DNA of 40,186 nucleotides from a virus. Lineage: Duplodnaviria > Heunggongvirae > Uroviricota > Caudoviricetes. The translations under genes and the position numbers were made by a program. The notes below the pieces were generated by a model. The model had not been told where the DNA came from. It worked only from the letters and a program-made list of their open reading frames with translations, and did not search any database. Shown piece after piece: positions 1-40,186 of this stretch; position 1 is the stretch's first letter, and every line of letters begins with the position of its first letter. The stretch lies in IMG/VR virus record IMGVR_UViG_2728369554_000009, positions 1 to 40,186 of that record. One strand, 5' to 3'.

Positions 1-1251
1 GTGCTTACCGATACAAAATTAAAAAACCTCAAGCCGCAGGACAAACTGTACAAGGTCTCCGATCGTGACGGGCTGTATGTAGCTGTGCTTACGTCAGGCA
101 CGGTCTCGTTTCGCTATGACTACCGTATCAACGGTCGCCGCGAAACACTGGTAATCGGGCAGTATGGGCGTGACGGTATCAGCCTGGCAGAAGCGCGAGA
201 AGAACTGATTGCTGCAAAGAAGCTGCTTAAAGCAGGCCAGTCACCGGCTGCGGCTAAACGTGACGGTATCAAAAAGATTCGTGGTGCCGAGACGTTTGCG
301 GTACATACCGACAGTTATATGAAACACGTCATCCTGGCTGACAGTACCCGCGCAATGAAGCAGGCGGTGATCGACCGTGACATACTTCCTGTTCTTGGTA
401 ACAAAATGATGGCTGAAATTACCACATCGATGGTTCGTGATTTGTGTGACCGGATTGTCGAACGCGGTGGCCGGGCAACAGCAGTGCAGGCCAGGGAGAT
501 CATCAGTAGCGTATACCGTCACGCCAATGACCGTGGTCATGGTTTGTTTAATCCTGCGGCTGACATTAAACCTTCGTCTATCGCCATATTTAAACCACGA
601 GAGCGAACACTGACACCAGAAGAAATTGGCCTGTTCTTCCGCACGCTGGATGCCATTGGTGCTATGGGCACTATGAAAATGGCTTTAAAACTGGTGCTTA
701 TCACTATGGTTCGTAAGGGCGAATTCACCAATGCAACGTGGGATGAAATAGATTTTAAAAAATGGACATGGACAATTCCTCCAGACCGCATGAAGGGAAG
801 CCGGGCGCACGTTATTTACCTGCCTAAACAGGCACAGGATATATTGGTCGGGTTGCAGATGTGCGCTGGTGGAAGTGAATATCTGGTTCCTGGTCGTTAC
901 AATTTCCGGAAGCCATTATCTAATGCCGCGCTGAACTCTCTGATCGACAGAACGGTGAAAATAATAAATGAAGATGGTGAGCATATTCAGGGCTTCACCG
1001 TACACGATATGCGCCGTACAGCCAGTACGTTGTTGCATGAGGCTGGTTATCCTTCAGACTGGATTGAAAAGGCTCTGGCACATGAGCAGAAAGGTGTGCG
1101 CGCCGTATATAACAAAGCGGAATACGCCAGACAGCGCGCCTACATGTTGCAGCAGTGGGCCGATATGATTGATTCATGGATTGACGGGGAGCATACGGAT
1201 CTGATTCCGTTCTCCCCGTCGAAGTTTGAGAAGTGGATGGCGGGGGAATAA
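1..1251 (+). CDS. int: Tyrosine integrase, P4-like, with a DUF4102-type N-terminal arm-binding domain
   Basis: 416-aa ORF from GTG. The N-terminus LKNLKPQDKLYKVSDRDGLYVAVLTSGTVSFRYDYR is typical of P4-family integrases. Catalytic-type motifs are VRKGEF, HDMRRTASTLLHEAG and LAHEQKGVRAVYNKAEY. Confidence 0.9.
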   Translation: MLTDTKLKNLKPQDKLYKVSDRDGLYVAVLTSGTVSFRYDYRINGRRETLVIGQYGRDGISLAEAREELIAAKKLLKAGQSPAAAKRDGIKKIRGAETFAVHTDSYMKHVILADSTRAMKQAVIDRDILPVLGNKMMAEITTSMVRDLCDRIVERGGRATAVQAREIISSVYRHANDRGHGLFNPAADIKPSSIAIFKPRERTLTPEEIGLFFRTLDAIGAMGTMKMALKLVLITMVRKGEFTNATWDEIDFKKWTWTIPPDRMKGSRAHVIYLPKQAQDILVGLQMCAGGSEYLVPGRYNFRKPLSNAALNSLIDRTVKIINEDGEHIQGFTVHDMRRTASTLLHEAGYPSDWIEKALAHEQKGVRAVYNKAEYARQRAYMLQQWADMIDSWIDGEHTDLIPFSPSKFEKWMAGE

Positions 1252-1254
1252 CGT

Positions 1255-1449
1255 TTAATAGTTCTGCTGATTTTCTTCCATCTCTGCTTCTGCTGCCAGT
1301 GATTCAATTTTGTTTTCGAATATTGCTGACAGTGTTGCAAATTCAGCATCAGTGACAGCGGGAATTGGAACAAACCTGATCCCGCTGTGTGCAAGCATGT
1401 TTGCAGTTTCAAGGCATTTTCTTAAATCTGCTGGTGATGCCCTGTTCAT
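1255..1449 (-). CDS. Small hypothetical protein (64 aa) with an acidic C-terminal tail
   Basis: Internal start MNRASPADLRK. Its ATG overlaps the methylase stop as ATGA, which suggests translational coupling. The longer 104-aa version would overlap the methylase gene. Confidence 0.5.
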   Translation of the reverse strand: MNRASPADLRKCLETANMLAHSGIRFVPIPAVTDAEFATLSAIFENKIESLAAEAEMEENQQNY

Positions 1450-2096
1450 GCAGCACGCTCCCGCCCCTGGATGTCTGTTGGTGACAGCGGAGCATTGCTG
1501 AATGCATTTGTTAATCCGCCAATATCCAACGCGTATCCAGGGTGTAGTTGCACTGCCGGGTCTTCGCACTGATTACCCCAAACATCGAAGCCATGAGACG
1601 TCTGGCGGGCGAACAGTTCAATGCGAGAAACATCGCCTAATAATTGCACAAGTTTTTCACGAACGATATCTGGCTTTCTTGAATGCTCAAGCCGCGGTGC
1701 GGTAAATGACTGAACGATCCCTGCATTAATGCGCGTAGGTAGTTTTCCCTTTACCGCAAACAGGCAATCTTCACTATTGGCGCGAGTCATGTGTCCCATA
1801 CCCATAACCAGTTTATCTGGTTGTCGACTACCACATTTTATCCACGTGAAGCCCTTCATCGTCATCAGACGAAATCCCCAGGCTTCAACAACTTTTAGTG
1901 CTTCGAGTGGTTGTGTTGGCACCCACCACATGGCCAACAGACAGTTTTCAGCGGTCAAATCCCACACAGGAAGGCGGCAGATATCCAGCACACTCATAAC
2001 TGGATATTTAAAACCGGCACCGCGATTACCATCTGCGGCTTTGTCCCGGTATACCCAGGGTGGATCTGCATAGATTAGTGTGTATTTCTTAGTCAT
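1446..2096 (-). CDS. N6-adenine DNA methyltransferase, MT-A70-like, with no restriction partner
   Basis: MTKKYTLIYADPPWVY carries the DPPW catalytic motif. Size and layout resemble phage orphan methylases. The start was moved to the ATG at 2096. Confidence 0.8.
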   Translation of the reverse strand: MTKKYTLIYADPPWVYRDKAADGNRGAGFKYPVMSVLDICRLPVWDLTAENCLLAMWWVPTQPLEALKVVEAWGFRLMTMKGFTWIKCGSRQPDKLVMGMGHMTRANSEDCLFAVKGKLPTRINAGIVQSFTAPRLEHSRKPDIVREKLVQLLGDVSRIELFARQTSHGFDVWGNQCEDPAVQLHPGYALDIGGLTNAFSNAPLSPTDIQGRERAA

Positions 2097-2355
2097 AAAC
2101 CACCCCACAACATCCTATGCCGCTATAGTCGCCACGGCGAAGGCCGTTACCTTTTGTGATACATTGGTCCCTGCGAACCGCGATCCTTGCACGTTCAACA
2201 TCACCAGAAGCAACATCCATACACTGAAGCCAAAGGTGAGCGGCAATGCGGAACTGCCCTTTTTTCTCTCTTTCAATCGCGCGTTTTTCGATCTCTATCG
2301 CCGCAGGAGTAACGGCGACAATCTTTGACGGACTGCGCATTGAAACCTTATTCAT
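2089..2355 (-). CDS. Small regulator-like protein, PerC/ANR-like
   Basis: 88 aa from MNKVSMRSP. The segment EREKKGQFRIAAHLWLQCMD resembles the helix motif I remember from PerC/ANR-type small regulators. This is recollection only. Confidence 0.4.
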   Translation of the reverse strand: MNKVSMRSPSKIVAVTPAAIEIEKRAIEREKKGQFRIAAHLWLQCMDVASGDVERARIAVRRDQCITKGNGLRRGDYSGIGCCGVVYD

Positions 2356-2384
2356 GTGGTATTTTTCAAGTCGGCTTAACTTTC

Positions 2385-2501
2385 TCACTTAATCCAACCC
2401 TCTCTGAAAATTAATGCCAGCAGATAAAGCCATGCTGAAACAGAGGCCAGGAATAAGTACCATCCTGACCATTTGATCCAGTGCCTTAGCAGCGCACTCA
2501 T
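2385..2501 (-). CDS. 38-aa hydrophobic micro-protein (MSALLRHWIKWSGWYLFLASVSAWLYLLALIFREGWIK)
   Basis: Below the ORF-track cutoff. Its ATG overlaps the xis stop as ATGA. It has one predicted transmembrane helix. Confidence 0.35.
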   Translation of the reverse strand: MSALLRHWIKWSGWYLFLASVSAWLYLLALIFREGWIK

Positions 2502-2746
2502 GCAGCGTTGCTCACGGGACGATATACACGTTGCTGAACAGGAGGTTTTTTACCCTGGAACTCTGCCGGGCTTGCTGCCTGACGTTCATCAAGCCAACGC
2601 TCAACTTCGTCACGGTTCCATGCGCAGCGTTTATCGGTGATATACCAGCGTTTAGGAAATTCCCCTGCGCGCTCCATACGGTCGATAGTGCTCCATGACA
2701 GTGGCACCACCGCCAGGAGTTCCTTCTTACCTAATGCACCTTTCAT
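2498..2746 (-). CDS. xis: Excisionase or transcriptional regulator, AlpA family
   Basis: 82 aa. LLAVVPLSWSTIDRMERAGEFPKRWYITDKRCAWNRDEVERWL is the AlpA/HTH_17 pattern. Confidence 0.75.
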   Translation of the reverse strand: MKGALGKKELLAVVPLSWSTIDRMERAGEFPKRWYITDKRCAWNRDEVERWLDERQAASPAEFQGKKPPVQQRVYRPVSNAA

Positions 2747-2795
2747 AAATACCTCTCTTGGTTGCAGTGCGGCGCGCGTGGCGCCGCGGTGGTGG

Positions 2796-3677
2796 TTACA
2801 TAGATGTTTCGTTTAATTCTTCCCGACGAACGCTGTAAACGTCGGTGGCTTTTGCCAGCAGTTCGTCATCATCTGAAAGTTTTTGTGCAATGTATTTGTA
2901 AGCCTTATCCAGTTCGGAGACAGTGCTGTAATTCATCGCTGCGCTGGTAAAGGCCATCAGCATTTCTTCTGGATCACGGCTATCCGCTTTACGAGTTTGC
3001 TCATCAGGCTTTTTCACTGGTTTAGCGTTGATCAGACTGTTCATTCCCGCAGCAGTAGTTGTTTGCGGAGTAATGTCTCGCTCAACGCGCGGTGCCGTTT
3101 CCTGTAATTCGTCAGGGGTGTAAACACCGAGAAGCACATCAGGAGCGTGCAGGCGAGCCCATCGTTTCGTGCAAAGATAGGCAAGCTGCTGGCGCGGATC
3201 CTGTTCCCACAATGGAGAGTTACGCACTCCGGCTTGCGCCATACTGATGGTAAGCTCACGGGGTTCTGTTTCACCTTTAAGAACTGCTGACACAGTTACC
3301 GTCAGATTCGGTGATTTATCTGTTTTGCCGTTAACATTCGACCAGTCACCGCTCCAGCGATAATTCAGGCGTGTCGCCAGCAGGCTGGAAGAGGATACGA
3401 CCGCGTTTACCAACTGTGCTTCGTAGCCTAACGTTCCGTTTACCACATGCGTTTTCTGCGCCACGGCGAAAGGGTTCATTCCCCACTGTGCCGCCTGCAT
3501 AGTCACCGCCAGGCAATCGGCAGGTTTGCCTTCAAGATGTTTCGGTACAGTCGCTTTGCTTTGTGACATCAACTCCGCGAAACGCACCAGTTGATTCATG
3601 CCCTCGGGGCTGAAGATTGCCGCAGCAGTGCCTACAGTTGCGCCTGGTTGTGATGTGATTGCGATATCATTGCTCAT
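2796..3677 (-). CDS. recT: RecT/Red-beta superfamily single-strand annealing protein
   Basis: 293 aa. The core CLAVTMQAAQWGMNPFAVAQKTHVVNGTLGYEAQL resembles RecT/Bet cores. It is coupled to the upstream exonuclease gene by a 4-nt overlap. Confidence 0.8.
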   Translation of the reverse strand: MSNDIAITSQPGATVGTAAAIFSPEGMNQLVRFAELMSQSKATVPKHLEGKPADCLAVTMQAAQWGMNPFAVAQKTHVVNGTLGYEAQLVNAVVSSSSLLATRLNYRWSGDWSNVNGKTDKSPNLTVTVSAVLKGETEPRELTISMAQAGVRNSPLWEQDPRQQLAYLCTKRWARLHAPDVLLGVYTPDELQETAPRVERDITPQTTTAAGMNSLINAKPVKKPDEQTRKADSRDPEEMLMAFTSAAMNYSTVSELDKAYKYIAQKLSDDDELLAKATDVYSVRREELNETSM

Positions 3678-4495
3678 ACATACATATCCTGTTTACGTGC
3701 CCAGTCAGGGCGTTTAATAATTTCCACGCCGCCCCATTCATCATTTATGCGGCATTCGTGATAGGTATTCAGATCCCGGCGGAACAGAGCGTGCCCGGCA
3801 TCGACATCCGGCGCATCCAACTCGAACACGCGTACCGGATACCGACCACAATCAATGCTTTCGCTCACGGCAAGAAAGAAAAAACCATGCGGTTGACCAG
3901 TAACCCTCGTTGCGCCTTCGCGGTACATTGCGTCCTGCACGTGGTAGCGGAATTCCTCGATGTGGCGTGCAAAACGGTCCATATCTGCAACCTTTTTCAC
4001 GTCGACGATCACGTTGTGCTCGTTCAGCCATTTGTCTGGACGAATTCGGCACAACTCACCCGTCTCTTCATCGTTCCAGTACATTGATGCTTCGCAGTAA
4101 CCAGGTGCTTCCAACATCCAGCGTGCCGCCGGATGAGCCATTGCGCTATCACGCATGAGCTCAAGTTTTCGCCACTGCTCGACATCAAGTACCGTAATAC
4201 CCATATCCGCCACATCACGAAGAAATGCTTCTTCGTCAGCTTTACCTTGTTTTGTCCGACGATCGAATTTCGGTGACACGATGAAGCGTTTGTCGAATTC
4301 TCCAGGTTCCAGAAGCAGGCAGTGCAATGCGGTTCCCATATCCAATGCAGACTTTTTCTCTTCGTCTTCTGGTGCTGCCTGAACCCATTTAAGAAGCGCC
4401 GGATTCTTGGCAACCATGTCCAGTTGCGACTTACTCACGCCGTCACCTGCGTGGTAGTCTTCGTTGCTGATGCCGAAATAAATTCCCGGTTTCAT
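3674..4495 (-). CDS. RecE-type (exonuclease VIII C-terminal domain) PD-(D/E)XK exonuclease
   Basis: 273 aa. It has GIYFGISNEDYHAGDGVSKSQLD at the N-terminus and the RPDKW...IVDVKK nuclease motif. It is paired with the RecT gene. Confidence 0.8.
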   Translation of the reverse strand: MKPGIYFGISNEDYHAGDGVSKSQLDMVAKNPALLKWVQAAPEDEEKKSALDMGTALHCLLLEPGEFDKRFIVSPKFDRRTKQGKADEEAFLRDVADMGITVLDVEQWRKLELMRDSAMAHPAARWMLEAPGYCEASMYWNDEETGELCRIRPDKWLNEHNVIVDVKKVADMDRFARHIEEFRYHVQDAMYREGATRVTGQPHGFFFLAVSESIDCGRYPVRVFELDAPDVDAGHALFRRDLNTYHECRINDEWGGVEIIKRPDWARKQDMYV

Positions 4496-4791
4496 GCCGC
4501 GTCCTTCTGTCCATCAAGCTGATCCGCCAGATCCCAGCGGGCGATAATTGCCATTGCCTCTCGCCGATAGGCATCCATCAGTTCTTCGAACTCAGGGCTG
4601 TCTTTAGCAGCCTCCAGTACTTCCTGACGAACGCCTTTGCCTGTTACAACGTCGAAAGTTGATGACAGTTGATGAAGTCGGATGCTCTCAATCAGTTCAA
4701 CTTGTCGGTCATATAGCTGTTCTGACAGGTGGTAGTCCTTGTCGAATGCCTGCATGATTTTTTGAAGATTTTTCTGCTGATTAACGTTCAT
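4492..4791 (-). CDS. Hypothetical early protein (99 aa)
   Basis: The start MNVNQQKN sits 2 nt after the stop of the upstream small ORF. It overlaps the exonuclease start. No motif recognised. Confidence 0.55.
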   Translation of the reverse strand: MNVNQQKNLQKIMQAFDKDYHLSEQLYDRQVELIESIRLHQLSSTFDVVTGKGVRQEVLEAAKDSPEFEELMDAYRREAMAIIARWDLADQLDGQKDAA

Positions 4792-4793
4792 TA

Positions 4794-4946
4794 TCAGCCC
4801 TCCCATATCTCGTTATCGTTGGCCACATCGCGAGCTTCTTTGCTGACGAAAGCCCACTTAATGCCTTCCTGTAAGGTGCGGAACTTCCAGCTCATGAATC
4901 CGCATGCAGTAACGCAGTACCAACCGTTGATGATTTTCCACTGCAT
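4794..4946 (-). CDS. Hypothetical 50-aa early protein (MQWKIINGWYCVTACGF...)
   Basis: Not in the ORF track because it is under 60 aa. A GAGG Shine-Dalgarno lies 9 nt upstream. It is the first gene downstream of the OL-type operators. Confidence 0.4.
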   Translation of the reverse strand: MQWKIINGWYCVTACGFMSWKFRTLQEGIKWAFVSKEARDVANDNEIWEG

Positions 4947-4965
4947 AATTTGTTACCTCGGTCTG

Positions 4966-5042
4966 TTACCGTTGAGGTAATGATTATGCGTATCTGGTTT
5001 GATGTCAATAGATATGAGTTAAAAAAATTACCCATAAGGTAA
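4966..5042. promoter_or_regulatory. Leftward early control region with two TTACC-N5-GGTAA operators (4966-4980 and 5028-5042)
   Basis: Perfect palindromes ttaccgttgaggtaa and ttacccataaggtaa lie just upstream of the leftward operon. Confidence 0.6.
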
Positions 5043-5053
5043 TCTTGCTGGCA

Positions 5054-5078
5054 ATAAAAAAGCCGCCATGAGGCGGCT
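5054..5078 (-). terminator. Intrinsic terminator downstream of the repressor gene
   Basis: Minus-strand hairpin agccgcc/ggcggct followed by a T-run (an A-run at 5055-5060 on the plus strand). Confidence 0.7.
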
Positions 5079-5099
5079 TACTTACTGAAAAATATGATT

Positions 5100-5684
5100 T
5101 TATTGTTTGTTTTTTTCGTTCTGGCTGATGACAAATTCAATGTAACTTTCGATCTTTGCCTTCTCTGTTTCGGGTAACAATGCGTAGCGCGAGCGGTCAT
5201 AGTTGATAGTCGCAGGGTCGTGCGGGTGAATCAGTAATTCATAGCCGTGACGCCCGAATGCGGATGCAACATTCTCCAGGGTGGAAATGGAAACGCTGAC
5301 CTCATTGTTTAACAGGCGGCTGATTGTCACCTGGGCGACGCCGGATGCGCGGTGAAGTTTTCCCTGTGTTGAAAGGTAGCGGCTTTCGCTCATCCAGCGT
5401 TCCAGGTTGTGAGCCGCCAGCTGACCAATGTCGCTTGGGCCGACAGGCTGAAAACCTTCCTGAGAAAGCGAGCGATCGATATCAAGCCAGTTACGGGGTT
5501 TATTGGCGGCAGCTTCAATTTTTCGCGCAACCTGGTCGCCGATAACCTTCTTGCCAAGAGCCCAGCGGTTTACCAGATTTGCCTGAGTTCCAAGTTTTTC
5601 TGCCATCCGCGTCTGAACACCATTGAATTCACGGTCGATCAAGTCGTTGAGATTTTGCCTGCGGACGTCCTGGATACTTTTCAT
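5100..5684 (-). CDS. Prophage repressor with two HTH domains and no S24/LexA-like cleavage domain
   Basis: 194 aa. There are two XRE-type HTH segments (TRMAEKLGTQANLVNRWALGKK and LHRASGVAQVTISRLLNN). It is divergent from the Cro-like gene across a three-operator region. No Ala-Gly/Ser-Lys autocleavage module is visible. Confidence 0.75.
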   Translation of the reverse strand: MKSIQDVRRQNLNDLIDREFNGVQTRMAEKLGTQANLVNRWALGKKVIGDQVARKIEAAANKPRNWLDIDRSLSQEGFQPVGPSDIGQLAAHNLERWMSESRYLSTQGKLHRASGVAQVTISRLLNNEVSVSISTLENVASAFGRHGYELLIHPHDPATINYDRSRYALLPETEKAKIESYIEFVISQNEKNKQ

Positions 5685-5739
5685 TTTCTGGAAAATCGCC
5701 TCATATATGAATCAGTAGATGATTCAATTTAAAGCAATA

Positions 5740-5802
5740 TTACCCAACAGGTAAATGCACCTCATAGGTAACTATCCTTGATTTTTGTTACCTTATGGGT
5801 GA
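5740..5802. promoter_or_regulatory. OR-type tripartite operator between the repressor and Cro-like genes
   Basis: The three sites are 5740-5754 ttacccaacaggtaa (perfect), 5757-5771 gcacctcataggtaa and 5788-5802 ttaccttatgggtga (imperfect). A candidate rightward promoter has TTGATT (5778-5783), a 17-nt spacer and GAATAT (5801-5806). Confidence 0.65.
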
Positions 5803-5838
5803 ATATTTATTATCTGAAATAAATATCAGGCAATAGCT

Positions 5839-6069
5839 ATGAGCGATAACGGACATTTCGATTTCAAAAAGCACTGGCTTGCACTTACTCCGGATGAGCG
5901 TGAAGCCTTCGCACAGGAAGCCGGAACGACGAGTCACTATATCCAGACTCACTTAACAGGTAAGCGAAAAATGCCAGGTAAAGTATTGATGAATGGGCTT
6001 TTTAAAGCCTGTAAAACAAGACAATGGCTGCGCTCAAAAGCAGAACTGGCATACTTCTTCTACTCATGA
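5839..6069 (+). CDS. Cro-like small HTH regulator
   Basis: 76 aa. It is the first rightward gene after the operators. EAGTTSHYIQTHLTGKRKM resembles an HTH. Confidence 0.6.
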   Translation: MSDNGHFDFKKHWLALTPDEREAFAQEAGTTSHYIQTHLTGKRKMPGKVLMNGLFKACKTRQWLRSKAELAYFFYS

Positions 6070-6090
6070 TATCCAGCTACAACCCTCTGT

Positions 6091-6114
6091 AGACCGCCAC
6101 CCGGCGGTCTTTTC
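6091..6114 (+). terminator. Intrinsic terminator after the Cro-like gene
   Basis: Hairpin agaccgcc-accc-ggcggtct followed by tttt. Confidence 0.7.
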
Positions 6115-6124
6115 ATATCTATTC

Positions 6125-6139
6125 GTACCTCAAAGGTAA
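6125..6139. promoter_or_regulatory. Near-consensus operator (gtacctcaaaggtaa) ahead of the replication genes
   Basis: One mismatch to TTACC-N5-GGTAA. It lies directly after the terminator. Confidence 0.45.
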
Positions 6140-6218
6140 TAAAAAACCAAATCTGGTTGATCTTTTTTTGTGTCAGCACAAAATAACCGTAATCCCAATA
6201 CTAATAACAGGGCTTACC

Positions 6219-6419
6219 ATGGAAATCATTACACGTATTGATGCCGCAAAGCGCGGACTTAAACGCTACTACACCGGAAAACCATGTAAGCACGGACATG
6301 ACAGTGAACGCTGGGTTTACAACGGACACTGTGTTGAGTGCACCATGGAATCAAACCGTCGCATCAGGGCAGAGATTAAGCAGATCATGATTAATTCCAC
6401 CCCACAACATTCAAGCTGA
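6219..6419 (+). CDS. Small zinc-ribbon-like protein (66 aa)
   Basis: The start MEIITRIDAAKRG was chosen over the upstream TTG-type extension. Cysteine and histidine cluster: CKHGHDSERWVYNGHCVEC. Confidence 0.5.
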   Translation: MEIITRIDAAKRGLKRYYTGKPCKHGHDSERWVYNGHCVECTMESNRRIRAEIKQIMINSTPQHSS

Positions 6420-6434
6420 TAGCGGAGATTAATC

Positions 6435-7274
6435 ATGAGCAGACATGCAACAGATTGGGCCTGGGAGACAGATCCAGGTAGCTCGTCATTAAAGCTCATA
6501 CTGCTCTCGATGGCTGACAGAGCCGATGAATATAACCTCTGCTACCCCAGCATAGAACGCCTCGTTAAAGACACTTGCCTGAATAAAAAAACCGTGCAGG
6601 CCGGGCTTATATCACTCATGAAAATGGGGCTTATTTCAGATACCGGAGAGAGAAAGGGAGCGACGAAAAGAGTGCGGGTTTTCTCTCTTAATATAACCAA
6701 AAACGGGAACATTAAAGGCAACCGGGAAGGGGGTAATGAACCCGAAAACGGTAATGTTACCGAAAACGGGAATATACCCAAAAACGGGATGTTGAATGAT
6801 CCCAAAAACGGGATGTTGAATGATCCCAAAAACGGGATGTTGAATGATCCCAAAAACGGGATCCAGAACCAGTCATATAACCAGTCATTTAACCAAGAGA
6901 GGGAGAGCAGGACAAAAAGCGGGGATTCTGTGCCTAATGACCCCGGCGCAAACAACGCCGTGATGAATAACTTTGTTCCTCCTGGTGGGCCAGGGCAATT
7001 AGGCAAATTTGTCATGCATGAACAATGGCAACCATCAGATGACTTTCTTCGGAAAAGCTCATTGCAGGGGATCTACCTGGACAGTCTGCCAACGGCACAG
7101 GAACTTGCAGAGTTCAGAATTTACTGGATGGCTGAGGGTAAGGCATACCATCAGGCACAGTGGGAGCAGAAGCTGGCAAGGCGGCTGCAGATTAGCAGAC
7201 AGAAGCAATCAACATTACCTGATAACAACGTTCCGCACTGGAACAGCCCTGAAGCATGGGAGGATTTCTTGTGA
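6435..7274 (+). CDS. Replication initiator, O-like (N-terminal winged HTH, C-terminal DnaT-like region)
   Basis: 279 aa. Its N-terminus WAWETD...LKLILLSMADRADEYNLCYPSIERL is typical of phage replication HTH proteins. The iteron array is embedded in the gene, as in lambda O. Confidence 0.75.
   Translation: MSRHATDWAWETDPGSSSLKLILLSMADRADEYNLCYPSIERLVKDTCLNKKTVQAGLISLMKMGLISDTGERKGATKRVRVFSLNITKNGNIKGNREGGNEPENGNVTENGNIPKNGMLNDPKNGMLNDPKNGMLNDPKNGIQNQSYNQSFNQERESRTKSGDSVPNDPGANNAVMNNFVPPGGPGQLGKFVMHEQWQPSDDFLRKSSLQGIYLDSLPTAQELAEFRIYWMAEGKAYHQAQWEQKLARRLQISRQKQSTLPDNNVPHWNSPEAWEDFL
6697..6862. repeat. Origin-type iteron array
   Basis: About 7 copies of the core CC(A/C/G)AAAACGG(G/T)A. These include three perfect 24-bp tandem units cccaaaaacgggatgttgaatgat (6777-6848) plus a partial fourth. 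A short aaccagtcat duplication follows. Confidence 0.7.
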
Positions 7275-8056
7275 ACAACGTTTTTACCGCGATACAAAAC
7301 CGTGACGGAGAAGCCCTTTCTCGCATGTCAGGTTATGAGCATCAGTACGTCAACAATGACAATGTGGTGAACATGTCAGCAGAGAGGCTTGTTGATGCCC
7401 TTTTCAAACAGCTGAAACAACTGTTTCCGGCGGCAGTGGTAACCAACCTGAAGACGCCAGAGCAGGAAGTTGCTGCAAAACAGCAGTGGATTGCTGCGTT
7501 TGCCGAAGGTGGGATCCGAACCCGTGAACAGGTTTCTGCTGGTATGCGCCACGCTCGCGCCAGTGAGTCTCCGTTCTGGCCGTCGCCAGGGCAATTCATC
7601 AAGTGGTGTAAAGACAGCAAGATGGTTCTTGGCGTCACCATTGACGATGTGATGGCGGAGTTTCACCGGTACAGCAAGGAAAAAAGTTTATATCCTGGTG
7701 GTCCCGAAAGATTCCCGTGGCGGCATCCGGTTATGTACTGGGTCGTATGTGATACCCGCCGTGCAATGTATCAGCGCCAGCTTAGCGAGATTGAGGTTGA
7801 GAAACACGCGCGCAGGTTGCTCGATGATTGGGCGAAAAAGGTGGCTTCCGGACAGCAGATACCCGATCCGGTGATCAGCATACAGGCAAAGCCAGAACCC
7901 ATGAGTACACCTCCGGACACAGGGAGAGACGTTTACCATCCACCAGGGCGAAGTTTCGGGTGCATGCCTAACGCCGCCACCCTGGGGGGAATAACACCGG
8001 CGCAGTGGCTGATGGAGGAATACAGGCGAGGAAAGGCAGCAGGATTTATCAAGTAA
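7271..8056 (+). CDS. Replication protein P-like helicase loader
   Basis: The GTG at 7271 overlaps the upstream stop (GTGA), with GGGAGGA as the Shine-Dalgarno. QQWIAAFAEGGIRTREQVSAGMRHARASESPFWPSPGQFIKWC parallels the lambda P segment RRQWVLAFRENGITTMEQVNAGMRVARRQNRPFLPSPGQFVAWC as I recall it. Confidence 0.75.
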   Translation: MNNVFTAIQNRDGEALSRMSGYEHQYVNNDNVVNMSAERLVDALFKQLKQLFPAAVVTNLKTPEQEVAAKQQWIAAFAEGGIRTREQVSAGMRHARASESPFWPSPGQFIKWCKDSKMVLGVTIDDVMAEFHRYSKEKSLYPGGPERFPWRHPVMYWVVCDTRRAMYQRQLSEIEVEKHARRLLDDWAKKVASGQQIPDPVISIQAKPEPMSTPPDTGRDVYHPPGRSFGCMPNAATLGGITPAQWLMEEYRRGKAAGFIK

Positions 8057-8093
8057 TACCAGCGCGATAGCGCATTTTTTTACGCCTCAATAG

Positions 8094-8170
8094 TTACCCA
8101 ATGGGTAACAAAATGTTCTTAGATCTATTGATTTCGTGTCTTATGTGGTTTTTAATTACCTTAGAGGTAA
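8094..8170 (+). promoter_or_regulatory. Promoter region bracketed by two perfect operators (8094-8108 and 8156-8170)
   Basis: Sites are ttacccaatgggtaa and ttaccttagaggtaa. A candidate promoter has -35 TTGATT, a 17-nt spacer and -10 TTTAAT. The second operator covers the Shine-Dalgarno (gagg) of the next gene. Confidence 0.55.
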
Positions 8171-8173
8171 ATC

Positions 8174-8518
8174 ATGAGAAAACAGATACAGGCTCTTGGT
8201 CGACTCAAAACAGGCCAGATGAACAAAACAGAATCTGCGTATTGCCAGCACCTTGAGCTGCGTAAACGTGCAGGGGAAATCGCCTGGTATCGATTCGAGG
8301 GTATCAAGCTGCGGTTAGCTGACAACACGTTCTATACGCCAGATTTCGCTGTGATGCTCGCCACCGGAGAGATGGAACTGCACGAAGTGAAAGGTTTCTG
8401 GACCGACGACGCCAGGGTGAAAACCAAAGTCGCCGCAGATCAGTATCCGTTCCGAATCATCGGGGTAACGGTTAAACCAAAGAAAGCAGGTGGCGGCTGG
8501 AACATCGAAGAGTTCTGA
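8174..8518 (+). CDS. DUF1064-like protein (nuclease or resolvase-like fold)
   Basis: 114 aa. TESAYCQHLELRKRAGEIAWYRFEGIKLRLADNTFYTPDFAV...HEVKG resembles the DUF1064 pattern from memory. Confidence 0.55.
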   Translation: MRKQIQALGRLKTGQMNKTESAYCQHLELRKRAGEIAWYRFEGIKLRLADNTFYTPDFAVMLATGEMELHEVKGFWTDDARVKTKVAADQYPFRIIGVTVKPKKAGGGWNIEEF

Positions 8519-8579
8519 ATCGACGATCTTTTTAGTTATCAATGTAATCAATAAGTTATGTGGATAAGCGAGGGTAAAG

Positions 8580-9563
8580 ATGGAAAGTAATATCAAAGGG
8601 TTAGTTGCCGCCGGGCATGAGATGGCTTCGGAACTGAACGCAGAATGTGGTGCCGTTGATATGCGCAGTGTGGCAAAGCTGATCAGCGATTTGGCAACGC
8701 AACTGGAAGTGCAACTGGTGCGTGCTAATGCGCTGGCAGCGGAGAATGCTGGGCTTAAGGCCTTCAAAACCGCCGTTTATCAGCAGATGGGCGTCGGATG
8801 TGATGCTCCTGAATTCTCCATTACGACAGGTTTGAGTAACTTACGTCGTTTTGCTGACACACTCCACGCCATTGAACGTGAGTTCTTTACCAAAGAGCTA
8901 CCTGATGAAGAGCACGAAGGCGAAACATTCAATGAATGTCCACTTAGCTGGGGAATGAGCGTCGAACAGTACGTTTCCGAGTTTCGCAAATGCCTGGCTG
9001 AAGTGCGGGCGCAGGGCGTGGATGCTGCTATAGAAGCTGCAAAAAATCTGGTGGCCCAAGAATATGAGTATAAGGATTTCAAAGCGGCGCAGAGTGATTG
9101 CTGTATGCACCCTGGTTCAGACCTAGTAGGGAAGGTTGAAATGACTGAGTGGTTAGTTGACTTTGCTGCCCAGCTTCGCAAAGGAGGCAACCAGGCTGCC
9201 GAATCCAATCGCGGTAATGAGTGGACTGGCAATCCTGATATTGATAACGCCATCATCATGCTCGACCGCATAGATACGCTGGAAAATTGCGATGATGACC
9301 GTATTGAGGCTGTTAAGGCTGTTTTGCGTAGACTGGCTGGCAACTATCCGGTAATTCCGGATGGTTGGATAAGCTGTAGTGAGCGAATGCCGAAAGAAAC
9401 GGGTGACATTATTGTTGTTTCGGATGGCATTGTAATGTCCGGGATTTCTTATTCTCGTCGTGACGGGTTCTATATAGCCGCATTGGAGTACGACGACGAT
9501 GAGCCAATTGGCGGTGTAACCCACTGGATGCCGCTACCGAAACCGCCGCAGGAGGTGAAGTGA
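8580..9563 (+). CDS. Hypothetical early protein with a DUF551-like C-terminus
   Basis: 327 aa. The C-terminal DGWISCSERMPKETGDIIVV...GVTHWMPLPKPP is the DUF551 signature. Confidence 0.55.
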   Translation: MESNIKGLVAAGHEMASELNAECGAVDMRSVAKLISDLATQLEVQLVRANALAAENAGLKAFKTAVYQQMGVGCDAPEFSITTGLSNLRRFADTLHAIEREFFTKELPDEEHEGETFNECPLSWGMSVEQYVSEFRKCLAEVRAQGVDAAIEAAKNLVAQEYEYKDFKAAQSDCCMHPGSDLVGKVEMTEWLVDFAAQLRKGGNQAAESNRGNEWTGNPDIDNAIIMLDRIDTLENCDDDRIEAVKAVLRRLAGNYPVIPDGWISCSERMPKETGDIIVVSDGIVMSGISYSRRDGFYIAALEYDDDEPIGGVTHWMPLPKPPQEVK

Positions 9564-9847
9564 TGGACTCCTTCGCGAAATATACGATTATTGACTGGAT
9601 AGCATTCCTTCAGGTTTTGCTCATCTGGTTTTATATGGCTTACAGGAGTGGACAGTGGATTGTCAGTGTAGCCTGTAGCAAGGGATGGCGTTGGTGGAAC
9701 CGAAAGAATAAAAAAGCACTGGCCTTGGATTCGTTTTACGAAGCATTCAATCTTAACAGTCTTCAGCCTGGTTCTGTCGTTGTAGTCACCACTCAAAGCG
9801 GAATGACGATACAAATTCACAAGCCAAAGGAGGAAGGTCGTGGCTAA
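9563..9847 (+). CDS. Small membrane protein (94 aa)
   Basis: The ATG lies 6 nt after GGAGGTG. Hydrophobic segment: IIDWIAFLQVLLIWFYMAY. Confidence 0.5.
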   Translation: MDSFAKYTIIDWIAFLQVLLIWFYMAYRSGQWIVSVACSKGWRWWNRKNKKALALDSFYEAFNLNSLQPGSVVVVTTQSGMTIQIHKPKEEGRG

Positions 9848-10121
9848 CCTGCAACTTGCCGTAAAAGGTGAATACTTCAATGCCATGATTCGCGGAGAGA
9901 AAACGGAAGAGTATCGCTTGTGTAATGACTACTGGAAAAAGCGAATTATGTTCCGGGAGTATGACCGCCTGATTATCACAAGGGGATATCCGAAGCGCGA
10001 CGACTTCAGTCGCAGAATTGACGTCCCGTATGAAGGGTATGAAATCAAGACAATCACACATCCGCACTTCGGCGATAAACCGGTAAAGGTGTTCGCGATA
10101 AAGGTAAATATTGATGGCTAA
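9840..10121 (+). CDS. ASCH-like domain protein
   Basis: GTG start after AAGGAGGAAGG. LAVKGEYFNAMIRGEKTEEYRL...RLIITRGY resembles ASCH/DUF3850. Confidence 0.55.
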   Translation: MANLQLAVKGEYFNAMIRGEKTEEYRLCNDYWKKRIMFREYDRLIITRGYPKRDDFSRRIDVPYEGYEIKTITHPHFGDKPVKVFAIKVNIDG

Positions 10122-10452
10122 ATCAGCAGCAGAGCGCAAAGCCGCTCAGAGAGCCAGACAAGCTGCATCTGGTGTGCGTAAGCTGGAGATTGTGCTTGAT
10201 GCTCAGGAAATTGAAATGCTTGAGCGGAACTGCGCCGCCCGGCGCCCTGGTCGCGATCCCTATGAAATGGCCGAGTACATCGCGCTGCTGATCCGCCAGG
10301 ATGATGCACGTGTGCGCGGGCGTATAAAATCGATCAGCAGAAAACTTTGCGGTAAGTGCGGCGAGAGAGTTCCCGTTAATTCATGCCCGTGTAATGGTGA
10401 CTCGCAATGCTGGGTGACTAAAGGCTGGCATGAAACGAAATTAATAGTGTGA
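10114..10452 (+). CDS. Cys-rich basic protein and possible late regulator. It is the last gene before the terminator and terminase genes.
   Basis: 112 aa. Cysteine cluster: CGKCGERVPVNSCPCNGDSQC. The function is inferred from position only. Confidence 0.45.
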   Translation: MAKSAAERKAAQRARQAASGVRKLEIVLDAQEIEMLERNCAARRPGRDPYEMAEYIALLIRQDDARVRGRIKSISRKLCGKCGERVPVNSCPCNGDSQCWVTKGWHETKLIV

Positions 10453-10460
10453 CATGTCAC
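10449..10460. repeat. 12-bp palindrome GTGACATGTCAC, copy 1
   Basis: Exact sequence. It overlaps the stop of the 10114-10452 gene. Confidence 0.8.
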
Positions 10461-10501
10461 GAGTAGATTATGCATGATGAATTTGATGGGTTTTGAATAC
10501 T

Positions 10502-10527
10502 GCCGCCAACTATGGCGGCTTTATTTT
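10502..10527 (+). terminator. Intrinsic terminator between the early-right genes and the terminase genes
   Basis: Hairpin gccgcca-acta-tggcggc followed by tttatttt. Confidence 0.75.
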
Positions 10528-10530
10528 GCA

Positions 10531-10566
10531 TGGTACTATTACCACAACGGTAACTATTACCACGGT
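10531..10566 (+). repeat. Two direct repeats GGTA(A)CTATTACCAC spaced 18 bp apart, just upstream of terS
   Basis: tggtactattaccac / ggtaactattaccac. Each holds the GGTA/TACC half-site words in reversed order. Confidence 0.6.
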
Positions 10567-10570
10567 GGTT

Positions 10571-11167
10571 ATGATGCCTGCTGAACCTAAAACCTATAAA
10601 CGCAAATCAACGCAATTTAAGCCACTAACAGCAATGCAGGAGGCTTATTGCCAGTCATACATCAAAACGCCTGAAAACCAGACTCAGGCAGCGATTAACG
10701 CAGGATTCTCCCCAAATACAGCGGCAGTTAAAGCCAGTGTCATGATGCGCGATGAACGCATTCAAAAACGGATTGCCGAGTTGATGGAGGAGCGCAACAA
10801 ACGAATGCGCGTCAGTGCTGATTACGTTCTCATGCGCCTGGTGGAGATCGACCAGATGGACGTGATCGACATCCTCAACGACGATGGGAGCCTTAAGCCA
10901 ATCCGCGAGTGGCCGAAAATCTGGCGCACTACGCTTAGCGGCTTTGATCTGTCATCGACCATCATGAACATGAACGAGGATTCGATAGAGACAATCCTCA
11001 AAAAAATTAAATGGCCTGACAAGGTGAAGAACCTCGAACTGATTGGTAAGCACGTCGACGTCAAAGCATTCAAAGAACGCCTGGATGTTAATGTGAATGT
11101 GACAATTGCTGATCGCATAGCAGCAGCCAGGAAGCGACTCAAAGAACGTCAGGATGGTAATCAGTGA
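10571..11167 (+). CDS. terS: Terminase small subunit
   Basis: The start was moved to the ATG at 10571 (MMPAEPK). QEAYCQSYIKTPENQTQAAINAGFSPNTAAVKASVMMRDERIQKRI is the Terminase_2-type HTH segment. Confidence 0.75.
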   Translation: MMPAEPKTYKRKSTQFKPLTAMQEAYCQSYIKTPENQTQAAINAGFSPNTAAVKASVMMRDERIQKRIAELMEERNKRMRVSADYVLMRLVEIDQMDVIDILNDDGSLKPIREWPKIWRTTLSGFDLSSTIMNMNEDSIETILKKIKWPDKVKNLELIGKHVDVKAFKERLDVNVNVTIADRIAAARKRLKERQDGNQ

Positions 11168-12639
11168 CAGATACAGTGTTATCTCCTGAAGAGCAGTTGA
11201 TCGAGGATATTGCAGGGTTTACTCACGATCCGCTTGGTTATGCCCTCTATGCGTTCCCGTGGGGGGAAGAGGGGACTGAACTGGCACATGCTACTGGCCC
11301 ACGTCAGTGGCAGGCTGATGCGTTCCGAGAGATACGTGATCACCTGCAGAATCCAGAGACGCGCTATCAGCCGCTTATGCTGGCACGCGCTTCTGGTCAC
11401 GGTATTGGTAAATCCGCATTCATCTCAATGCTGATCAACTGGGGCATGTCCACTTGCGAGGATTGTAAGGTCGTGGTGACCGCCAACACCGACAACCAGC
11501 TACGAACGAAGACCTGGCCGGAAATTATCAAGTGGTCGAACCTTGCTATCACGGAAGACTGGTTTACCTGTACCGCTACCGCGATGTACAGCAATGACCC
11601 TGGGCACGACAAGCGGTGGCGTGCTGACGCAATACCCTGGTCTGAGCACAACACTGAGGCGTTCGCCGGACTACACAACGAGCGCAAACGCATCATCGTG
11701 GTGTTTGATGAAGCGTCGAACATTGCGGATCTGGTGTGGGAAGTTGCTGAGGGTGCGCTTACGGACGAAGACACTGAGATTATCTGGGTGGCGTTCGGAA
11801 ACCCGACGCGTAATACCGGACGTTTCCGTGAATGTTTCCGCAAGTATAAACACCGCTGGAAAACTGCGCAGATTGACAGTCGGACGGTGGAAGGTACCAA
11901 CAAACAGCAGTTGCAGAAATGGGTTGATGACTACGGGGAAGACAGCGACTTCGTTAAAATCCGTGTGCGTGGCATATTCCCTGATGCATCTGAATTGCAG
12001 TTTATCCCTACCGGTCTTACTGACGAGGCAATGAAACGGGTGGTAACCGCTGCGCAGGTTGCACATGCTCCGGTGATAATCGGCGTTGACCCGGCATACT
12101 CCGGCGTTGATGACGCTGTGATATACCTGCGGCAGGGGCTACACAGTAAGGTGCTGTGGACTGGCAACAAGACTACCGACGATCTGATTATGGCGAAGCG
12201 TATCGCTGACTTTGAAGACCAGTATCAGGCTGACGCGGTGTTCATCGACTTCGGTTACGGAACCGGTTTGAAGTCAATCGGTGACGGCTGGGGTCGTACA
12301 TGGCAACTTGTTCCGTTCGGTGGCGCGTCTACTGACCCGCAGATGCTTAACAAGCGTGGGGAGATGTTCAACTCATGTAAGACATGGCTGAGGCTGGGCG
12401 GCATGCTGGATGACCAGGAAACTGCAGACGACCTGTCGGCGGCAGAGTACAAAGTTCGCGTGGACGGTAAAATCGTTATCGAACCGAAGGAGGATATCAA
12501 GGAGCGGCTTGGGCGTTCGCCGGGTAAAGGCGATGCGCTACTGCTGACGTTTGCGTTCCCTGTGTCGAAGCGTCTGCGAATTCCCGGTCAGCAGAACCAG
12601 CAAGGCAAGGCCATCACAGATTACGATCCCTATGCTTAA
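11164..12639 (+). CDS. terL: Terminase large subunit
   Basis: 491 aa. GTG start overlapping the terS stop. It has a Walker-A-like ARASGHGIGKS and a later VVFDEAS (Walker B) motif. Confidence 0.9.
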   Translation: MTDTVLSPEEQLIEDIAGFTHDPLGYALYAFPWGEEGTELAHATGPRQWQADAFREIRDHLQNPETRYQPLMLARASGHGIGKSAFISMLINWGMSTCEDCKVVVTANTDNQLRTKTWPEIIKWSNLAITEDWFTCTATAMYSNDPGHDKRWRADAIPWSEHNTEAFAGLHNERKRIIVVFDEASNIADLVWEVAEGALTDEDTEIIWVAFGNPTRNTGRFRECFRKYKHRWKTAQIDSRTVEGTNKQQLQKWVDDYGEDSDFVKIRVRGIFPDASELQFIPTGLTDEAMKRVVTAAQVAHAPVIIGVDPAYSGVDDAVIYLRQGLHSKVLWTGNKTTDDLIMAKRIADFEDQYQADAVFIDFGYGTGLKSIGDGWGRTWQLVPFGGASTDPQMLNKRGEMFNSCKTWLRLGGMLDDQETADDLSAAEYKVRVDGKIVIEPKEDIKERLGRSPGKGDALLLTFAFPVSKRLRIPGQQNQQGKAITDYDPYA

Positions 12640-12689
12640 TCCGCTGGTGGGGATAATATCGTTGATATCCTCTGGTGAGGATAAAACAA

Positions 12690-12713
12690 AGCCAGCTCAT
12701 AGGCTGGCTGTTT
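12690..12713. terminator. Bidirectional terminator between terL and the reverse-strand cassette
   Basis: Hairpin agccagc-tcatag-gctggct, flanked by aaaacaaa on one side and gttt on the other. Confidence 0.65.
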
Positions 12714-12725
12714 GTGACATGTCAC
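12714..12725. repeat. 12-bp palindrome GTGACATGTCAC, copy 2
   Basis: Exact sequence directly abutting the terminator. Confidence 0.8.
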
Positions 12726-12729
12726 GGTG

Positions 12730-13062
12730 TTATTTCGGTAGATTGTGTTTGGCATTCGACTCGTCTATCACGTAACGCATTGCAGTTCGACCGAGATTAC
12801 CAGGATCTTCATGCAGACTCACTCGTGCCTTTAGGAGCACACATTCAGCCTTGACATAGTTTGCTGGAATTATTCCTACCTCGGCATTTTTAAATGCCTC
12901 CTTCACCGCCTCACCGTTGTACTGACCGCCAAGCAACTCTGTACATGTCAGGTTGTTATGGATAATTGCAAGGAGATCTTTAATCTCTTCACGCAGGTTT
13001 ACAATCGCCATCGCGGCATTGATAGCTGCGGCATAGCGCTCAGCTGCAGTCTTCTCTTTCAT
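12730..13062 (-). CDS. Orphan hypothetical protein (110 aa) opposing the late operon
   Basis: The start MKEKTAAERY lies behind AAGGTGA. The 142-aa extension would run through a terminator hairpin. No family recognised. Confidence 0.55.
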   Translation of the reverse strand: MKEKTAAERYAAAINAAMAIVNLREEIKDLLAIIHNNLTCTELLGGQYNGEAVKEAFKNAEVGIIPANYVKAECVLLKARVSLHEDPGNLGRTAMRYVIDESNAKHNLPK

Positions 13063-13073
13063 GATTTTCACCT

Positions 13074-13099
13074 TAAAAAAATGCCCGGACGAACCGGGC
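13074..13099 (-). terminator. Intrinsic terminator 12 nt upstream of the Shine-Dalgarno of the 110-aa gene
   Basis: Minus-strand gcccgg-ttcgt-ccgggc followed by attttttt. Confidence 0.7.
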
Positions 13100-13141
13100 G
13101 AATGATCAACGGAGTGCCTTCCTTGGCGGGTGATGCAGGGT

Positions 13142-13357
13142 TTACAGCGCAACGTCATCGGAATGGCGTTCTGCTGTAAAAAGGGCGGTGGTCAGAAGAA
13201 GGAGAACTGCCACCGCCAAAGCTACACGCATTGCCTGGTACTGCCGTATCACGGTCCTAACGTGATTGGGTTGTGGTGGCCGGTGCTGATCTCCGGCTTG
13301 AAATATGCTCAGTGTTAGCTGCCACTCTCTCAAGAGGATATGCGTCATGATTTTCAC
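13142..13357 (-). CDS. Possible small membrane peptide. It is 71 aa from the GTG, or 29 aa (MRVALAVAVLLLLTTALFTAERHSDDVAL) from the internal ATG.
   Basis: It has a hydrophobic C-terminal helix and its own downstream terminator. The ribosome-binding sites are weak. Confidence 0.3.
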   Translation of the reverse strand: MKIMTHILLREWQLTLSIFQAGDQHRPPQPNHVRTVIRQYQAMRVALAVAVLLLLTTALFTAERHSDDVAL

Positions 13358-13386
13358 TGAGTTTGTTGGGTAACCCTGACTTCCGG

Positions 13387-13740
13387 CTATTCACGCAGCT
13401 TGTCTTCCAACTCAGGCTTATGCCTTACCCATTCCCCCACGTTCACGGGGTGCGCATCAGCCTGCGCATTCACCACAACGGAAAGAGCACTGACTTCGAG
13501 CAGACCTTGGGCCCAGGAACGACGATCAATCTCAATGCTCTTACCTGTTGCATCCTCGTCTCTTCCGAGGTGTCACACCTGATCGCCGGGATGGTGAATC
13601 CCCGTGCGCGGAATAAAACCGCTCGACTTGCACATTCCGGCTACCTGGTTCGTTTGCCCGAGCAAGGGAGGGTGCCCCTTAAACGTATCCAGACCGCTAT
13701 CGGCGCATGTGCCATACGCCGTACTGCTCAAAATAAAAGC
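13387..13740 (-). pseudogene. Decayed reading frame with an in-frame TGA (13573-13575) and no convincing start
   Basis: The minus-strand translation ..GFIPRTGIHHPGDQV*HLGRDEDATGKSIEIDRRSWAQGLLEVSALSVVVNAQADAHPVNVGEWVRHKPELEDKLRE* looks protein-like but is interrupted. Confidence 0.3.
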
Positions 13741-13803
13741 TCACTCCACCTGTTCAATTTAACGACAAGCCAGTCAGGTTAGTAACCGGAATGAACTCTT
13801 TGG

Positions 13804-13818
13804 TTACCTGAAAGGTAA
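13804..13818. promoter_or_regulatory. Perfect TTACC-N5-GGTAA operator ahead of the structural operon
   Basis: ttacctgaaaggtaa, 90 bp upstream of the first structural ORF. Confidence 0.55.
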
Positions 13819-13908
13819 TAATTTGTGCGTTAAATGTCAACTACCTACGATAAATAAATCATATGTGGTTAAATTGGTAATAATTTAATTGCGTACGGAG
13901 TCATTGAT

Positions 13909-14115
13909 ATGTGCATGGGTAGCTCACCATCAGTGCCTGCAACACCAGAAGTTCAGGCAGCACCACAGGAGCAGGATGCCGCCGTTGTTGATGCCCGCGA
14001 CGAAGAAACTCGTCGCCGTCGCGCTGCTGCTGGTCGTAGTTCTACGCTGCTTACCGGTTCTCAGGGTGACACATCAACCGCTAATACCAGCGGTAAAACG
14101 CTGCTTGGTCAGTAA
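13909..14115 (+). CDS. Small conserved head-module protein (68 aa)
   Basis: A GGAG Shine-Dalgarno lies 9 nt upstream, and the same ggagtcattga-atg context precedes the portal gene. The RRRRAAAGRSSTLLTG motif recurs upstream of portals in related podoviruses, from memory. Confidence 0.55.
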   Translation: MCMGSSPSVPATPEVQAAPQEQDAAVVDARDEETRRRRAAAGRSSTLLTGSQGDTSTANTSGKTLLGQ

Positions 14116-14129
14116 CCGGAGTCATTGAA

Positions 14130-15809
14130 ATGGCGGAAACAACTAAAGAGCGATTGAACAAACAGTTCGCACAACTTGAAAGCGAGCGTCAGTCGTTCGA
14201 GCCGCACTGGCGCGAGTTGAGTGATTACATCAACCCGCGTGGTTCCCGCTTTCTGACTTCTGAGGTCAACCGTAACGATCGACGCAATACACGCATTATT
14301 GATTCGACCGGGACTATGGCGGCGCGCACTCTCGCCAGCGGCATGATGTCAGGCATCACAAGCCCCGCGCGTCCGTGGTTTCGCCTGGCTACGCCAGATC
14401 CTGAAATGATGGATTATGGCCCTGTTAAGTTGTGGCTTGAGGCGGTGCAGAACCGCATGAACGATATGTTCAATAAGTCGAATCTCTATCAGTCGCTGCC
14501 GCAGTTATACGGAAGCCTCGGCACATACAGCACTGGTGCAATGGCAGTGCTGGAGGATGACGAGGACATCATTCGCACAATGCCATTCCCGATAGGCAGT
14601 TACTACCTGGCTAACTCACCTCGTGGCAGTGTGGACACCTGTTTTCGCAAGTTCTCTATGACTGTTCGTCAGCTTGTTCAGGAGTTCGGGCTAAATAACG
14701 TCAGCGAATCCGTAAAAAGCATGTGGGAAAGCGGCACCTACGAGAAGTGGATTGAAGTGATGCATTCGGTTTACCCGAACATTGACCGCGATACATCGAA
14801 GCTGGATAGCAAGAACAAGCCATTCAAATCGGTTTATTACGAGGTTGGTGGCGATAACGACAAGTTGTTGCGTGAGTCCGGATTCGATGAGTTTCCAATT
14901 ATGGCTCCGAGCTGGGAAGTTAACGGCGAAGATGTTTATGGATCATCATGCCCGGGTATGCTGGCGCTTGGACCTGTTAAGGCATTGCAGCTTCTCCAGA
15001 AGCGCAAGTCGCAGTTGATTGATAAAGCCACCAATCCGCCGATGGTTGCTCCGACTTCCCTCAAGAATCAGCGTGCCTCCCTTCTTCCTGGCGACATCAC
15101 GTATATCGATCAGATTACTGGTCAGGATGGTTTCAGGCCTGCTTATCTGGTTAACCCCAGTACAGCAGATTTGGTGGCAGACATTCAGGACACCCGTCAA
15201 ATCATTAACAGCGCCTACTTTGTCGATCTGTTCATGATGTTGCAGAACATCAATACCCGCTCGATGCCTGTTGAAGCGGTGATCGAAATGAAAGAAGAAA
15301 AACTTCTGATGTTGGGGCCGGTTCTGGAGCGTCTGAACGACGAATGTCTTAATCCTCTCATTGACCGCGCTTTCTCGATGATGGTGCGTAAAAACATGCT
15401 GCCGCCACCGCCTGACGCGATGGAAGGTATGCCCCTGAAGGTCGAATACATTTCCGTCATGGCTCAGGCGCAGAAGTCTATCGGCCTGTCCAGTCTGGCG
15501 TCCACGGTTAACTTCATTGGTCAACTTGCGCAAGCGAAACCAGAAGCTCTCGACAAACTCAACGTTGATCAGGCGATCGATGCATTCGCTGATATGTCCG
15601 GAGTGTCTCCAACCGTCATTGTTCCGCAGGAACAGGTTGAGCAGGCTCGCCAGCAACGGGCACAGCAACAACAGCAGCAACAAATGATGGCGATGGGGAT
15701 GGCGGCGGCACAGGGTGCCAAGACGCTAAGCGAAGCTAAAACTTCGGATCCGAGTGTTTTGTCAGCTATGGCGAATGCAGTTAGTGGTCAGGGTGGGCAA
15801 TCACAATGA
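14130..15809 (+). CDS. Portal protein
   Basis: 559 aa. Its position after the terminase genes, its size and a Q-rich C-terminal tail fit podovirus head-tail connector proteins. Confidence 0.85.
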   Translation: MAETTKERLNKQFAQLESERQSFEPHWRELSDYINPRGSRFLTSEVNRNDRRNTRIIDSTGTMAARTLASGMMSGITSPARPWFRLATPDPEMMDYGPVKLWLEAVQNRMNDMFNKSNLYQSLPQLYGSLGTYSTGAMAVLEDDEDIIRTMPFPIGSYYLANSPRGSVDTCFRKFSMTVRQLVQEFGLNNVSESVKSMWESGTYEKWIEVMHSVYPNIDRDTSKLDSKNKPFKSVYYEVGGDNDKLLRESGFDEFPIMAPSWEVNGEDVYGSSCPGMLALGPVKALQLLQKRKSQLIDKATNPPMVAPTSLKNQRASLLPGDITYIDQITGQDGFRPAYLVNPSTADLVADIQDTRQIINSAYFVDLFMMLQNINTRSMPVEAVIEMKEEKLLMLGPVLERLNDECLNPLIDRAFSMMVRKNMLPPPPDAMEGMPLKVEYISVMAQAQKSIGLSSLASTVNFIGQLAQAKPEALDKLNVDQAIDAFADMSGVSPTVIVPQEQVEQARQQRAQQQQQQQMMAMGMAAAQGAKTLSEAKTSDPSVLSAMANAVSGQGGQSQ

Positions 15810-16102
15810 CAGATTACGAAGACGATCAACTGAAAGAAGAAAACGCCCGTAAGCAACGTGACATGGCACAGCGTGAAATTGATGACATTTGCTTTGTCAT
15901 GAGCAGTGAACAGGGGCGTCGCGTTGTCTGGTCGGTGCTGGAGAAAGGCCGTGTGTTTTCCGCTATCTCACCGATGGACGCTATGGCAATGGCATTTAAT
16001 GAGGGGCAACGCAATCTGGCGCTGGAACTGTTTCAGCGCGTTATGGCGCATTGCCCTGAACAGTATTTGAAGATGGCCAAAGAGGCCAGTGAACAGGAGT
16101 GA
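15806..16102 (+). CDS. Hypothetical head-assembly protein (98 aa)
   Basis: ATGA overlap with the portal gene. Acidic N-terminus. Confidence 0.6.
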   Translation: MTDYEDDQLKEENARKQRDMAQREIDDICFVMSSEQGRRVVWSVLEKGRVFSAISPMDAMAMAFNEGQRNLALELFQRVMAHCPEQYLKMAKEASEQE

Positions 16103-16104
16103 TC

Positions 16105-16800
16105 ATGAATTTATTTGAGCGTTTGCTGTATCGCCGTCTTTGCAATGAGCAACCAGTCGATGGTGGAGCAGCTCCGGCTGCGTCAGAACCGTCAGCGCCT
16201 GCAGGTGATAACCCTGCTCCAGTTGGTGATCCATCACAACAGGAAGGTGATAAGCCACAACCTGTTGCTGATGGCGATAAACCTGATGATGAAAAAAAAT
16301 CTGAAAACGATAAGCAGGGTGAAAAAAAGGACGGCGATAAACCAGAGGGTGCGCCGGAGAAGTACGAATTTCATGCTGCCGAAGGCGTAGAGCTGGATAC
16401 AGAAGCGTTGAAGGAATTCGAGCCGGTGGCGCGAGAACTAAACCTGACCAACGAGCAAGCGCAAAAGCTGGTTGATGCTTATCCGAAGATTCTGGCAGGT
16501 GTGCAGCAGCGCCAGGCAGAAGCCTGGCAGAAAACAACCGAGCAGTGGGCTGCTGATGTAAAAGCTGACAAAGAAATTGGTGGCGACAAGTTGATTTCTA
16601 ACCTTAGCGCCGCACAGCGTGCGCTTGACCAGTTCGGGACACCCGAGCTCAAAGAATATCTGAACACCACCGGGCTGGGTAATCACCCTGATCTGGTCAA
16701 AACGTTCGTGAAAATCGGAAAGGCGATGTCTGAAGATGGCATGGTCACCGGTGGTAATGAAGGCCAGCGTAGTGCGGCCGAAGTGCTCTATGGCAAATAA
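16105..16800 (+). CDS. Scaffolding protein
   Basis: Acidic, P/E/K/D-rich and helical. It lies directly upstream of the major capsid gene. The ATG sits 5 nt after CAGGAG. Confidence 0.7.
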   Translation: MNLFERLLYRRLCNEQPVDGGAAPAASEPSAPAGDNPAPVGDPSQQEGDKPQPVADGDKPDDEKKSENDKQGEKKDGDKPEGAPEKYEFHAAEGVELDTEALKEFEPVARELNLTNEQAQKLVDAYPKILAGVQQRQAEAWQKTTEQWAADVKADKEIGGDKLISNLSAAQRALDQFGTPELKEYLNTTGLGNHPDLVKTFVKIGKAMSEDGMVTGGNEGQRSAAEVLYGK

Positions 16801-16808
16801 GAGAGGAA

Positions 16809-17801
16809 ATGACAATGGCTGTTAAAGGCTTAACTGCGCTAACGCTGGCTGACTGGGGTAAGCGCGTCGATCCAAACGGGAAAGTCGATAAGATTATCGA
16901 GCTTCTCAGTCAAACCAACCCAATCCTTCAGGATATGCCTTTTGTTGAAGGAAACCTTCCTACCGGACACCGAACCACCATTCGTTCTGGTTTGCCTTCC
17001 GCTACCTGGCGTTTGCTGAACTATGGCGTACAACCGAGCAAATCAACAACGGTGCAGGTCACTGATTCCATTGGCATGCTGGAAACCTATGCTGAAGTCG
17101 ATAAGTCTCTGGCTGATCTGAACGGTAATACTGCCGAATTCCGCCTGTCTGAAGACCGAGCATTTATTGAAGCGATGAATCAGGCGATGGCGCAGACGCT
17201 GTTTTACGGTGATTCCAGCGTTAACCCTCAGCAGTTTATGGGACTGTCCTCCCGCTATTCCAGCCTGTCTGCGGGTAATGCTCAGAACATCATTGATGCT
17301 GGTGGCACGGGTACAGATAACACTTCAATCTGGTTAGTGGTGTGGGGCGAAAACACCGTGCATGGCATCTTCCCGAAAGGGAAGAAGGCTGGCATCCAGA
17401 TGGAAGATAAAGGCCAGGTGACACTGGAAGATGCTAATGGCGGCAAGTACGAAGGTTATCGTACCCATTATAAGTGGGACAACGGGCTGACATTGCGTGA
17501 CTGGCGCTATGTTGTTCGCATTGCAAACATCGATGTCAGCAATCTTGACGATCCTTCTACTGCTGCGAATATCGCAAAACTGATGATTCGTGCCCTTCAT
17601 CGAATCCCAAATCGTGGGATGGGACGTCCTATTTTCTACATGAACAGAACCATTAACGAAGTGCTTGACCTGCAATCTCTGGAGAAGAGTTCTCTGGCGA
17701 TCAGCGTGAAAGAGACAGAAGGCGAATGGTGGACAGAACTTCGTGGTGTGCCGATTCGCGAAACTGACGCACTTCTGGAAACAGAAGCCCGCGTGGTGTA
17801 A
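16809..17801 (+). CDS. Major capsid protein (HK97-fold class). An alternative start is the ATG at 16815.
   Basis: 330 aa. Position and size fit a major capsid protein, and it follows the scaffold gene. Confidence 0.85.
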   Translation: MTMAVKGLTALTLADWGKRVDPNGKVDKIIELLSQTNPILQDMPFVEGNLPTGHRTTIRSGLPSATWRLLNYGVQPSKSTTVQVTDSIGMLETYAEVDKSLADLNGNTAEFRLSEDRAFIEAMNQAMAQTLFYGDSSVNPQQFMGLSSRYSSLSAGNAQNIIDAGGTGTDNTSIWLVVWGENTVHGIFPKGKKAGIQMEDKGQVTLEDANGGKYEGYRTHYKWDNGLTLRDWRYVVRIANIDVSNLDDPSTAANIAKLMIRALHRIPNRGMGRPIFYMNRTINEVLDLQSLEKSSLAISVKETEGEWWTELRGVPIRETDALLETEARVV

Positions 17802-17852
17802 CGCCTGTTATTAACCTGTGGGCCGCAACAGGCCCACTAATGGAGAAAGAAG

Positions 17853-18290
17853 ATGATCACCGACAAACTGTTGATGTTCTCCGAAGCTCAGGCGGTTACG
17901 AATACCGCGGCTTCTACTGACGTAATCGATCTCGGTCCAATTGATGGAAACCGTCGCGATATCGGCGTGGGTTATCCGCTTGAGTTTTGGGCGCTGGTTA
18001 ACACAGCCGCCGCGGCAAGCGGTGATGCAACTGTAAACATCCAGTTGCAGACGAGTGAGAATAACAGCTCATGGACCACTATTTATGATAGTGGCGCACT
18101 GGCAAAGACCGCCCTGACAGCAGGTAAACGAGTTGTTTCTGCAAAGGTGCCTGCCGGTGTTCAGCGATATCTGCGTGTTAACTACTCCGTCGCAACTGGC
18201 CCACTAACGGCTGGCGAATTCACTGCTGGTATCAGTCTTGATGTTGATGCCAATACGCCGTATCCGATCCGCTCAAAAGTAACTGGTTAA
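17853..18290 (+). CDS. Capsid decoration or cement protein (jellyroll type, Bbp16-like)
   Basis: 145 aa directly after the capsid gene. MFSEAQAVTNTAASTDVIDLG...RYLRVNY resembles the BPP-1/epsilon15-type decoration family, from memory. Confidence 0.55.
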   Translation: MITDKLLMFSEAQAVTNTAASTDVIDLGPIDGNRRDIGVGYPLEFWALVNTAAAASGDATVNIQLQTSENNSSWTTIYDSGALAKTALTAGKRVVSAKVPAGVQRYLRVNYSVATGPLTAGEFTAGISLDVDANTPYPIRSKVTG

Positions 18291-18300
18291 GGTGATATCG

Positions 18301-18636
18301 ATGTCAGGTGAGAAACCAAGATACCGCGTTCTGCGCCTCTCTCATATCCATAACACTCTGTGGCCGGAGGGGGCAGAAATCGAATACGAAGGTGAGCCTG
18401 GTAGCGCACTGGAACCTGTTAACGATGCAGCCAGACAGGCAAAAGCAAAAGTTGCAGGAAAGGTGTCAATGGCAGCAACCAGCACCAAAATCATCAACGA
18501 TGTGTCAGATGATGGTGAACTGGATAAGCTCCGTGAAGAGTACGAATTGCTCTTTAACGAGAAGCCACACCATAATGCCAAAGCAGAAACGCTCCGCGAG
18601 AAGATCGCAGATAAGCGTAAAGAACTGGGCGTGTAA
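18301..18636 (+). CDS. Hypothetical virion-module protein (111 aa)
   Basis: The ATG lies after AAGGTGA. It is followed by a terminator. Confidence 0.55.
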   Translation: MSGEKPRYRVLRLSHIHNTLWPEGAEIEYEGEPGSALEPVNDAARQAKAKVAGKVSMAATSTKIINDVSDDGELDKLREEYELLFNEKPHHNAKAETLREKIADKRKELGV

Positions 18637-18652
18637 GCCTCGCGAATCAGAC

Positions 18653-18674
18653 AAGGGGCTTCGGCCCCTTTATT
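18653..18674 (+). terminator. Intra-operon terminator or attenuator after the head genes
   Basis: Hairpin aaggggc-ttcg-gcccctt followed by tatt. Confidence 0.65.
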
Positions 18675-18686
18675 GCAGGAGTGTAT

Positions 18687-19010
18687 ATGGAACTCGTAAA
18701 CCTCAAAACCGGCACTGACAGCTACCAGGATGAGAGCGGAGAAACCAGAACTCGAGATGAATACCCGTGGGGGCTGTGCATCACTCTTAATAACGACACA
18801 TTGAATAAGCTGAAGGCGCAACCTCAGGGCGTCGGAACAGAAGTGATGATAACTGCAAAAGCTGTTATTCGAGGCCTGTCTGCCAGAGAAACTGACGATG
18901 GTGTTAATCGCAGCGCCGATCTGCAGATCACTGATATGGCGATCGCTCCTGTTTCCGGGGATGTAGAAAAATCAGCGGCTGAAACCCTGTACGGCAATGG
19001 GGGTGAGTAA
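18687..19010 (+). CDS. Hypothetical virion protein (107 aa)
   Basis: The ATG lies 5 nt after AGGAG. Confidence 0.55.
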   Translation: MELVNLKTGTDSYQDESGETRTRDEYPWGLCITLNNDTLNKLKAQPQGVGTEVMITAKAVIRGLSARETDDGVNRSADLQITDMAIAPVSGDVEKSAAETLYGNGGE

Positions 19011-19615
19011 TGGCCTCTGTAGTAGAGATCTGCAATCGTGCGCTGTCCAATATTGGCAACAGCCGCAGTATTAACAGCCTGACGGAAGCCAGCAAGGAAG
19101 CGGGGGAATGTTCGCTGCACTTTGAGGCCTGCCGTGATGCTGTGCTTTCTGATTTTGACTGGAACTTTGCTACCAAACGCGTGGCGCTTGCAGATACGAG
19201 CAATCCACCGCCTGACTGGGAATATGCGTATCAGTACCCGTCCGATTGTCTGCGCATTACTGAAATTATGCTTCCTGGTGTACGCAATCCAACAGCAGCA
19301 ATGCGCGTTCAGTACGAAGTTGGTGCAGACACCAACGGAACAGGAAAGTTGATCTACACAGACCAGCCGCAGGCATGGCTCAAGTATGTCTCTCGCGTTT
19401 CAGATGTGAACATGTTTGATGCCATTTTTATGGAGGCGTTGGCCTGGCGTCTTGCGGCAGCTATTAACATGGCGTTGACTGGGAATGCAGACCTCGGTAC
19501 GTTTGCCCTCAATATGTACAATCGCGTGATTCTTAGTGCTGGCTCGCATAGCCAGAATGAATCACAGGAACCACTGCCACCGGTTGACGAGTTTACCATT
19601 GCGAGGTTGTCCTGA
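19010..19615 (+). CDS. Head-tail adaptor or gatekeeper (T7 gp11-like by size and position)
   Basis: 201 aa with a TAATG overlap. The N-terminus ICNRALSNIGNSRSINSL resembles podovirus tail tubular protein A families. Confidence 0.5.
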   Translation: MASVVEICNRALSNIGNSRSINSLTEASKEAGECSLHFEACRDAVLSDFDWNFATKRVALADTSNPPPDWEYAYQYPSDCLRITEIMLPGVRNPTAAMRVQYEVGADTNGTGKLIYTDQPQAWLKYVSRVSDVNMFDAIFMEALAWRLAAAINMALTGNADLGTFALNMYNRVILSAGSHSQNESQEPLPPVDEFTIARLS

Positions 19616-22086
19616 TGGCTATCAGTTGGATCCAGCCCAGCTTTGCCGGTGGTGAGATTGGACCGTCGTTGTACGGTCGTATTGACATGGCGAAGTACCA
19701 GGTGGCATTGCGCAAGTGCGATAACTTTATCGTGCGGCAGTATGGCGGAGTTGAGAATCGACCTGGTACGCGTTTTGTCGGTGCCGCCAAATACCCAAAT
19801 CGGAAATGCCGCCTGATCCCGTTCCAGTTCTCGACGGTTCAGACTTATGCTCTGGAGTTCGGACACCAGTACATGCGCGTTATCAAAGATGGTGCGTTGG
19901 TGCTGAACAGCAGCAATGTTATTTATGAAATTTCCACGCCATATACTGAAGCCGATCTGTTCCGAATTAAATTCACGCAAAGCGCAGACGTGCTTACGCT
20001 GGTTCATCCGGCATACCCGCCGAAAGAGTTGCGCCGCTATGCGCATGACAACTGGCAACTGGTTGATGTGGTAACGAAGAACGGGCCATTTGAAGATATC
20101 AATATTGACGAGTCAGTGACGGTTTATGCCAGCGCCAGCACCGGGACAATTACGCTAACGGCAAGCGCCTCTATTTTTGGCGCGGAGCAGGTAGGCAAAT
20201 TGTTCTATCTGGAACAGCCTGCAGTGGATTCTGTGCCGGTATGGGAAACCAGTAAGAGTACGTCGATTGGCGATATTCGCCGTGCAGACAGTAACTACTA
20301 TCGCGCCGTTACAGCAGGCAAAACAGGTACTTTGCGCCCTTCGCATACAGAAGGCACATCATGGGATGGCTGGGGCGGATCCGGTGATGATGATACTGGC
20401 ATTGAGTGGGAATATCTGCACAGTGGTTTTGGCATTGCCCGTATCACTGCTGCAAATGGAACTACTGCAACTGCCGAGGTGATTTCCTATATCCCTTCGC
20501 AGGTCGTGGGCGAGGATAATGCCAGCTATAAATGGGCTAAATATGCCTGGAACAGTGTTAATGGTTATCCTGGCACTGTTGTTTATTATCAACAACGTCT
20601 TTACTTCGCCGCATCGACTGCGTTTCCTCAGACTATCTGGGCCAGCCGTACCGGGGATTATAAGGATTTTGGCAAAAGCAATCCTACGCAGGATGACGAC
20701 AGAATTATCTACACCTATGCCGGACGTCAGGTTAATGAGATCCGCCACCTGATTGATGTTGGTTCTCTGGTGGCGCTGACTTCCGGAGGTGAGTACGTCA
20801 TCACCGGCGACCAGAACAAAGTGTTAACCCCATCATCATTTGCATTCAGCTCTCAGGGATCAAATGGCTCAAGCAACGTCCCGCCAATTGCCGTGGCGAA
20901 TATTGCTCTGTTCGTCCAGGAGAAAGGCAGCGTTGTCCGTGATCTGGCCTACTCATTCGATGTTGACGGCTATCAGGGGAACGACCTGACCATCCTTGCC
21001 AATCATCTTTTTCAGAAGCACAGCATTGTTGACTGGTGCTTCTCGATTGTCCCTTACTCCAGTGCCTTCTGCATTCGTGATGACGGTAAATTACTGGTGA
21101 TGACCTATTTGCGTGATCAGCAGGTTTTTGCATGGGCACCACAATCCAGTACCGGAAAATATGAAAGCACATGCAGTATCAGCGAAGGCAATGAAGATGC
21201 GGTGTATTTCGTCGTTAACCGAACCGTTAACGGGCAAACAGTGAGATACATCGAGCGACTGTCCAGCCGTTTATTTACCAGCGATGAAGATGCTTTCTTT
21301 GTTGATTCTGGCCTTAGCTATGATGGAAGAAATACGTCTGACAGAACGATGATCATCACTGGTGGTTCTGGCGAATGGGATTACCGCGCGGAATATACAA
21401 TCAGTGTTTCTGGTGGTGCGTACTTCACCAGTAGTGATGTCGGCGCGCAACTACAGTTCCCTTATACCGGAACGGATCCTGATACTGGCGATGAAGTGTC
21501 AAAAGAATTACGTTGCGACATTATTTCTGTAACCAGCAATACCGCTGTAGTGGTTCGTCCTAACAGGAACGTCCCGCCATCCCTCAGGAATGTGGCCACC
21601 ACGAACTGGCAGATGGCGCGCCGGGCATTTGGCGGCTTGTCTCATCTTGAAGGTCAGACCGTAAACATTCTCTCTGATGCGAACGTGGAACCACAGAAAG
21701 TGGTTTCCGGAGGTGCCGTCACGCTGGAATCTACGGGGGCTGTAGTGCACATCGGCCTGCCAATAACTGCTGAATTCGAAACACTGGATATCAACATTAA
21801 CGGACAGGAAACGCTGCTGGACAAAAAACAGGTGATCCCCTCCGTTACTCTGGTTGTGAATGCCAGTCGCGGCATCTGGGCGACTACGCCCGGCGGTAAA
21901 TGGTACGAATATCCACAGCGTGAATTCGAGTTCTACGATGATCCTGTTGATGATGCTACCGGAAAAGTAGAAGTGAAACTGGACAGTAACTGGGGCAAAA
22001 ACGGACGTGTAAAAATCCGTCAGCTTGACCCGTTGCCGCTGTCTGTTCTTGCCGTTATTCCTCGCCTTACTGTTGGGGGATTCTGA
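19615..22086 (+). CDS. Tail nozzle or tail tubular protein B-like (T7 gp12-like by size and position)
   Basis: 823 aa with an ATGA overlap. Confidence 0.55.
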   Translation: MAISWIQPSFAGGEIGPSLYGRIDMAKYQVALRKCDNFIVRQYGGVENRPGTRFVGAAKYPNRKCRLIPFQFSTVQTYALEFGHQYMRVIKDGALVLNSSNVIYEISTPYTEADLFRIKFTQSADVLTLVHPAYPPKELRRYAHDNWQLVDVVTKNGPFEDINIDESVTVYASASTGTITLTASASIFGAEQVGKLFYLEQPAVDSVPVWETSKSTSIGDIRRADSNYYRAVTAGKTGTLRPSHTEGTSWDGWGGSGDDDTGIEWEYLHSGFGIARITAANGTTATAEVISYIPSQVVGEDNASYKWAKYAWNSVNGYPGTVVYYQQRLYFAASTAFPQTIWASRTGDYKDFGKSNPTQDDDRIIYTYAGRQVNEIRHLIDVGSLVALTSGGEYVITGDQNKVLTPSSFAFSSQGSNGSSNVPPIAVANIALFVQEKGSVVRDLAYSFDVDGYQGNDLTILANHLFQKHSIVDWCFSIVPYSSAFCIRDDGKLLVMTYLRDQQVFAWAPQSSTGKYESTCSISEGNEDAVYFVVNRTVNGQTVRYIERLSSRLFTSDEDAFFVDSGLSYDGRNTSDRTMIITGGSGEWDYRAEYTISVSGGAYFTSSDVGAQLQFPYTGTDPDTGDEVSKELRCDIISVTSNTAVVVRPNRNVPPSLRNVATTNWQMARRAFGGLSHLEGQTVNILSDANVEPQKVVSGGAVTLESTGAVVHIGLPITAEFETLDININGQETLLDKKQVIPSVTLVVNASRGIWATTPGGKWYEYPQREFEFYDDPVDDATGKVEVKLDSNWGKNGRVKIRQLDPLPLSVLAVIPRLTVGGF

Positions 22087-22550
22087 TGATTGACGTTCAA
22101 ATTATTCCCGCTACCGAAGAGCATCTTCAGATGATTTTGCCGGATGTTCGTCAGGCTGATATTGACGAACTGTATGCGGTATCGCTGATGACTACCGAAG
22201 ATGCACTGCGTGTTGGCCTGCGTACTGCGACTATGGCTTGGTCAGGGTTCGCGAACGGAGAACTGGTAACCATGTTTGGTGTATCTCCGGCGTCAATGAT
22301 CGGTGGCAATGGTACGCCCTGGCTGGTCGGAACCAGCCGTATTGAAAAATATCAGAAGACATTTCTGCGCCACTGCCGCCCTGTATTGCAGCAGATGCTG
22401 GCAGTTTATCCGCGCCTGGAAAACTATGTCGACGAGCGAAACCATGTTGCCAAAGCATGGCTGCACTGGCTTGGATTCAGGCTTGAAGAAGCCGCGCCTT
22501 ATGGTGCTCTTGGTCTTAATTTCCACAGATTTCACATGGAGAGAAAATAA
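22086..22550 (+). CDS. Internal virion protein A-like (T7 gp13 position)
   Basis: 154 aa. The call rests on synteny. Confidence 0.45.
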   Translation: MIDVQIIPATEEHLQMILPDVRQADIDELYAVSLMTTEDALRVGLRTATMAWSGFANGELVTMFGVSPASMIGGNGTPWLVGTSRIEKYQKTFLRHCRPVLQQMLAVYPRLENYVDERNHVAKAWLHWLGFRLEEAAPYGALGLNFHRFHMERK

Positions 22551-23125
22551 TGTGCGATCCGGTTATTGCTGGTGGCGCAATGCTCGCCATGAGTGGCATT
22601 CAGGCATACACCCAGTACCAACAGGGAAAGTATGCCTCGAAGGTTGCAGAAGCGAACGCAGATATAGCCACTGCTCAGGCAAATGATGCAATAAACAGAG
22701 GTAACGCTGAAGCTGAGCAACGGCGCAGAGAGACCCGACAGCGGCTTGGTACACAGGCGGCGACAATGGGGGCTACCGGCGCTGATTTATCTACAGGTAA
22801 CGCGCTGGATATATTTGGCGACACTGCCCAGTTTGGCGCTCTTGATTCTCTGACGACGGTGAATAACGCGCAACGCGAGGCTTACGGTTATCAGGTTCAG
22901 GCTGCCAACTATAAAGCAGAAGCCAGTTCAGCCCGTAAACAGGGGAATGTGGGAGCAGCAACAACATTGCTCACTGCGCCTCTGAAGGCATACGGTGCGT
23001 ACCAGATGTTTGGTGGGACGTGGAGTCCGTTCTCTAAAGGAAGTACATCTAGTGGTGGGACGCCAATGTTATCTAACTCAGGTTTTATGAATTCTGACTC
23101 CCGATTCAAAATAGGAGGTTACTGA
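22550..23125 (+). CDS. Internal virion or ejection protein (T7 gp14 position)
   Basis: 191 aa. Hydrophobic N-terminus MCDPVIAGGAMLAMSGIQAY followed by an A/Q/N-rich helix. Confidence 0.5.
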   Translation: MCDPVIAGGAMLAMSGIQAYTQYQQGKYASKVAEANADIATAQANDAINRGNAEAEQRRRETRQRLGTQAATMGATGADLSTGNALDIFGDTAQFGALDSLTTVNNAQREAYGYQVQAANYKAEASSARKQGNVGAATTLLTAPLKAYGAYQMFGGTWSPFSKGSTSSGGTPMLSNSGFMNSDSRFKIGGY

Positions 23126-25833
23126 TGCCTGTTGTTCCTACTACATCCGGACGCCAGGTGCAAAGTCGTGGTGTGCAAACCGGTGGTTTTCAAACCTTCG
23201 ATGTTCCTCAGGCAGGTCAGGTGCTGGCGAATGTCGCAGATCAGTATGCGGTGGCATATGGTGAAGCCAGGCAGAAAGCGAATGTTGCATTGTCTCAGGA
23301 TGCCATCCTTCAGCTTAATCAGCGCAGCAATGAACGTCTTTATAACCCTCAAACCGGTTTTTATGCACAACAAGGCAAAAATGCGATTGGTAAGGGGCAA
23401 GAGTACATATCTGGATTTGATCAGGATGTGGAAGAAATAGCTGCTTCATTGACTGATGAAGCAGCAAGAAATATGTTTTTGCAACAAGCCAGAACACAGA
23501 AAATTCAGTTCAGTACTGGAGTTCTCAGACATGAGATAGGGCAGACAAATGCCTATGAAGATGAGCAATATCAGGCAACGAGAAAATTATGGATACAAAA
23601 TGAAGCGGATGCCTGGAATGACCCGCAAACTGCCACTTTAGCCAGAAATTCCAGAATGGTAGCCATTGCCAGATATGGAGCAGCCAGGGGATGGTCACAA
23701 GAACGCATTCTGGAAGAAATAGAAAGTGATGATCGCAGTGCCACAGAAATGCGGGCGAAGAATTATGCCGCTGCTAATCCGGAAGGATGGTTAAATGGTC
23801 AGTTTCAGAAAAATGATTCTGGAGGCATGGACATGCGTGCCATACGCCTTGTTGAATCAGGTGATCGTCATTTTAATCCTGATGGTAGTATTCTTGAAGG
23901 ACCGAAAACATCTTCTGGAGAGAGGGCCCAGGGGAAATACCAGTTAATGCCGGGCACAGGGAAAGAACTGGCGGCCAAACGTGGCGTTGAATACAACCCT
24001 ACGGACGAACAACAGCATGAAATGCTCGCCAGTGACTATGTAAATCAACTGTATGGTAAGTACGGTTCCGAAATATTGACCGGAGCAGCATATAACTGGG
24101 GGATGGGTAACGTGGATAAACTGATCGCCAAAGTCGGTGATCCACGTAAAGGTGAAATATCAGAAGAAGAATTTATCCGAAATCTTCCATCAGAAACACA
24201 AGGGTGGCTTTCCCGATATAGAAAAAATAAAACTGGAATGGATCCGCTGACTATTTATCAAATAGATAACCTTGCTAATAGTCAGATAGAAAAGCAAAGG
24301 AAGTTAATATTAGAACAGCTTGAGCCAGCTATTAATAACACCATGGCCCAGCTATATAACGGTGAGGTTCCAGATTATATACCGGCTCAGGAGACCATCA
24401 TCAGGGGGTATGGAAAAAACGCAGATAAAATAATCAATCAACTGGATATAGCGATTGATAACGCGAGAATATTCCAGACAATTCAGTATTTGCCTCCTTC
24501 TCAGCAGCAAGAAGAAATGCAGAAAGTGAAGCCTGAGGTTAACGATCCTCACTATGCGTTAAAACTCGATGCTTACGGAAAATTGTCTGCATTGCTTCAG
24601 AGATCAAATGAAGCAATTCAGGCGCAACGGGATTCACGCAGATTTAATGAGGCGCTGACAATAGGTGAAAAATTAGACCCAAGCAACAAGTCAATGCAGA
24701 AAGCTGCTGATTACACAGAAATGGCGCAGAACTTTCGTATTAATGATGCCTCCACTCATGATGGGGTTGTTCGGCTTGTGGCTCAGACTGGCATAATGCC
24801 TTCGCAGGTCATCACGCAGCTTTCAGCAGTATCCCGATCCAGCAATCAGGAAGTGGTTAAAAATGCGGCGGAACTGTTTAGTCGGTTATATGAAACAGAC
24901 AATGCATCTATTGGAAATATGCCGAAGGATATGCAGGGTTTTTATCTGACTGTTAAGCAACTAACTGATGCAGGGATGTCTTCAGATGCTGCTATTGTGG
25001 AAGCGCAGAGTAAGACATACAACCAGACAGATGCACTAAGGGCGCAGCTCTCATCTGTTCAGAGTACAAGAGAATACAAAAAAGAGCGTGACAGCGCAGC
25101 CAATTCTGCTGTCAGTAATATGACTCACTGGCTTCGCTGGGATCCGTCTGCGGATGACCAGACACCGGAAGCAGCGCTCTTTCGCAATGACTATCAGATG
25201 CTGTATGACGTTAACTATCGCCTTGCTGGTGGTAACGCTGACGTAGCGAAGCAAATGACCAACCAGCAGATAGCCCGCACTTGGAGTATCAGCGAGGTCA
25301 ACGGGGAAGCACAGTTTATGAAATATGCACCGGAGGCGCTTTATCAATATGGGCCGTCAGGCTGGATTGCAGCGCAATGGAAGGCTGAAAAAGAAAAAAT
25401 CATGTATGGCGATGACTTACATAAACCGGCTCCTTCATTTAACCGACCTTCAACTGAGGCTGGTGCATTGGGACTGAATAAGCCACGCTCACTGGTTGGA
25501 GGTGAGTTGATTCTCGTTCCTGACTTATCAACTCCGAGAGATAAGCTTTATTCAGTTGTGATCAGAACAAAAGATAAAGATGGTATTACGAGGGATGATT
25601 TATTTTATGACAAGCATGGAAGACAGATGCGCTGGGGGCCATCACTAGAAGATTGGGAACCTTATAAGAAAATGCAGCAGGAACGGGAGCAGCACGAGCA
25701 GGAAGAAATTATGCGTGGACAGGCTATACGAAACTTCAAAGACAAGCATCGCGCTCTGGATGAGCAGTATCAGCGCCTGCATAACGAACGTATGGACAAA
25801 TTTAAAGATTACTTTTCGTGGGGATCTAAATAA
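23125..25833 (+). CDS. Ejection protein with a lytic transglycosylase (SLT) domain
   Basis: 902 aa. VESGDRHFNPDG...GKYQLMPGTGKE...AAYNWGMGNV is the SLT E-S / Q-L-M / AYN-G pattern. Confidence 0.8.
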   Translation: MPVVPTTSGRQVQSRGVQTGGFQTFDVPQAGQVLANVADQYAVAYGEARQKANVALSQDAILQLNQRSNERLYNPQTGFYAQQGKNAIGKGQEYISGFDQDVEEIAASLTDEAARNMFLQQARTQKIQFSTGVLRHEIGQTNAYEDEQYQATRKLWIQNEADAWNDPQTATLARNSRMVAIARYGAARGWSQERILEEIESDDRSATEMRAKNYAAANPEGWLNGQFQKNDSGGMDMRAIRLVESGDRHFNPDGSILEGPKTSSGERAQGKYQLMPGTGKELAAKRGVEYNPTDEQQHEMLASDYVNQLYGKYGSEILTGAAYNWGMGNVDKLIAKVGDPRKGEISEEEFIRNLPSETQGWLSRYRKNKTGMDPLTIYQIDNLANSQIEKQRKLILEQLEPAINNTMAQLYNGEVPDYIPAQETIIRGYGKNADKIINQLDIAIDNARIFQTIQYLPPSQQQEEMQKVKPEVNDPHYALKLDAYGKLSALLQRSNEAIQAQRDSRRFNEALTIGEKLDPSNKSMQKAADYTEMAQNFRINDASTHDGVVRLVAQTGIMPSQVITQLSAVSRSSNQEVVKNAAELFSRLYETDNASIGNMPKDMQGFYLTVKQLTDAGMSSDAAIVEAQSKTYNQTDALRAQLSSVQSTREYKKERDSAANSAVSNMTHWLRWDPSADDQTPEAALFRNDYQMLYDVNYRLAGGNADVAKQMTNQQIARTWSISEVNGEAQFMKYAPEALYQYGPSGWIAAQWKAEKEKIMYGDDLHKPAPSFNRPSTEAGALGLNKPRSLVGGELILVPDLSTPRDKLYSVVIRTKDKDGITRDDLFYDKHGRQMRWGPSLEDWEPYKKMQQEREQHEQEEIMRGQAIRNFKDKHRALDEQYQRLHNERMDKFKDYFSWGSK

Positions 25834-28800
25834 TGCCGTTCTATCCTGTATCTGAATCAAACAATAACGGATTTATTTCTGCTGGTCTCGCCATTCCTGA
25901 ACCTGATGAACAGAGTTTTGATGTGCATCCGCCAGAAGGTAAGAACCCTGAACCTCGTCCCAAAGAGCCTTCATTGCTTGCCGCAGCAATACGACAGAAC
26001 AATATTCTGGCTGGTTTTTTCCGTCCTGCCAGACAGTTTGAACCGGTCGAAGGTTATAACCCATATGCTGATAAAAATGAGTTGCACGGTTATGAATACT
26101 GGGGGGCGAAATTTGCAGATTCCCGATCGCCAGAGGAAACGGCGTGGATTAAGCAGCAGATAGATGATGAAAATGAAGACAGACGTTTATTGTCTGATGC
26201 TGGCGTAGTTGGAACTCTTGCCAGTATTGCTGCAGGAATGGATCCGGTTACCGTTGCGTCAATGTTTATCCCCGGTGCTCAAGGAGGGGCACTGGCGCGT
26301 ATTGGCTCACAGATTGCGATTGGTGCTGCCGGTACAGCATTAAGCGAGGTTGTGCTGAATAATCAGCAAATAACACGCTCATGGGGTGAAAGTGCCGCTC
26401 ACGTTGCAGCGGGTGCGATGATGAGCGGCGTGTTTGCCAGTGCTGGTGTTGCGCTTTCGCCATCCGTCCGGGCTGCAGCCACGCGTGAGGTTGCTGATGC
26501 TCTTGATAATATGAGCATTACATCAGCGACTGACAGGGCTGCCGCTTCGCTTTCTGATGGTGGTAGTGTTGGTGCTATGAAAATTGATACAGCGACTCTG
26601 GATGATTTAACCCCTGTTTCCGGTGGGTGGGTTGGAAAGGCTGCATGGAAAGCAGGGAGCTATCTTACTCCTTTGACAAGGTTAATGGAGTCTCCGTCCA
26701 AGACAGTGCGAAAAACAACGCTGGAGTTAGCCGAAAATAATTTCACCCTTAAAGGAAATGAAAGGGGGATTGAAACACCGGTAGCTGTAGAAACCCGTAC
26801 ACGTGGATGGCAGCGTGAAGAAGCTGCTGTTGTTGTCGGAAATAAACAGGCATACGCAAAGTATAAAGCTGATGGTGGTGACATGAGTTTTGATTCATTT
26901 CGTCAGCAGGTTGGGAATGCTATGCGAAGCGGTGATGTGCATGCTAATCCTGTTGTTCAGGAAACGGCGCAGGCGATGCGAACTGTATTAAATCGGGTGA
27001 AAGTTGAAATGCAAAAGCTTGGTTTATTGCCGCCAGATGAAGAACTGAAAGCATTAGGCCAGGCAAGCTATTTCCCACGCATATATAAAGTTGGAAAAAT
27101 AATCAGTGAACGCGATAAATTTCGACGTATTTTGGTTGACTGGTGGTCGAGAGGAAATAAAACACTGGATCCTGAGGATGCTGAAATTGCAGCGGATATC
27201 GTAATTAATAAAATTACTGGTGCTAAGGTTCCACAGGATTTTGTCAGCGTATTTTCTGTAAAAGCCGCAGGTAGTACGAAAGAAAGAACATTAAATGTTC
27301 CTGATAGTCTTATCGGTGATTATCTTGAAAGTGATGTGAATTACGTGCTGCAACGTCATATCCGTGAAGCGGCAGCAGAAATTGAGTTGATGAGAACATT
27401 TGGCAAACGAACTATGACTGAGCGTCTGCAATTAATTGAGGACGAATATGACAGTCTGTTACGGGAAGTGCCTGAAAAAATAAAGGCGAAATATGACGAA
27501 AGTGTGGCAAATCTGAAAGCACGTTATGAGAGCAATGGTGAAGTTGTTCCTCAGGGTAAACTCGATTCATTAATGCGAAAGTACGAAAAGGAATTACGGA
27601 AAGAACAGTCCAGACTTTCAAAATCAAGAGCAAATGATCTCAGAGACATAACAGCATTACGCGATCGTCTTGTTGGTACATATGGGATGCCTGATGATCC
27701 GTCTTCGTTTTTTGTTCGTGCTGGCGCTTTTCTGCGGGATGTGAACTTCACGACCAAACTCGGTGGAATGACAGTATCAGCTATTCCAGATCTGGCCAGA
27801 GGGGTTATGGTTAATGGTTTCCGTAACACCATGAAAGGCTATGCTTCTCAGATATCCCAATCACCGGCATTTAAGGCCAGCAAAGAAGATATGTTGAAGA
27901 TGGGGATTGGATTGGAAGCTGTACTACATTCACGTTCTCGTGCAATTGGTGATCTTGTTGACAGTTCTTCCAGGACAACAGCAGTCGAAGCAGGAATGGA
28001 GCGAATTACTGATGCCTTCGGCAAGCTGACACTCATGGATCGATTTAATGACATAAACAAATCCATGAACGGAATGCTCACGTCAGACGGTATTTTGTCC
28101 GGTGCGTTTTCTGCACGTCGCATGGCAAAACTCGGTATCAACGACAATATGGCTGCGCGTATTCGCAGTGAGTTCGAGAAACATGGTGAGGTAATTGATG
28201 GATGGCACATTGGTAACTTTGATAAATGGGACGATCAGTACGTTGCCGGAGTATTCCAGTCAGCGGTTCTGAAAGACGTTAATAACACTATCATCACCCC
28301 CGGTATTGGTGACACACCTTTATGGGCGAGTACTCCAATGGGGCGAACGATATTTCAGTTTAAATCATTCACAACGGCTTCATACAACCGTGCGCTACTT
28401 GGTGGGTTACAGGAAGGAACTGCGCAATTTTATTATGGCACTGCATTTCAGATTGCTCTTGGCTCACTGGTCTATGCGCTTAAAGAAGCATCGAAAGGGA
28501 AAAATGTTGACTGGTCACCAGAGAAGCTGGTGCTTGAGGGTATAGATAGATCCGGTATTCTTGGGCCATTGATGGAATATAACAACATGGCTGAAAAGGC
28601 GACTGGTGGTGCTGTTGGGCTGGGGGCTTTATTTGGCACTGGCACACAGTCCAGGTATGCCAGTCGTGGATTCGTAGGATCTCTATTCGGACCGTCATTT
28701 GGTCTTGCGGATAGCATCATTGATGTGACCTCAGGAGTGTTGAATGGTGATGCCGGTGATCGTATTGTGCATAATGTCCGAACCCTGATACCCGGCAATA

Positions 28801-28853
28801 ACCTGTTCTGGATTGCGCCACTAATAAACCAAGTGGATCCGGTGATGCGTTAA
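25833..28853 (+). CDS. Large internal virion or ejection protein
   Basis: 1006 aa. It is the last gene of the ejection block and has glycine-rich hydrophobic segments. Confidence 0.6.
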   Translation: MPFYPVSESNNNGFISAGLAIPEPDEQSFDVHPPEGKNPEPRPKEPSLLAAAIRQNNILAGFFRPARQFEPVEGYNPYADKNELHGYEYWGAKFADSRSPEETAWIKQQIDDENEDRRLLSDAGVVGTLASIAAGMDPVTVASMFIPGAQGGALARIGSQIAIGAAGTALSEVVLNNQQITRSWGESAAHVAAGAMMSGVFASAGVALSPSVRAAATREVADALDNMSITSATDRAAASLSDGGSVGAMKIDTATLDDLTPVSGGWVGKAAWKAGSYLTPLTRLMESPSKTVRKTTLELAENNFTLKGNERGIETPVAVETRTRGWQREEAAVVVGNKQAYAKYKADGGDMSFDSFRQQVGNAMRSGDVHANPVVQETAQAMRTVLNRVKVEMQKLGLLPPDEELKALGQASYFPRIYKVGKIISERDKFRRILVDWWSRGNKTLDPEDAEIAADIVINKITGAKVPQDFVSVFSVKAAGSTKERTLNVPDSLIGDYLESDVNYVLQRHIREAAAEIELMRTFGKRTMTERLQLIEDEYDSLLREVPEKIKAKYDESVANLKARYESNGEVVPQGKLDSLMRKYEKELRKEQSRLSKSRANDLRDITALRDRLVGTYGMPDDPSSFFVRAGAFLRDVNFTTKLGGMTVSAIPDLARGVMVNGFRNTMKGYASQISQSPAFKASKEDMLKMGIGLEAVLHSRSRAIGDLVDSSSRTTAVEAGMERITDAFGKLTLMDRFNDINKSMNGMLTSDGILSGAFSARRMAKLGINDNMAARIRSEFEKHGEVIDGWHIGNFDKWDDQYVAGVFQSAVLKDVNNTIITPGIGDTPLWASTPMGRTIFQFKSFTTASYNRALLGGLQEGTAQFYYGTAFQIALGSLVYALKEASKGKNVDWSPEKLVLEGIDRSGILGPLMEYNNMAEKATGGAVGLGALFGTGTQSRYASRGFVGSLFGPSFGLADSIIDVTSGVLNGDAGDRIVHNVRTLIPGNNLFWIAPLINQVDPVMR

Positions 28854-28874
28854 TCAATATTTATTGGAGTTCTT

Positions 28875-29402
28875 TCAATGGCTGTTTATGGCTTCTAAAG
28901 AAGCTTCTGCACTTATCGGCAAAGCAATAGTATCCTTGTTAGATGTGCTATTGCTTTCCAGAACTATGGAAATCCAATCCTCTTGGTTTTCATTAATTGT
29001 GCTGACAGCCATGATAGCATTCAAATCATTTTTATATATTTCTGATCGAATAAGACCTTTCCTGAATAATTTAGTTAAGTTTTCAGCTATCGACATCGCA
29101 CGAATGCTAACTTTACTAAGCTCAATTGCGTCACTACCTGCGACTTTGGCGTGTTGAGAAAGAGCCATCAAAGCTATATGTGAAAATGTTTCTTCTTTTG
29201 AAAAACCGTTACTTAAAGACATGAGTGATACACCAGCTCCGTATGGGGTGAGTTTATATCCTGATACATTCAGTGCATGCTCTACAAAGGTAAGATCATC
29301 AGTTGTAGAAACATGCATATCGTTACTTTTTTGTTTTTTTGCAATAAATAAAAAAACAAAATTAATAATCACGATGCCGACGATGATTAAGAAAACTTCC
29401 AT
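28875..29402 (-). CDS. Membrane-anchored orphan protein (175 aa): N-terminal transmembrane helix plus a ~145-aa soluble domain
   Basis: MEVFLIIVGIVIINFVFLFIAKKQK signal-anchor. GAGGA Shine-Dalgarno. It has its own operator-bearing promoter. The DNA is visibly AT-rich compared with its flanks. Confidence 0.6.
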   Translation of the reverse strand: MEVFLIIVGIVIINFVFLFIAKKQKSNDMHVSTTDDLTFVEHALNVSGYKLTPYGAGVSLMSLSNGFSKEETFSHIALMALSQHAKVAGSDAIELSKVSIRAMSIAENLTKLFRKGLIRSEIYKNDLNAIMAVSTINENQEDWISIVLESNSTSNKDTIALPISAEASLEAINSH

Positions 29403-29422
29403 TGCTTTTCCTCACAATAACA

Positions 29423-29437
29423 TTACCTTAAAGGTAA
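29423..29437. promoter_or_regulatory. Perfect operator 21 bp upstream of the membrane-protein ATG
   Basis: ttaccttaaaggtaa. Confidence 0.55.
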
Positions 29438-29462
29438 TATTTTGTGCTAATGTGATCAAGTG

Positions 29463-29861
29463 TTAAGTGTATACCTCCTGCTGTTCAGTCGTGATTTTAC
29501 CCGGCAACACCTTTTTAGCTTTGCGCGGGTTAACCACATGGCCTTTAGTCCAGTACTCGTAGAGCACATCATCACACTCTTCCTGATACTGGATTACCTT
29601 ATCGCGGATTTCAGGGCGGACTTTGTTTGGACTGATGCTGTTCAACCAAGCTGCCAATTTTCGTAAAGCCATACAAATCATGGCTTGCACCCCTCCGGCA
29701 GAAGGTATGGTGATTTCCACCATACCCTTCGAGAAGCGTTGAGAAATCTTCTTATGTTGAGATTTCCAGTCTAGACCCATTCCCTCAACGATAGGTTTCA
29801 TTGGGGTGTACGGTTCGCCGTTGTGATTGACAACATAAAGTTCTACGCCGTGGAATGGCAC
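29463..29861 (-). CDS. P22 Ant N-terminal-domain-like protein (132 aa, GTG start)
   Basis: PFHGVELYVVNHNGEPYTPMKPIVEGMGLDWKSQHKKI matches the P22_AR N-terminal pattern as I recall it. The long Ant C-terminal part is missing. Confidence 0.6.
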   Translation of the reverse strand: MPFHGVELYVVNHNGEPYTPMKPIVEGMGLDWKSQHKKISQRFSKGMVEITIPSAGGVQAMICMALRKLAAWLNSISPNKVRPEIRDKVIQYQEECDDVLYEYWTKGHVVNPRKAKKVLPGKITTEQQEVYT

Positions 29862-30008
29862 GTTGATAGTAGTGACAAGTTTGAAACATCGCTGGTTGTA
29901 AGCCAGCAGATGCTCGTTATTTTACATCGCGGTACAATTTCTCGCTGGTGGCTCTTTTATACACCTTAACCAAATATGGTTGATTTTGATATTTATCTTC
30001 GTCTATTA

Positions 30009-30265
30009 TTACCTTTTCGGTAAATTTACATCGCACTCCTCTTGTGCCATAGTAATCGGGCACTGGCAAAATCCAGTGCCGGGATTGGTCTCCCGGATTA
30101 CTACAGAGGCACATATGCCGCATAAGCGGTTTTTTTATGTGTAAAGCGCACCTATTCTATGGTGGGCTGTGTGGGGGCACCGAAAGGTGCGCCGGGTTCC
30201 TTTGTAGCCGGTAAGACCAACTCTGCACAGTTCACCACCATCTGATTGGTCTCAGCGGTGGTGAT
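30009..30265 (+). repeat. Outer inverted repeat, arm A (operator plus structured leader)
   Basis: It is the reverse complement of 32938-33197. The first 95 nt are identical. After that there is patchy identity with paired substitutions. Confidence 0.85.
30024..30136 (+). ncRNA. Terminated leader sRNA, copy A, possibly C4-like
   Basis: An outer stem tagtaatc/gattacta (30050-30057 / 30096-30103) encloses hairpins ggcactgg-caaaat-ccagtgcc and ggga-ttggtc-tccc. Hairpin ccgc-ataa-gcgg plus T7 follows. The loop ttggtct is complementary to agaccaa in the downstream leader. Confidence 0.5.
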
Positions 30266-30290
30266 TAACCTAACTACAAAGGTGATCGCC

Positions 30291-30983
30291 ATGAATACCA
30301 AACCTTCCATCTTTTCCTTTGAGTCATCCTGCCAGATCCGTATGTTCATGATTGACGGAGAACCTTGGTTTGTCACCAAAGATGTGTGCAATGCTTTGAA
30401 TATTGATGTTACACAAGCGAGAAAACTTGATAAAAAAGGCTGGAACAAAAAGGGGCTGTATTCAATACAGACCCCTGGTGGAATACAAGAACTATCCATC
30501 GTTTCAGAATCAGGTCTCTACATCCTTATTCTGCGTTGCAAAGAGGCAATGACTGAGGGAACGAGAGCATTCAGATTTCTTGAATGGGTTACAGGTGAGG
30601 TTCTTCCTCAGATCCGCCGCACCGGAAGTTACATTAAAAACTCGCTCCCGCAGGAAGAACGCATAAAGATGGTTGCCGACCAGGTAGCCAACGCCACGGC
30701 GTCAGCAGTAATGCAGGCGATGAAGATAGAGAACAAAACCTACAGTGCCCCGCTGAAGCCCGGCTACCGCAGCCTGATTCATTCTCCGTCTGGTGTTCTC
30801 GGCCTGACGGAGAACTCACTGCTGATGAATCTGCTGAACCAGTTACAGGAAGACGGGCACGATGTATCGGGCGCGGCGGCGGAGCTGACCACCATGTTCT
30901 GCTACATCGTCGGTGTGAGCAAATGCCTGCGTGATATCCAGACGCACGCGGAATACATCAACGACAAGGCAGGGTTCTTCTGA
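30291..30983 (+). CDS. Antirepressor 1: Bro-N domain plus the shared C-terminal module
   Basis: The start MNTKPSIFSFE lies behind AGGTGA. QIRMFMIDGEPWFVTKDVCNALNI is Bro-N-like. The last ~81 aa are nearly identical to those of the 32255-32911 product. Confidence 0.75.
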   Translation: MNTKPSIFSFESSCQIRMFMIDGEPWFVTKDVCNALNIDVTQARKLDKKGWNKKGLYSIQTPGGIQELSIVSESGLYILILRCKEAMTEGTRAFRFLEWVTGEVLPQIRRTGSYIKNSLPQEERIKMVADQVANATASAVMQAMKIENKTYSAPLKPGYRSLIHSPSGVLGLTENSLLMNLLNQLQEDGHDVSGAAAELTTMFCYIVGVSKCLRDIQTHAEYINDKAGFF

Positions 30984-31008
30984 CAGAACGGCGGCACAGG
31001 GACGTGCA
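30741..31008 (+). repeat. Inner inverted repeat, arm A (antirepressor C-terminal module plus about 25 nt of 3-prime UTR)
   Basis: About 8 mismatches over about 245 coding nt against the reverse complement of 32230-32497, from manual alignment. Confidence 0.85.
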
Positions 31009-31021
31009 AAACGAAACTAGC

Positions 31022-31033
31022 GTGACATGTCAC
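31022..31033. repeat. 12-bp palindrome GTGACATGTCAC, copy 3
   Basis: Exact sequence directly abutting the terminator at 31034-31058. Confidence 0.8.
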
Positions 31034-31058
31034 AGGCCGCTTTCGCGGCCTTGTTTTT
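31034..31058 (+). terminator. Intrinsic terminator after antirepressor 1
   Basis: Hairpin aggccgc-tttc-gcggcct followed by tgttttt. Confidence 0.75.
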
Positions 31059-31218
31059 AACGAATGCCACCGCCACCCGGGCGGGAATCCGCAGAACGCC
31101 CACCGCAGCGGGAGCCGTCAGCAGCAGTGTCGCTGTCGTGCTGACAACGACCGGCAAAGGCCTGAGTTGAAGCTACCAGAGACAACAAAACGAACAGTGC
31201 AGCAAATGCTTTTTTCAT
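31057..31218 (-). CDS. Small secreted peptide (53 aa) with an Excalibur-like D-x-D...DG-x-x-C segment
   Basis: The signal peptide MKKAFAALFVLLSLVASTQAFA is followed by GRCQHDSDTAADGSRCGG. A candidate promoter of its own has TTGACG, a 16-17-nt spacer and TATAGA. It is GC-rich, unlike its neighbours. Confidence 0.45.
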   Translation of the reverse strand: MKKAFAALFVLLSLVASTQAFAGRCQHDSDTAADGSRCGGRSADSRPGGGGIR

Positions 31219-31299
31219 TGTGAAATTTCCATCTATAAACCACCTCAATGTGGCGTCAATGAGTGTAGCACTGACTTTTGTTTCGTCCATAAAAAACTA

Positions 31300-31812
31300 C
31301 TATGCAGGCTTTTTGGATTTGTACGAATAATCCCACGGATAAACATTTCTACTAAGTGGAGCTGTATTCGTTCGTTCATGAAATAATTTTGTGAAATTCA
31401 ATACGGAATCCATCCAAACTTTTGCGTTAGCTTTGGTGTGTGCGGGCGGGTCCCAATAAGCTAGTAAGGCTGCATCTCTTATTTCATTGACTGCATATAT
31501 GAGATATGCGTTACTGGTTGGTTTTGGCCTGTAATTTCCTTGTTCATCAATCAATCCATATGACCACTCATCCCAACACTGTTCAGTACATGAGTATGAA
31601 TATGATGCATATTCACCAATATTGACATGAACCTTTCTGAGATGGAAGCCTAATACTTCCTCTGGTCTTTCAAAAAGAGTATCTTTTCCCAGATCAGGAT
31701 GATGACCATGACGCCAGTGTTGTTTAAAAGCATCTTTTAGCGAAATCAGAAAGTCATCAGTTTTAAACTCACCAGTAGGTATAACCTTCCCGCTATACTC
31801 ACTCAAAAACAT
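31300..31812 (-). CDS. YafO-like toxin-family protein (170 aa)
   Basis: LKDAFKQHWRHGHHPDLGKDTLFERPEEVLGFHLRKVHVNIGE and NAYLIYAVNEIRDAALLAYWDPPAH parallel YafO segments (..PDIFGRDALYDD..VAHIHLAN.. and ..AHLVYCQG..AWLLIAIL.PEPH), which I am recalling from memory. AT-rich DNA. Confidence 0.5.
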   Translation of the reverse strand: MFLSEYSGKVIPTGEFKTDDFLISLKDAFKQHWRHGHHPDLGKDTLFERPEEVLGFHLRKVHVNIGEYASYSYSCTEQCWDEWSYGLIDEQGNYRPKPTSNAYLIYAVNEIRDAALLAYWDPPAHTKANAKVWMDSVLNFTKLFHERTNTAPLSRNVYPWDYSYKSKKPA

Positions 31813-32125
31813 CGAATTCCTCTTCCTTCATATGCGTTTCTAATGAGTTAAGCTGGCGGAAAGATATCTCTTTTGATTCTGCAGATGAGAGCTTTTTTAT
31901 CCGCTTTATATTCTTTGTGATAGGAATAGACATTGTATGCACATCAGCGGATGCTCTTGGCTTTGTGCTGATAAAAATATGGCGCAATGCCGCATTTTCA
32001 CTATTGAACGAGCCAATAGCTGATTTACGTGCTACAACCTTACCAGTAAAAATACGACTCTTGCTACGCTTTGCATGAGTTCCGCTTCTTACCGGACCTC
32101 TCATCACGAATCCAAGTTTTGTCAT
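31799..32125 (-). CDS. Upstream partner of the YafO-like gene (108 aa, basic N-terminus, acidic tail EEEFDVFE). Putative antitoxin of an unrecognised family.
   Basis: It overlaps the downstream gene by 14 nt. A promoter with a perfect operator lies 43 bp upstream. Confidence 0.5.
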   Translation of the reverse strand: MTKLGFVMRGPVRSGTHAKRSKSRIFTGKVVARKSAIGSFNSENAALRHIFISTKPRASADVHTMSIPITKNIKRIKKLSSAESKEISFRQLNSLETHMKEEEFDVFE

Positions 32126-32167
32126 CTTTAATCTCCGGTAAGTTACAGGTATAAAATAAAAACAGGT

Positions 32168-32182
32168 TTACCTTTAAGGTAA
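32168..32182. promoter_or_regulatory. Perfect operator upstream of the two-gene operon
   Basis: ttacctttaaggtaa. Confidence 0.55.
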
Positions 32183-32229
32183 TAGTACGCTATTCACCCC
32201 CGGTCTGCAATCTGTACAGAATTATTTAA

Positions 32230-32497
32230 AGGCACATCCCTGTGCCACCGCCCGTCAGAAGAACCCTGCCTTGTCGTTGATGTACTCCGCGTGGGTCTGG
32301 ATATCACGCAGGCATTTGCTCACACCGACGATGTAGCAGAACATGGTGGTCAGCTCCGCCGCCGCGCCCGATACGTCGTGCCCGTCGTCCTGTAACTGGT
32401 TCAGCAGATTCATCAGCAGTGAGTTCTCCGTCAGGCCGAGAACACCAGACGGCGAATGAATCAGGCTGCGGTAGCCGGGCTTCAGTGGGGCGCTGTA
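32230..32497 (-). repeat. Inner inverted repeat, arm B
   Basis: Reverse complement of 30741-31008. Confidence 0.85.
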
Positions 32498-32911
32498 TTC
32501 TTTTTTGTCTTCCAGCTTGATCGCCTCCATTATGGCGGGCATGAAGCCTGACAAGACCTTCTCCACTTTTGTTTCTTGTTGTCTTAAACGTTTCTCGCAT
32601 TCAATGAAGTAGCGTCGCACCTGGCGACCTTTTTCGTTACGCTCGACCATCGCCAGCTCTTTGGCTGTATCAAGGGTGAGGTGGTACTCTTTGCGGTTGT
32701 GGCCGCCTCTACCAGATGTTTGCTTTCCCAAATTGGAAAGCAAAATATAGTCTTGATTTTCAATGAATTCGTATTCTGATATGCGATTTGTAATCCATGC
32801 TGCAAACACCTTTTTAACACCTAAAAAAGCGTGCAGATCGCGGGCATTACAAAGTAGGGCTGTTTCGTTAGATATAGTGCCGTTGAATACGGGGATGAGT
32901 TGAGCGTTCAT
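32255..32911 (-). CDS. Antirepressor 2: AntA-type N-terminal domain plus the shared C-terminal module
   Basis: [37 protein letters not shown]...[29 protein letters not shown] is the AntA/AntB pattern. Confidence 0.75.
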
Positions 32912-33069
32912 GATGGCGTCTCCACTTAGCGAATTACATCACCACCGCTGAGACCAATCAGATGGTGGTGAACTGAACGGAGTTGGTCTTACCGGCCTAA
33001 GTGGTACCGGCGTCCTTTCGGACCCCCATTCAGCCCACCATAATTCTGGCATGACTGTGCTATACGCAT

Positions 33070-33182
33070 AAAAAAACCACGTCTGGCGTGGTATGCGCCA
33101 CTTAGTAATCCGGGAGACCAATCCCGGCACTGGATTTTGCCAGTGCCCGATTACTATGGCACAAGAGGAGTGCGATGTAAAT
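33070..33182 (-). ncRNA. Terminated leader sRNA, copy B
   Basis: Its body (33103-33156) is identical to copy A. The terminator stem differs (ccacg-ccaga-cgtgg plus T7), so the structure is kept while the sequence changed. Confidence 0.5.
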
Positions 33183-33197
33183 TTACCGAAAAGGTAA
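33183..33197. promoter_or_regulatory. Perfect operator at the head of leader B. Its mirror at the head of leader A is 30009-30023.
   Basis: ttaccgaaaaggtaa. Confidence 0.55.
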
Positions 33198-33228
33198 ATA
33201 TAAGCACTCCACTTGGTAATTGCAAACC

Positions 33229-33486
33229 TTATCTGGTTTGTTTTCGTAATTGTTCGGCACAATAGTCGAGATGTGTTTGCAGATCCTGCATAGACATCTG
33301 TGAGCTGGTGACGTAGTTAATCAGTGCAGTCAGTTCGGCAAGTGGGCCATCGACATTAAATCCATCCTTATCGAGATCCCGGAGTAATTTCATCAAGTGC
33401 GATCCCTCCACCAGTGACCTGACGCCTCCCGGCGTGTGAATCCTTTCGGTAAATCCGTCTTCCAGTGGATAGTGATACTGCTGCAT
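33229..33486 (-). CDS. Mini-antirepressor (85 aa) made only of a diverged copy of the shared C-terminal module
   Basis: The start MQQYHYPLEDG lies behind GGAGAAG. HTPGGVRSLVEGSHLMKLLRDLDKDGFNVDGPLAELTALINYV aligns with [44 protein letters not shown]. The longer 126-aa ORF would include the LexA box. Confidence 0.6.
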   Translation of the reverse strand: MQQYHYPLEDGFTERIHTPGGVRSLVEGSHLMKLLRDLDKDGFNVDGPLAELTALINYVTSSQMSMQDLQTHLDYCAEQLRKQTR

Positions 33487-33507
33487 CTTATCTTCTCCAT
33501 GCAATAA

Positions 33508-33523
33508 CTGTATATTTATACAG
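33508..33523. promoter_or_regulatory. LexA (SOS) box CTGTATATTTATACAG
   Basis: A perfect CTGT-N8-ACAG with an AT-only spacer, 22 bp upstream of the mini-antirepressor ATG. Confidence 0.8.
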
Positions 33524-33562
33524 TAGCAAATAATTTGTTTGCTATCCAGCACGTTTTGCAAA

Positions 33563-33577
33563 TTACCTGAAAGGTAA
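33563..33577. promoter_or_regulatory. Perfect operator in the divergent region between the mini-antirepressor and the tailspike gene
   Basis: ttacctgaaaggtaa, with the same spacer as the site at 13804. Confidence 0.55.
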
Positions 33578-33681
33578 TATCTATTCGTATTTACAGCCTT
33601 TCTATCCATATGTGGTTTTCCAGGTAATAGAATAACCAGATATGCGGCGCAACGGGTGCTGCGACTATCTGGAGATTTAAC

Positions 33682-36600
33682 ATGACGGTCTCAACCGAAG
33701 TTGACCACAACGAATACACCGGTAACGGCGTTACGACATCGTTTCCGTATACTTTTCGAATTTTCAGAAAATCAGACCTGGTTGTTCAGGTGTCTGACCT
33801 GAACGGAAACGTAACAGAATTGGTTCTGGATACCGGTTATACGGTAACTGGGGCGGGCACTTATAGTGGCGGTTCTGTGGTTCTTCCGTCTCCGCTTGCT
33901 ACTGGATGGCGAATTACGATAGATCGTGTGCTTGATGTAGTGCAGGAGACAGACCTTCGCAATCAGGGAAAATTTTTCCCCGAAGTGCATGAAGATGCCT
34001 TTGACTACCTGACGATGCTGATCCAGCAATGTTTTGGGTGGTTCAGACGTGCATTGATGAAACCATCTTTGCTTGCAAAATATTACGATGCAAAGCAAAA
34101 CAAAATTTCTAACCTTGCAGATCCATCATTTGAGCAGGACGCTGTAAATAATCGCTCAATGCGTAATTATGTCGATGCTGCAATCGCCGGGGTTGTTGGT
34201 GGTTTTGGTTGGTTTATTCAGTATGGTTCTGGGGCTGTGTACCGAACGTTCCAGGATAAAATGCGTGATGCTATTAGCCCCAAAGATTTTGGAGCTGTTG
34301 GTGATGGTATAAATGACGATTCCACTGCAATAAGCGCGTGCCTTGAAGCCTCATCTCCAGGTTATAAAATTGACGGATTAGGGCTTACTTTTAAAGTATC
34401 AACTCTTCCGGATGTCAGTCGATTTAAAAATGCTCGTTTTTTATTTGAGAGAATACCGGGCCAGCCTCTTTTTTATGCTTCTGAAGATTTTATCCAGGGA
34501 GAGTTATTTAAAATTACAGATACACCGTGGTACAACGCCTGGACGCAGGATAAAACGTTTGTATATGACAATGTCATCTATGCGCCTTTTATGGCTGGAG
34601 ACCGCCATGGTGTAAATAACCTCCATGTTGCATGGGTTCGCTCAGGAGATGACGGGAAGACCTGGACAACGCCGGAATGGCTTACAGATTTACATGAAAA
34701 CTATCCCACAGTTAACTATCACTGCATGAGTATGGGGGTTGTCAGAAATCGCCTTTTTGCTGTAATTGAGACGCGGACCGTGAGCGGAAATAAACTGCAG
34801 GTTGCAGAGTTGTGGGATCGCCCAATGAGTCGCAGCCTTCGCGTTTATGGTGGTATAACGAAAGCAGCAAATCAGCAAGTCGCTTATATTCGCATTACTG
34901 ATCACGGATTATTTGCTGGTGATTTTGTCAACTTCTCAAACTCTGGTGTTACAGGTGTTACCGGGAATATGACGGTGACTACTGTTATTGATAAAAATAC
35001 TTTTACAGTTACGACGCAAAATACCCAGGATGTGGATCAGAATAACGAGGGTAGATACTGGAGTTTTGGTACATCATTTCACTCGTCACCATGGAGAAAA
35101 ACCAGTCTTGGAACTATTCCTTCTTTTGTTGACGGAAGCACTCCTGTTACTGAGATTCACAGTTTTGCGACGATTAGCGATAACAGTTTTGCTGTTGGCT
35201 ACCATAATGGTGATATTGGTCCACGCGAGCTTGGGATACTCTATTTCTCTGATGCTTTCGGTTCTCCTGGTAGCTTTATTCGCAGACGCATACCTGCAGA
35301 ATATGAGGCGAATGCATCTGAGCCATGTGTAAAATATTATGATGGCATTCTGTATCTGACGACCAGGGGGACATTAAGTACTCAACCCGGTAGTTCATTG
35401 CACAGAAGCTCTGATTTAGGTACATCATGGAATTCTCTTCGCTTCCCAAATAATGTTCATCACTCAAACCTTCCTTTTGCCAAAGTTGGCGATGAGCTGA
35501 TTATTTTTGGCAGTGAGCGCGCATTTGGTGAGTGGGAAGGAGGAGAACCTGATAACCGTTATGCAGGAAATTATCCAAGAACATTTATGACCAGAGTTAA
35601 CGTCAATGAGTGGAGTCTGGATAATGTAGAGTGGGTTAATGTTACTGATCAGATTTATCAGGGCGGAATAGTTAACTCTGCGGTTGGTGTTGGTTCAGTT
35701 TGTATCAAAGACAACTGGCTGTACTACATTTTCGGTGGGGAAGACTTTCTAAACCCATGGAGCATAGGGGATAACAACAGAAAATATCCTTATGTTCACG
35801 ATGGTCACCCGGCTGATTTATATTGTTTCAGGGTGAAAATCAAACAGGAAGAATTTGTTTCAAGGGATTTTGTCTACGGAGCCACTCCTAACAGAACGCT
35901 TCCTACTTTTATGTCGACGTCAGGCGTGAGGACGGTTCCTGTACCCGTTGATTTCACAGATGATGTTGCCGTCCAGTCACTGACTGTCCATGCAGGTACA
36001 TCAGGACAAGTTCGCGCGGAAGTCAAACTTGAGGGTAATTACGCCATTATTGCGAAGAAAGTACCGTCTGATGATGTTACCGCTCAGAGATTAATCGTTA
36101 GCGGCGGTGAAACAACGTCTTCAGCAGATGGTGCAATGATAACGTTGCATGGTTCCGGAAGCAGTACTCCACGTCGCGCGGTATATAACGCACTCGAACA
36201 TCTTTTTGAGAACGGAGATGTTAAACCTTATCTTGATAATGTAAATGCTCTTGGTGGTCCGGGAAACAGGTTCTCGACAGTTTATCTTGGCTCCAATCCT
36301 GTGGTTACCAGTGACGGAACATTAAAGACAGAGCCGGTCTCTCCTGACGAAGCATTGCTGGATGCCTGGGGTGACGTCAGGTATATCGCTTATAAATGGC
36401 TGAACGCTGTCGCTATAAAGGGGGAAGAAGGGGCGAGGATACATCATGGTGTAATCGCGCAGCAACTTCGTGATGTTCTTATTTCTCACGGACTCATGGA
36501 AGAAGAAAGCACAACATGCCGCTATGCCTTTCTTTGCTATGACGATTATCCCGCAGTATATGATGACGTCATTACTGGCCAAAGGGAAATGCCGCTGACT

Positions 36601-36801
36601 GATAATGAAGGGAGCATCATTGTTGATGAGGATGATAATCCAGTGATGGTAATGGAAGACATCATTGAGCGCGTTGAAATAACGCCAGCAGGATCTAGAT
36701 GGGGGGTCAGACCTGATCTCTTATTCTATATCGAGGCAGCATGGCAGCGCAGAGAAATGGATAAGATAAAAGAGCGGATTCAGTCTCTGGAAGAACGTTA
36801 A
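33682..36801 (+). CDS. Tailspike: conserved N-terminal particle-binding domain, Asp-box (sialidase-like) central domain, and a C-terminal intramolecular chaperone (peptidase S74-type) domain
   Basis: 1039 aa. Asp-boxes are SGDDGKTW and SSDLGTSW. The GAVGDGINDDSTAI motif is present. The C-terminal VVTSDGTLKTE...HHGVIAQQL matches the S-D-x-x-x-K autocleavage region, with Ser877 at 36310-36312. Confidence 0.85.
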   Translation: MTVSTEVDHNEYTGNGVTTSFPYTFRIFRKSDLVVQVSDLNGNVTELVLDTGYTVTGAGTYSGGSVVLPSPLATGWRITIDRVLDVVQETDLRNQGKFFPEVHEDAFDYLTMLIQQCFGWFRRALMKPSLLAKYYDAKQNKISNLADPSFEQDAVNNRSMRNYVDAAIAGVVGGFGWFIQYGSGAVYRTFQDKMRDAISPKDFGAVGDGINDDSTAISACLEASSPGYKIDGLGLTFKVSTLPDVSRFKNARFLFERIPGQPLFYASEDFIQGELFKITDTPWYNAWTQDKTFVYDNVIYAPFMAGDRHGVNNLHVAWVRSGDDGKTWTTPEWLTDLHENYPTVNYHCMSMGVVRNRLFAVIETRTVSGNKLQVAELWDRPMSRSLRVYGGITKAANQQVAYIRITDHGLFAGDFVNFSNSGVTGVTGNMTVTTVIDKNTFTVTTQNTQDVDQNNEGRYWSFGTSFHSSPWRKTSLGTIPSFVDGSTPVTEIHSFATISDNSFAVGYHNGDIGPRELGILYFSDAFGSPGSFIRRRIPAEYEANASEPCVKYYDGILYLTTRGTLSTQPGSSLHRSSDLGTSWNSLRFPNNVHHSNLPFAKVGDELIIFGSERAFGEWEGGEPDNRYAGNYPRTFMTRVNVNEWSLDNVEWVNVTDQIYQGGIVNSAVGVGSVCIKDNWLYYIFGGEDFLNPWSIGDNNRKYPYVHDGHPADLYCFRVKIKQEEFVSRDFVYGATPNRTLPTFMSTSGVRTVPVPVDFTDDVAVQSLTVHAGTSGQVRAEVKLEGNYAIIAKKVPSDDVTAQRLIVSGGETTSSADGAMITLHGSGSSTPRRAVYNALEHLFENGDVKPYLDNVNALGGPGNRFSTVYLGSNPVVTSDGTLKTEPVSPDEALLDAWGDVRYIAYKWLNAVAIKGEEGARIHHGVIAQQLRDVLISHGLMEEESTTCRYAFLCYDDYPAVYDDVITGQREMPLTDNEGSIIVDEDDNPVMVMEDIIERVEITPAGSRWGVRPDLLFYIEAAWQRREMDKIKERIQSLEER

Positions 36802-36807
36802 AAAAAA

Positions 36808-36827
36808 GCCCGCAATATTTTGCGGGT
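36808..36827 (-). terminator. Hairpin after the tailspike gene whose T-run is on the minus strand
   Basis: gcccgcaa-tatt-ttgcgggt is preceded by A7-8 on the plus strand and followed by atcaaaaa. It is therefore a canonical terminator only for leftward transcription. Confidence 0.5.
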
Positions 36828-37107
36828 ATCAAAAACGGAGTTTGTGAAAAGTTATCTTTGAATTCTATCATGAATCAGTACGTATTTTAAATACATGTTC
36901 AGGTTTATTACACCATAGCATTATTAAATACAAAATTAAGTCTATGGTTCCTGTACAACTGCCCCCACTCTGCTGGCTCGTTCTGTAAAATCATTAGTAC
37001 TTTTATTGAGATATATGATATGGAACAATAATGATTTATATATGGTTTACTATGCGGGTTTAGTCATCAATAATTGACTGGCTTATAGATAGTAAACAGG
37101 AGAAAGT

Positions 37108-37512
37108 ATGTCTGCTCAAGTAACAAGTGAGCAATTAAATCAGTTGCTTAGTTTTAGTTCTCTTGCTGCGGTTATTGCAGGTGCCCCTCCGGAGGTTGCT
37201 TTAGGGGCTTTGGCTGGGGCGGTAATTTTTGTTACCTCTGCAGTAGAGTACCCCATCCGTCGCCGGGTGCTCCTGTCGATGCTCAGCTTTCTTTGCGGCC
37301 TTCTCTTTTACAAACCAGCAGCATCAATTCTTATCGGCATAGCCAGCCTGATCCCTACCATCACGCAGGACTCTTTTGAAAAAGGGATTGTTTTCTCTGC
37401 AGGCGCATTCGTGTCAGCAATTGTCGCTGTGCGTATTGGTATATGGCTCTATCACCGTTCCGATAATCCACGCGAGTTAATTCTGGGGAGAAAAGACGAT
37501 GGTAACGCATGA
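37108..37512 (+). CDS. Holin-like multi-pass membrane protein (134 aa)
   Basis: It has three or four hydrophobic segments and is the first gene of the lysis cassette. AGGAGAAAG Shine-Dalgarno. Confidence 0.55.
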   Translation: MSAQVTSEQLNQLLSFSSLAAVIAGAPPEVALGALAGAVIFVTSAVEYPIRRRVLLSMLSFLCGLLFYKPAASILIGIASLIPTITQDSFEKGIVFSAGAFVSAIVAVRIGIWLYHRSDNPRELILGRKDDGNA

Positions 37513-37807
37513 GTTTTTTTTGCTTATCACCAATGCAGTTATTTGCACTGGCATAGCAATTCGCGTTGTCACATTCCGGCGTAACGGCTCTCAACATCGA
37601 AGGTGGGGAGGATGGCTTGCTTATTTCCTGATTGTTGCTGCGGCCAGTATTCCTGTTCGAGTCGCCTATGCAATCTGGTTACGTACGCCAATGGCTGTGG
37701 ATTTATCTGAGGTCATTATCAACGCTGTCATGCTGGCTGCGGTTATTAAAACGCGCGGTAACGTCGTTCAAATTTTTAAAGTATCGAGGTCTAAACATGG
37801 AGATTAA
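37499..37807 (+). CDS. Holin or antiholin-like membrane protein (102 aa)
   Basis: It has three hydrophobic segments and overlaps both neighbouring genes. Confidence 0.6.
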
Positions 37808-38426
37808 ACAATTCCAGCGAGCTGCTGGTATCAGCGAGGCACTGGCCGCACGCTGGTTCTCGCATATAACTTCTGCGATGAAAGAGTTTGGTATCAGCAA
37901 AGCAGAAGATCAGGCAATGTTTATTGCTCAAGTCGGGCATGAGTCTGGGGGCTTCACCAGGTTGCAGGAGAATTTCAACTACAGTGTCAGCGGACTGGCT
38001 AACTTCGTTCGGGCTGGGCGTCTCACTCAGGGGCAGGCTAATGCACTGGGGCGCCGTGCTGGTGAACCACCATTGCCACTTGAGCGCCAGCGCGTGATCG
38101 CAAATCTGGTATACAGCAAACGCATGGGGAACAATGCCCCTGGTGATGGCTGGAATTACCGAGGGCGCGGACTTATCCAGATTACCGGTTTGAATAACTA
38201 TCGTGATTGCGGAAACGGTCTGAAGGTTGACCTGCTGGAGAGCCCTGAACTGCTGGCGCAGGACGAATATGCGGCTCGTAGCGCGGCGTGGTTCTTCGCC
38301 AGCAAAGGATGCATGAAGTATACCGGCGATATTGCACGTGTAACTCTGATTATCAATGGTGGCCGGAACGGCATCGACGACCGGCGAGCGCGGTACATCA
38401 CTGCCAGTAAGGTGCTGGCGGTATGA
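37797..38426 (+). CDS. Endolysin, glycoside hydrolase family 19 (chitinase-like)
   Basis: The start was moved to [33 protein letters not shown] and [12 protein letters not shown] are GH19 lysozyme signatures. Confidence 0.85.
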
Positions 38427-38920
38427 TCTGGGCATTCGTAAAAGCATACTGGAAACAGTTGCTTATCGTGGCAGTGCTTGCTGTTCTGGTCATATCAGGA
38501 GTGGTTGCCTGGAATATACACGGCAGTCGCCAGTACGATGCCGGGTATGCTCAGGCGAAGGAAGATCAGAAACAGGCTGATGATAAGTTAAGGTCACAGC
38601 GTGAACAGGAGAAAACACAAATTGAACGTGAAGCACAATCCCGTATCGATGCGGCGCGTGCTGATGCTGAGTATGCTAATTCCGCTGCTGACAGCATGCG
38701 CGCCGAGCTTGACAAAACCAGGCGGCTCGCCGAACACTATACCGGATCTTTCCTCCCTGGCACGCCAGCCAGCAAGGTCATCGGTGTGCTCGCCGACATG
38801 CTTGAAGAAAGCAACCGAGTTTACAACGCAACAGCAGCTGAGGCTGAAAAGTATCGTATCGCAGGGGAATTCTGCGAGCAGCAATACGATTCACTGAAGA
38901 AGCAAAAATCGTGGCACTGA
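38423..38920 (+). CDS. Rz: i-spanin (Rz-like)
   Basis: An N-terminal transmembrane helix is followed by a charged coiled-coil. ATGA overlap with the endolysin gene. Confidence 0.75.
38649..38897 (+). CDS. Rz1: o-spanin (Rz1-like) nested in the +1 frame
   Basis: [17 protein letters not shown] lipobox, followed by a proline-rich mature region. It lies fully inside the Rz-like gene. Confidence 0.7.
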   Translation: MRRVLMLSMLIPLLTACAPSLTKPGGSPNTIPDLSSLARQPARSSVCSPTCLKKATEFTTQQQLRLKSIVSQGNSASSNTIH

Positions 38921-39010
38921 TTTCCGGTGACGGTATATAAAACGGTACGGGAAAAGTTGAGGTTTGTAAAAGTGTTATCACTCAATTGGTTATGGTTGTC
39001 GTAAATAATA

Positions 39011-39025
39011 GAGTGGGAATGATTT
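39011..39025 (+). other. attR-side remnant of the guaA 3-prime end (ata gag tgg gaa tga = IEWE*)
   Basis: GMP synthase ends ..TIEWE, from memory. Here only these codons remain, preceded by in-frame stops and followed by a host-type terminator. Confidence 0.5.
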
Positions 39026-39046
39026 GACCCTGCACTATGAATGAAC

Positions 39047-39077
39047 AAAACCCTCTGTTACTACAGAGGGTTTTTTT
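39047..39077. terminator. Bidirectional intrinsic terminator (host guaA/yfgI convergent terminator)
   Basis: aaaa-ccctctg-ttacta-cagaggg-ttttttt. Confidence 0.8.
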
Positions 39078-39115
39078 ATCCTAAAGAATTATAGGTTTGA
39101 AGTTACTAACATCGT

Positions 39116-39655
39116 TTAGTTAAACCAGCTATCTGATTTATTCTCTTCTGCTTTACCCACGCTTTTCATCAGATCGCGACCGCCTTCAGTCATATTTCTG
39201 TTTGCGTCAGCTTCAGATTGCACCACATCGGTTTGCGCAGCTTTGTGCTTCAGTTCCTGATCGATAAATTCGTTTTCGCGCTTGACGCGGGCTTCTTCTT
39301 TCGCCAGCGCCAGTTTTTGTTTCTGAATCTCTAAGCTACGTAGCTCATCTTCATAACTTTGATCGCGTTTTTTGTCCGCAGTGGCTTCGGCGTCCAGTTT
39401 ATCCTGACGAGCTTTCTTATTCGCTGCTGCCGTTGCCGCTCTTTTATTAGCCGCGGCCTGGGCGTTTGCGCGACGTTGCTTCTCTTGCTGGATTTCCCTG
39501 TTGCGCTCCGCGACCCATTCGTCATGCTGCCTTTGCTCTTCATTTTTACCTTGCTGTTCCGCTTCTGCGACAGCCGAGAGTTGATCCTGCAATGATGAGG
39601 CGATAGCCGGATAGCTTAAGGAGGCTAAGATGGCGCAAAGAAAAACTTTCTTCAT
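39116..39655 (-). CDS. yfgI: Secreted Q/K/A/E-rich coiled-coil protein, YfgI-like host gene
   Basis: 179 aa with the signal peptide MKKVFLCAILASLSYPAIA. The sequence and its pairing with the upstream lipoprotein gene match my recollection of E. coli yfgH-yfgI. Confidence 0.6.
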   Translation of the reverse strand: MKKVFLCAILASLSYPAIASSLQDQLSAVAEAEQQGKNEEQRQHDEWVAERNREIQQEKQRRANAQAAANKRAATAAANKKARQDKLDAEATADKKRDQSYEDELRSLEIQKQKLALAKEEARVKRENEFIDQELKHKAAQTDVVQSEADANRNMTEGGRDLMKSVGKAEENKSDSWFN

Positions 39656-39670
39656 GACTCCTCCTGATTA

Positions 39671-40186
39671 TTAGCTCTTTTCAGGACATTTGGTATTTGG
39701 CTGAATACGCGTTTCGTTATACGTCGTGGTAATAACAACGGCTAAACCTGTCGTAAACTGGCACTCTTTACCCACCTGGGTGGAGGTATACACTTTGGTG
39801 CCTTCCTTATATGTTAAAGAAACACCTTCCACTAAGGTTTTATCATTCACCATAGAACCCGCTGCCGCGCCTACAGCTCCGCCGCCAACTGCACCTGCCG
39901 TCGTTCCGGAATTGCTGCCAGACCCGACGTTGTGGCCGATAACACCGCCAGCGACAGCGCCAATAAGCGCGCCGAAGGCTTGTGCGTTCCGTTTATTTTG
40001 GGCGTTGTCTACGGCAACTTTTGCGGGAAGAATGGAAATAATATTAACGGTTTTAGTTTCTTGTTTGGTATTCAGTTGATCGGTTTGATAAACATCGGCG
40101 GCATGATCATCAGCATTTGACTGGCATCCTGCCAGAGTGAATGACGCTAACATTGCCACAGGCAGAAGACATTTTTTAAATTTCAT
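39671..40186 (-). CDS. yfgH: Glycine-zipper outer-membrane lipoprotein, YfgH-like host gene
   Basis: 171 aa with an LAGC lipobox and the glycine zipper GALIGAVAGGVIGHNVGSG..GAVGGGAVGAAAG. Confidence 0.6.
   Translation of the reverse strand: MKFKKCLLPVAMLASFTLAGCQSNADDHAADVYQTDQLNTKQETKTVNIISILPAKVAVDNAQNKRNAQAFGALIGAVAGGVIGHNVGSGSNSGTTAGAVGGGAVGAAAGSMVNDKTLVEGVSLTYKEGTKVYTSTQVGKECQFTTGLAVVITTTYNETRIQPNTKCPEKS

Follow-up and report, generated by a model that had tools for sequence, protein, structure and literature searches.

The window analyzed here, a DNA stretch of 40,186 nucleotides, is a temperate podophage of the epsilon15/phiV10 type, genus Uetakevirus. A palindrome repeated along it, TTACC-N5-GGTAA, is real and is almost certainly the binding site of the phage's own repressor, Rep. 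We assign a probability of about 0.8 to the full reading, in which aTTACC-N5-GGTAAt sites form an operator network predicted to be bound by Rep. The set is soundly a rediscovery of epsilon15-type repressor sites rather than a new system, because the scattered sites are already annotated as repressor-binding in the related epsilon15, whose RefSeq record (NC_004775.2) labels seven identical-motif sites at orthologous places as "protein_bind: repressor".

The window contains 12 perfect copies of the motif. A first-pass annotation had listed 11, all correctly placed, and had overlooked the one at 10539–10553. One-mismatch copies are present at 5788, 6125 and 10557; the first two had been listed and the third had not, and 5757 (GCACCTCATAGGTAA), counted earlier as a one-mismatch copy, carries two. 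Dinucleotide-preserving shuffles (n = 100) gave an expectation of 0.00 perfect copies versus the 12 observed, and with up to one mismatch allowed 0.8 copies versus 15, in keeping with the earlier statement that chance lies far below the observed count. All 16 sites (12 perfect, 4 degenerate) fall in non-coding DNA, so the proposed restriction to intergenic DNA held: a naive longest-ORF set occupies 92.7% of the window, 11 of the 16 sites lie in the remaining 7.3%, and the other five lie within ORF stretches that are not genuine coding sequence. The small terminase ORF has a TTG-extended N-terminus that holds an intrinsic terminator, its PHROG match starting at residue 29; two ORFs without a PHROG match overlap Rfam isrK/C4 RNAs; and the small ant ORF has a LexA box inside an N-terminal extension, with its PHROG match starting at residue 42.

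Related phages were searched as well: ten genomes or prophage stretches, drawn from Salmonella, Escherichia, Klebsiella, Enterobacter and Serratia, carry the motif at orthologous positions, and SPC32H has 10 perfect copies in the same places. In the four prophage stretches examined on this point, no 5-N5-5 palindrome other than TTACC was enriched. Over 85 sites the half-sites are 100% invariant, and the N5 spacer and flanks vary. A 62-bp spacing among perfect copies occurs in 9 of 10 genomes, and, once one-mismatch copies are allowed, every one of the ten has the leftward-promoter pair 62–63 bp apart.

Rep (194 aa; gene 5100–5684, minus strand) contains two helix-turn-helix regions, assigned to the Pfam domains HTH_3 and YdaS-like HTH, and a Pfam search found no Peptidase_S24 domain in it. 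It is homologous over its full length to SPC32H Rep (PDB 5d50_A, E=1.4e-41) and 99% identical to the repressor of vB_EcoP_ZX5. NLVNRW, the putative recognition helix, does not vary between relatives whose Reps are only 43% identical overall, and none of those compared combined a changed helix with a changed motif. A Rep–Ant lysis–lysogeny switch in SPC32H (PDB 5d50, 5d4z) was reportedly described by Kim and Ryu in 2013 and by Kim et al. in 2016. SPC32H Rep has been reported as a tetramer on palindromic DNA (PMC9638917), and overexpression of the ZX5 repressor blocked lytic growth and lowered holin and endolysin transcripts by 99.97–99.99% (PMC9782041).

The sites cluster around rep and the cro-like gene, which supports the earlier view of one palindromic operator at an OL pair and an OR triplet. 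All promoters described here are predictions. Perfect left operator 2 (5028–5042) lies just downstream of the rep intrinsic terminator (5060–5079, minus strand; 8-bp stem with 6 G-C pairs, then a T run), and perfect left operator 1 (4966–4980) lies 62 bp away, so that the pair brackets the leftward early promoter (TTGACA-17-AATCAT, 5008–4980, minus strand; score 11.6, p~0.01 versus shuffled upstream DNA). The first minus-strand base of left operator 1 is the last base of this promoter's −10, and the operator is centered near +1. On the other side of rep, the perfect site closest to it (5740–5754) covers part of a candidate leftward rep promoter, at its −35 and spacer. The middle site (5757–5771, GCACC...GGTAA, two mismatches, 17 bp from 5740) is a genuine conserved member of the triplet, since its ortholog is perfect in epsilon15 and SPC32H. 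The site closest to cro (5788–5802, TTACC...GGTGA, one mismatch) falls in the −35/spacer region of the rightward early promoter (TTGTTA-17-TATTAT, 5785–5813; score 12.2), and its TCACC-type variant half-site is kept in all relatives. The Cro-like helix-turn-helix protein (76 aa; 5839–6069, plus strand; phrog_35, transcriptional repressor), whose TSHYIQTHL helix is invariant in five genomes, is probably a second reader of the same sites. A further one-mismatch site (6125–6139, GTACC...GGTAA), 15 nt past the cro terminator (6091–6110), is located ~60 nt upstream of the start of the predicted replication-gene promoter (at about −59); site and TTGATC promoter are conserved together in phiV10, Tyrion and BUCT711.

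The nin-like unit carries two perfect operators 62 bp apart, an upstream one (8094–8108) after a weak conserved terminator and a downstream one (8156–8170) that is conserved in six genomes, abuts the −10 of TTGATT-17-TTTAAT (p~0.04) and overlaps the Shine-Dalgarno of the gene at 8174–8518. At the terminase genes, the perfect site at 10539–10553 follows the terminator at 10502–10519 by 20 nt. It adjoins an extended −10, TGgTACTAT, that precedes the small terminase gene; five genomes keep TGnTACTAT immediately before the site. A second, one-mismatch site 18 bp away (10557–10571) overlaps both the start of this gene and its ribosome-binding region. The gene just upstream of small terminase encodes an uncharacterised 113-aa regulator. 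The perfect site upstream of the portal/structural operon (13804–13818) shares bases with the −10 of a leftward promoter that is itself conserved (TTGACA at 13840–13835, 17-nt spacer, TACCTT) and lies ~45 nt upstream of a conserved ATATGTGGTT element; in SPC32H a leftward tRNA gene lies downstream of the orthologous site. This element, conserved and non-sigma70-like, is found at the portal, tailspike and lysis units. The earlier suggestion that the phage does without lambda-style antitermination is unsupported, given late units with ATATGTGGTT and a 113-aa regulator before the small terminase; N- or Q-type antitermination was not identified in this phage.

Two accessory slots carry perfect operators. 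The first (29423–29437) is next to the −10 of a leftward TTAACA-16-CAAAAT promoter (p~0.03), 21 nt upstream of a 175-aa gene (28875–29402); promoter and operator are common to TL-2011b, and the gene body differs. The second (32168–32182) abuts the −10 of a leftward TTGCAG-17-TACTAT promoter (p~0.02) before a three-gene unit (32125–31057) that includes a weak YafO-like toxin match. Homology to TL-2011b and phiv142-3 begins exactly at this operator, and the genes across it differ.

Sites are also present at what had been called antirepressor leaders, which turned out to be known isrK/C4 RNA modules. In the rightward cassette (30060–30983, plus strand), isrK RNA (30060–30136; Rfam RF01394, 74.7 bits) and C4 antisense RNA (30155–30242; RF01695, 78.6 bits) precede a 245-aa Ant (30246–30983; phrog_130, phrog_450), in which a Bro-N domain is joined to a small-Ant domain at the C terminus, the latter domain with 37% identity to the small Ant. 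Two rightward promoters in tandem flank the perfect operator of this cassette (30009–30023), which abuts the −10 of the upstream one (TTGATT-18-TATTAT, p~0.01) and ends 1 nt upstream of the isrK promoter −35 (TTTACA-17-CATAGT). The mirror cassette (32255–33146, minus strand) comprises isrK (33146–33070), C4 (33045–32961) and a 218-aa Ant (32911–32255); phiV10 and Tyrion conserve its perfect operator (33183–33197), which abuts the −10 of TTGCAA-17-TATATT (p~0.004) and again lies 1 nt upstream of the isrK −35. The isrK-ant cassettes of the unrelated phages Hafnia yong2, VT2-Sakai, APSE-2 and PhiR47_1 keep the promoter and lack the operator. The small antirepressor Ant (85 aa; 33229–33486, minus strand) matches PDB 5d50_E (E=3.5e-47) and shares 85% identity with SPC32H Ant. 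A LexA box (CTGTATATTTATACAG, 33508–33523), conserved in six genomes, is located at its promoter. In the divergent region between small ant and tailspike, the perfect operator (33563–33577) precedes elements on both sides, a TTGCAA −35 by 1 nt toward ant and ATATGTGGTT by ~33 nt toward the tailspike gene.

Taken by geometry, seven loci have an operator that adjoins or overlaps the −10 of a promoter directed into the gene downstream: a significant sigma70 −10 abuts or lies within 2 nt of 4966, 8156, 29423, 30009, 32168 and 33183, and the seventh is the extended −10 at 10539 before the small terminase gene. Orthologous positions, this consistent promoter geometry and the epsilon15 annotation uphold the proposal that the same operator stands before most other transcription units. 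The accompanying statement that most sites follow an intrinsic terminator applies to about half of them (5028, 6125, 8094, 10539 and probably 32168) and fails at 13804, 29423, 30009, 33183 and 33563. The portal and tailspike sites lie 70–85 nt upstream of likely late transcription starts, and operator centers fall at −44 of the isrK promoters and −45 of the small-ant promoter, positions that an activator could also use; together with 6125 at −59, these placements count against simple occlusion there.

In the mechanism we propose, Rep would be a lysogeny repressor of the SPC32H type, non-cleavable and inactivated by antirepressor, and the ~16 sites would put nearly every transcription unit under its direct control. 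The units concerned would be the leftward early promoter, the rightward early promoter with that of rep, the genes for replication, the nin-like unit, the terminase genes, the region upstream of the portal operon, the two slots for variable accessory genes, the two isrK/C4-ant cassettes and the small ant/tailspike divergent region. Bound Rep would prevent open complexes from forming. With its two DNA-binding dimers, a single Rep tetramer may hold both operators, six helical turns apart, at the leftward early promoter and at the nin-like unit, thereby clamping the promoter between them; cooperative binding to operators whole helical turns apart is said to have been described by Hochschild and Ptashne in 1986. 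The conserved weaker variants TCACC, GTACC and GCACC may provide graded occupancy. Since Rep would repress the promoters of its own antirepressors, the two would form a double-negative Rep–Ant switch, plausibly triggered through LexA at the small ant gene.

The site at −44/−45 of both isrK promoters and the small-ant promoter leaves some room for a different role of Rep there, as an activator or a neutral occupant, a reading we regard as unlikely. Each of the three antirepressor promoters has the site ending 1 nt before its −35, a geometry near that of lambda CI at OR2 activating PRM, and in P1 immI a repressor-controlled promoter is followed by a constitutive one. In the activator version, likewise a minority option, isrK and C4 RNAs would be kept flowing in the lysogen with the upstream tandem promoter shut, and the Gifsy-1 isrK promoter does drive a downstream antirepressor-like gene that is transcribed without translation (PMC4825925). 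However, the argument is purely geometrical, Rep has no known activation patch, and a strong promoter upstream (scores 12.4 and 13.0), which the site abuts too, is enough to explain the site's presence.

It is improbable that another phage protein, either the Cro-like protein or the 113-aa regulator, is the main binder, with Rep acting only at OL/OR or nowhere. The TSHYIQTHL helix is invariant across the genus and the cro-like gene lies beside the right-operator triplet, and several scattered sites lie upstream of, not over, likely late promoters, as would suit a lytic-phase regulator. Yet the Rep NLVNRW helix is equally invariant, the epsilon15 curators gave the sites to the repressor, and the 113-aa protein has no detectable DNA-binding family. 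Sharing of operators by repressor and Cro is the norm, so this possibility complements binding by Rep more than it competes with it, and Rep overexpression silences late transcripts (PMC9782041).

We consider it very improbable that a host transcription factor binds the sites or that they are module boundaries kept by recombination without a regulatory role. Several homology breakpoints between relatives do lie 0–9 bp from sites (at 13804, 8177, 30000–30019 and 32166–32168), but breakpoints beside a conserved island are expected whatever its function; moreover, the sites cluster at rep/cro in fixed positions relative to promoters, the 62-bp spacing is conserved, and the isrK cassette in other-immunity phages of the same hosts lacks the motif. 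A role in RNA, as hairpins masking ribosome-binding sites or as processing or termination signals, which had been raised for 8156, is hardly credible: although 8156 and 10557 overlap ribosome-binding regions and the 10539/10557 pair can fold at −12.4 kcal/mol, single-site stems reach −3.3 to −5.9 kcal/mol, barely different from shuffled sequence, both orientations relative to transcription occur, many sites fall at or before the predicted transcription start (inside the site at 8156) and would not be fully transcribed, and the ten stem bases are unchanged over the 85 sites without compensatory variation, which points to sequence-specific recognition rather than structure.

Operator control by Rep can be set beside known systems. 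Salmonella phage epsilon15 (Kropinski et al. 2007), also a Uetakevirus, has the identical motif, ATTACC-N5-GGTAAT, at corresponding places (small terminase, gp3 and portal, ant/tailspike region, left operators, nin-like unit). Its record marks 7 sites versus the 12 perfect and 4 degenerate ones here, the extra sites lying on cassettes that epsilon15 lacks (the two isrK/C4-ant cassettes, the 175-aa gene and the YafO-like unit); it has three left operators rather than two, the lysis genes here, unlike in epsilon15, have no site before them, and its Rep is only about 42% identical. SPC32H shares the full-length Rep homology, the closely similar small Ant and a LexA box at the ant promoter; it is the proteins only that are homologous, and here two further Ant-domain proteins stand behind isrK/C4 leaders.

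As in P1, where C1 acts through operators scattered over the genome (including Op51), a single repressor would serve many separate operons, and P1 immI (c4-icd-ant) likewise places an antisense-RNA-plus-antirepressor cassette (Rfam C4) under a repressor-controlled promoter. P1 operators are asymmetric 17-mers, whereas the site here is a palindrome predicted to be read by a helix-turn-helix protein, and to our knowledge C1 is unrelated to Rep. The divergent rep/cro pair with three graded sites between the genes resembles lambda CI/Cro, as do operator pairs 62 bp (~six helical turns) apart bracketing a promoter; in contrast to lambda, Rep has no S24 autocleavage domain, induction would proceed through antirepressor, and operators also lie far outside the immunity region. 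The many repressor sites in short intergenic gaps genome-wide recall the stoperators of mycobacteriophage L5 gp71. Those are asymmetric and orientation-dependent and block elongation inside transcription units, whereas the sites described here are palindromic and lie at or adjoining promoters.

The window holds a temperate podophage that belongs to the genus Uetakevirus (epsilon15/phiV10 group) and, over long stretches, shares ~97% identity with phiV10, PAS61, phiv142-3, ZX5 and TL-2011b. Its 194-aa repressor (Rep, 5100..5684, minus strand) matches the crystallized Rep of Salmonella phage SPC32H (PDB codes 5d50 and 5d4z, E=1.4e-41). The Pfam scan assigned only helix-turn-helix domains to Rep, an HTH_3-type protein, with no S24 autocleavage domain, and its C-terminal half matches 5d4z, the domain responsible for Rep tetramerization and antirepressor (Ant) binding. 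According to a secondary source, SPC32H Rep binds to palindromic DNA as a tetramer, the DNA-binding pairs coming from different dimers (PMC9638917). When a 99%-identical repressor was overexpressed in ZX5, free phage disappeared and holin and endolysin transcripts fell by 99.97–99.99% (PMC9782041). The gene divergent from the tailspike gene (33229..33486, minus strand) encodes an 85-aa small Ant, with a LexA box at its promoter. This protein is 85% identical to SPC32H Ant (5d50_E) vs ~42% for the two Reps, the antirepressor thus being far more conserved than its target repressor.

A search of the 40,186-base window yielded 12 perfect copies of the palindrome TTACC-N5-GGTAA, against 0.00 expected from dinucleotide-preserving shuffles of the window, and three further copies with one mismatch, at 5788, 6125 and 10557 (0.8 expected at ≤1 mismatch). 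The first-pass annotation had listed 11 perfect copies, all correctly placed (4966, 5028, 5740, 8094, 8156, 13804, 29423, 30009, 32168, 33183 and 33563), but had overlooked the one at 10539; the site at 5757, which it took for a one-mismatch copy, reads GCACCTCATAGGTAA and carries two mismatches. Its claim that the motif is confined to intergenic DNA holds: 11 of 16 sites fall within the 7.3% of the window outside a naive longest-ORF set (92.7% of the window), and the remaining five lie in stretches that are not credible coding sequence. In the small terminase gene, the stretch added by the TTG start holds an intrinsic terminator and lies ahead of the PHROG match; two ORFs without a PHROG match overlie Rfam isrK/C4 RNAs; and the small ant ORF is extended at its start over the LexA box. 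The sites are distributed over 11 loci, many outside the immunity region. About half of them follow an intrinsic terminator, rather than most, as had been stated.

We compared the sites with sigma70 promoters predicted by a position-weight scan and checked against shuffled upstream DNA. At 4966, 8156, 29423, 30009, 32168 and 33183 the predicted −10 touches the operator or is no more than 2 nt from it, each promoter reading into the downstream gene, and in five of these six the first T of TTACC is the last T of the −10. The same register recurs at the small terminase gene, where a conserved extended −10 (TGnTACTAT) accompanies site 10539; a second site, 10557, follows 18 bp beyond and covers the ribosome-binding region. 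In total, the operator coincides with the −10 or the start of a predicted promoter at seven loci. At 13804 the site covers part of the −10 of a leftward predicted promoter, itself conserved, with a consensus TTGACA.

The proposed left-operator pair and right-operator triplet were borne out, with 4966 and 5028 at the leftward promoter and 5740, 5757 and 5788 between rep and the gene of the 76-aa Cro-like protein (5839..6069, plus strand). Both at the leftward early promoter and at the nin-like unit (8094 and 8156), another operator sits exactly 62 bp upstream of the first, bracketing the promoter. This 62-bp spacing occurs among perfect copies in nine of ten genomes and, once one-mismatch copies are included, at the leftward-promoter pair of all ten. 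It equals about six helical turns, which is what a tetramer with two DNA-binding pairs would presumably need. On the right side, the predicted rightward promoter has 5788 within its −35 and spacer, and 5757 and 5740 are located 31 and 48 bp from 5788, toward rep.

Other sites are not positioned for simple occlusion. Site 6125 lies at about −59; at each isrK promoter (−44), as at the small-ant promoter (−45), the site stops 1 nt short of the −35; and the portal and tailspike sites are 70–85 nt 5′ of the likely late transcription starts. Looping, or even activation, may apply there. An RNA-hairpin role, which had also been considered, is unlikely, as the folds are weak, the stems are invariant in sequence and show no covariation or compensatory change over 85 perfect sites, and many sites would be incompletely transcribed.

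The motif is not without precedent. The RefSeq record of epsilon15 carries seven features annotated as 'protein_bind: repressor, lysogeny', all ATTACC-N5-GGTAAT and identical in motif to that of the window, placed ahead of the small terminase gene, ahead of gp3 and the portal gene, in the ant/tailspike divergent region, at the left operator (three sites) and ahead of the nin-like unit. The first-pass motif is thus a rediscovery, in a sister phage, of one already read as scattered repressor operators. Motif and scattered distribution were both annotated there earlier; the operator set does not amount to a new kind of system, epsilon15 providing a known example of the same kind and sequence. A literature text search for the motif sequence returned no match.

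Extending the search to related phages, as had been suggested, we found the motif at orthologous positions in ten genomes or prophage stretches from Salmonella, Escherichia, Klebsiella, Enterobacter and Serratia, namely at the left and right operators, at the nin-like pair, ahead of the small terminase and portal genes and in the ant/tailspike region. Epsilon15 and SPC32H (Salmonella), phiV10 (Escherichia), BUCT711 (Klebsiella) and Tyrion (Enterobacter) each carry 8–11 perfect copies in orthologous places. In four prophage stretches with Reps only 53–65% identical to that of the window, one of them from Serratia, the motif is again present and TTACC is the only enriched 5-N5-5 palindrome. Across the 85 perfect sites, whose ten half-site bases are constant by construction because the search itself fixed them, the flanks only prefer A/T and the N5 center is 94% A/T. 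Conservation also extends to the weaker variants. The right operator nearest cro has TCACC, the middle one has GCACC in the E. coli-type phages, and the site that follows the cro terminator has GTACC or ATACC.

On the protein side, the putative recognition helix NLVNRW is unchanged in Reps sharing 43% identity, and the Cro-like protein retains TSHYIQTHL across relatives. Rep is 99% identical in all 80 IMG/VR loci inspected, and a protein search returned 86 homologs, down to ~52% identity. Four contexts with helix variants (PNLVSRW, PNLINRW and ANLISRW) retain TTACC-N5-GGTAA in the same places, and no relative differing in both recognition helix and motif was found among the 80 loci, 86 homologs and four contexts. 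The predicted operator specificity is thus universal among the relatives examined.

We conclude that the TTACC-N5-GGTAA set is a real and probably functional feature, and that it very probably represents the operators of Rep, and probably also of Cro, in a Uetakevirus prophage (probability roughly 0.8). Among known systems the closest is the epsilon15/SPC32H-type operator set, with which the window shares the motif, its positions, an adjacent SPC32H-like Rep and a LexA-box Ant homolog; the tRNA that SPC32H carries in the leftward unit 5′ of the portal gene is absent from the window. As in the lambda-type CI/Cro arrangement, several operators separate divergent repressor and cro genes and a second set occupies the leftward promoter, but Rep lacks the RecA-stimulated S24 autocleavage domain of lambda CI. 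The window resembles the P1 C1 regulon in having many operators outside the immunity region, each with its own operon; P1, however, combines an asymmetric 17-bp operator with a C1-family repressor, in contrast to the perfect palindrome and HTH_3-type Rep of the window. Mycobacteriophage stoperators are asymmetric, lie in a single orientation inside transcription units and act on elongation, whereas the window sites are palindromic and, at seven loci, coincide with the −10 or start of a predicted promoter.

Transcription of the later units may involve a second element, and lambda-style antitermination, which the first-pass annotation had set aside, may still operate. No N- or Q-family match was found among the proteins scanned, and the 113-aa regulator encoded before the small terminase gene (10111–10452) had no match in Pfam, NCBIfam or PDB sequences. 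Terminators lie at 6091–6110, about 8060–8080 and 10502–10519; those that close cro and the replication genes have predicted promoters behind them, at 6157 and 8128. What the portal, tailspike and lysis units have in common instead is a conserved ATATGTGGTT element without a good −35, and the late promoters are not sigma70-like. As (C)ATATGTGGTT, it occurs at 8141–8150, 13861–13870, 33608–33617 and 37038–37047, and on the minus strand at 29968–29977. In the nin-like, portal and tailspike units it comes 31–45 nt after the operator; it is also present 5′ of the lysis genes, and is followed 7–10 nt on by a −10-like hexamer. Seven copies are found at ≤1 mismatch (2.8 expected), and six genomes keep the element nearly invariant. 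It may serve as a middle or late promoter element that depends on an activator.

No operator precedes the lysis genes in the window, even at two mismatches. Relatives have a conserved one there, mostly TCACC...GGTAA (L001, 24704; L002, 24782; L003, 24692; L005, 26408); its absence from this part of the window (36800–37108) is explained by a differing tailspike-to-lysis region without an O-antigen modification gene. In all complete relatives a one-mismatch TTACC-N5-GGTAT lies ~57 nt 5′ of the integrase gene (L003, 26870; L001, 26882; L002, 26960; L005, 28568; L004, 12620), the matching DNA falling outside the window.

The two "antirepressor leaders" of the first-pass annotation do each precede an Ant protein, and Rfam identifies them as isrK plus C4 antisense RNA, at 30060–30242 and, in mirror image, at 33146–32961. 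They belong to an inverted pair of operator-promoter-isrK-C4-Ant cassettes (29980–30983 and 33226–32255). An SPC32H-type Ant domain (phrog_450) is found in three phage proteins, small Ant included, each behind TTACC-N5-GGTAA; the C-terminal domain of each cassette Ant is 37% identical to small Ant. In P1 immI, a constitutive promoter lies downstream of a repressor-controlled one. The window cassettes have a similar tandem-promoter arrangement, with the operator between a strong upstream predicted promoter and the isrK promoter. The Gifsy-1 isrK promoter reads into an antirepressor-like gene downstream of it, which yields a transcript but no translation product (PMC4825925). Phages of other immunity carrying an isrK-ant cassette (Hafnia yong2, VT2-Sakai, APSE-2 and PhiR47_1) keep the promoter and lack the TTACC site, their homology starting where isrK transcription begins; every Uetakevirus member, by contrast, has the site.

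Beyond the existing annotation, we hypothesize a regular −10/operator abutment, promoter bracketing at a conserved 62 bp, operators at the swappable accessory slots as well as on all three Ant-domain genes, and invariance of specificity across genera. A broader scheme is offered tentatively, with the odds against it. A tetrameric Rep, switched off by an antirepressor, would directly silence every unit and not the early promoters alone, including the late units, the swappable accessory units and all three antirepressor genes, through 10–16 operators whose sequence and 62-bp pairing are frozen in at least five enterobacterial genera. The size of such a network may block divergence of immunity specificity, and operators may mark module-exchange junctions. 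The set provides a ready map of the likely Rep regulon in phiV10-like prophages of E. coli, O157 strains being hosts of some. It raises the questions of whether one tetramer clamps promoters via operator pairs six helical turns apart, whether accessory genes at Rep-controlled promoters, including a weakly YafO-like one, are expressed on induction only, and how LexA, isrK/C4 RNA and Rep control of three Ant-domain genes form one switch.

Homology breakpoints with TL-2011b, phiv142-3, Tyrion and phiV10 fall within 0–9 bp of operators (32166–32168, 13804, 8177 and 30000–30019). Three phages carry different genes downstream of the conserved promoter and operator at 32168, namely a small ORF or one of two distinct forms of a YafO-type unit. 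In the window this slot holds a leftward three-gene unit (31057–32125) whose 170-aa product is a weak YafO-toxin match (Pfam E=7e-4, below the curated cutoff); the equivalent slot of TL-2011b is annotated as encoding a YafO-family toxin. The promoter and operator at 29423 are common to TL-2011b, the 175-aa gene is not.

Inside the replication-initiator gene (6435–7274), three identical 20-nt hairpin-forming units (TGGGATCATTCAACATCCCG) are arrayed with a 24-bp period at 6785–6852 and look like origin iterons, by analogy with those in the lambda O gene. The window begins exactly at the integrase start codon. Toward its other end, in region 39020–40186, a sequence at ~39025–39040 resembles the published attP core (AGAGTGGGAATGATT) and is followed by two more leftward genes, phrog_1094 and a DNA methyltransferase. 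The window thus looks like a predicted prophage whose right end overruns the attachment site into other mobile DNA.

Follow-up and report, generated by a model that had tools for sequence, protein, structure and literature searches.

Presence and location of the palindrome

A palindrome of 12 bp, GTGACATGTCAC, is repeated at three gene ends of a phiV10/epsilon15-like (Uetakevirus) prophage, which raises the question of what reads it there. The window, i.e. the whole stretch of DNA analysed (40,186 nucleotides), contains exactly three copies (10449-10460, 12714-12725 and 31022-31033), as a first-pass annotation made from the sequence alone had counted, whereas 0.01 copy is expected from dinucleotide shuffles of the window. 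None of the 100 shuffles contained at least three copies, and the statement of the first-pass annotation that this number is far beyond chance is thus justified. The same annotation had placed each copy at the 3' end of a rightward gene and beside an intrinsic terminator; we found a stop overlap at site 1, distances of 75 and 38 nt from the stop at sites 2 and 3, and a terminator next to each of the three sites, at 10502-10519, 12690-12709 and 31034-31051. The extended form that it had attributed to sites 1 and 2 was recovered as TGTGACATGTCACG, and when written as a 14-bp form Y...R it also fits site 3 (CGTGACATGTCACA). The features of the region are the following:

10114..10452, plus strand: gp49-family gene (112 aa), last gene of the early-right operon, homologue of epsilon15 gp49, phiV10 p55 and N15 gp46; proposed palindrome binder
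10448..10461, no strand: site 1, TGTGACATGTCACG, containing the TGA stop of the gp49-family gene (ORF 10111-10452)
10502..10527, plus strand: intrinsic terminator at which the early-right operon stops, GCCGCCAACTATGGCGGC and a T-run, 41 nt past site 1, conserved in epsilon15
10541..10556, no strand: repressor-operator-like site TTACCACAACGGTAAC, just before terS, matching sites that the epsilon15 record AY150271 annotates as bound by the 'repressor'
10573..12639, plus strand: terS-terL module, by homology to phiV10 p01/p02, with sites 1 and 2 on either side
12690..12709, minus strand: terminator hairpin separating terL from the reverse cassette, with a good U-tract on the minus strand only
12713..12726, no strand: site 2, TGTGACATGTCACG, 75 nt downstream of where terL stops (12639), flanked at 4 nt by the hairpin on the left and, also at 4 nt, by the stop of the reverse gene 12730-13158 on the right
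12730..13533, minus strand: variable reverse cargo cassette, starting directly right of site 2
15858..15869, no strand: single-mismatch copy GTGACATGGCAC, inside ORF 15806-16102; phiV10 has the same coding sequence
30246..30983, plus strand: antirepressor 1 (Bro-N), lying upstream of site 3
31021..31034, no strand: site 3, CGTGACATGTCACA, 38 nt after the antirepressor stop (30983), directly abutting the terminator
31034..31059, plus strand: intrinsic terminator at site 3, AGGCCGCTTTCGCGGCCT and a T-run

The counterpart of the terminator at 10502 is labelled as a rho-independent terminator in the epsilon15 annotation. The motif of TTACCACAACGGTAAC, TTACC-N5-GGTAA, is different from the palindrome, and the single-mismatch copy at 15858 is probably not a functional site. 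Two other interpretations of site 1 were rejected. As a promoter (GTGACA-18-CATGAT) it is a weak match (9/12) whose register is not conserved; as a physical genome end, it was suggested by position 1 of the phiV10 record, which falls inside the site, but this record merely begins after the p55 stop codon.

Conservation among the Uetakevirus relatives

Related phages were inspected for the motif at the equivalent junctions, and six Uetakevirus genomes (phiV10, epsilon15, Tyrion, SPN1S, PAT1 and PAS61) keep the palindrome at the equivalent three positions within diverged flanks; the exact 12-mer is kept at these positions (with AG at the centre of site 2 in PAT1), epsilon15 having about 77% nucleotide identity. 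Taken site by site, the palindrome is present at the position of site 1 in epsilon15, Tyrion, SPN1S, PAT1, Kp4865-1 and Omnitron, and at the position of site 2, after terL and the hairpin, in phiV10, epsilon15, Tyrion, SPN1S, PAT1 (where the centre is AG) and Kp4865-1, as well as in podovirus loci further removed. Palindrome and terminator are found together where the structural operon ends (site 3) in phiV10, epsilon15, Tyrion, SPN1S, PAT1 and PAS61. Among 80 loci carrying close relatives of gp49, the exact 12-mer is located at the stop of the homologue in 77, and all 133 motif matches in these loci (1.34 Mb) are either at a gp49-family stop or downstream of terL. The distal copies are mostly at +2.2-2.4 kb, and three are at +3.1-4.4 kb. 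A literature search with the 12-mer and its variants returned unrelated primers only, and the paper on ZX5 does not mention the motif.

Association of the motif with the gp49 family

The general motif can be written Y-GTGAC-NN-GTCAC-R, and one gene family goes with it, that of epsilon15 gp49 and N15 gp46 (PHROG 536), which has no Pfam family. Grouped at 50% identity, this family of small proteins amounts to about 180 clusters, and it is confined to phages and prophages whose hosts are enteric bacteria (Escherichia, Salmonella, Klebsiella, Yersinia), Vibrio or Aeromonas. In a diverse set of 80 loci bearing a homologue (36-94% identity to N15 gp46), the motif was detected in 79, and in 66 of them a copy is located at the homologue's own stop (52 overlapping it and 14 within 45 nt). 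Since a site at the gene's own stop is co-inherited by linkage, only the distal copies constitute independent evidence. Such additional copies, kilobases away from the homologue, occur in the diverse loci, including N15-like, P2-like and Vibrio phages. The three copies of N15 are found close to the ant operon, within repA and past gene 46, and Vibrio phage K233, whose homologue is 32% identical, has three copies of the motif and no other arm-N-arm repeat present three or more times. The pair formed by the motif and the gene is also found in the cargo hotspot of a P2-like phage and beside integrase or AlpA-type genes.

The arm GTGAC ranks first of the 1024 possible 5-nt arms, with 79 loci having at least one copy and 48 having at least two, against a background of about 1.2 matches expected per arm in 1.29 Mb. 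The other genes tested, gp48 and further neighbours, do not co-occur with the motif. Phage Ab31, which has a homologous terminase/virion module and a Q gene in place of gp49, contains no copy, and neither do the other negative controls (a part of Carin1, and random viral loci totalling 667 kb). When all viral contigs were considered, the real 14-mer gave at least 120 matches against 76 for an arms-swapped control. In a scan of a genome collection (596 Gb) with the 14-mer, which is no measure of the frequency of the motif in the E. coli host chromosome, the matches listed come mostly from unrelated taxa, as chance predicts, and a gp49 homologue is encoded in the same chunk for 3 of 80 sampled matches.

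The sites are concentrated at gene ends: of 224 unique ones, 163 fall in the interval from -5 to +45 nt around an ORF stop, compared with 797 of 4480 random positions (18%). The Y/R flank rule holds in 95% of half-sites, and the two flanks vary independently. The orientation of the centre varies too, and its identity is uniform within a genome (TG/CA in N15, AA/TT in L121). Independent flanks, an unconserved centre orientation and a uniform centre fit the binding of a symmetric dimer on duplex DNA.

The gp49 protein has a basic N-terminal helix and a conserved cluster of four cysteines, and its model may resemble ribbon-helix-helix DNA binders, MatP included. A protein of that kind would have a strand-helix-helix unit and dimerise through a two-stranded sheet. 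The AF2 model is mediocre (pLDDT 66, no strand predicted) and had no match in Foldseek. Alignments with hhalign to Arc, CopG and MatP were insignificant (the search for MatP homologues gave near-identical E. coli proteins only), as was BLASTP against E. coli MatP. Sequence and profile searches of Pfam, NCBIfam and PDB, including the MatP families PF06303 and PF17414, returned nothing, and no similarity to Q or N families emerged from the family searches. Some representatives appeared as fusion proteins, which look like gene-calling artefacts.

On balance, we predict that the palindromes are the cognate double-stranded DNA sites of the gp49-family protein encoded just upstream of site 1. The first-pass annotation had listed a regulator binding site among the possible roles; the near-perfect co-occurrence with a family of small ribbon-helix-helix-like proteins in phages of unrelated types, and the absence of the motif from a related phage without the gene, support this role indirectly and strongly.

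Proposed function of the sites

According to the proposed mechanism, gp49 would come last among the products of the early-right operon and would bind the three sites as a symmetric dimer. The occupied positions would be the end of the early operon, the junction between terS-terL and the reverse cassette, and the junction between the structural operon and the antirepressor, all of them 3' ends of transcription units with an intrinsic terminator alongside. Binding may then control what crosses the boundaries between operons or modules. Bound gp49 could, tentatively, be a protein roadblock or insulator reinforcing the terminators between tandem and convergent operons; some sites are found between essential late genes without a terminator, which argues against a simple roadblock. 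A bridging of the sites, comparable to that of MatP, is a somewhat doubtful function, and it seems unlikely that bound gp49 loads or permits read-through into the late genes.

In the late-gene antitermination of lambda by Q (and N), the regulator is also the last early gene, followed directly by a terminator and then by the late genes. Ab31 has its Q gene close to where the early-right operon ends, and it lacks the motif as well as gp49. No recognisable late regulator of the Q or N type was found in the window or in the annotations of phiV10 and epsilon15. With respect to the lambda systems, gp49 and site 1 share only gene position and the downstream terminator with Q-type late antitermination: unlike the lambda sites, the palindromes are neither embedded in a promoter nor accompanied by boxA. 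In addition, the gp49 family occurs in phages that already have a Q antiterminator (N15 and the lambdoid phage Chlobot), so that it is not generally the late switch.

The stoperators of mycobacteriophage L5 (Brown et al. in 1997) are reportedly sites of the gp71 repressor and are thought to stop the elongating RNA polymerase. As with the palindromes, they are short protein-binding sites away from promoters, located in short intergenic gaps at gene ends and present several times per genome, and the placement at gene ends is indeed observed here (163/224 sites against 797/4480 random positions). The L5 sites differ in being asymmetric 13-mers, 20-30 per genome, oriented with transcription and bound by the immunity repressor, whereas the phage palindromes are 2-4 symmetric sites with a varying centre orientation. 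The repressor operator annotated in epsilon15 is another sequence, ATTACC-N5-GGTAAT. The Arc/Mnt/CopG repressors and the ParG/omega centromere binders use operators that either overlap a promoter or are arrayed in tandem ahead of the binder's own gene; the commonest gp49 site, in contrast, overlaps the 3' end of its own gene, and gp49 has an extra C-terminal Cys cluster.

Coincidence with mosaic boundaries

The first-pass annotation had also suggested a module-exchange boundary. The descriptive part of this suggestion stands, as breaks in synteny coincide with the palindromes, the homology of relatives ending within about 10-20 nt of them; the palindrome as a cause of exchange finds no support. 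At site 2, homology to the window is lost at most 20 nt to the right in 53 of 54 close relatives. Eight cargo alleles start right of site 2 and five right of site 1; the eight alleles all begin with GG(T/C)G(T/C)TA, corresponding to a reverse gene stop 4 nt from the palindrome. The homology of PAS61 and phiV10 to the window ends at 12732/12734 and is back at 13534. Site 3 and its terminator form a conserved island of 45 nt with variable flanks.

From these breaks, and from the presence of the gene and its sites beside a Ppl defence gene in the known cargo hotspot of a P2-like phage, palindrome and terminator could be regarded as a short shared anchor for cassette exchange, or as a recombination target, regulation being secondary. 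We consider this unlikely. Since only operon ends tolerate cargo, breaks are expected passively beside any strongly selected element; a sequence of 12 bp is short for homologous exchange, and no recombinase goes with the motif. Moreover, no mosaicism is evident around the copies that lie within repA of N15 or that separate conserved late genes, and the strict link to gp49 would be left unexplained.

Resemblance to the matS site

The arms of the motif are identical to those of the E. coli matS consensus GTGACATTGTCAC, the site of MatP, which organises the Ter macrodomain; the motif is matS minus one central base. This resemblance, like the link to the gene upstream of site 1, goes beyond what the first-pass annotation had observed. 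The matS site is a 13-bp palindrome, GTGAC-RNY-GTCAC, with a 3-bp centre (PMC3116907, PMC8669397); the phage site has 12 bp, with a centre of 2 bp at every site. Of the spacings 0-8 looked for in the window and in ten loci, N2 alone recurred, with no N3 and one stray N1 match in Chlobot. The phage sites are located at phage gene ends and matS in Ter, and MatP has a four-helix bundle and a coiled coil that are both absent from gp49, which has a Cys-rich tail instead.

It is conceivable, with a low probability, that the gp49 family represents a phage 'mini-MatP', i.e. ribbon-helix-helix dimers that would read a matS shorter by one base and bridge two to four phage sites, or that would act on host machinery reading matS (unloading of MukBEF) or on SMC-like defence proteins. 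If this were true, the boundary palindromes would be landmarks, structural or directed against the host, and not classical operators, and the difference between 12 and 13 bp would keep the two systems, that of the phage and that of the host, orthogonal.

RNA hairpin, host factors and packaging

Quite improbably, the transcribed palindrome may act as a small RNA hairpin to which gp49 would bind through its N-terminal, arginine-rich helix, with control over how the following gene is translated, or over termination or stability at the neighbouring terminator. The motif often lies 1-20 nt before the next Shine-Dalgarno or start (N15 gene 47, Chlobot, Vibrio terS, ORF70 allele), a direct stacking on the terminator hairpin is predicted at site 2 (minus strand) and site 3 (plus strand), and the N-terminus of gp49, AERKAAQRARQ, resembles an arginine-rich motif. 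Yet the hairpin has 4-5 bp only and is missing from the minimum-energy fold of the epsilon15 site 1, N15 and Vibrio contexts, and its arms never covary, being invariant from E. coli to Vibrio phages. Mismatches of the flanks are not avoided either (18 C...A combinations against about 17 expected), the orientation of the centre relative to transcription is not conserved, and the predicted fold of gp49 looks more like that of ribbon-helix-helix proteins, which bind DNA.

Binding by a host factor, MatP (matS, GTGACRNYGTCAC) or SlmA, would tie the phage DNA to the host machinery of chromosome organisation and division. The host groups of gp49-bearing phages possess both proteins, and the arms of the motif equal those of matS while its positions 1-4 equal those of the SlmA site. 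We nonetheless judge this very improbable: across the eleven sequences scanned for spacings 0-8, the arms are 2 bp apart and never 3, and a host factor would need neither co-occurrence nor co-loss with gp49. The SlmA site GTGAGTACTCAC is also a 12-bp palindrome and has its outer four bases in common with the phage motif; it requires G, T, A and G at positions 1, 2, 4 and 5 (PMC3020112). Position 5, where SlmA strongly prefers G, is an invariant C at all palindrome sites, and SlmA is a TetR-family protein. Two further candidates were rejected. The CRP site is TGTGA-N6-TCACA, and the sites of the window read TGTGA-N4-TCAC(A/G), with a wrong spacing; an Ogr-type site was discarded on spacing or base requirements.

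Finally, the packaging signal near terS that the first-pass annotation had considered, a pac-related signal for the terminase, retains hardly any weight: terS-terL does lie between sites 1 and 2, and a K233 copy is 19 nt before terS, but N15 packages from cos and has its gene and three copies (near the ant operon, in repA and after gene 46) far from the terminase, P2-like and lambdoid carriers also have sites far from terminase genes, and Ab31 has a homologous terminase and zero copies.

Biological significance

The Uetakeviruses (epsilon15, phiV10, SPN1S) find use in structural modelling, in typing and as reporter phages. A family of hypothetical proteins is now tied to a precise DNA motif, giving a candidate regulator-site pair that is directly testable. 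The motif marks the insertion points of cargo (antirepressors, morons and defence genes), and as such it helps the annotation and engineering of these phages. Its near-identity to matS raises the question of whether phages copy, avoid or exploit the Ter-organising system of their hosts.

Palindrome copies in the prophage and its relatives

The palindrome GTGACATGTCAC is present in exactly three copies in the window, where 0.01 copies are expected from dinucleotide-preserving shuffles. The three exact copies reported by the first-pass annotation were recovered, and its description of their surroundings, gene ends with terminators alongside, agrees with the local anatomy:

10449-10460: site 1, containing the TGA stop of the ORF 10111-10452 and located 41 nt upstream of the terminator 10502-10519
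12714-12725: site 2, 4 nt past the hairpin 12690-12709 (3' of terL) and 4 nt from the stop of the reverse gene 12730-13158
31022-31033: site 3, directly abutting the terminator 31034-31051 (plus strand)

The hairpin 12690-12709 has a good U-tract on the minus strand only, so that the order in the working direction of this terminator is palindrome, hairpin and U-run. A copy with a single mismatch is found at 15858, within a coding region.

The window is a phiV10/epsilon15-like (Uetakevirus) prophage that displays 97% identity to PAS61, phiV10 and ZX5 over the terminase-to-virion region. All three positions of the palindrome are kept in phiV10, epsilon15 (only ~77% nucleotide identity to the window), Tyrion, SPN1S, PAT1 and PAS61, with differing flanking bases; the minor departures are one mismatch in site 1 of phiV10 and the centre AG in site 2 of PAT1. 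In Kp4865-1, sites 1 and 2 are kept, the terminator-abutting site 3 is missing and copies are found at 24674 and 36317 instead. The phiV10 record starts within site 1, which was rejected as a genome end because it represents an annotation convention.

Sites of the form TTACC-N5-GGTAA, found in the window at 10541-10556, 30009-30024, 33183-33198, 5740 and 8156, match operators assigned to the repressor in the epsilon15 annotation. These sites are localized just before terS, at both antirepressor promoters and in the immunity region, a placement suggesting that the repressor directly controls or blocks each late segment.

Association of the motif with the gp49 family

The general DNA motif GTGAC-NN-GTCAC is conserved, symmetric and linked specifically to a single protein family. 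The ORF 10114-10452 is a homologue of epsilon15 gp49, phiV10 p55 and N15 gp46 and matches PHROG 536 ("transcriptional regulator"); searches of Pfam and NCBIfam assigned it to no family. The gp49 family is small: among 1.84 billion representatives it accounts for 180 clusters (50% identity). Its members are typically stand-alone proteins of 105-135 aa, and their invariant residues include four cysteines (C40, C79, C82 and C99) and the segment R43-R47-P49-Y50...E54...L59-I60. A tblastn search detected homologues in 153 phage records that span widely differing types, among them Uetakeviruses, N15-like telomere phages, P2-like Yersinia phages, Vibrio and Aeromonas phages and a lambdoid phage. In the latter, Chlobot, the palindrome lies 7 nt past the TAA stop of the homologue, so that a coding constraint does not account for its conservation. 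In N15, the stop of gene 46 is inside GTGACTGGTCAC. Vibrio phage K233, at 32% protein identity, contains three copies of GTGAC-NN-GTCAC and no other arm-spacer-arm repeat with three copies.

Two sets of viral contigs were scanned, 80 loci of close relatives (1.34 Mb) and 80 diverse loci (36-94% identity to N15 gp46). Among the close relatives, the exact 12-mer is present at the stop of the homologue in 77 of 80 loci, and all 133 matches in the 1.34 Mb are located either at this stop or past terL (at +2.2-2.4 kb in most cases and at +3.1-4.4 kb in three). The motif is found in 79 of the 80 diverse loci; it contains the stop codon in 52 loci and lies within 45 nt in 14 more, with further copies kilobases away in many loci. 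Of all 1024 possible 5-nt arms with a 2-nt centre, GTGAC is the most frequent and far ahead of the rest (~1.2 matches per arm expected in this DNA). No other protein of the window co-occurs with the motif, gp48 being present in 0 of 86 loci.

As the copy at the gp49 gene's own stop is linked to this gene by position, the independent evidence of a link between protein and site comes from the distal copies and from the negative controls. Pseudomonas phage Ab31, which lacks gp49 but carries a Q gene alongside a homologous terminase and virion module, contains no copy in 45.5 kb; none was found in the scanned part of the Cobetia phage Carin1 genome, nor in 667 kb of unrelated viral loci. Over the entire viral collection, the extended 14-mer gave at least 120 matches versus 76 for an arms-swapped control, and most of 80 sampled matches of the real 14-mer occur in recognisable gp49-phage contexts. 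Chance matches predominate in a scan of the genome collection (596 Gb).

Other occurrences of the motif were observed. In N15, the copies at 28550 and 33237, both conserved in position in N15-like contigs, lie one ~24 nt upstream of a promoter-like sequence TTGACG...TAGAGT facing the antirepressor (immA) operon, and the other within repA, ~620 nt from its start. In the P2-like Yersinia phage vB_YenM_42.18 (8028-12561), the homologue is directly upstream of an 872-aa PHP and SMC/ABC-ATPase protein matching the Ppl anti-phage defence model, and two palindromes 33 bp apart (11675 and 11708) are found just downstream, in the P2 cargo hotspot. Dense GTCAC/GTGAC half-site arrays of iteron-like look, including one full palindrome, occur in high-GC viral contigs (L193 ~10760-10860, L241 ~1890-1960, L212 ~755-800 and L222 ~3140-3185), apparently inside a coding region after a basic ERKRRQRER-like peptide; no gp49 homologue was detected within these chunks.

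Nature of the site

In 158 unbiased unique sites, the motif can be extended to 14 bp, Y-GTGAC-NN-GTCAC-R, position -1 being a pyrimidine in 95%. The two flanks vary independently and C...A combinations occur at chance frequency, which indicates that RNA pairing is not under selection. The arms do not covary but stay unchanged across phages from E. coli to Vibrio. The centre, usually AT, is uniform within one genome (TG/CA in N15 at 28550, 33237 and 39269; AA/TT in locus L121), and its orientation relative to transcription differs among the copies of these two genomes. The RNA hairpin of the palindrome would have only 4-5 bp and is unformed in several contexts. Taken together, the independent flanks, invariant arms, uniform centre and weak hairpin fit better with a symmetric protein dimer on duplex DNA than with an RNA element.

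A small hairpin CCYG-TTGCAG-CRGG (also ATGCAG) is found ~10-25 nt past the palindrome in L133, L140, L155, L168 and similar loci, where it precedes AlpA-like or DUF4224-like genes. Its stem apparently covaries (CCTG/CAGG versus CCCG/CGGG) and it may be a separate RNA element.

Placement and mosaic junctions

The motif is placed at gene or operon ends and coincides with mosaic junctions. Of the unique sites, 73% fall in the interval from -5 to +45 nt past an ORF stop of either strand, versus 18% of random positions. The Uetakevirus sites are at operon ends, beside terminators; in other phages the site is often between a stop codon and the ribosome-binding site of the next gene, and the downstream genes are mutually unrelated. 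The suggestion of a module-exchange boundary is matched by breaks of homology at the palindromes. At site 2, homology to PAS61 and phiV10 stops at 12732/12734 and returns at 13534; in 53 of 54 close relatives divergence sets in no more than 20 nt to the right, and each of eight cargo alleles starts with the stop of a reverse gene 4 nt from the palindrome. Five alleles start on the right side of site 1. The commonest alternative carries a 70-aa ORF; in 30 of 80 close relatives, this ORF directly follows the palindrome and has a Shine-Dalgarno sequence of its own. A remnant of this ORF is present in the window at 10461-10500 (last few codons only, …DEFDGF*), the allele of the window being a deletion derivative. 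The palindrome of site 3 and its terminator make up a conserved island of 45 nt, with variable sequence on either side.

Right after site 1 of Kp4865-1 (12709-12760), a promoter TTGACT...TATACT overlapping a LexA-box-like CTGT-N8-ACAG is found with a new gene, which makes it another cargo allele at this junction. The ~10 kb at 23031-33229 of the window, which comprise the central cargo and the genes for the large internal virion/ejection proteins, lack nucleotide homology to PAS61 and phiV10, the closest phages, while the flanks are 97% identical. Two long inverted repeats flank site 3 (30004-30103/33103-33202, 98% complementary; 30728-30984/32254-32510, 95%); the convergent antirepressor genes, of Bro-N type (30246-30983) and AntA type (32255-32911), have in common the promoter/operator region and the last 257 nt. 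The segment between them, with site 3 and the cargo genes, could be invertible by homologous recombination.

Possible function and resemblance to matS

From the sequence comparisons, gp49 would bind the palindrome as a dimer. We tentatively consider that such binding might create a roadblock or insulator at the ends of transcription units: at every Uetakevirus site, one strand or both have the 3' end of a transcription unit, each late segment apparently begins with a repressor operator of its own (epsilon15 annotation; window 10541), and ribbon-helix-helix proteins are typically repressors. A MatP-like bridging of sites, in keeping with the few, dispersed copies per genome and the resemblance to matS, seems unlikely. 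Still more doubtful is a read-through or late switch, to which point the gp49 gene in the position of Q in the related phage Ab31, the palindromes ahead of terminators in the direction of transcription and the location of some sites between essential late genes. The packaging signal envisaged in the first-pass annotation is not supported, Ab31 having a homologous terminase and no copy.

MatP binds the 13-bp site matS, GTGAC(A/G)N(T/C)GTCAC, present in 23 copies in the Ter region of E. coli (PMC3116907), where the consensus is GTGACATTGTCAC (PMC8669397). The phage motif corresponds to this consensus minus one central base, and the 13-bp version is absent from the eleven sequences examined. The hosts of gp49-bearing phages belong to MatP-possessing groups. 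The SlmA site GTGAGTACTCAC has its outer four bases in common with the phage motif but requires G at position 5 (PMC3020112). The resemblance to matS may reflect a shared ancestry of the DNA-binding module, convergent evolution or an interplay with the host system.

Follow-up and report, generated by a model that had tools for sequence, protein, structure and literature searches.

An accessory locus with exchangeable protein and RNA cassettes between the terminase and portal genes of epsilon15/phiV10-type phages

RESULTS

Organization of the terL-portal junction

The window (the whole stretch of DNA that was analysed, 40,186 nucleotides) is a prophage of E. coli and belongs to the epsilon15/phiV10 type (Uetakevirus). 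Between its terminase and portal genes, 1269 bp separate the stop codon of terL from the start of a gp3-like gene. The features of this block and its borders are as follows.

10493-11167, terS (PF03592)
11164-12639, terL
12690..12709, terminator hairpin AGCCAGC-TCATAG-GCTGGCT, called on the minus strand, with the tail TTGTTTTATC
12714-12725, palindrome GTGACATGTCAC, left edge of the conserved frame; the exchanged protein cassette starts right after it
13062->12730, minus strand, 110-aa ORF (phrog_27507) with the RBS AAGGTGA; the protein cassette
13074->13068, minus strand, RBS AAGGTGA, directly before the cassette ATG
13099->13083, minus strand, hairpin T2 GCCCGGTTCGTCCGGGC, followed by T7 (13081->13075)
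13100..13177, minus strand, conserved untranslated segment between T1 and T2, ACAGCAGAACGCCATTsCGATGAC..GCTGTAAACC...GCCAAGGAAGGCAC
13217->13184, minus strand, hairpin T1 GGCGGTGGCAG...CTGACCACCGCC, followed by C and T5 (13182->13178)
13231->13142 (13357->13142 from a GTG start), minus strand, short hydrophobic ORF (MRVALAVAVLLLLTTALFTAERHSDDVAL), with the T2 hairpin (13099->13083) and T7 downstream
13479->13270, minus strand, tRNA-like structured RNA of 210 nt, which replaces the tRNA-Arg(UCU) gene of relatives
13480..13545, minus strand, spacer hairpin GGTAAGAGCA...TGCTCTTTCC, a predicted fold immediately 5' of the RNA element
13546..13803, minus strand, leader RNA module of the leftward unit, 98% identical to phiV10
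13804-13818, operator-like palindrome TTACCTGAAAGGTAA, TTACC-N5-GGTAA, ahead of gp3
13812..13840, minus strand, candidate leftward promoter read from the sequence: TTGACA (13840->13835), 17 nt, TACCTT (13817->13812)
13823..13851, plus strand, candidate rightward promoter for gp3-portal read from the sequence: TTGTGC (13823-13828), 17 nt, TACGAT (13846-13851)
13909-14115, plus strand, gp3-like 68-aa ORF (phrog_831), which opens the rightward structural block, with the portal gene next
14130-15809, portal (PF12236, E 2e-186)

An earlier note on this DNA had described terL and the portal gene as split by this block, and all of the sequence features that it listed were recovered at its coordinates. 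The block does lie between the two genes, but it is not their sole separator, since the gp3-like gene intervenes too. The idea of a separate accessory module, on the reverse strand and with terminators of its own, was borne out. Of the properties expected of a moron, the block has a terminator of its own and a content that varies among close relatives; as for a promoter of its own, TTGACA-17-TACCTT can be read in the sequence, where the consensus scan was silent.

The hairpin at 12690..12709 terminates the leftward module and probably terL as well; the homologous hairpin in the phiV10 record is annotated as a plus-strand terminator, and the segment is 95% identical to phiV10. The adjacent palindrome GTGACATGTCAC is present in three exact copies in the window (10449, 12714, and 31022) against 0.06 expected, with the copies at 12714 and 31022 adjoining terminator hairpins and the copy at 10449 about 40 nt from one. 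T1, whose distal stem covaries in phiV10 (GGCGGTGATGG/CTATCACCGCC), is the terminator of the RNA gene. It resembles the terminator of the DicF sRNA (RF00039); however, the match scores 25.7 bits, where the gathering score is 48, stems from the T1 hairpin, and leaves the 5' seed region of DicF unmatched in the window. A comparable weak match follows another copy of the RNA element (locus L158), and the likeness is probably that of one terminator to another. The untranslated segment at 13100..13177 contains long invariant runs in the window, a Klebsiella phage, phiV10, and epsilon15, and could be a leader or attenuator of the protein cassette. The T2/T7/RBS segment (13068..13099) forms the right edge of the exchanged cassette.

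The frame is conserved in all relatives examined and its contents are exchanged

The earlier note had suggested looking for alternative cargo at this junction in related phages. We found it: our survey of 82 junctions, most of them with portals at least 99% identical, contains at least eight different protein cassettes in junctions of 819 to 1982 bp. Every relative examined, down to epsilon15 and the Klebsiella and Enterobacter phages (DNA identity of about 70-80%), carries a reverse-strand module with its non-coding frame between terL and gp3-portal. The motif GGGCATTTTTT occupies a near-fixed position in 79 of the 82 junctions, and the "empty" alleles (819-820 bp) still have the frame and the tRNA. 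None of the 82 junctions has terL directly abutting gp3-portal without a remnant of the frame. In the window, the non-coding frame comprises the post-terL terminator, T1, the invariant spacer, T2 with its T-run, and the RBS. Exchange boundaries are sharp and fall at 12734/12735 and 13067/13068 for the protein cassette and at 13190/13191 and 13533/13534 for the RNA.

The two reference phages illustrate this further. In epsilon15 (AY150271.2) and phiV10 (NC_007804.2), the terL-portal region holds a module in the same position and the same reverse orientation as in the window, with a terminator after terL, a hairpin and T-run before the reverse gene, and an operator before gp3; the phiV10 flanks are 95-98% identical to those of the window. 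The cargo, in contrast, differs. phiV10 carries a PF13876 (Acb4-family) protein and tRNA-Arg(UCU), and epsilon15 a PF13876 protein with the RNA gene absent, whereas the window carries the 110-aa protein of another family and the tRNA-like element. Because every relative examined has the reverse-strand module, we conclude that the module is ancestral, which rules against a recent insertion, and that its contents are exchanged between conserved non-coding frames.

The protein slot holds immune-signal sponges or uncharacterised proteins

Across the 82 junctions, the protein slot is either empty or filled by a sponge of the Acb4 family (PF13876) or of the Tad2-like type (PF11195) or by one of several unknown proteins. 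PF13876 is the family of the Acb4 anti-CBASS sponge and PF11195 that of Tad2 (10.1101/2024.12.30.630793; 10.1101/2025.07.12.664507). The Acb4-type cassette occupies 38 loci and the Tad2-like one a single locus (L017, 1.9e-24). Another cassette encodes a protein of 281-292 aa, whose sequence by inspection resembles a membrane and coiled-coil protein and whose Pfam and PADLOC matches are all weak, below threshold. Further uncharacterised alleles encode a 127-140-aa family and proteins of 99 and 115 aa.

The allele of the window encodes the 110-aa protein, whose gene had been taken for an orphan. Instead, it matches phrog_27507, with 15 close clusters, all in the same slot, and 45 distant representatives, across which length and motifs are kept; the family is small but real. 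An AlphaFold model made after an HMM search had widened the family reached a pLDDT of 95.6 and supersedes one built with 13 close homologs only (pLDDT 50). As to the start codon, an upstream in-frame ATG at 13158 (142-aa ORF) was rejected, since the extension is not conserved and phiV10 has a stop.

Acb4, Tad2, and the 110-aa protein are all short (about 100-125 aa), and in close relatives the two sponges sit in exactly the slot of the 110-aa protein, with the 5' UTR and 3' flank in common. Sponges of the Acb4 family are homo-tetramers that bind cyclic oligonucleotides. The protein itself, in contrast, does not match the two sponges by HMM, profile-profile comparison, or fold. It has no Pfam match, either to the PF13876 or to the PF11195 HMM; hhalign against Acb4 (PF13876) gave a probability of 0.15%; and the predicted fold has no significant match among solved structures, Acb4 and Tad2 included. 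PADLOC and a tblastn search of deposited phage genomes returned no match to the 110-aa protein either. Judged from its slot position only, it may be considered a candidate immune-evasion protein. Other slot cassettes, such as the 281-aa one, could equally be prophage-expressed defence genes.

The RNA slot of the window holds a structured, tRNA-like element

The RNA slot is occupied by tRNA-Arg(UCU) in 80 of the 82 junctions; the window and epsilon15 lack this tRNA. In the window, its place is taken by the RNA element, which has the same 5' and 3' flanking sequences as the replaced tRNA-Arg and is built from the following parts, all on the minus strand.

13479->13471 / 13278->13270, closing stem, acceptor-like
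13468->13451, D-like hairpin with the loop GGCUGA
13450->13298, variable core of 153 nt
13297->13279, T-like hairpin with the loop AGAUCAGCA

The element belongs to an RNA family that we gathered by exact matches to its own conserved hairpins; counted as such matches, the family is present in more than 150 viral contigs, and its 5' part in 139 deposited phage genomes, virulent ones included. The 3' hairpin accompanies the 5' 22-mer in each of the 118 instances of the latter, 109 of which form at least six contiguous closing pairs. The conserved parts are all intact in the window element, with 0 mismatches in the 22-mer.

Covariation was assessed over 88 distinct scaffolds. We found that 93.4% of cells are paired, against 28-53% in slid controls, and that both sides change in 14 of the 19 pairs. 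Compensatory cells number 154, against 46.7±5 in shuffles, with 0 of 500 shuffles reaching the observed value. The acceptor-type stem, contiguous with a T-type hairpin, and the D-type hairpin are supported by covariation (helices 87.5%, 99.3%, and 98.2% paired, with 6, 5, and 3 compensatory pairs). Folding energies of single copies lie only modestly below those of shuffles (z about -1.5). Where tRNA genes are neighbours, the element shares their strand (39 cases, with 0 in the opposite orientation). Of 144 copies, 41 have a terminator within the next 250 nt, compared with 6 of 144 for the antisense control. In lambdoid phages, the element is located after Q, in the leader between Q and the holin, or downstream of cI.

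The likeness to tRNA lies in several features. The closing stem of 7-9 bp is stacked directly on a 5-bp T-like hairpin, the D-like hairpin begins 2 nt after the closing strand, and one loop has an invariant GG and the other an invariant UC, as in the tRNA elbow; moreover, the element matches real tRNA genes in genomic slot, flanks, and orientation. Unlike a tRNA, it has no anticodon arm, but a hypervariable domain of 24 to about 200 nt at that place, its T-like loop has 9 nt, and its 3' end is not consistently CCA (3' of the closing stem, the window has ACCC and HK620 has GCCA). Nor is it recognized as a cloverleaf by ARAGORN or RF00005. ARAGORN found no tRNA in the window in default, intron, or lowered-threshold runs, the output at the 70% threshold being noise. 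Scans of the block, and of 13230-13830 at E<=10, against Rfam 15 gave no family at the element, their matches to DicF, RyhB, CcsR1, and ftsZ-DE being weak, chance-level, and driven by terminator hairpins. The scan of 15 other element-bearing loci at E<=0.1 likewise gave no family at the element; the Rfam tRNA model produced one partial match (locus L175).

One comparison among tRNA-like non-coding RNAs is with the bacterial YrlA Y RNAs (PMC4201824), in which the tRNA-like domain is internal, unlike the topology of the element. The YrlA gene adjoins Ro60, whereas a Ro60-like gene was not found among the window ORFs examined, which are part of the set, and no Y-RNA-like Rfam match was obtained in the window (E<=10) or in the 15 other loci (E<=0.1). 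A literature search with the element sequences gave no match, and a keyword search for tRNA-like phage RNAs returned YrlA and plant-virus tRNA-like structures only. In the engineered "tRNA scaffold", used to express recombinant RNAs in E. coli, a foreign RNA takes the position of the anticodon arm and owes its processing and stability to the tRNA body. This laboratory design serves as a working analogy for the element, whose processing and stabilisation are hypothetical.

Upstream, the spacer hairpin has a putatively boxA-like 3' strand (TGCTCTTT). The hairpin matches, at 80%, a gap without annotation in the phAPEC8 tRNA array, and the spacer module also follows an element in locus L220. The core of the leader (13722->13546) is common to P1 (between trnI and ban), cdtI, PhiR63_1, SopranoGao, BUCT554, and Klebsiella phages, with invariant blocks and eight predicted pairs that show compensatory change (nine sequences).

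The hydrophobic ORF and the ORF-poor stretch reflect structured RNA

Two parts of the block invite simpler explanations. The short hydrophobic ORF MRVALAVAVLLLLTTALFTAERHSDDVAL, with its hydrophobic core and a terminator downstream, could be taken for a membrane peptide akin to type I toxins and followed by a terminator of its own. However, the hydrophobic run is encoded by both arms of a GC-rich hairpin with a T5 run next to it, i.e., the ORF listed in the earlier note is a translation of T1 and not a gene. Its frame and start codon are not kept in relatives: the ATG lies inside an 8-nt insertion specific to the window, a 2-nt loop indel in phiV10 shifts the frame, and the changes in the phiV10 stem are compensatory at the RNA level. 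Given also the lack of any family match, we regard a toxin peptide as very improbable. As for the stretch of about 400 bp in which no intact ORF had been seen, the absence of ORFs stands, as 13360-13800 contains no credible one. The only long ORF there (139 aa, TTG start, plus strand) was rejected, with no Pfam or NCBIfam match and a negligible PHROG match (E 0.031). This could suggest that 13270-13800 is functionless decayed sequence, such as tRNA-gene remnants or a dead ORF, in keeping with the tRNA-negative ARAGORN result, the empty Rfam result, and a variable core unique to two E. coli genomes (searched against E. coli, this core showed similarity in the same two prophages only). Yet the window element is intact, its family covaries strongly, and the leader, nearly identical to that of phiV10, is conserved with compensatory changes across unrelated phages. 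The stretch is a conserved structured RNA, and decay is scarcely credible as an account of it.

An operator-like site overlaps the candidate leftward promoter

The pattern TTACC-N5-GGTAA occurs in the window in 12 exact copies, or 15 when one mismatch is allowed, where 0.8 would be expected, and paired copies flank an HTH_3 repressor-like ORF at 5100-5684. The operator proposed for the right border of the block gains support from epsilon15, in whose GenBank record the homologous TTACCTAAAAGGTAA is annotated "repressor". At 13804-13818, the site covers the -10 hexamer of the candidate leftward promoter, a layout found also in locus L239. This candidate has a weak -10 (TACCTT) below the threshold of the consensus scan, which did not report the rightward candidate (13823..13851) either. 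With promoter matches near 13.8 kb that are consensus-level only, we infer from the sequence that the leftward and rightward promoters may be in use.

DISCUSSION

We consider it likely, with a probability of roughly 0.7, that the block is an accessory locus of all epsilon15/phiV10-type phages, transcribed leftward from an operator-covered promoter, with protein and RNA slots that are swapped independently and with a presumed role in counter-defence or host takeover. This reading builds on the observed architecture, the exchange of cassettes, the identity of the cargo in relatives, and the conserved structure of the RNA; promoter use, timing, and the functions of both RNA and protein are its predicted parts. 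Judging by position only, a repressor-controlled counter-defence locus is the most likely role.

In such a locus, the block would be read leftward, against the packaging and structural genes, most likely from a promoter whose -10 is under one of the dispersed TTACC-N5-GGTAA copies. The transcript would run through the structured leader, the spacer hairpin, the RNA slot, T1, and the untranslated segment ending in T2, and then through the RBS, the protein slot, and the palindrome to the terminator shared with terL. Protein and RNA slots would be exchanged independently by recombination in the conserved frames. The locus would be turned on upon infection or the lifting of repression, and its RNA would be made and trimmed in the fashion of a tRNA, with the variable domain doing specific work, for example by binding to, or imitating, an RNA or protein of the host or of a defence system. 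Against this reading, two terminators lie between the candidate leftward promoter, with its weak -10 hexamer, and the 110-aa gene.

Two other accounts of the block have to be weighed against this one. The earlier note saw a reverse-strand insertion that splits the terminase and portal genes. Read as a recent moron in an otherwise contiguous terL-portal operon of this phage, it would fit the reversed orientation, the block's own terminators, its rare cargo (the exact block is found in 2 of 5426 complete E. coli genomes), and near-identical backbones that differ in cargo. However, all relatives have the leader, T1, T2, RBS, palindrome, and terminator, among them epsilon15 and the phages of Klebsiella and Enterobacter, and even the "empty" alleles retain frame and tRNA; the allele is recent, the split is not, and we regard an insertion into a once-contiguous pair as quite unlikely. 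Somewhat less unlikely, though still improbable, is a moron for lysogenic conversion or prophage defence, in which prophage expression of the 110-aa protein and the RNA would benefit the lysogen, for example through superinfection exclusion, abortive infection, or host regulation. The layout is typical of a moron, one alternative cassette is the 281-292-aa protein that looks like a membrane and coiled-coil protein, and the lambdoid RNA element lies downstream of cI or between Q and holin. In lambda, the regions downstream of cI and after Q can be transcribed in lysogens (from pRM and pR'). Against this account, the one plausible leftward promoter has its -10 overlapped by the operator, the most frequent cassettes are phage counter-defence sponges (Acb4 and Tad2), virulent phages carry the RNA element too, and the 110-aa protein has no PADLOC match.

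Within the preferred reading of an exchangeable counter-defence locus, we tentatively offer a bolder proposal, which we think has the odds against it. The RNA element would represent a previously undescribed, widespread class of phage RNA, in which a tRNA-type body, produced in a tRNA-like manner, presents a hypervariable domain that acts as a decoy, sponge, or guide against host RNAs or RNA-targeting defences. Its 110-aa neighbour would be a new protein for immune evasion that can take the place of Acb4 and Tad2.

For the phage family, the locus is a natural "swap slot". Its known alleles are immune-signal sponges, and therefore its uncharacterised alleles form a short ranked list of immune-evasion candidates, namely the 110-aa family, the 127-140-aa family, and the 99-aa and 115-aa proteins, for which the near-identical backbone suits isogenic tests. 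The RNA family is present in more than 100 deposited phage genomes, both temperate and virulent, where it is almost never annotated and sometimes lies under spurious small ORFs. The "hypothetical proteins" annotated over the region, such as phiV10p04 (over the tRNA) and the tiny ORFs of Klebsiella phage Magnus, are probably not genes. The conserved tRNA-shaped frame around a hypervariable core suggests a target-specific function, and if the RNA is produced and trimmed as tRNAs are, it would constitute a new class of phage RNA effector.

The terL-portal junction is an ancestral slot with exchangeable protein cargo

The genes and DNA flanking the block match podophages of the epsilon15/phiV10 type (genus Uetakevirus). 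The E. coli BCE049 chromosome contains a stretch with 100% identity to the block itself, and strain C6 one with 99.4%; among 5426 complete E. coli genomes no other carries it entire. Other products encoded in the window are an integrase, an antirepressor of the P22 type and an endosialidase tailspike; given the tailspike (PF12217), the K1 polysialic-acid capsule is probably the target of this epsilon15-type prophage.

Genes of the window
5100-5684, minus, HTH_3 repressor-like gene
10493-11167, terS (PF03592)
11164-12639, terL
13909-14115, gp3-like ORF, 68 aa
14130-15809, portal (PF12236, E 2e-186)
33682-36801, plus, endosialidase tailspike (PF12217, E 3e-233)

The earlier note had described the block as an insertion; its observation was correct, as all the features it listed were found in the sequence, and its interpretation was partly right. 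A reverse-strand module occupies the same terL/gp3-portal position in phiV10, O157 typing phage 9, epsilon15, a Klebsiella prophage-derived phage, Enterobacter phage BUCT554 and several Klebsiella oxytoca or metagenomic prophages. The block thus occupies an ancestral slot and did not arise as an insertion.

Window compared with phiV10
12400-12734, shared, 95%
12735-13067, replaced; protein gene, from stop to start codon
13068-13190, shared, 81%
13191-13533, replaced; tRNA-Arg region
13534-14200, shared, 98%

We surveyed 80 viral contigs with portal identity of at least 99%, and cut the terL-gp3 junction from 82 sequences in total. The junctions are 819 to 1982 bp long. A minus-strand tRNA-Arg(UCU) is present in all 82 except epsilon15 and the window, and hairpin T2 is found in 79 of the 82, nearly always at an equal offset, with the variation in the protein gene (the cassette) lying downstream of it. 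The comparison across related phages that the earlier note had proposed thus bears out its accessory module with alternative cargo.

Cassettes at the surveyed junctions
112-135-aa family, 38 loci
127-140-aa family, 17 loci
281-292-aa family, 11 loci (17 including related forms)
98-aa protein, 1 locus
115-aa protein, present
99-aa protein, present
110-aa protein, the window and two compared loci (L028, L092)
Empty slot, 4 loci

Since the 110-aa gene occurs together with a tRNA in L028 and L092, the RNA and protein slots are exchanged independently. The commonest cassette matches PF13876 (E 9e-35), and the 98-aa cassette matches PF11195, "Tad2-like" (E 2e-24). PF13876 corresponds to Acb4, a family of anti-CBASS sponges for cyclic nucleotides, and PF11195 to Tad2 (10.1101/2024.12.30.630793; 10.1101/2025.07.12.664507), so immune-evasion genes make use of this slot. 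Among near-identical Acb4-type PF13876 proteins (loci L013-L092), both the sequence and the length of the segment bounded by YFTA.DG and LLTFCV are hypervariable, which could reflect shifting ligand specificity.

The 110-aa protein is a candidate immune-evasion protein

The 110-aa ORF (13062 to 12730, minus) had been called an orphan. While it has no match in Pfam, NCBIfam or PADLOC, it matches phrog_27507 end to end and has 15 close clusters (identity 61-98%, mostly 105-110 aa), so the label does not hold. A profile search of 1.8 billion representatives gave 45 relatives of ~100-115 aa, with conserved positions R-Y, NLT..E, AF, YVK and LH; two more distant members that were looked up both lie at the same slot in related prophages. 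With the widened family alignment, AlphaFold2 predicts (pLDDT 95.6) an N-terminal helix of 32 residues followed by an alpha-beta-beta-beta-alpha unit. Profile comparison gives no relation to the Acb4 cassette. Its slot position makes the protein a candidate for immune evasion.

Terminators and a conserved leader frame both slots

Elements of the non-coding frame
12690-12709, terminator hairpin; the homologous phiV10 hairpin is annotated as a terminator
12714-12725, palindrome GTGACATGTCAC; 3 exact copies against 0.06 expected
13480-13545, minus, spacer hairpin GGTAAGAGCA...TGCTCTTTCC, between leader and RNA element

Exact copies of GTGACATGTCAC lie at 10449-10460, just past the stop of the ORF preceding terS; at 12714-12725, 4 nt beyond the terL terminator; and at 31022-31033, immediately ahead of a terminator hairpin, GGCCGCtttcGCGGCC plus T-run. 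A one-mismatch copy is at 15858. The palindrome may be a marker of operon boundaries or a regulator-binding site.

A four-phage minus-strand alignment makes the conserved frame visible. Hairpin T1 (GGCGGTGGCAG...CTGACCACCGCC plus T5) comes next after the RNA slot, and its distal stem carries compensatory changes in phiV10; we read it as the terminator of an RNA gene. It is also the source of a weak DicF match (25.7 bits; gathering score, 48). A near-invariant stretch of ~45 nt separates T1 from T2 (GCCCGGTTCGTCCGGGC plus T7), which is followed by AAGGTGA and the cassette ATG. The short hydrophobic ORF of the earlier note is present and is followed by the hairpin at 13099 to 13083 with T7, but we reject it as a gene: its hydrophobic run is the translation of both T1 arms. 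Its ATG lies inside an 8-nt stretch missing from phiV10 and a Klebsiella phage, and in phiV10 a 2-nt indel in the T1 loop shifts the frame while stem pairing is kept.

Upstream of the RNA element, the leader (13722 to 13546) is conserved across several unrelated phages, including P1, where a leader-type module lies between trnI and ban, as well as cdtI, PhiR63_1, SopranoGao, BUCT554 and Klebsiella phages. Across nine leader sequences some blocks are invariant, and compensatory change occurs at 8 predicted pairs. The spacer hairpin matches, at 80% identity, an unannotated gap of 76 nt in the tRNA array of phAPEC8 (1501-1576 of that locus, tRNA-Thr/tRNA-Gly); its 3' strand, GUGCUCUUUCC, presumably resembles the boxA antitermination sequence.

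A tRNA-like RNA with a hypervariable core replaces the tRNA

The stretch reported as ORF-free does hold ~450 bp without a credible ORF, but it is not empty: it contains a structured RNA. The segment replacing the tRNA includes a 40-nt run with 97-100% identity across very different phages.

Parts of the element (minus strand)
13479 to 13471, 5' closing strand GTTGTGGTG (9 nt), then AA
13468 to 13451, hairpin TGCGCA-GGCTGA-TGCGCA
153 nt between the 5' and 3' hairpins, unique core
13297 to 13279, hairpin GCCGG-AGATCAGCA-CCGGC
13278 to 13270, 3' strand CACCACAAC, exact complement of GTTGTGGTG

Exact-match scans of IMG/VR by either conserved hairpin each returned at least 120 stretches. Among the matches listed, each of the 118 instances of the 5' 22-mer is followed by the 3' hairpin at a distance of 66-277 nt, and in 109 of the 118 the closing stem has at least 6 contiguous pairs; its forms include TGTGGTG/CACCACA, TGATGGTG/CACCATCA, GAGGGTG/CACCCTC, GATGCGGTG/CACCGCATC and TGTGTAGGTG/CACCTACACA. 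Instances retrieved by the 3' hairpin carry compensatory 5'-hairpin variants (e.g., GCGAAGG..TTCGC, GCGTAGG..TACGC, GCAAAGG..TTTGC, GTGCAGG..TGCAC). For a covariation test, 88 distinct scaffolds were aligned without gaps, the variable core being reduced to a 4-nt linker. In the three-helix structure 93.4% of cells are paired (28-53% in slid controls), both-sided changes occur in 14 of 19 pairs, and compensatory cells number 154, compared with 46.7±5 in shuffles (0/500 reach 154). In the loops, GGCUGA and UCAG are invariant, and the A and G ahead of them nearly so; judged from sequence, these would allow a GG/UC contact similar to that of the tRNA elbow.

Several observations are evidence that the element functions as an RNA read from this strand. 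Nearby tRNA genes (within 1 kb) are co-oriented (39 same strand, 0 opposite), a terminator-like hairpin follows the element within 250 nt in 41/144 cases versus 6/144 in the antisense control, and element and replaced tRNA-Arg have common flanks (5' ..GCTCT..CGTT, 3' AATCACG..TAGGACCGTGAT). The HK620 copy, located between qut and tQ in the late leader, is 94 nt long with a cloverleaf-like fold and a GCCA end.

The 5' part occurs in 139 deposited phage genomes, almost always unannotated: temperate lambdoid and Stx phages, Uetakevirus, 46-49-kb Klebsiella phages, 72-73-kb E. coli phages (e.g., IME11) and 157-kb Ackermannviridae are included. In lambdoid contigs it lies between Q and holin or downstream of cI. 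It is in 0/80 close relatives of this prophage, and the window's variable core is in BCE049 and C6 only. ARAGORN and Rfam 15 miss the element, and it is without annotation in RefSeq E. coli genomes. This tRNA-shaped RNA with a hypervariable core is the most unusual content of the block; within limited literature and database coverage, we found no paper containing its sequences and no description of it.

Annotations at related loci also deserve mention. In P1, a copy of the tRNA-like element (~2773-2876 of the compared locus, minus strand; ~P1 69816-69919) lies upstream of tciA and antisense to the annotated upl/plp junction, and the small ORF upl may need re-examination. phiV10p04 (2225-2476 of its locus), a "hypothetical protein", is opposite tRNA-Arg, and in Klebsiella phage Magnus (1899-4422 of its locus) a run of 30-60-aa ORFs covers the element region upstream of a tRNA cluster; phiV10p04 and the Magnus ORFs alike are probably annotation artefacts. 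A Uetakevirus-type IMG/VR locus (L239) retains only the 3' hairpin and 3' closing strand, right after promoter and operator, and is an apparent deletion derivative.

A proposed repressor-controlled counter-defence module

Control sites
13804-13818, TTACC-N5-GGTAA operator; 12 exact copies against 0.8 expected
4966, 5028, 5740, 5788, 6125, 8094, 8156, 10539, 10557, 13804, 29423, 30009, 32168, 33183, 33563, sites of this motif in the window
13840 to 13835, minus, perfect TTGACA of candidate leftward promoter; 17 nt, then TACCTT within the operator
13823-13851, plus, candidate gp3-portal promoter TTGTGC-17-TACGAT

The motif at 13804-13818 matches one annotated as a repressor site in the epsilon15 record. 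Its sites are paired around the HTH_3 repressor-like gene and lie ahead of several operons, terS and the tailspike, as well as near the antirepressor gene. Such a spread points to a single repressor acting on many scattered operators across the prophage, the pattern of dispersed operators under one repressor in P1. Neither candidate promoter passed a consensus scan, so both are putative. Both T1 and T2 lie between the candidate leftward promoter and the 110-aa gene.

Short variable domains of the RNA family are mostly one hairpin with a loop of 9-13 nt. One domain (…AGCTAGATGGTGAGGTAATGGCTCACCATGGCGACGACGGGTAG…), from a 118-nt-class IMG/VR element with two variants, resembles what we take to be bacterial 16S rRNA at ~positions 240-290; if this is true, some variable domains mimic host RNAs. 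Altogether, our results show the architecture of the locus and the structure of its RNA; we infer expression timing and the functions of RNA and protein. The reading with the best support is a counter-defence module that pairs an RNA slot with a protein slot; the locus would be read leftward under repressor control, and both slots would serve counter-defence.

Follow-up and report, generated by a model that had tools for sequence, protein, structure and literature searches.

The window, by which we mean the whole 40,186-nt stretch of viral DNA analyzed (IMGVR_UViG_2728369554_000009:1-40186), carries between its ejection genes and its tailspike gene a block in which no ORF matched a virion protein family in family and profile comparisons, in agreement with the initial annotation. 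Two large antirepressor genes, each behind an RNA leader, enclose a peptide gene and a pair of cargo genes (Table 1). The abrupt steps in base composition described earlier are real, with a GC content of 0.31-0.40 over the 175-aa gene, 0.36-0.42 in the cargo, and 0.57-0.59 in the C-terminal modules of the antirepressors and in the peptide gene.

Table 1. Features of the block and of the repressor gene, with positions counted from the first nucleotide of the window.
Feature	Position	Strand	Evidence and remarks
Rep, prophage repressor	5100-5684	-	PDB 5D50_A, E 1e-41; Pfam HTH_3; outside the block
175-aa gene	28875-29402	-	phrog_21690; Rep operator in promoter region, 29423-29437
P22-Ant N-domain gene, truncated	29463-29861	-	Pfam P22_AR_N, E 5e-44
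Outer repeat arms	30004-30265 / 32938-33202		
Leader-1 promoter region	30009-30053	+	Rep operator TTACCTTTTCGGTAA (30009-30023) abutting the promoter
Leader-1 promoter	30025-30053	+	-35 TTTACA 30025-30030; 17-nt spacer; CATAGT 30048-30053
IsrK-type sRNA 1 with intrinsic terminator	30060-30136	+	Rfam RF01394, 74.7 bits (gathering score 50)
C4-type antisense RNA 1	30155-30242	+	Rfam RF01695, 78.6 bits (gathering score 45)
C4 targets in ant1 mRNA	30246-30252; 30274-30282	+	b TTGGTCT; a CTACAAAGG; complementarity
ant1 (antirepressor 1)	30291-30983	+	Bro-N domain (Pfam, E 2e-13) and SPC32H-Ant-like C-terminal module
Inner repeat arms	30728-30984 / 32254-32510		In ant1 and ant2, respectively
Terminator hairpin	31034-31051	+	Lies where ant1 and the 53-aa gene converge
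53-aa gene	31057-31218	-	phrog_14503; signal-peptide-like N-terminus; far boundary of the cargo slot
Cargo of this prophage	31300-32125	-	108-aa gene 31799-32125 overlapping 170-aa YafO-like gene 31300-31812
Cargo promoter module	32168-32246	-	Hairpin 32231-32246; -35 TTGCAG 32205-32210; -10 TACTAT 32182-32187; operator 32168-32182
ant2 (antirepressor 2)	32255-32911	-	AntA domain (Pfam, E 4e-26) and the same Ant-like C-terminal module
C4-type antisense RNA 2	32961-33045	-	Rfam, 61.2 bits
IsrK-type sRNA 2	33070-33146	-	Rfam, 67.7 bits
Leader-2 promoter and Rep operator	33153-33181; 33183-33197	-	
SPC32H-type antirepressor Ant, 85 aa	33229-33486	-	PDB 5D50_E, E 4e-47; 88% identical to SPC32H Ant
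Rep operator upstream of Ant	33563-33577	-	

At the ejection side of the block, the 175-aa gene had no match in Pfam, NCBIfam or PADLOC and is kept in the related loci L004-L007. The next gene appears to be a remnant: it has no Ant-like C-terminal module, its alignment with the intact Ant of TL-2011b spans residues 8-156 of the latter, and its orthologue in L004-L007 is marked by PGAP as a pseudogene without C-terminus.

By their sequences, ant1 and ant2 consist of an exchangeable N-domain (Bro-N or AntA) fused to an Ant-like C-domain. Residues 149-225 of ant1 match PDB 5D50_E (E 9e-14), the alignment covering Ant residues 3-79, which is nearly the whole protein, and the C-terminal residues of ant2 are identical to those of ant1 at 80 of 86 positions. 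The C-terminal modules, earlier described as inverted-repeat arms, are paralogues of SPC32H Ant. Related loci show the module joined to Bro-N, AntA, P22_AR_N and ORF6N domains. Across these four unrelated families its protein sequence hardly changes (97.6-100%), as would be expected if the module is the part that fits the phage's own repressor. Both C-domains probably bind Rep, but at only ~40% identity to SPC32H Ant they could have other repressors as targets or serve oligomerization only. The AntA N-domain is ~91% identical (DNA) to Stx-phage antirepressors, the match being confined to that part of the gene. The same cassettes are found at either position among related loci, with an ant1-type gene adjoining the tailspike, cargo downstream, in 57 genomes, and an AntA-type gene at the ejection-side position in 35.

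The leaders had been described as an operator followed by a segment of ~260 nt. Operator and leader are present, and each leader can be identified as an IsrK sRNA followed by a C4 antisense RNA; all four RNAs score above the gathering thresholds of their Rfam families. The operator and promoter of leader 1 are identical in the second copy. C4 RNA 1 exposes loop a (CCTTTGTAG, 30199-30207) and linker b (AGACCAA, 30214-30220), and the Shine-Dalgarno sequence of ant1, 8 nt upstream of the ATG, lies within target a. IsrK 1 contains a copy of each target site (TTGGTCT at 30085-30091 and CTACAGAGG at 30101-30109). In C4 RNA 2, loop a is CCACTTAG (32997-33004, minus strand) and its target CTAAGTGG lies at the ant2 ribosome-binding site (32922-32929); the stems of the two C4 RNAs differ by compensatory changes.

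Across ~85-100 leaders, IsrK, C4 and the ribosome-binding site of the antirepressor co-vary as discrete alleles. We found four alleles of the C4 loop and three of the linker, each with an exact complement of 7-9 nt at its own antirepressor's ribosome-binding site (loop) or just 3' of C4 (linker), whereas non-cognate pairs of C4 and target can form only 3-5 nt. In 83 of 84 leaders parsed, the loop of IsrK hairpin 2 has the sequence of target b; with each of the four alleles, the IsrK spacer has that of target a. One recombinant leader (L022) was seen among the relatives. None of 17 pairs of co-resident leaders shares both C4 specificity sites (0.18 expected per pair). This count, made on related, non-independent loci, hints at selection for pairs that do not cross-react.

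By analogy with P1 and P7, C4 would block translation of the antirepressor, and IsrK, in which the two target sites are copied, should titrate C4 away so that translation can proceed. Such a decoy role agrees with the published trans-activation by IsrK in the isrK-orf45-anrP region of Gifsy-1, where IsrK pairs with its downstream region and activates translation of the antirepressor, as seen by compensatory mutagenesis (Hershko-Shalev et al. 2016, PMC4825925). As in the window, Gifsy-1 IsrK has a terminator with read-through to the antirepressor mRNA and is complementary to the interval between IsrK and the antirepressor; here we interpret the interval as a C4 antisense RNA whose two targets are both copied in IsrK. 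In Gifsy-1 the mechanism depends on translational coupling of the antirepressor to a short upstream ORF, whose stop overlaps the antirepressor start (PMC4825925); such an ORF is missing here. The sole ORF within C4 RNA 1 (28 codons, 30159-30245) stops 45 nt upstream of the ATG, and the coupling part of the model is therefore not transferable. The hosts of the two systems also differ, Gifsy-1 being lambdoid and the present phage epsilon15-like.

The rep gene is flanked by operators at 4966, 5028, 5740, 5788 and 6125. For the inferred Rep operator, TTACC-N5-GGTAA, the window has 15 matches where 0.8 would be expected; 0 of 100 shuffles had as many. The copies cluster around rep, and five are located at promoters of the island, one of these ahead of the cargo. 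The same motif upstream of gp19 is marked as a repressor-binding site in the GenBank record of epsilon15. A perfect LexA box (CTGTATATTTATACAG, 33508-33523) precedes the minus-strand ORF of the 85-aa Ant, and this arrangement of operator and LexA box is found also upstream of epsilon15 gp19 and SPC32H ant. The initial annotation was right about a LexA-boxed mini-antirepressor, but this gene is SPC32H Ant, a protein already studied by experiment, and it is the core of the switch and not a flank of the block. Homology suggests that all three antirepressors (Ant, ant1 and ant2) act on Rep.

The cargo slot runs, in this window, from the stop codon of the tailspike-side cassette through hairpin, promoter, Rep operator, cargo and peptide gene to the terminator. 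As had been predicted, the arms are conserved and the cargo is variable: at least 11 unrelated cargo clusters, already present in 65 loci, were found between the conserved boundaries in a comparison of ~90 related loci. The variability begins directly 3' of the operator. An 88-nt segment with promoter and operator precedes 9 of 10 cargo clusters examined, 8 of those having the exact operator, and cluster 6 has another upstream segment with the exact operator nonetheless. Wherever the 53-aa gene follows a cargo type, it is 98-100% conserved; it forms the far boundary of the slot and, contrary to the earlier assumption, does not belong to the cargo. In this prophage the cargo genes belong to phrog_1651 and phrog_5933. 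The YafO-like gene reaches only 20.1 bits with Pfam YafO_toxin (E 7e-4), under the cut-off of 25, PGAP names it 'YafO family toxin', and PADLOC gave no hit for the gene pair. Judging from its operator, the cargo promoter would be repressed by Rep. Such repression would be unusual, as prophage accessory genes are often expressed in the lysogen, and the cargo operator might repress only weakly.

The two nested inverted repeats claimed initially both exist. The inner arms are nearly identical, as stated, although not ~97% over ~245 nt but 95.3% over 257 nt (245 of 257 positions, gap-free), and the outer arms share 228 of 269 aligned columns (84.8%, 11 gap columns), with a 100-nt core 98% identical and pieces of 80-95%. 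Inverted repeats so long and so similar greatly exceed what chance would give, and the same nested-repeat architecture was found again in finished genomes. The arms are the common parts of two paralogous antirepressor cassettes set tail to tail; two such cassettes with a common leader and a common C-domain result in nested inverted repeats.

As had been proposed, related prophages carry the central block in either orientation. In the finished genome of MS 196-1, the segment corresponding to 30009-32254 of the window is inverted relative to both flanks, and L017 and L065 differ by a clean inversion of 3.26 kb. An inversion limited to 31009-32229 had been suggested; inversion does occur, but what is flipped in L017/L065 is everything between the leader repeats, both cassettes included. 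The ejection-side cassette of MS 196-1 is not the ant2 of the window, so this is not a one-step inversion of the exact locus. The isoforms are seen between strains, not within a single population. Three outcomes had been named in advance as speaking against the proposal, namely invariable cargo, absent isoforms and weak repeats, and none of them was observed.

Several of these elements are known from other phages. In P22, the immI region (mnt, arc, ant and sar RNA), next to sieA, has its antirepressor under antisense-RNA control. Its position, between the genes of the ejection proteins and the tailspike gene, is the same as that of the island, and the ant genes of epsilon15 and SPC32H are likewise found there. 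The window also shares with P22 the Ant N-domain, here as a truncated remnant, while its antisense RNA is of the C4 type instead of sar and no Arc or Mnt homologue was found in the window. TL-2011b is similar in having two convergent antirepressors with the same C-module around a peptide gene and a YafO-like cargo. Its ejection-side gene is, however, an arc-controlled P22-type Ant without IsrK-C4 leader, so that only the inner repeat is formed. One leader with a Bro-N cassette, besides the small ant, is present in phiV10. IsrK and C4 RNAs are unannotated in both records. Large cassettes thus number none in epsilon15 and SPC32H, one in phiV10 and two in the window. SPC32H, whose switch consists of Rep, Ant and LexA (Kim and Ryu 2013, J Virol; PDB 5D50), has in common with the window the site of Ant, the operator and LexA box upstream of it, and the homologous Rep. 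At this locus, SPC32H and epsilon15 have only the small ant, and the window adds two Ant-like genes, RNA leaders and the cargo slot. In P1/P7 immI (C1 operator, c4, icd, ant; Citron and Schuster 1990), as in the window, an operator of the primary repressor lies at the promoter and a C4-family RNA in the antirepressor leader, with two short complementary sites, one over the ribosome-binding site, whose alleles define specificity (PMC8201110). P1 and P7 are plasmid prophages and P1 has icd between c4 and ant, whereas the present phage is integrated and podovirus-like, has no equivalent of icd, places IsrK before C4, uses antirepressors of different families and combines two cassettes with different site-a alleles.

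The best explanation, which we consider probable, is that the block forms a second, immI-type immunity region in an Escherichia coli prophage of the epsilon15-like group (Uetakevirus) with a K1 endosialidase tailspike, a region in which two RNA-gated antirepressor cassettes enclose a Rep-controlled slot for swappable cargo. This supports the immI-like antirepressor region initially claimed. The nested repeats around a gene block and the presence of both orientations could also indicate a programmed invertible switch (like Gin, Cin, Hin or shufflons), toggling cargo or antirepressor within a clone. We consider this very improbable. No recombinase or invertase gene was found in or beside the block by ORF, Pfam and phrog comparisons, and the arms are long coding and regulatory sequences, not short crossover sites. 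The cargo takes its promoter and operator along and the antirepressors retain their leaders, so inversion should leave expression unchanged. The orientation counts are 18 versus 3 and close relatives have the same orientation, which indicates rare events and not frequent switching. Among the three mirror isoforms, only that of MS 196-1 belongs to a finished genome; the other two were assembled as drafts or from metagenomes, in which a segment between inverted repeats can end up mis-oriented. Without an invertase, the flips look like homologous recombination, a pathway that we infer. Of the earlier idea that the slot can be swapped or inverted in this way, the variety of cargo and the mirror forms are confirmed.

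It is also conceivable, with a minor but real chance, that ant1 and ant2 are anti-immunity or cross-talk factors with the repressors of other resident prophages as targets, or work through their DNA-binding-type N-domains, the C-module mainly serving oligomerization. The small Ant is far closer to SPC32H Ant than the C-module is, the resemblance of the AntA N-domain to Stx-phage antirepressors is limited to that part, and little would be gained from two further antirepressors of the same target where an SOS-linked Ant already exists. Trans-acting antirepressors coordinating several prophages are described in Salmonella (PMC3121763). On the other hand, the alignment of the C-module extends over almost all of Ant, which is the Rep-binding protein, and the module hardly varies under four swapped N-domain families. 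The Rep operator that serves the rest of the phage also stands before the cassettes. That the pairing is a recent neutral accident of phage mosaicism, with one cassette redundant or decaying, seems unlikely to us. It would fit the truncated third antirepressor adjoining ant1, the canonical family members without any large cassette, and the frequency of one-cassette prophages (16 of 37 spanning loci, and the 57 genomes with an ant1-type gene alone). However, the ORFs of ant1 and ant2 are intact, both leaders retain full Rfam scores and exact complementarity between C4 and its cognate target, two-cassette loci show many different cassette combinations, and co-resident leaders, in the related loci counted, never have both C4 specificity sites in common.

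Under the immunity-region reading, the small Ant behind its LexA box would trigger induction upon DNA damage. The large antirepressors would be silent in the lysogen and made only when the leader promoters are strongly transcribed, that is, when Rep is lost or a new cell is infected. The component parts are already known; literature searches found no description of the architecture, and neither the layout nor the way strains have reshuffled it appears to have been described. The repeats would have no dedicated function; they would serve general homologous recombination, which in the course of evolution would have traded N-domains between the two positions, replaced cargo and at times inverted the block.

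The repeat finder recovered two sets of inverted repeats within the block at 28864-33681 (see table), the outer one built of a 100-nt core with 98% identity and shorter pieces of 80-95%. The mirror architecture described in the initial annotation is therefore real, with identities slightly below those estimated there. Every ORF that it listed was found in the block, no ORF matches a virion family, and the composition changes stepwise, from a GC content of 0.31-0.42 in the 175-aa gene and the cargo to 0.57-0.59 in the C-terminal modules and the peptide gene. The palindrome is not a purpose-built design: the inverted repeats are the common parts of two paralogous antirepressor cassettes lying tail to tail. 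Chance repeats and an assembly artefact of the window were considered as explanations and rejected. The repeats do serve as recombination joints, where N-domains, cargo and block orientation are reshuffled.

Features of the window and filled second slots in related prophage loci
Feature	Position	Strand	Evidence or remark
Integrase	1-1251		
MT-A70-family DNA methyltransferase	1446-2108		
Rep homologue (HTH repressor)	5100-5684	-	PDB 5D50 chain A, E 1e-41, 190 residues
Rep-flanking operators	4966, 5028, 5740, 5788, 6125		motif match
Other early-region operators	8094, 8156, 10539, 10557, 13804		motif match
Island operators, antirepressor-related	leader promoters 30009, 33183; small ant 33563		motif match
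Island operators, other	5' of 175-aa gene 29423; 5' of cargo 32168		motif match
P22_AR_N gene	29463-29861		132-aa ORF
Outer repeat pair	30004-30265 / 32938-33202		228/269 aligned columns identical (84.8%)
IsrK sRNA 1	30060-30136	+	RF01394, 74.7 bits, gathering score 50
IsrK terminator, leader 1	30117-30136		
C4 antisense RNA 1	30155-30242	+	RF01695, 78.6 bits, gathering score 45
28-codon ORF	30159-30245		inside C4 antisense RNA 1
ant1	30291-30983	+	Bro-N
Inner repeat pair	30728-30984 / 32254-32510		245/257 identical (95.3%), no gaps
108-aa ORF of the cargo	31799-32125		
ant2	32255-32911	-	AntA
AntA N-domain coding region	32522-32911		
C4 antisense RNA 2	32961-33045	-	RF01695, 61.2 bits, gathering score 45
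IsrK sRNA 2	33070-33146	-	RF01394, 67.7 bits, gathering score 50
IsrK terminator, leader 2	33076-33092		
Second slot, empty	33198-33228		
Small ant	33229-33486		PDB 5D50 chain E (SPC32H Ant), E 4e-47, residues 2-84
LexA box	33508-33523		CTGT-N8-ACAG, perfect
Tailspike	33682-36801		K1 endosialidase
DUF5384 and glycine-zipper protein genes	39116-40186		
Second slot, filled	L005 7199-7927; L006 6696-7424; L008 4411-5422; L094 3393-4332		

Sequence matches to epsilon15-like phages (Uetakevirus), namely phiV10, TL-2011b and phiv142-3, cover the flanks and several segments of the island; the window starts with an integrase and ends with lysis genes. In the tailspike, an epsilon15-type N-terminal adaptor is fused to a K1 endosialidase that is complete, with its End_N_terminal, beta-propeller, beta-barrel and tailspike domains and the intramolecular chaperone, and the phage is therefore K1-capsule-specific, temperate and epsilon15-like. 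Relatives sharing the tailspike N-terminus carry other enzymes, e.g. glycosyl hydrolase 28. An MT-A70-family DNA methyltransferase gene lies near the integrase. Past the lysis genes, a DUF5384 gene and a glycine-zipper protein gene, the latter with a weak TraT match under the Pfam cut-off, are likely lysogenic-conversion genes.

The products of ant1 and ant2 have different N-domains (Bro-N and AntA, respectively) and share 80 of 86 C-terminal residues. The last ~80 residues of ant1 align with nearly the whole SPC32H Ant (residues 3-79, E 9e-14), and through sequence homology of this C-module the two proteins may be linked to Rep binding. The same module is fused to a P22-Ant N-domain in TL-2011b and was found in genes of relatives annotated as ORF6N-domain proteins. 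The P22_AR_N gene of the window is a remnant devoid of the C-module, its ORF spanning the N-domain only, and looks like a scar of an earlier rearrangement at a joint. In TL-2011b, the P22-type Ant is intact and, relative to the virion genes, encoded on the other strand. At the DNA level, the part of ant2 coding for the AntA N-domain is ~91% identical to antirepressor genes of lambdoid phages, Stx-converting ones included; no other part of ant2 matched these phages in that search, which indicates N-domain exchange across phage families.

The small Ant is 88% identical to SPC32H Ant by tblastn, and its gene sits between the ejection genes and the tailspike, as it does in SPC32H and epsilon15. 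The LexA box is located 22 nt 5' of its ATG, and both phages have the same layout before ant. The SPC32H ant itself is reportedly controlled by LexA (Kim and Ryu 2013). In reviews citing the primary work, Rep is a DNA-bound tetramer that tetrameric Ant dismantles (PMC9638917). A preprint likens the Ant mechanism to the trapping of a repressor in a non-functional conformation and presents many antirepressors of this kind as LexA-regulated.

The motif TTACC-N5-GGTAA has 15 matches in the window (12 exact and three with one mismatch) against 0.8 expected; five are around rep, five elsewhere in the early region and five in the island. The correct spacer is 5 nt; the same pattern with a 6-nt spacer gave no match. 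In both leaders, the motif abuts the -35 hexamer. The epsilon15 GenBank record has the same motif 5' of gp19, annotated as a repressor-binding site, and SPC32H carries the same sequence. From its enrichment around rep and the epsilon15 annotation, we infer that this motif is probably the Rep operator. The scattering of repressor sites across the genome recalls the many C1 operators of P1.

Each large antirepressor gene is preceded by a leader with an IsrK sRNA, its terminator and a C4 antisense RNA, and promoter-like hexamers place the predicted start site at the first IsrK base. In Gifsy-1, some transcripts extend past the IsrK terminator and yield an antirepressor mRNA that is inactive. Its translation is switched on in trans by the short IsrK, which base-pairs with the stretch separating IsrK from the gene, as compensatory mutations proved (PMC4825925). 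A 28-codon ORF with an ATG, wholly inside the first C4, ends 45 nt before the ant1 ATG (30291) with no coupling to the antirepressor start; it may correspond to the Gifsy-1 orf45, which is conserved in nucleotide and not in amino-acid sequence.

We investigated the pairing in about 85-100 leaders from 94 related loci. The C4 hairpin-2 loop (site a) occurs as four alleles (CCTTTGTAG, CCTTTTAG, CCACTTAG and CCTACTAG), each exactly complementary to a stretch at its own antirepressor's ribosome-binding site, and the single-stranded linker (site b) as three (AGACCAA, ACGCCAA and GTGCAAA), each matched just 3' of C4. Over these 4 x 3 alleles, cognate C4-target matches are exact over 7-9 nt and non-cognate ones over only 3-5 nt. 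In 83 of 84 leaders, the IsrK hairpin-2 loop is identical to target b; the one exception is a recombinant leader. The IsrK spacer before the terminator likewise copies target a in each of the four alleles, apart from a single G-U wobble in the most common allele. Co-variation was counted by script, as MAFFT misaligned the loop and target alleles of the leader types. Cognacy was measured by exact-complement matrices of loop and linker instead of RNAduplex, whose whole-sequence energies are similar for cognate and non-cognate C4-target combinations, since the stems dominate. Compensatory changes were also found in the stems of the window's two C4 copies. Co-variation thus shows the predicted pairing partners, both between C4 and its targets and between IsrK and C4. 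The direction of the effects may be drawn from P1 and Gifsy-1, by analogy with which C4 would mask the ribosome-binding site and IsrK would titrate C4.

The outer repeat is patchy because the divergent patches are the specificity elements; the two leaders of the window have site b in common and differ at site a. None of the 17 within-locus leader pairs, from 15 loci with at least two leaders, is identical at both sites (0.18 expected per pair), although avoidance of identical C4 alleles is only suggested by this count, as the loci are related. One IMG/VR contig (L022, 6600-11230) contains three large antirepressor cassettes. In the exceptional leader of this contig, the IsrK allele ATTGGCGT is mismatched to the C4 linker AGACCAA, which looks like the product of a crossover between IsrK and C4.

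The cargo was compared in 80 further loci fetched from IMG/VR via the small Ant, with modules mapped by script. Finished genomes sharing the scaffold hold different cargo. In 65 loci, the DNA from the antirepressor stop codon to the next landmark, the 53-aa peptide gene in most of them, forms at least 11 unrelated clusters, where the only recognisable domains are YafO-like, DUF2335 and DUF4760. The first ~88 nt (a hairpin, TTGCAG-17-TACTAT and the operator) are conserved in 9 of the 10 clusters examined, with variability setting in directly past the operator. The upstream segment of cluster 6 is different, though its operator is still exact. The operator of cluster 7 has one mismatch; cluster 10 has this same variant plus an exact site further downstream.

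In the window, the cargo may include a YafO toxin, the candidate gene scoring 20.1 bits for PF13957, under the cut-off of 25, and having no NCBIfam match; PGAP names an orthologue of this gene a YafO family toxin. The 108-aa ORF lies 5' of the 170-aa YafO-like ORF, overlaps it by 14 nt and has no match to known antitoxin families in Pfam and NCBIfam scans. No NCBIfam match was found among eight island proteins. The cargo of the window, the peptide and the 175-aa gene have no PADLOC match, and neither do ten cargo proteins encoded by relatives, so the label of defence island is unsupported. Small ant and the leader next to it are separated by a second variable slot. It is unoccupied in the window, and relatives have there either a 242-aa gene or a further pair of YafO-like genes on the opposite strand.

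Of the 5,426 finished E. coli genomes, 1,259 contain parts of the island and none the complete block, the best match reaching 92% coverage. Large cassettes were counted in 37 loci spanning the ejection gene to the tailspike, among which relatives of the window are over-represented: 16 loci have a single one and 21 a pair. A single large cassette is present in phiV10 and none in epsilon15 or SPC32H. The succession of ant1 and YafO cargo occurs in 57 genomes with 98.9% identity, and in the one examined (L008) ant1 is the single cassette, on the tailspike side. The AntA gene is followed by the peptide gene in 35 genomes and lies on the ejection side in both of those examined (L009 and L010); the window's own junctions are found in 11 and 10 genomes. 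Matches to inverted junctions were rejected as proof of inner-arm inversion, their context being mostly one-cassette prophages or cassette swaps.

The related loci L017 and L065 are distinguished by a 3,260-nt inversion with 98.4% identity that ends in the leader repeats between collinear flanks; with a coverage threshold of 80%, none of the 5,426 finished genomes has the exact block of L017 in its orientation. In the finished genome of MS 196-1, positions 30009-32254 of the window are matched at 98.5% in the orientation opposite to both flanks (which match at 97%), with a second cassette that differs from ant2. Of 21 two-cassette loci with the peptide gene, 18 are oriented as the window and three are opposite, two of the latter being draft or metagenome assemblies that may be mis-oriented. 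Both orientations are seen between strains, in assembled genomes only, and conserved arms, variable cargo and both orientations among related prophages are what the initial annotation had predicted. Inversion could also be programmed by a site-specific invertase, an explanation that we rejected. No recombinase is encoded in or near the block, the only integrase lies at the start of the window, and no ORF of 28864-33681 has a serine or tyrosine recombinase domain. Besides, the cargo promoter and operator travel with the cargo and each antirepressor retains its own leader, so that flipping should leave expression unchanged, and the orientation is skewed and apparently common to closely related genomes.

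With SPC32H, the window shares Ant between the ejection genes and the tailspike, Rep, and a LexA box in the ant promoter. As in P1/P7 immI, a C4-family RNA lies 5' of the antirepressor gene on the same strand, two C4 segments are complementary to the downstream mRNA, one of them over the ribosome-binding site, and the operon promoter has an operator of the primary repressor, here presumably Rep. However, immI has icd coupled to ant, whereas the window has a 48-nt gap and no ORF between C4 and the ant ATG, so the block is not a plain P1 immI. Similarly to Gifsy-1 IsrK-orf45-AnrP, IsrK with an intrinsic terminator is at the 5' end of the antirepressor transcript and is tied by co-variation to the segment between IsrK and the antirepressor gene, but the stop of the Gifsy-1 upstream ORF overlaps the antirepressor start and the absence of a coupled ORF in the window distinguishes it from a plain Gifsy-1 module. 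Neither is it a P22 immI, which has Arc/Mnt ribbon-helix-helix repressors beside a full-length P22-type Ant; the island has no such repressors and only a truncated N-domain, and tblastn with the TL-2011b Arc-like protein found nothing in it (best E 0.13 elsewhere in the window).

Each component thus belongs to a known kind: SPC32H Ant/Rep, P1/P7 c4 RNA, Gifsy-1 IsrK, the Bro-N, AntA and P22 antirepressor N-domains, and the variable slot for prophage accessory genes. In the literature, we found no description of the tail-to-tail double cassette and its mirror forms, of an Ant-like C-module common to four N-domain families, of the three-way allele-coded co-variation of IsrK, C4 and ribosome-binding site, or of an operator-gated cargo promoter with many alternative cargos. 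The literature found treats the P1 c4 and Gifsy-1 IsrK mechanisms separately.

It is possible, and we suggest it only tentatively, that the IsrK-C4-target triad is a modular, allele-coded RNA lock coupled to a repressor-gated expression slot in epsilon15-like prophages. IsrK would mimic both C4 targets, and the alleles, four at site a and three at site b, would assort combinatorially, resulting in private gating of each cassette within a prophage or a multi-prophage cell. Induction or infection would turn on the cargo slot along with the antirepressors, so that its genes would be candidates for counter-defence or inter-phage competition rather than accessory genes expressed in the lysogen.

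If true, P1 c4 and Gifsy-1 IsrK would be unified as halves of one switch, with specificity readable in the sequence. A small temperate phage would stack three antirepressors on one repressor, one under SOS control and the other two governed by an RNA threshold device. The island would also be a testable recombination scaffold, with the conserved leaders, C-domain, promoter-operator and peptide gene as joints at which N-domains and cargo are exchanged. Control of induction may be of some medical relevance, given the K1 endosialidase tailspike and the relatives in ST131, APEC and a CSF isolate. The cargo slot, with at least 11 gene sets of which none matches a known defence family, would be a defined hunting ground for phage accessory functions.

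Follow-up and report, generated by a model that had tools for sequence, protein, structure and literature searches.

The 175-codon open reading frame (ORF) that lies beyond the last ejection-protein gene of the window, the whole stretch of 40,186 nucleotides that was analysed, encodes a predicted membrane-tethered cytoplasmic domain. The domain belongs to a conserved protein family, and the promoter of the gene is overlapped by a palindrome that recurs across the phage genome and is the putative operator of the prophage immunity repressor. The architecture of the protein and its family assignment are solid, and the sequence gives good grounds for inferring that the immunity repressor controls the gene. 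No member of the family has been functionally characterised, and the protein (WP_000451652.1 in RefSeq E. coli) has so far been annotated as hypothetical.

The window is an epsilon15/phiV10-like (Uetakevirus-type), K1-specific E. coli prophage located between guaA and yfgI, and five complete E. coli genomes were found to carry prophages that are identical over the tested region. Structural proteins of the epsilon15/phiV10 type are encoded, namely a gp10 staple, a Bbp16 cement protein, a T7-gp14-like core protein, an SLT core protein and an endosialidase tailspike. The 175-aa ORF is convergent with the ejection-protein genes, as the earlier note had described, and a gap of 21 nt separates it from the end of the 1006-aa core-protein gene (Table 1). 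No terminator-like hairpin was detected in this gap or its vicinity, so the 175-aa gene seems to have no terminator of its own. The end coordinate of 29437 given for the gene in that note included the operator; the ORF itself spans 28875–29402. The AT-rich, foreign composition noticed before is evident from a GC content of 35.4% (GC3 29.5%), compared with 48.2% for the whole window. Among the features by which morons are recognised, the gene thus has an atypical composition and its own conserved promoter, and it lacks its own terminator.

Table 1. Positions of the 175-aa gene, its control elements and the related genes in the window
Feature	Coordinates	Strand	Remarks
Rep, 194-aa repressor	5100..5684	-	Two HTH motifs, no peptidase domain; putative operator binder
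Gene of the last internal-virion (core/ejection) protein, 1006 aa	25833..28853	+	Convergent with the 175-aa ORF, 21-nt gap
CDS, 175 aa	28875..29402	-	ATG start; phrog_21690 member, uncharacterised domain family
Predicted cytoplasmic all-α domain, codons 29–173	28884..29318	-	AF2 and family alignment
Predicted single N-terminal transmembrane helix, codons 2–24	29331..29399	-	Hydrophobicity and AF2 helix 2–24
Shine–Dalgarno sequence GAGGA	29409..29413	-	6 nt upstream of ATG; invariant in 9 loci
Perfect 17-bp palindrome ATTACCTTTAAGGTAAT	29422..29438		Contains TTACC-N5-GGTAA operator (29423–29437)
Candidate σ70-type promoter, TTGATC (29459–29454)-N17-TACCTT (29436–29431)	29431..29459	-	Conserved
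Truncated P22_AR_N antirepressor fragment, 132 aa	29463..29861	-	Directly upstream of the 175-aa gene, co-directional; RefSeq pseudogene
Second operator TTACCTTTTCGGTAA	30009..30023		Here 586 bp from the proximal operator
Ant, small antirepressor, 85 aa	33229..33486	-	Adjoins the tailspike gene; 88% identical to SPC32H Ant
Perfect LexA box CTGTATATTTATACAG	33508..33523		Upstream of ant

At the sequence level, the ORF is confirmed as a real coding gene by a pN/pS of 0.27 (against a 95.5%-identical allele), which denotes purifying selection, and by a deep family of homologues, and the reading frame is intact at every locus examined. The protein contains one hydrophobic 19-mer stretch only (residues 1–21), which is followed by the sequence KKQK and coincides with the first helix of the AF2 model (residues 2–24), in line with the single N-terminal anchor proposed earlier. 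The model was calculated from an 85-sequence alignment and has a pLDDT of 95 and a pTM of 0.81; it replaced a run with six sequences, in which the pLDDT was 55. In the soluble domain, helices are predicted for residues 29–46, 53–64, 69–88, 92–114, 120–134, 140–150 and 165–173, and a small β-bridge is formed between residues 49–51 and 160–162. Structure prediction of this domain, which had been proposed as a check, therefore yielded a confident all-α model with no recognisable fold relative: a fold search with the model returned no informative structural relative, and a PDB sequence search with the 175-aa protein gave a chance match only. An N-out/C-in topology is predicted from the N-terminus (ME-), the KKQK sequence after the helix, the positive-inside rule and the soluble and wHTH-fused homologues. 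The domain is predicted to be cytoplasmic because signal peptides are missing from the soluble homologues and other homologues are fused to wHTH-like DNA-binding domains, which adds independent support to the placement that had been suggested from the charge distribution. The protein is thus very probably a bitopic inner-membrane protein, composed of a 2-residue periplasmic N-terminus, one transmembrane (TM) helix and a cytoplasmic all-α domain of ∼145 residues.

The description of the gene as an orphan of no recognised family does not hold. A full-length HMM match (positions 1–175 of 175, E 7.5e-104) assigns the protein to phrog_21690, and 109 homologous protein clusters, formed at 50% identity, were found at E ≤ 1e-3. 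All 85 aligned homologues match this PHROG and no other. The core shared across the alignment comprises approximately residues 35–160, and conservation of the family persists to ∼25% identity. The N-terminal TM anchor is present in only ∼20 of 110 clusters, and the remaining members are either free cytoplasmic proteins or fusions: ∼26 soluble homologues have N-termini of the MFGFFKKK type, and in ∼22 clusters the domain is joined to a wHTH-like N-domain, with a match to MarR in one case. Free and wHTH-fused members occupy ordinary chromosomal surroundings; TM-anchored members are restricted to phage or satellite DNA. The conserved residues of the domain are small or hydrophobic, with no catalytic motif among them, so the domain is most likely a protein binder. 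No match was found in Pfam or NCBIfam for the 175-aa protein or for the domain shared by the 85 homologues. The PADLOC-DB v2 defence models contained no family for the query and gave isolated matches among the 85 homologues (E > 0.004). A tblastn search with the protein against 50,697 phage records produced no match, a related-locus search over 185,579 species genomes (with one of the alignments) returned a single locus, and a profile search of a 5.8-billion-sequence set made few additions to the family.

Upstream of the ATG, the Shine–Dalgarno sequence noted earlier is preceded by an operator (29423–29437) with the sequence TTACCTTAAAGGTAA. This is a perfect copy of TTACC-N5-GGTAA, located 20 nt from the start codon, and 43 nt that span the operator, the Shine–Dalgarno sequence and the ATG are invariant in nine loci. 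The candidate promoter TTGATC-N17-TACCTT is kept in 10 loci, including that of a homologue with 39% protein identity (L012, a metagenomic locus). The consensus across the nine loci and L012 is TTGAT(C/T)-N17-TACCTT, with the −10 element within the left operator half, and the overlap of −10 region and operator that had been claimed was therefore recovered. Promoter-like matches around the gene are not enriched (6, versus 4.3 in shuffled sequences). The generic promoter scan is thus a weak element of the analysis, and it is the comparative conservation that rescues TTGATC-N17-TACCTT as the better-supported candidate. An alternative promoter from the scan, TTAACA-16-CAAAAT (29466–29439), was downgraded, as it is not conserved in L012. 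In the ancestral form of this cassette (MS196-1, H10407, TL-2011b and L012), a second operator is located ∼91–93 bp upstream of the proximal one, and the two-operator promoter is retained ahead of the homologue at only 39% protein identity. In the window, as comparison of these loci indicates, the partner operator has been pushed to 586 bp by the truncated ant fragment. No LexA box was found near the 175-aa ORF.

The earlier note had described the gene as operator-controlled and mentioned one such site. A perfect site indeed covers the promoter, but it is neither single nor private: the window contains 15 copies of TTACC-N5-GGTAA (12 perfect and 3 with one mismatch; 0.8 expected), all of them intergenic. 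The repressor gene rep is flanked by sites at 4966 and 5028 on one side and at 5740 and 5788 on the other. Two sites just downstream of rep are located at a PL-like promoter (TTGACA-16-TAATCA, with TTACC directly after), and the interval between rep and the cro-like gene contains two or three. Further copies stand ahead of the DUF1064 gene, terS, the portal region and ant/tailspike, and ahead of every transcription unit in the variable region. Similar numbers are found in phiV10 (14 sites, 0.63 expected) and in SPC32H (18 sites, 0.58 expected, three per side of rep). Rep of the window is 99% identical to the repressors of phiV10 and TL-2011b and homologous to Rep of Salmonella phage SPC32H (PDB 5D50, E 1.4e-41). 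In the SPC32H switch, non-cleavable Rep tetramers occupy palindromic sites and are dismantled by SOS-controlled Ant (PMC9638917). As the window encodes homologues of both Rep and Ant and has a LexA box, the phage is expected to use a switch of the SPC32H type. We infer that TTACC-N5-GGTAA is the putative phage-wide operator of Rep, probably shared with Cro, and that the palindrome at the 175-aa gene is a putative Rep-binding site, which the Cro-like protein probably binds as well. Ant would be the inducer that relieves Rep repression of the ORF, and the LexA box ahead of ant places the predicted derepression of Rep-controlled genes under SOS control. The sequence features expected of a member of the Rep regulon are present, i.e. 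a non-cleavable two-HTH Rep and a LexA-boxed Ant are encoded, and the promoter of the gene is overlapped by the palindrome of OL/OR.

This arrangement bears on the timing of expression. The earlier note implied that the gene is expressed in lysogens; because the immunity operator covers the −10/+1 region, silence in a stable lysogen is predicted instead. We consider Rep-gated early expression likely, and the gene is probably off in stable lysogens. This conclusion is weakened because a lone operator may bind weakly when its partner is 586 bp away; with a candidate partner site at that distance and Rep acting as a tetramer on paired sites, repression could be leaky.

The genomic contexts of the homologues were compared to the window. 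A 93%-identical allele is always located 21 nt from a 1007-aa core-protein gene, and the ant region upstream of it varies freely. Among diverged homologues, P0010 (39% identity to the window protein) abuts a core-protein homologue that is 57% identical, P0014 (38%) lies beside one that is 49% identical, and P0043 (30%) is next to a core protein of another type, a homologue of phiV10 p20 with 74% identity. These three genes and the window gene are all convergent with the last core-protein gene, and of the six TM-anchored members examined, four occupy the slot that follows the last ejection-protein gene. P0018 (34%; locus L031) instead comes directly after a Rep-like gene with its terminator, and the neighbour of P0008 and P0009 is a P4-like sid/delta/psu remnant. 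In other phages, unrelated genes hold the same slot: TL-2011b has TM-anchored gp39 there, and phiV10 has a 46-aa membrane protein. With such occupants, and with two core-protein types beside the homologues, the conservation of the slot may merely reflect a permissive insertion site. TL-2011b gp39 (phrog_8033) shares both the slot after the core-protein gene and the TM anchor with the window protein; the soluble domains are unrelated, and homology was rejected on this basis. A 242-aa TM and zinc-ribbon protein of ETEC H10407/TL-2011b (phrog_6762) has the same promoter, operator, Shine–Dalgarno sequence and first four codons (MEVF) as the 175-aa protein and is also N-terminally TM-anchored, but its soluble domain is unrelated. 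The cassette drives the 242-aa gene elsewhere in the region, sometimes within one prophage with the 175-aa gene. The two genes were rejected as alleles of one slot, as both are present in L026 and L029.

The best explanation overall, which we put forward tentatively, is that the gene encodes a Rep-gated, membrane-tethered accessory protein with a role in exclusion or directed at ejection proteins. Taken on its own, the functional part, i.e. exclusion or ejection-protein-directed activity during lytic growth, is argued by analogy and is possible at a still lower level of confidence. Rep, together with Cro on the same sites, would hold the gene off in a stable lysogen, and transcription would begin when Rep is inactivated by LexA-controlled Ant, or within the first minutes of infection, to be damped later by Cro and by antisense late transcription from the terminator-less core-protein operon. 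The domain would then bind a partner protein on the cytoplasmic side of the inner membrane and could interfere with the DNA entry or establishment of a second phage during lytic growth, or act in the handling of ejection proteins at the cytoplasmic face. Such a job is favoured because diverged homologues share the slot by the ejection genes, as does sieA in P22. The slot argument is weakened because the corresponding slots of TL-2011b and phiV10 hold unrelated genes and P0018 adjoins rep. Exclusion as such is made less probable by three further points: known exclusion proteins of short-tailed phages (such as SieA) are polytopic and prophage-expressed, a cytoplasmic domain is a non-obvious block to a periplasmic/membrane conduit, and the protein has no defence-model match and no informative fold match.

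The gene could alternatively be a lysogen-expressed prophage moron that excludes or aborts superinfecting phages in a SieA-like manner, with operator control that is partial or conditional. This possibility differs from the best explanation mainly in the timing of expression. In L031, P0018 lies just downstream of rep, at a position comparable to that of lambda rexAB, though with a terminator between the two genes. The absence of a nearby partner site for the operator also fits expression in lysogens, as do the foreign composition, the gene's own promoter and the occurrence of homologues in the same slot. The position and geometry of P22 sieA are matched, and sieA itself is weakly transcribed in lysogens, with transcription rising during infection (PMC10883804). 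However, the conserved −10 element lies inside a perfect immunity operator, with the geometry also seen at the PL-like and 8156 promoters, whose silence is required in lysogens. The conservation of the two-operator cassette at 39% protein identity and the lack of homology to SieA or PADLOC models also argue against a lysogenic moron, which we therefore regard as rather unlikely.

Repressor-controlled genes of the kil/dicB type and the membrane-anchored SPO1 gp56 provide comparisons for another function, early host takeover, in which the tethered domain would bind an inner-membrane protein of the host (for example, of division, envelope or transport) after derepression. The geometry of the promoter is that of a Rep-controlled early gene, the domain with no catalytic motif resembles a binding module, and the chromosomal, non-phage homologues suggest a cellular partner. 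The gene is rare, however, being carried by 6 of 5426 complete E. coli genomes, and is therefore dispensable. Host takeover also leaves the repeated linkage to ejection-protein genes unexplained, and the protein has no similarity to known division or host-takeover proteins. We consider this function unlikely. A regulatory tether, in which the domain would sequester Rep, one of the many antirepressors encoded nearby or a host factor at the membrane and so tune the lysis–lysogeny decision, is very unlikely. The gene does lie within or at the end of an antirepressor-packed region, at several loci directly downstream of an antirepressor gene, and the wHTH-like fusions in ∼22 clusters fit a regulator-associated module; but no similarity to Ant, Rep or anti-sigma domains was detectable, and the gene stays on the core-protein side while the upstream ant region varies freely. 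That the gene has no function and is a passenger, or cargo in decay, downstream of a duplicated promoter cassette, as might be read from the truncated ant genes in the neighbourhood, the inverted repeats that indicate rearrangement in the region and the unrelated 242-aa gene driven by the same cassette, is hardly credible in view of the intact ORFs, the low pN/pS, the conservation of the family with its high-pLDDT model, and the preservation of slot and promoter across homologues of 30–39% identity.

A bolder version of the exclusion or ejection-protein role, which we hold to be doubtful, is that the protein is the first of a new class linked to ejection-protein genes, i.e. an inner-membrane-tethered cytoplasmic domain that is switched on when the immunity repressor is lost and acts on the cytoplasmic end of the podovirus DNA conduit. 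It would exclude secondary infections in lytic growth, or shield the membrane of the producer from the phage's own membrane-active core proteins, and the free and wHTH-fused relatives on bacterial chromosomes would be the cellular counterparts of this binding module.

That temperate podoviruses carry accessory genes in a hot spot flanked by the ejection-protein genes and the tailspike is already known. The present gene is distinguished by its control through the immunity operator and by a domain for which no fold relative was recognised. Whatever its function, a protein known as hypothetical now has a structural model and a family of 109 clusters behind it, together with a concrete, testable regulatory prediction. 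The distribution of the sites further indicates that these phages put one 15-bp operator ahead of nearly every transcription unit, those of accessory genes included. If exclusion is the true function, the protein would represent a second, unrelated solution to the problem solved by P22 SieA, at an equivalent locus in a different podovirus lineage; it would act on the cytoplasmic side, and the immunity repressor would set its timing, in place of expression in the lysogen. The gap between ejection genes and tailspike would then be a general place to seek entry-blocking genes in short-tailed temperate phages.

Early accessory proteins that are controlled by a repressor or by the developmental programme are represented by T4 Imm and lambda Kil. 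The window protein resembles this type in its predicted early or derepressed expression, small size, membrane association and dispensability; the likeness is one of predicted traits alone, with no sequence or structural relationship between the proteins. The comparison with P22 sieA is one of position. sieA lies 22 nt after gene 16 (21 nt for the window gene and its core-protein neighbour), is convergent with it and has its own promoter, with the ant region and the tailspike beyond. The two proteins are also close in size (164 aa for SieA and 175 aa for the window protein), and the inner-membrane location, shown for SieA, is predicted here. SieA acts on gp16 and gp20, which are ejection proteins, and is predicted to have three TM domains (PMC10883804), whereas the window protein has one TM segment and is predicted to be almost wholly a cytoplasmic globular domain. 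SieA is expressed from the prophage, whereas the promoter of the window gene is covered by the putative immunity operator. No homology was detected between the window protein and SieA of the P22 type, one of three SieA sequence types described (PMC10883804), by BLASTP (E 0.21 over 7 residues) or by hhalign with the 85-sequence profile (probability 0.1%). Judged against the P22 type, membership in the SieA family was rejected, given the lack of sequence or profile similarity and one TM segment versus three. The analogy to SieA drawn in the earlier note thus stands for position and fails for homology, and on present comparisons the 175-aa gene is analogous to sieA in position and does not belong to its family.

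In its regulation, the window is similar to the SPC32H/epsilon15-type switch, with a Rep homologue, a closely related Ant, a LexA box and the same palindromes both around rep and genome-wide. SPC32H, phiV10 and epsilon15 do not carry the 175-aa gene; in the window, by contrast, the operator precedes an extra accessory gene. In comparison to the SPC32H type, the region has also accumulated further antirepressor genes and fragments with Bro-N, AntA and P22_AR_N domains, each of which has its own operator.

Nearly all transcription units of the prophage are preceded by the palindrome TTACC-N5-GGTAA, the inferred operator of the prophage repressor Rep; the units concerned are early-left, early-right, replication/nin, terS, the portal region, ant/tailspike and each accessory unit. 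The window contains 15 copies of this 15-bp site, against 0.8 expected, and it looks as though Rep represses directly across the genome and not via a cascade. Two of the sites, at 10539 and 10557, fall within the annotated 5′ end of terS (region 10493-10575), for which the annotated start codon is a TTG at 10493. Because an ATGATG (about 10571-10576) directly follows the second of these operators, the real terS start may lie downstream of both. In the operator region ahead of the DUF1064 gene (8156-8176), the right half-site, GAGGTAA, is located 3 nt upstream of the ATG and appears to double as the Shine-Dalgarno element, so repressor bound at 8156 would cover the promoter and the ribosome-binding site alike.

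Coordinates of operators, shared cassettes and accessory features (window positions unless a compared locus, L0xx, is named)
Feature	Position (strand)	Description
Operator sites	4966, 5028, 5740, 5788, 6125, 8094, 8156, 10539, 10557, 13804, 29423, 30009, 32168, 33183, 33563	
Promoter cassette copies	29390-29466; L002 5001-5077; L007 ~7950-8030	
Antirepressor genes/fragments	29463-29861(-); 30246-30983(+); 32255-32911(-)	
Inverted repeats	30728-30984/32254-32510; 30004-30103/33103-33202; 30207-30265/32938-32996	59-257 bp
77-aa ORF	31057-31290(-)	signal-peptide-like segment MKKAFAALFVLLSLVASTQAFAG, Gly/Arg-rich tail; phrog_14503
YafO-like toxin gene; upstream 108-aa gene	31300-31812(-); 31799-32125(-)	phrog_1651; phrog_5933
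Tailspike	33682-36801(+)	RefSeq: endosialidase, K1 capsule depolymerase

The membrane-anchored 175-aa ORF begins within a cassette of ∼77 bp that comprises the promoter, operator, Shine-Dalgarno sequence and first four codons (MEVF). Of 5426 complete E. coli genomes, 192 contain a match to this cassette, and the ORF itself is present in only 6 of these. The gene downstream of the cassette was examined in H10407, TL-2011b and two further loci (L026 and L029); in ETEC H10407 and TL-2011b, it controls the gene for an unrelated 242-aa protein (phrog_6762), which combines a TM helix and a linker with four CxxC motifs.

Among the soluble homologues in the ORF domain family, many share a stereotyped hydrophobic-basic N-terminus resembling MFGFFKKK (P0026, P0037, P0040, P0074, P0080, P0082, P0091, P0092, P0100, P0111 and others), which may serve as a motif for peripheral membrane binding; in that case, the whole family would act at the inner membrane face. 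In another prophage, a TM-anchored homologue (P0018; L031 6216-7525, also in L032 and L033) directly follows the Rep-like gene and its terminator. It precedes the ORF6N ant and RecT genes there, and a variant palindrome, TTACT-N5-AGTAA, is present after the rep stop codon.

Between the ORF and the tailspike there are several antirepressor genes or fragments (P22_AR_N, Bro-N, AntA), two of which are labelled pseudogenes in RefSeq. In the two longer genes, the C-terminal module resembles SPC32H Ant. The inverted repeats indicate that this region underwent past inversions or duplications. The YafO-like gene, with a Pfam match (E = 7e-4) below the curated cutoff, is overlapped by the 108-aa gene, and the two look like a toxin-antitoxin pair; they are AT-rich (39-40% GC) and have their own Rep-type operator upstream, at 32168. 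The phrog matched by the 77-aa ORF carries the annotation moron-type membrane-associated protein.

A gap of 21 nt (28853-28875) separates the ORF from the last core-protein gene, with which it is convergent, and since no terminator was detected there, late transcripts should run antisense through the ORF. The gap between P22 gene 16 and sieA is nearly equal (22 nt; P22 13313-13336). The tailspike annotated as an endosialidase is joined to an epsilon15/phiV10-type virion module, and part of the ant DNA adjoining it is 96% identical to the P22-like K1 phage CUS-3. The distribution of operators is similar in phiV10 (14 sites) and SPC32H (18 sites), and phiV10 terS has a matching layout, with sites at 87 and 105.

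Follow-up and report, generated by a model that had tools for sequence, protein, structure and literature searches.

Duplicated IsrK- and C4-type RNA leaders upstream of two predicted antirepressor genes in an epsilon15-like E. coli prophage

Two homologous leaders and the genes that they precede

The window analyzed here, the 40,186 nucleotides of IMG/VR record IMGVR_UViG_2728369554_000009, derives from an epsilon15/phiV10-like (Uetakevirus-type) E. coli prophage, a podovirus. It carries two genes whose products are predicted from their Pfam domains (Bro-N and AntA, respectively) to be antirepressors, and each gene is preceded by one of two homologous leaders. Leader A occupies 30009-30290 on the plus strand and leader B occupies 33197-32912 on the minus strand; the two point towards each other and lie ~3 kb apart. 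A sequence-only reading of this DNA had reported the duplication, its coordinates and an identity over 95 nt, and pairwise alignment showed these to be correct: 30009-30103 (+) equals 33197-33103 (-) without any mismatch. The rest of the two leaders can be aligned as far as both ATG codons, with 1-nt indels between the copies. The small elements described in that reading are also present, namely the hairpins ggcactgg/ccagtgcc and ggga/tccc, terminator stems that differ between the copies (ccgc/gcgg vs ccacg/cgtgg) but in both cases lead into T7, a covarying hairpin (gcacc-gaaa-ggtgc in one copy vs gtcc-gaaa-ggac in the other), the word ttggtct opposite agaccaa, and the hairpin tcaccacc...ggtggtga that displays gattggtctc. 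The parts of both cassettes are as follows, with the pairing sites a1, b1, a', b', a2 and b2 named after the P1 record.

30009-30023, operator-like palindrome TTACC-N5-GGTAA of copy A, directly upstream of the -35 and centered at ~-44 (motif scan)
30025-30053 (+), predicted promoter A, with -35 TTTACA, 17-bp spacer and extended -10 TGcCATAGT
30060-30136 (+), IsrK-type sRNA A, predicted length 77 nt (isrK 74.7 bits; fold; terminator)
30085-30091 (+), site a1 of copy A, UUGGUCU, in the loop of IsrK hairpin 2
30101-30109 (+), site b1 of copy A, CUACAGAGG, in the IsrK linker
30117-30136 (+), predicted intrinsic terminator of IsrK A
30155-30242 (+), C4-type antisense RNA A (C4 78.6 bits; fold z-score -4.5; helix covariation)
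30199-30207 (+), site b' of copy A, CCUUUGUAG, in the loop of C4 hairpin 2
30214-30220 (+), site a' of copy A, AGACCAA, in an internal single strand of C4
30232-30264 (+), hairpin UCACCACC...GGUGGUGA of copy A, whose loop presents a2 and which vies with the C4 basal stem for 30233-30239
30246-30252 (+), target a2 of copy A, UUGGUCU
30274-30282 (+), target b2 of copy A, CUACAAAGG, overlapping the Shine-Dalgarno sequence of ant A (AUG at 30291)
30291-30983 (+), predicted antirepressor gene A, 230 aa, Bro-N domain (Pfam Bro-N, E = 1.8e-13)
31034-31051, predicted terminator after ant A
33183-33197, operator-like palindrome TTACC-N5-GGTAA of copy B (motif scan)
33153-33181 (-), predicted promoter B, identical to promoter A
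33070-33146 (-), IsrK-type sRNA B (isrK 67.7 bits; terminator stem unlike that of copy A)
33115-33121 (-), site a1 of copy B, UUGGUCU
33098-33105 (-), site b1 of copy B, CUAAGUGG
32961-33045 (-), C4-type antisense RNA B (C4 61.2 bits; fold z-score -5.5)
32997-33004 (-), site b' of copy B, CCACUUAG
32983-32989 (-), site a' of copy B, AGACCAA
32939-32971 (-), hairpin of copy B presenting a2
32951-32957 (-), target a2 of copy B, UUGGUCU
32922-32929 (-), target b2 of copy B, CUAAGUGG, overlapping a GGAG Shine-Dalgarno sequence (AUG at 32911)
32255-32911 (-), predicted antirepressor gene B, 218 aa, AntA/AntB domain (Pfam AntA, E = 4.2e-26)
5100-5684 (-), candidate immunity repressor, 194 aa, Cro/C1-type HTH (Pfam HTH_3)

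By BLASTP, the C-terminal ~78 residues of Ant A and Ant B are near-identical while the N-terminal domains are unrelated. In phage ZX5, a relative, overexpression of a Bro-N antirepressor pushes lysogens towards lysis (PMC9782041). The palindrome TTACC-N5-GGTAA adjoins the -35 in both copies, and every leader of the epsilon15-like clade has it at a conserved position. Exact copies of the motif number 12 in the window, or 15 if one mismatch is allowed, against an expected 0-0.8. Sites of this kind flank the candidate repressor gene (194 aa, HTH) and occupy its divergent intergenic region, and the encoded protein is the likely binder of the motif. The distribution of the putative operators is consistent with control of the ant promoters by an immunity repressor of this type. 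As the palindrome is centered at ~-44, upstream of the -35, such a repressor could repress, modulate or even activate the ant promoter. One TTACC-N5-GGTAA site overlaps the -10 of a toxin-antitoxin-like operon that lies between the two cassettes.

Of 5426 complete E. coli genomes, 467 (~9%) contain leaders of this clade, with a median of one copy per genome and a maximum of three. Only 3 genomes match the complete two-cassette segment with a coverage of 80% or more. A recent gene conversion of leader B from leader A was considered. Each leader, however, also exists elsewhere in E. coli as a single cassette with 100% identity, so that descent within the clade may account for the shared 95 nt.

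RNA family membership and conserved structure

The whole window was scanned with Rfam at curated thresholds (gathering scores of 50 bits for isrK and 45 bits for C4 antisense RNA), a check that the sequence-only reading had proposed. Exactly four matches were returned, each spanning its model end to end. The isrK model (RF01394, model positions 1-77) matched 30060-30136 with 74.7 bits and 33146-33070 with 67.7 bits, and the C4 antisense RNA model (RF01695, model positions 1-87) matched 30155-30242 (+) with 78.6 bits and 33045-32961 (-) with 61.2 bits. Both families exceed the gathering score in both copies, and the two leaders are members of both. The c4-a1b1 model (RF03163), which like c4 was described by Weinberg et al. 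2010 (PMC2864571), covers the same two hairpins with the a1 target upstream of C4; it differs in having no terminator and in including 13 nt upstream of the IsrK start. Both copies match this model, at 30047-30099 and 33159-33107, with 39.9 bits (E = 7e-08), which is under its gathering score of 46.7, and membership in c4-a1b1 was dropped for this reason.

Among 92 homologous leaders of widely differing phages, every clade has a -35/-10 pair at the same position. The -10 stops 6-7 nt short of the G that forms isrK model position 1, and the intervening sequence varies freely. Salmonella IsrK has been mapped experimentally as a 77-nt RNA (PMC2330248), and the residue numbering of Gifsy-1 mutants, by our inferred mapping, fits a start at this same G. 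Given the full-length matches to the 77-nt IsrK model, transcription of leader A is predicted to start at G30060 and that of leader B at 33146, and the sRNAs would accordingly be 77 nt long (30060-30136 and 33146-33070). The sequence-only reading had instead proposed a ~110-nt species. A consensus promoter and a terminator are present in each leader, the IsrK terminators having weak stems of 5-6 bp (-7.5 and -7.6 kcal/mol).

The ~110-nt RNA or leader had been drawn with a three-way-junction body closed by an outer stem tagtaatc/gattacta, a structure we regard as very unlikely to form part of the transcript. The two arms are truly complementary, and the stem appears in the minimum free energy (MFE) fold of 30050-30136, with a z-score of -4.5. 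However, the junction loses its support because its 5' arm is the -10 region of the promoter: the extended -10 TGcCATAGT, with its last base at 30053, shares bases with this arm (30050-30057), and the arm lies upstream of the predicted start. Both the Rfam isrK model and the mapped Salmonella IsrK (PMC2330248) begin after this arm. Across 89 leaders the outer stem is only 57-65% paired, and the pairing is confined to the clade that has the same -10 sequence. On promoter position, IsrK model start and pairing frequency, the three-way junction was rejected.

Compared with shuffled controls, the IsrK parts of the two leaders fold with z-scores of -2.8 and -2.9 and the C4 parts with z-scores of -4.5 and -5.5. 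Aligned over 89 leaders, the helices of both RNAs (IsrK hairpins, terminator and three C4 helices) are together 97.4% paired, and 21 pairs of the IsrK and C4 helices have changed on both sides; none of 500 shuffles reached this, and slid controls were 36-45% paired. Covariation, which the sequence-only reading had looked to a larger alignment to provide, was thus found. The conserved tRNA-acceptor-like basal stem of C4 and its ...CACCACCA 3' side are visible. In the P1 system, RNase P releases C4 from a precursor transcript. The downstream hairpin UCACCACC...GGUGGUGA and the C4 basal stem draw on the same segment (caccacc), the 5' arm of the hairpin; in the 89 leaders the hairpin shows 92-99% pairing and covaries. 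Both of the alternative helices open to the caccacca segment, as suggested from the letters, are therefore conserved across the family.

Open reading frames called mechanically run across both leaders, and RefSeq lists no RNA at the leaders but places a hypothetical protein across one of them, antisense to leader B in strain A_5. The conserved unit might on this basis be protein-coding, in the form of small leader ORFs, or else a DNA-level repeat such as a recombination site. This seems scarcely credible to us, since ORF frame and length differ between the two copies, 1-nt indels separate the copies, the substitutions preserve base pairs and not codons, and two independent covariance models score above threshold. 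The view that the conserved unit is RNA and not protein, which had been based on the unlike reading frames, holds for the ORF lengths and the pair-preserving substitutions as well.

Two sets of pairing sites

In the a set, UUGGUCU forms site a1 in the hairpin-2 loop of IsrK and site a2 in the loop of the downstream hairpin, and its complement AGACCAA forms site a' in a single strand of C4. The sequence-only reading had recognized sites of this kind but missed the b set, which is a second, specificity-determining pairing site. Here b', in the loop of C4 hairpin 2, is complementary both to b2 in the ant Shine-Dalgarno region and to b1 in the IsrK linker. In copy A these sites read CCUUUGUAG (b'), CUACAAAGG (b2) and CUACAGAGG (b1, with a central G-U pair with b'), and in copy B they read CCACUUAG (b') and CUAAGUGG (both b2 and b1). 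All three b sites differ between the copies and have changed together, so that the two copies have a in common and diverge at b. In the closest two-cassette relatives, among them strain A_5 (the best of the 3 genomes that cover the two-cassette segment) and one viral contig, the cassettes differ at both a and b, whereas those of the window share a. Being identical at a and different at b, the cassettes of the window provide a natural test case for the specificity of each pairing site.

The b'-b2 match extends over 9 Watson-Crick pairs in copy A (-12.0 kcal/mol) and 8 in copy B (-12.4 kcal/mol). Shuffles of the target segments did as well in 2 of 20000 cases for b2 of copy A, 45 of 20000 for b2 of copy B and 19 of 20000 for b1 of copy B. 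The Watson-Crick run of b1 in copy A is only 5, which is not significant alone and becomes significant only if G-U pairs are allowed. Cognate b duplexes have energies of -12 to -14 kcal/mol and non-cognate duplexes mostly -4 to -5 kcal/mol, with the shared a duplex at -9.2 kcal/mol. One non-cognate pairing is an exception: at -9.2 kcal/mol, the C4-B loop can pair with leader A, but it does so on the GGUGGUGA hairpin arm, away from the Shine-Dalgarno sequence, and this pairing was discounted.

A pattern scan of viral contigs yielded 120 loci, which reduced to 92 unique leaders. In 90 of these the a1 7-mer has an exact complement a' in C4 and recurs as a2, usually ~32 nt on; four a variants are present in this viral set. 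The a1-a' and a'-a2 helices are paired in all 89 aligned leaders, with 3 positions changed on both sides. For the b sites, column counting on alignment A2 gave 51-71% pairing for b'-b2 and 58-90% for b1-b'. Because MAFFT loses the register of these short variable sites, a register-free longest-complement test with cross-locus controls was used instead. By this test, b' matches its own b2 over at least 8 contiguous Watson-Crick pairs in 87% of viral leaders, as against 1.3% across loci. The match to its own b1 was found in 66% of viral leaders (96% with G-U pairs), as against 1.3% across loci (12.8% with G-U pairs). About 35 distinct b2 8-mers occur among the viral leaders, and they assort independently of the a variants.

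The test was repeated on 85 leaders from species-representative bacterial genomes spanning many Gammaproteobacteria, in which 5 a variants and 49 b cores are present. Matches were found for b2 in 88% and for b1 in 76% of these leaders, vs 5% in controls. The a and b site sets thus each covary three ways across ~90 viral and 85 bacterial leaders.

Related systems and control of antirepressor synthesis

The P1/P7 immI region is alike in layout, with a C1 operator (Op51/Oc4) over the -35, a promoter, a1, b1, c4, a2, b2 at the Shine-Dalgarno sequence, and the gene; as here, a2 is displayed downstream and an antirepressor is the regulated product. In the P1 record Rfam detects C4 (68.8 bits), c4-a1b1 (51.0 bits) and, over the same bases as c4-a1b1, isrK (35.1 bits), the last match taking in a hairpin and a U run at the place of the IsrK terminator. 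The sequence-only reading had regarded termination and the repressor-type operator as departures from P1, but the P1 record has both the C1 operator and the hairpin with its U run, and features common to P1 are not differences. The a1/b1 element scores 74.7 bits with isrK in leader A, but 51 bits with c4-a1b1 and 35 bits with isrK in P1. From these reciprocal scores IsrK and the P1 a1/b1 region appear to be the same element, so that P1 a1/b1, Rfam c4-a1b1 and Salmonella IsrK appear as one element carrying C4 decoy sites. Where the window does differ from P1/P7 is in the sequences of a and b, in the Bro-N and AntA types of antirepressor, in the presence of the module twice, and in icd. P1/P7 has b2 at the icd Shine-Dalgarno sequence, followed by ant (ant1/2), whose expression is coupled to icd, whereas no icd-like ORF lies between b2 and ant in either leader of the window. 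The b2 site and Shine-Dalgarno sequence directly precede the ant AUG, and with no icd gene present b2 covers the Shine-Dalgarno sequence of ant itself.

The isrK-orf45 (STnc1160)-anrP region of Salmonella Gifsy-1 has a 77-nt IsrK with its own promoter and a leaky terminator, then a C4-like stable RNA and an antirepressor gene (PMC4825925); the cassettes of the window have a like layout, in which read-through of the terminator is predicted. Pairing of IsrK with C4 was demonstrated there by the compensatory changes G28A/C162U and G31A/C159U, IsrK supplied in trans raised an anrP translational fusion 139-fold, and activation needed translation of the upstream ORF orf45 (PMC4825925, Hershko-Shalev et al. 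2016). By a mapping consistent with our alignment, G28 and G31 would fall in a1 and C159 and C162 in a'. The Gifsy-1 leader was sought among the fetched loci as a check on this numbering, and the best locus agreed at 9 of 14 diagnostic positions. Gifsy-1 is a lambdoid phage, whereas the host phage here is an epsilon15/phiV10-like podovirus; the a type of Gifsy-1 is CGU, as judged from the mutant numbering, in place of the UCU of the window; and, unlike in Gifsy-1, no Q-like antiterminator gene lies next to the cassettes of the window.

In APSE phages of Hamiltonella, isrK and c4 adjoin a BRO-N gene, and a'/b' match the region upstream of that gene (PMC7313666, Rouil et al. 2020). APSE differs in carrying a single cassette and in a reported match to a distant polymerase gene, and that study does not analyze IsrK as the carrier of a1 and b1 (PMC7313666). 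The CI RNA of satellite phage P4, with its targets seqA and seqC, is alike by description: it is a stable RNA produced by processing, and its transcript holds complementary targets on either side of it. It was cited by the Gifsy-1 authors as a structural analogue of IsrK (PMC4825925), but it controls transcription termination of replication genes and not antirepressor translation.

Each leader probably forms an anti-immunity RNA switch of the immI type, with P1/P7 c4-icd-ant and Gifsy-1 isrK-orf45-anrP as its homologues. The best-supported model is that C4 occludes the ant Shine-Dalgarno sequence through a'-a2 and b'-b2 pairing, with IsrK as a decoy, the direction of regulation being taken from the P1 and Gifsy-1 work. 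Transcription would begin at G30060 (copy A) or 33146 (copy B), from a sigma-70 promoter with an adjacent phage-repressor operator to which repressor binding is likewise presumed. Most transcripts would end at the short intrinsic terminator, giving a 77-nt IsrK-type sRNA that carries a1 and b1. Read-through transcripts would contain the C4-type RNA, with a' and b' complementary to a2 and to b2 over the ant Shine-Dalgarno sequence. Pairing of C4 at a2 and b2 would block ribosome binding, such that the antirepressor is not made. As IsrK carries both sites of the a2/b2 kind, it would compete for C4, in cis or in trans, and lift the block, and Ant would then inactivate the prophage repressor. The start of transcription, the efficiency of termination, C4 processing and Hfq binding at this locus are all predicted from homology. 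Because the two cassettes share a and differ at b, translational repression should be largely cassette-specific, with possible partial cross-talk via a.

This simple decoy picture may be incomplete, and a cis component of the Gifsy-1 kind may contribute. In the MFE folds of the full read-through transcripts of both leaders, a1 and b1 are paired in cis with a' and b', and these folds resemble 'structure A' of Gifsy-1, in which the IsrK segment is paired in cis with the C4 segment and which is translationally silent (PMC4825925). Regulation here could thus follow the Gifsy-1 mechanism strictly: IsrK acting in trans would remodel an inactive cis fold so that ribosomes translate a small upstream ORF that begins with the C4 AUG, and ant would be translated only by coupling to it. 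In copy A the invariant C4 AUG, at 30160, does open an ORF of 28 codons. In copy B, however, this ORF stops after 3 codons, and its length ranges from 3 to >48 codons over the 89 leaders, for which reason a conserved orf45-like ORF was rejected. With the frame not conserved across the family, upstream-ORF coupling cannot be the general mechanism. Moreover, b2 directly overlaps the ant Shine-Dalgarno sequence in both copies, and with that sequence at the normal 8-nt spacing no coupling is needed. We therefore consider a strictly Gifsy-1-like mechanism rather unlikely for these leaders.

Transcriptional control of the P4 CI type appears less likely still. In such a scheme the C4-like RNA would pair with a1/b1 and a2/b2 of nascent transcripts and set the frequency of termination, whether at the IsrK terminator or, through Rho, further downstream, leaving no ant mRNA. 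In P1, C4 represses icd translation, and Rho-dependent termination upstream of ant follows. The IsrK terminator follows directly after b1 and is weak, with a stem of 5-6 bp (~-7.5 kcal/mol), and the analogy with P4 seqA/CI was raised by the Gifsy-1 authors (PMC4825925). Nothing in the sequence requires transcriptional control, however, the family-wide overlap of b2 with the Shine-Dalgarno sequence points to ribosome occlusion as the primary event, and a co-expression test in Gifsy-1 did not support it (PMC4825925). Occlusion of the ant Shine-Dalgarno sequence by C4, with IsrK as decoy, remains the model favored here.

Taken together, the feature is real and the outline interpretation given by the sequence-only reading is correct: an RNA unit following the P1/P7 c4 logic is duplicated before two predicted antirepressor genes and carries compensatory changes. 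The P1 work had already established the basic picture; what is unusual is only that the unit is duplicated and that its copies differ in part of their pairing sites. An annotation of this prophage should place isrK/c4-a1b1 and C4 RNAs at both leaders. The a variants (at least 5 across phages) and the b variants (~35-50) assort independently of each other. Tentatively, a and b may form a two-part address that specifies orthogonal antirepressor switches, each with its own IsrK sponge, with the two cassettes of this prophage semi-coupled via a. If so, each IsrK would partly titrate the C4 of the other cassette, and the firing of one antirepressor would lower the threshold of the other. Many mutually orthogonal antirepressor switches of this kind would constitute an RNA counterpart of heteroimmunity.

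The IsrK-type element and variation among leaders

The Rfam models isrK (RF01394) and c4-a1b1 (RF03163) match the same bases both in phage P1 (locus L122, 48217-48311) and in the window (30047-30136), with one over threshold where the other is under it, and vice versa. RF01394 belongs to no Rfam clan and RF03163 is placed in CL00128. The two families appear to describe a single homologous element.

In the leaders of viral contigs L046 and L103, site b1 of the IsrK-type sRNA (UCACUAUGA) and the -10 region of the leader's own promoter (CATAGTGA) are reverse complements of each other, and GATTACTA in the window stands in the same relation to its promoter. Within the clade of these two contigs and the window, this complementarity may account for the outer stem (tagtaatc/gattacta) proposed in the sequence-only reading; it has no apparent function. 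One leader clade (e.g. L014, L037, L056 and L086) carries an additional insert of ~45 nt between the IsrK terminator and C4 (columns ~170-205 of the leader alignment A2), not present in the window. Given its T run, hairpin and frequent TATAAT, C4 may have an additional promoter within this insert. The RefSeq annotation of strain A_5 (locus L001) holds an ncRNA entry for neither leader. Antisense to leader B, it lists a hypothetical protein (8884-9153, equivalent to about 32790-33060 in the window), which is probably a spurious CDS call across structured RNA.

Antirepressors and neighboring genes

The N-terminal domains of the two antirepressors are unrelated (Bro-N versus AntA), whereas their C-terminal ~78 residues are almost the same (window 30740-30983 and 32255-32500), a combination that suggests domain shuffling onto a shared C-terminal module. 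Further genes lie beside and between the convergent cassettes:

29463-29861 (-), a third antirepressor gene, truncated, with a P22_AR_N domain (E = 5e-44)
31300-32125 (-), 108-aa ORF and weakly YafO-toxin-like 170-aa ORF, between cassettes A and B
31057-31290, 77-aa ORF, next after this pair

The truncated gene is divergent relative to cassette A and lacks an IsrK/C4 leader of its own; its strain A_5 homologue is a pseudogene in RefSeq. The YafO likeness falls under the Pfam cut-off, and RefSeq assigns the homologue to the YafO family. The ORF pair has a separate operator copy at 32168-32182, which as judged by eye overlaps a TACTAT -10. The strain A_5 counterpart of the 77-aa ORF is 53 aa in RefSeq, with an N-terminus that by eye resembles a signal peptide.

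A candidate repressor regulon

The operator-like palindrome TTACC-N5-GGTAA occurs in 12 exact copies in the window, against 0 expected:

15 bp each, starting at 4966, 5028, 5740, 8094, 8156, 10539, 13804, 29423, 30009, 32168, 33183 and 33563

Copies stand on both sides of the 194-aa HTH_3 gene (5100-5684, -), a candidate immunity repressor, and upstream of several operons, apparently including terminase-region and tail-fibre-region genes. Together they probably define the immunity repressor's regulon; the repressor is predicted to bind these sites, and their spread across the prophage is similar to that of the C1 operators scattered over the P1 genome.
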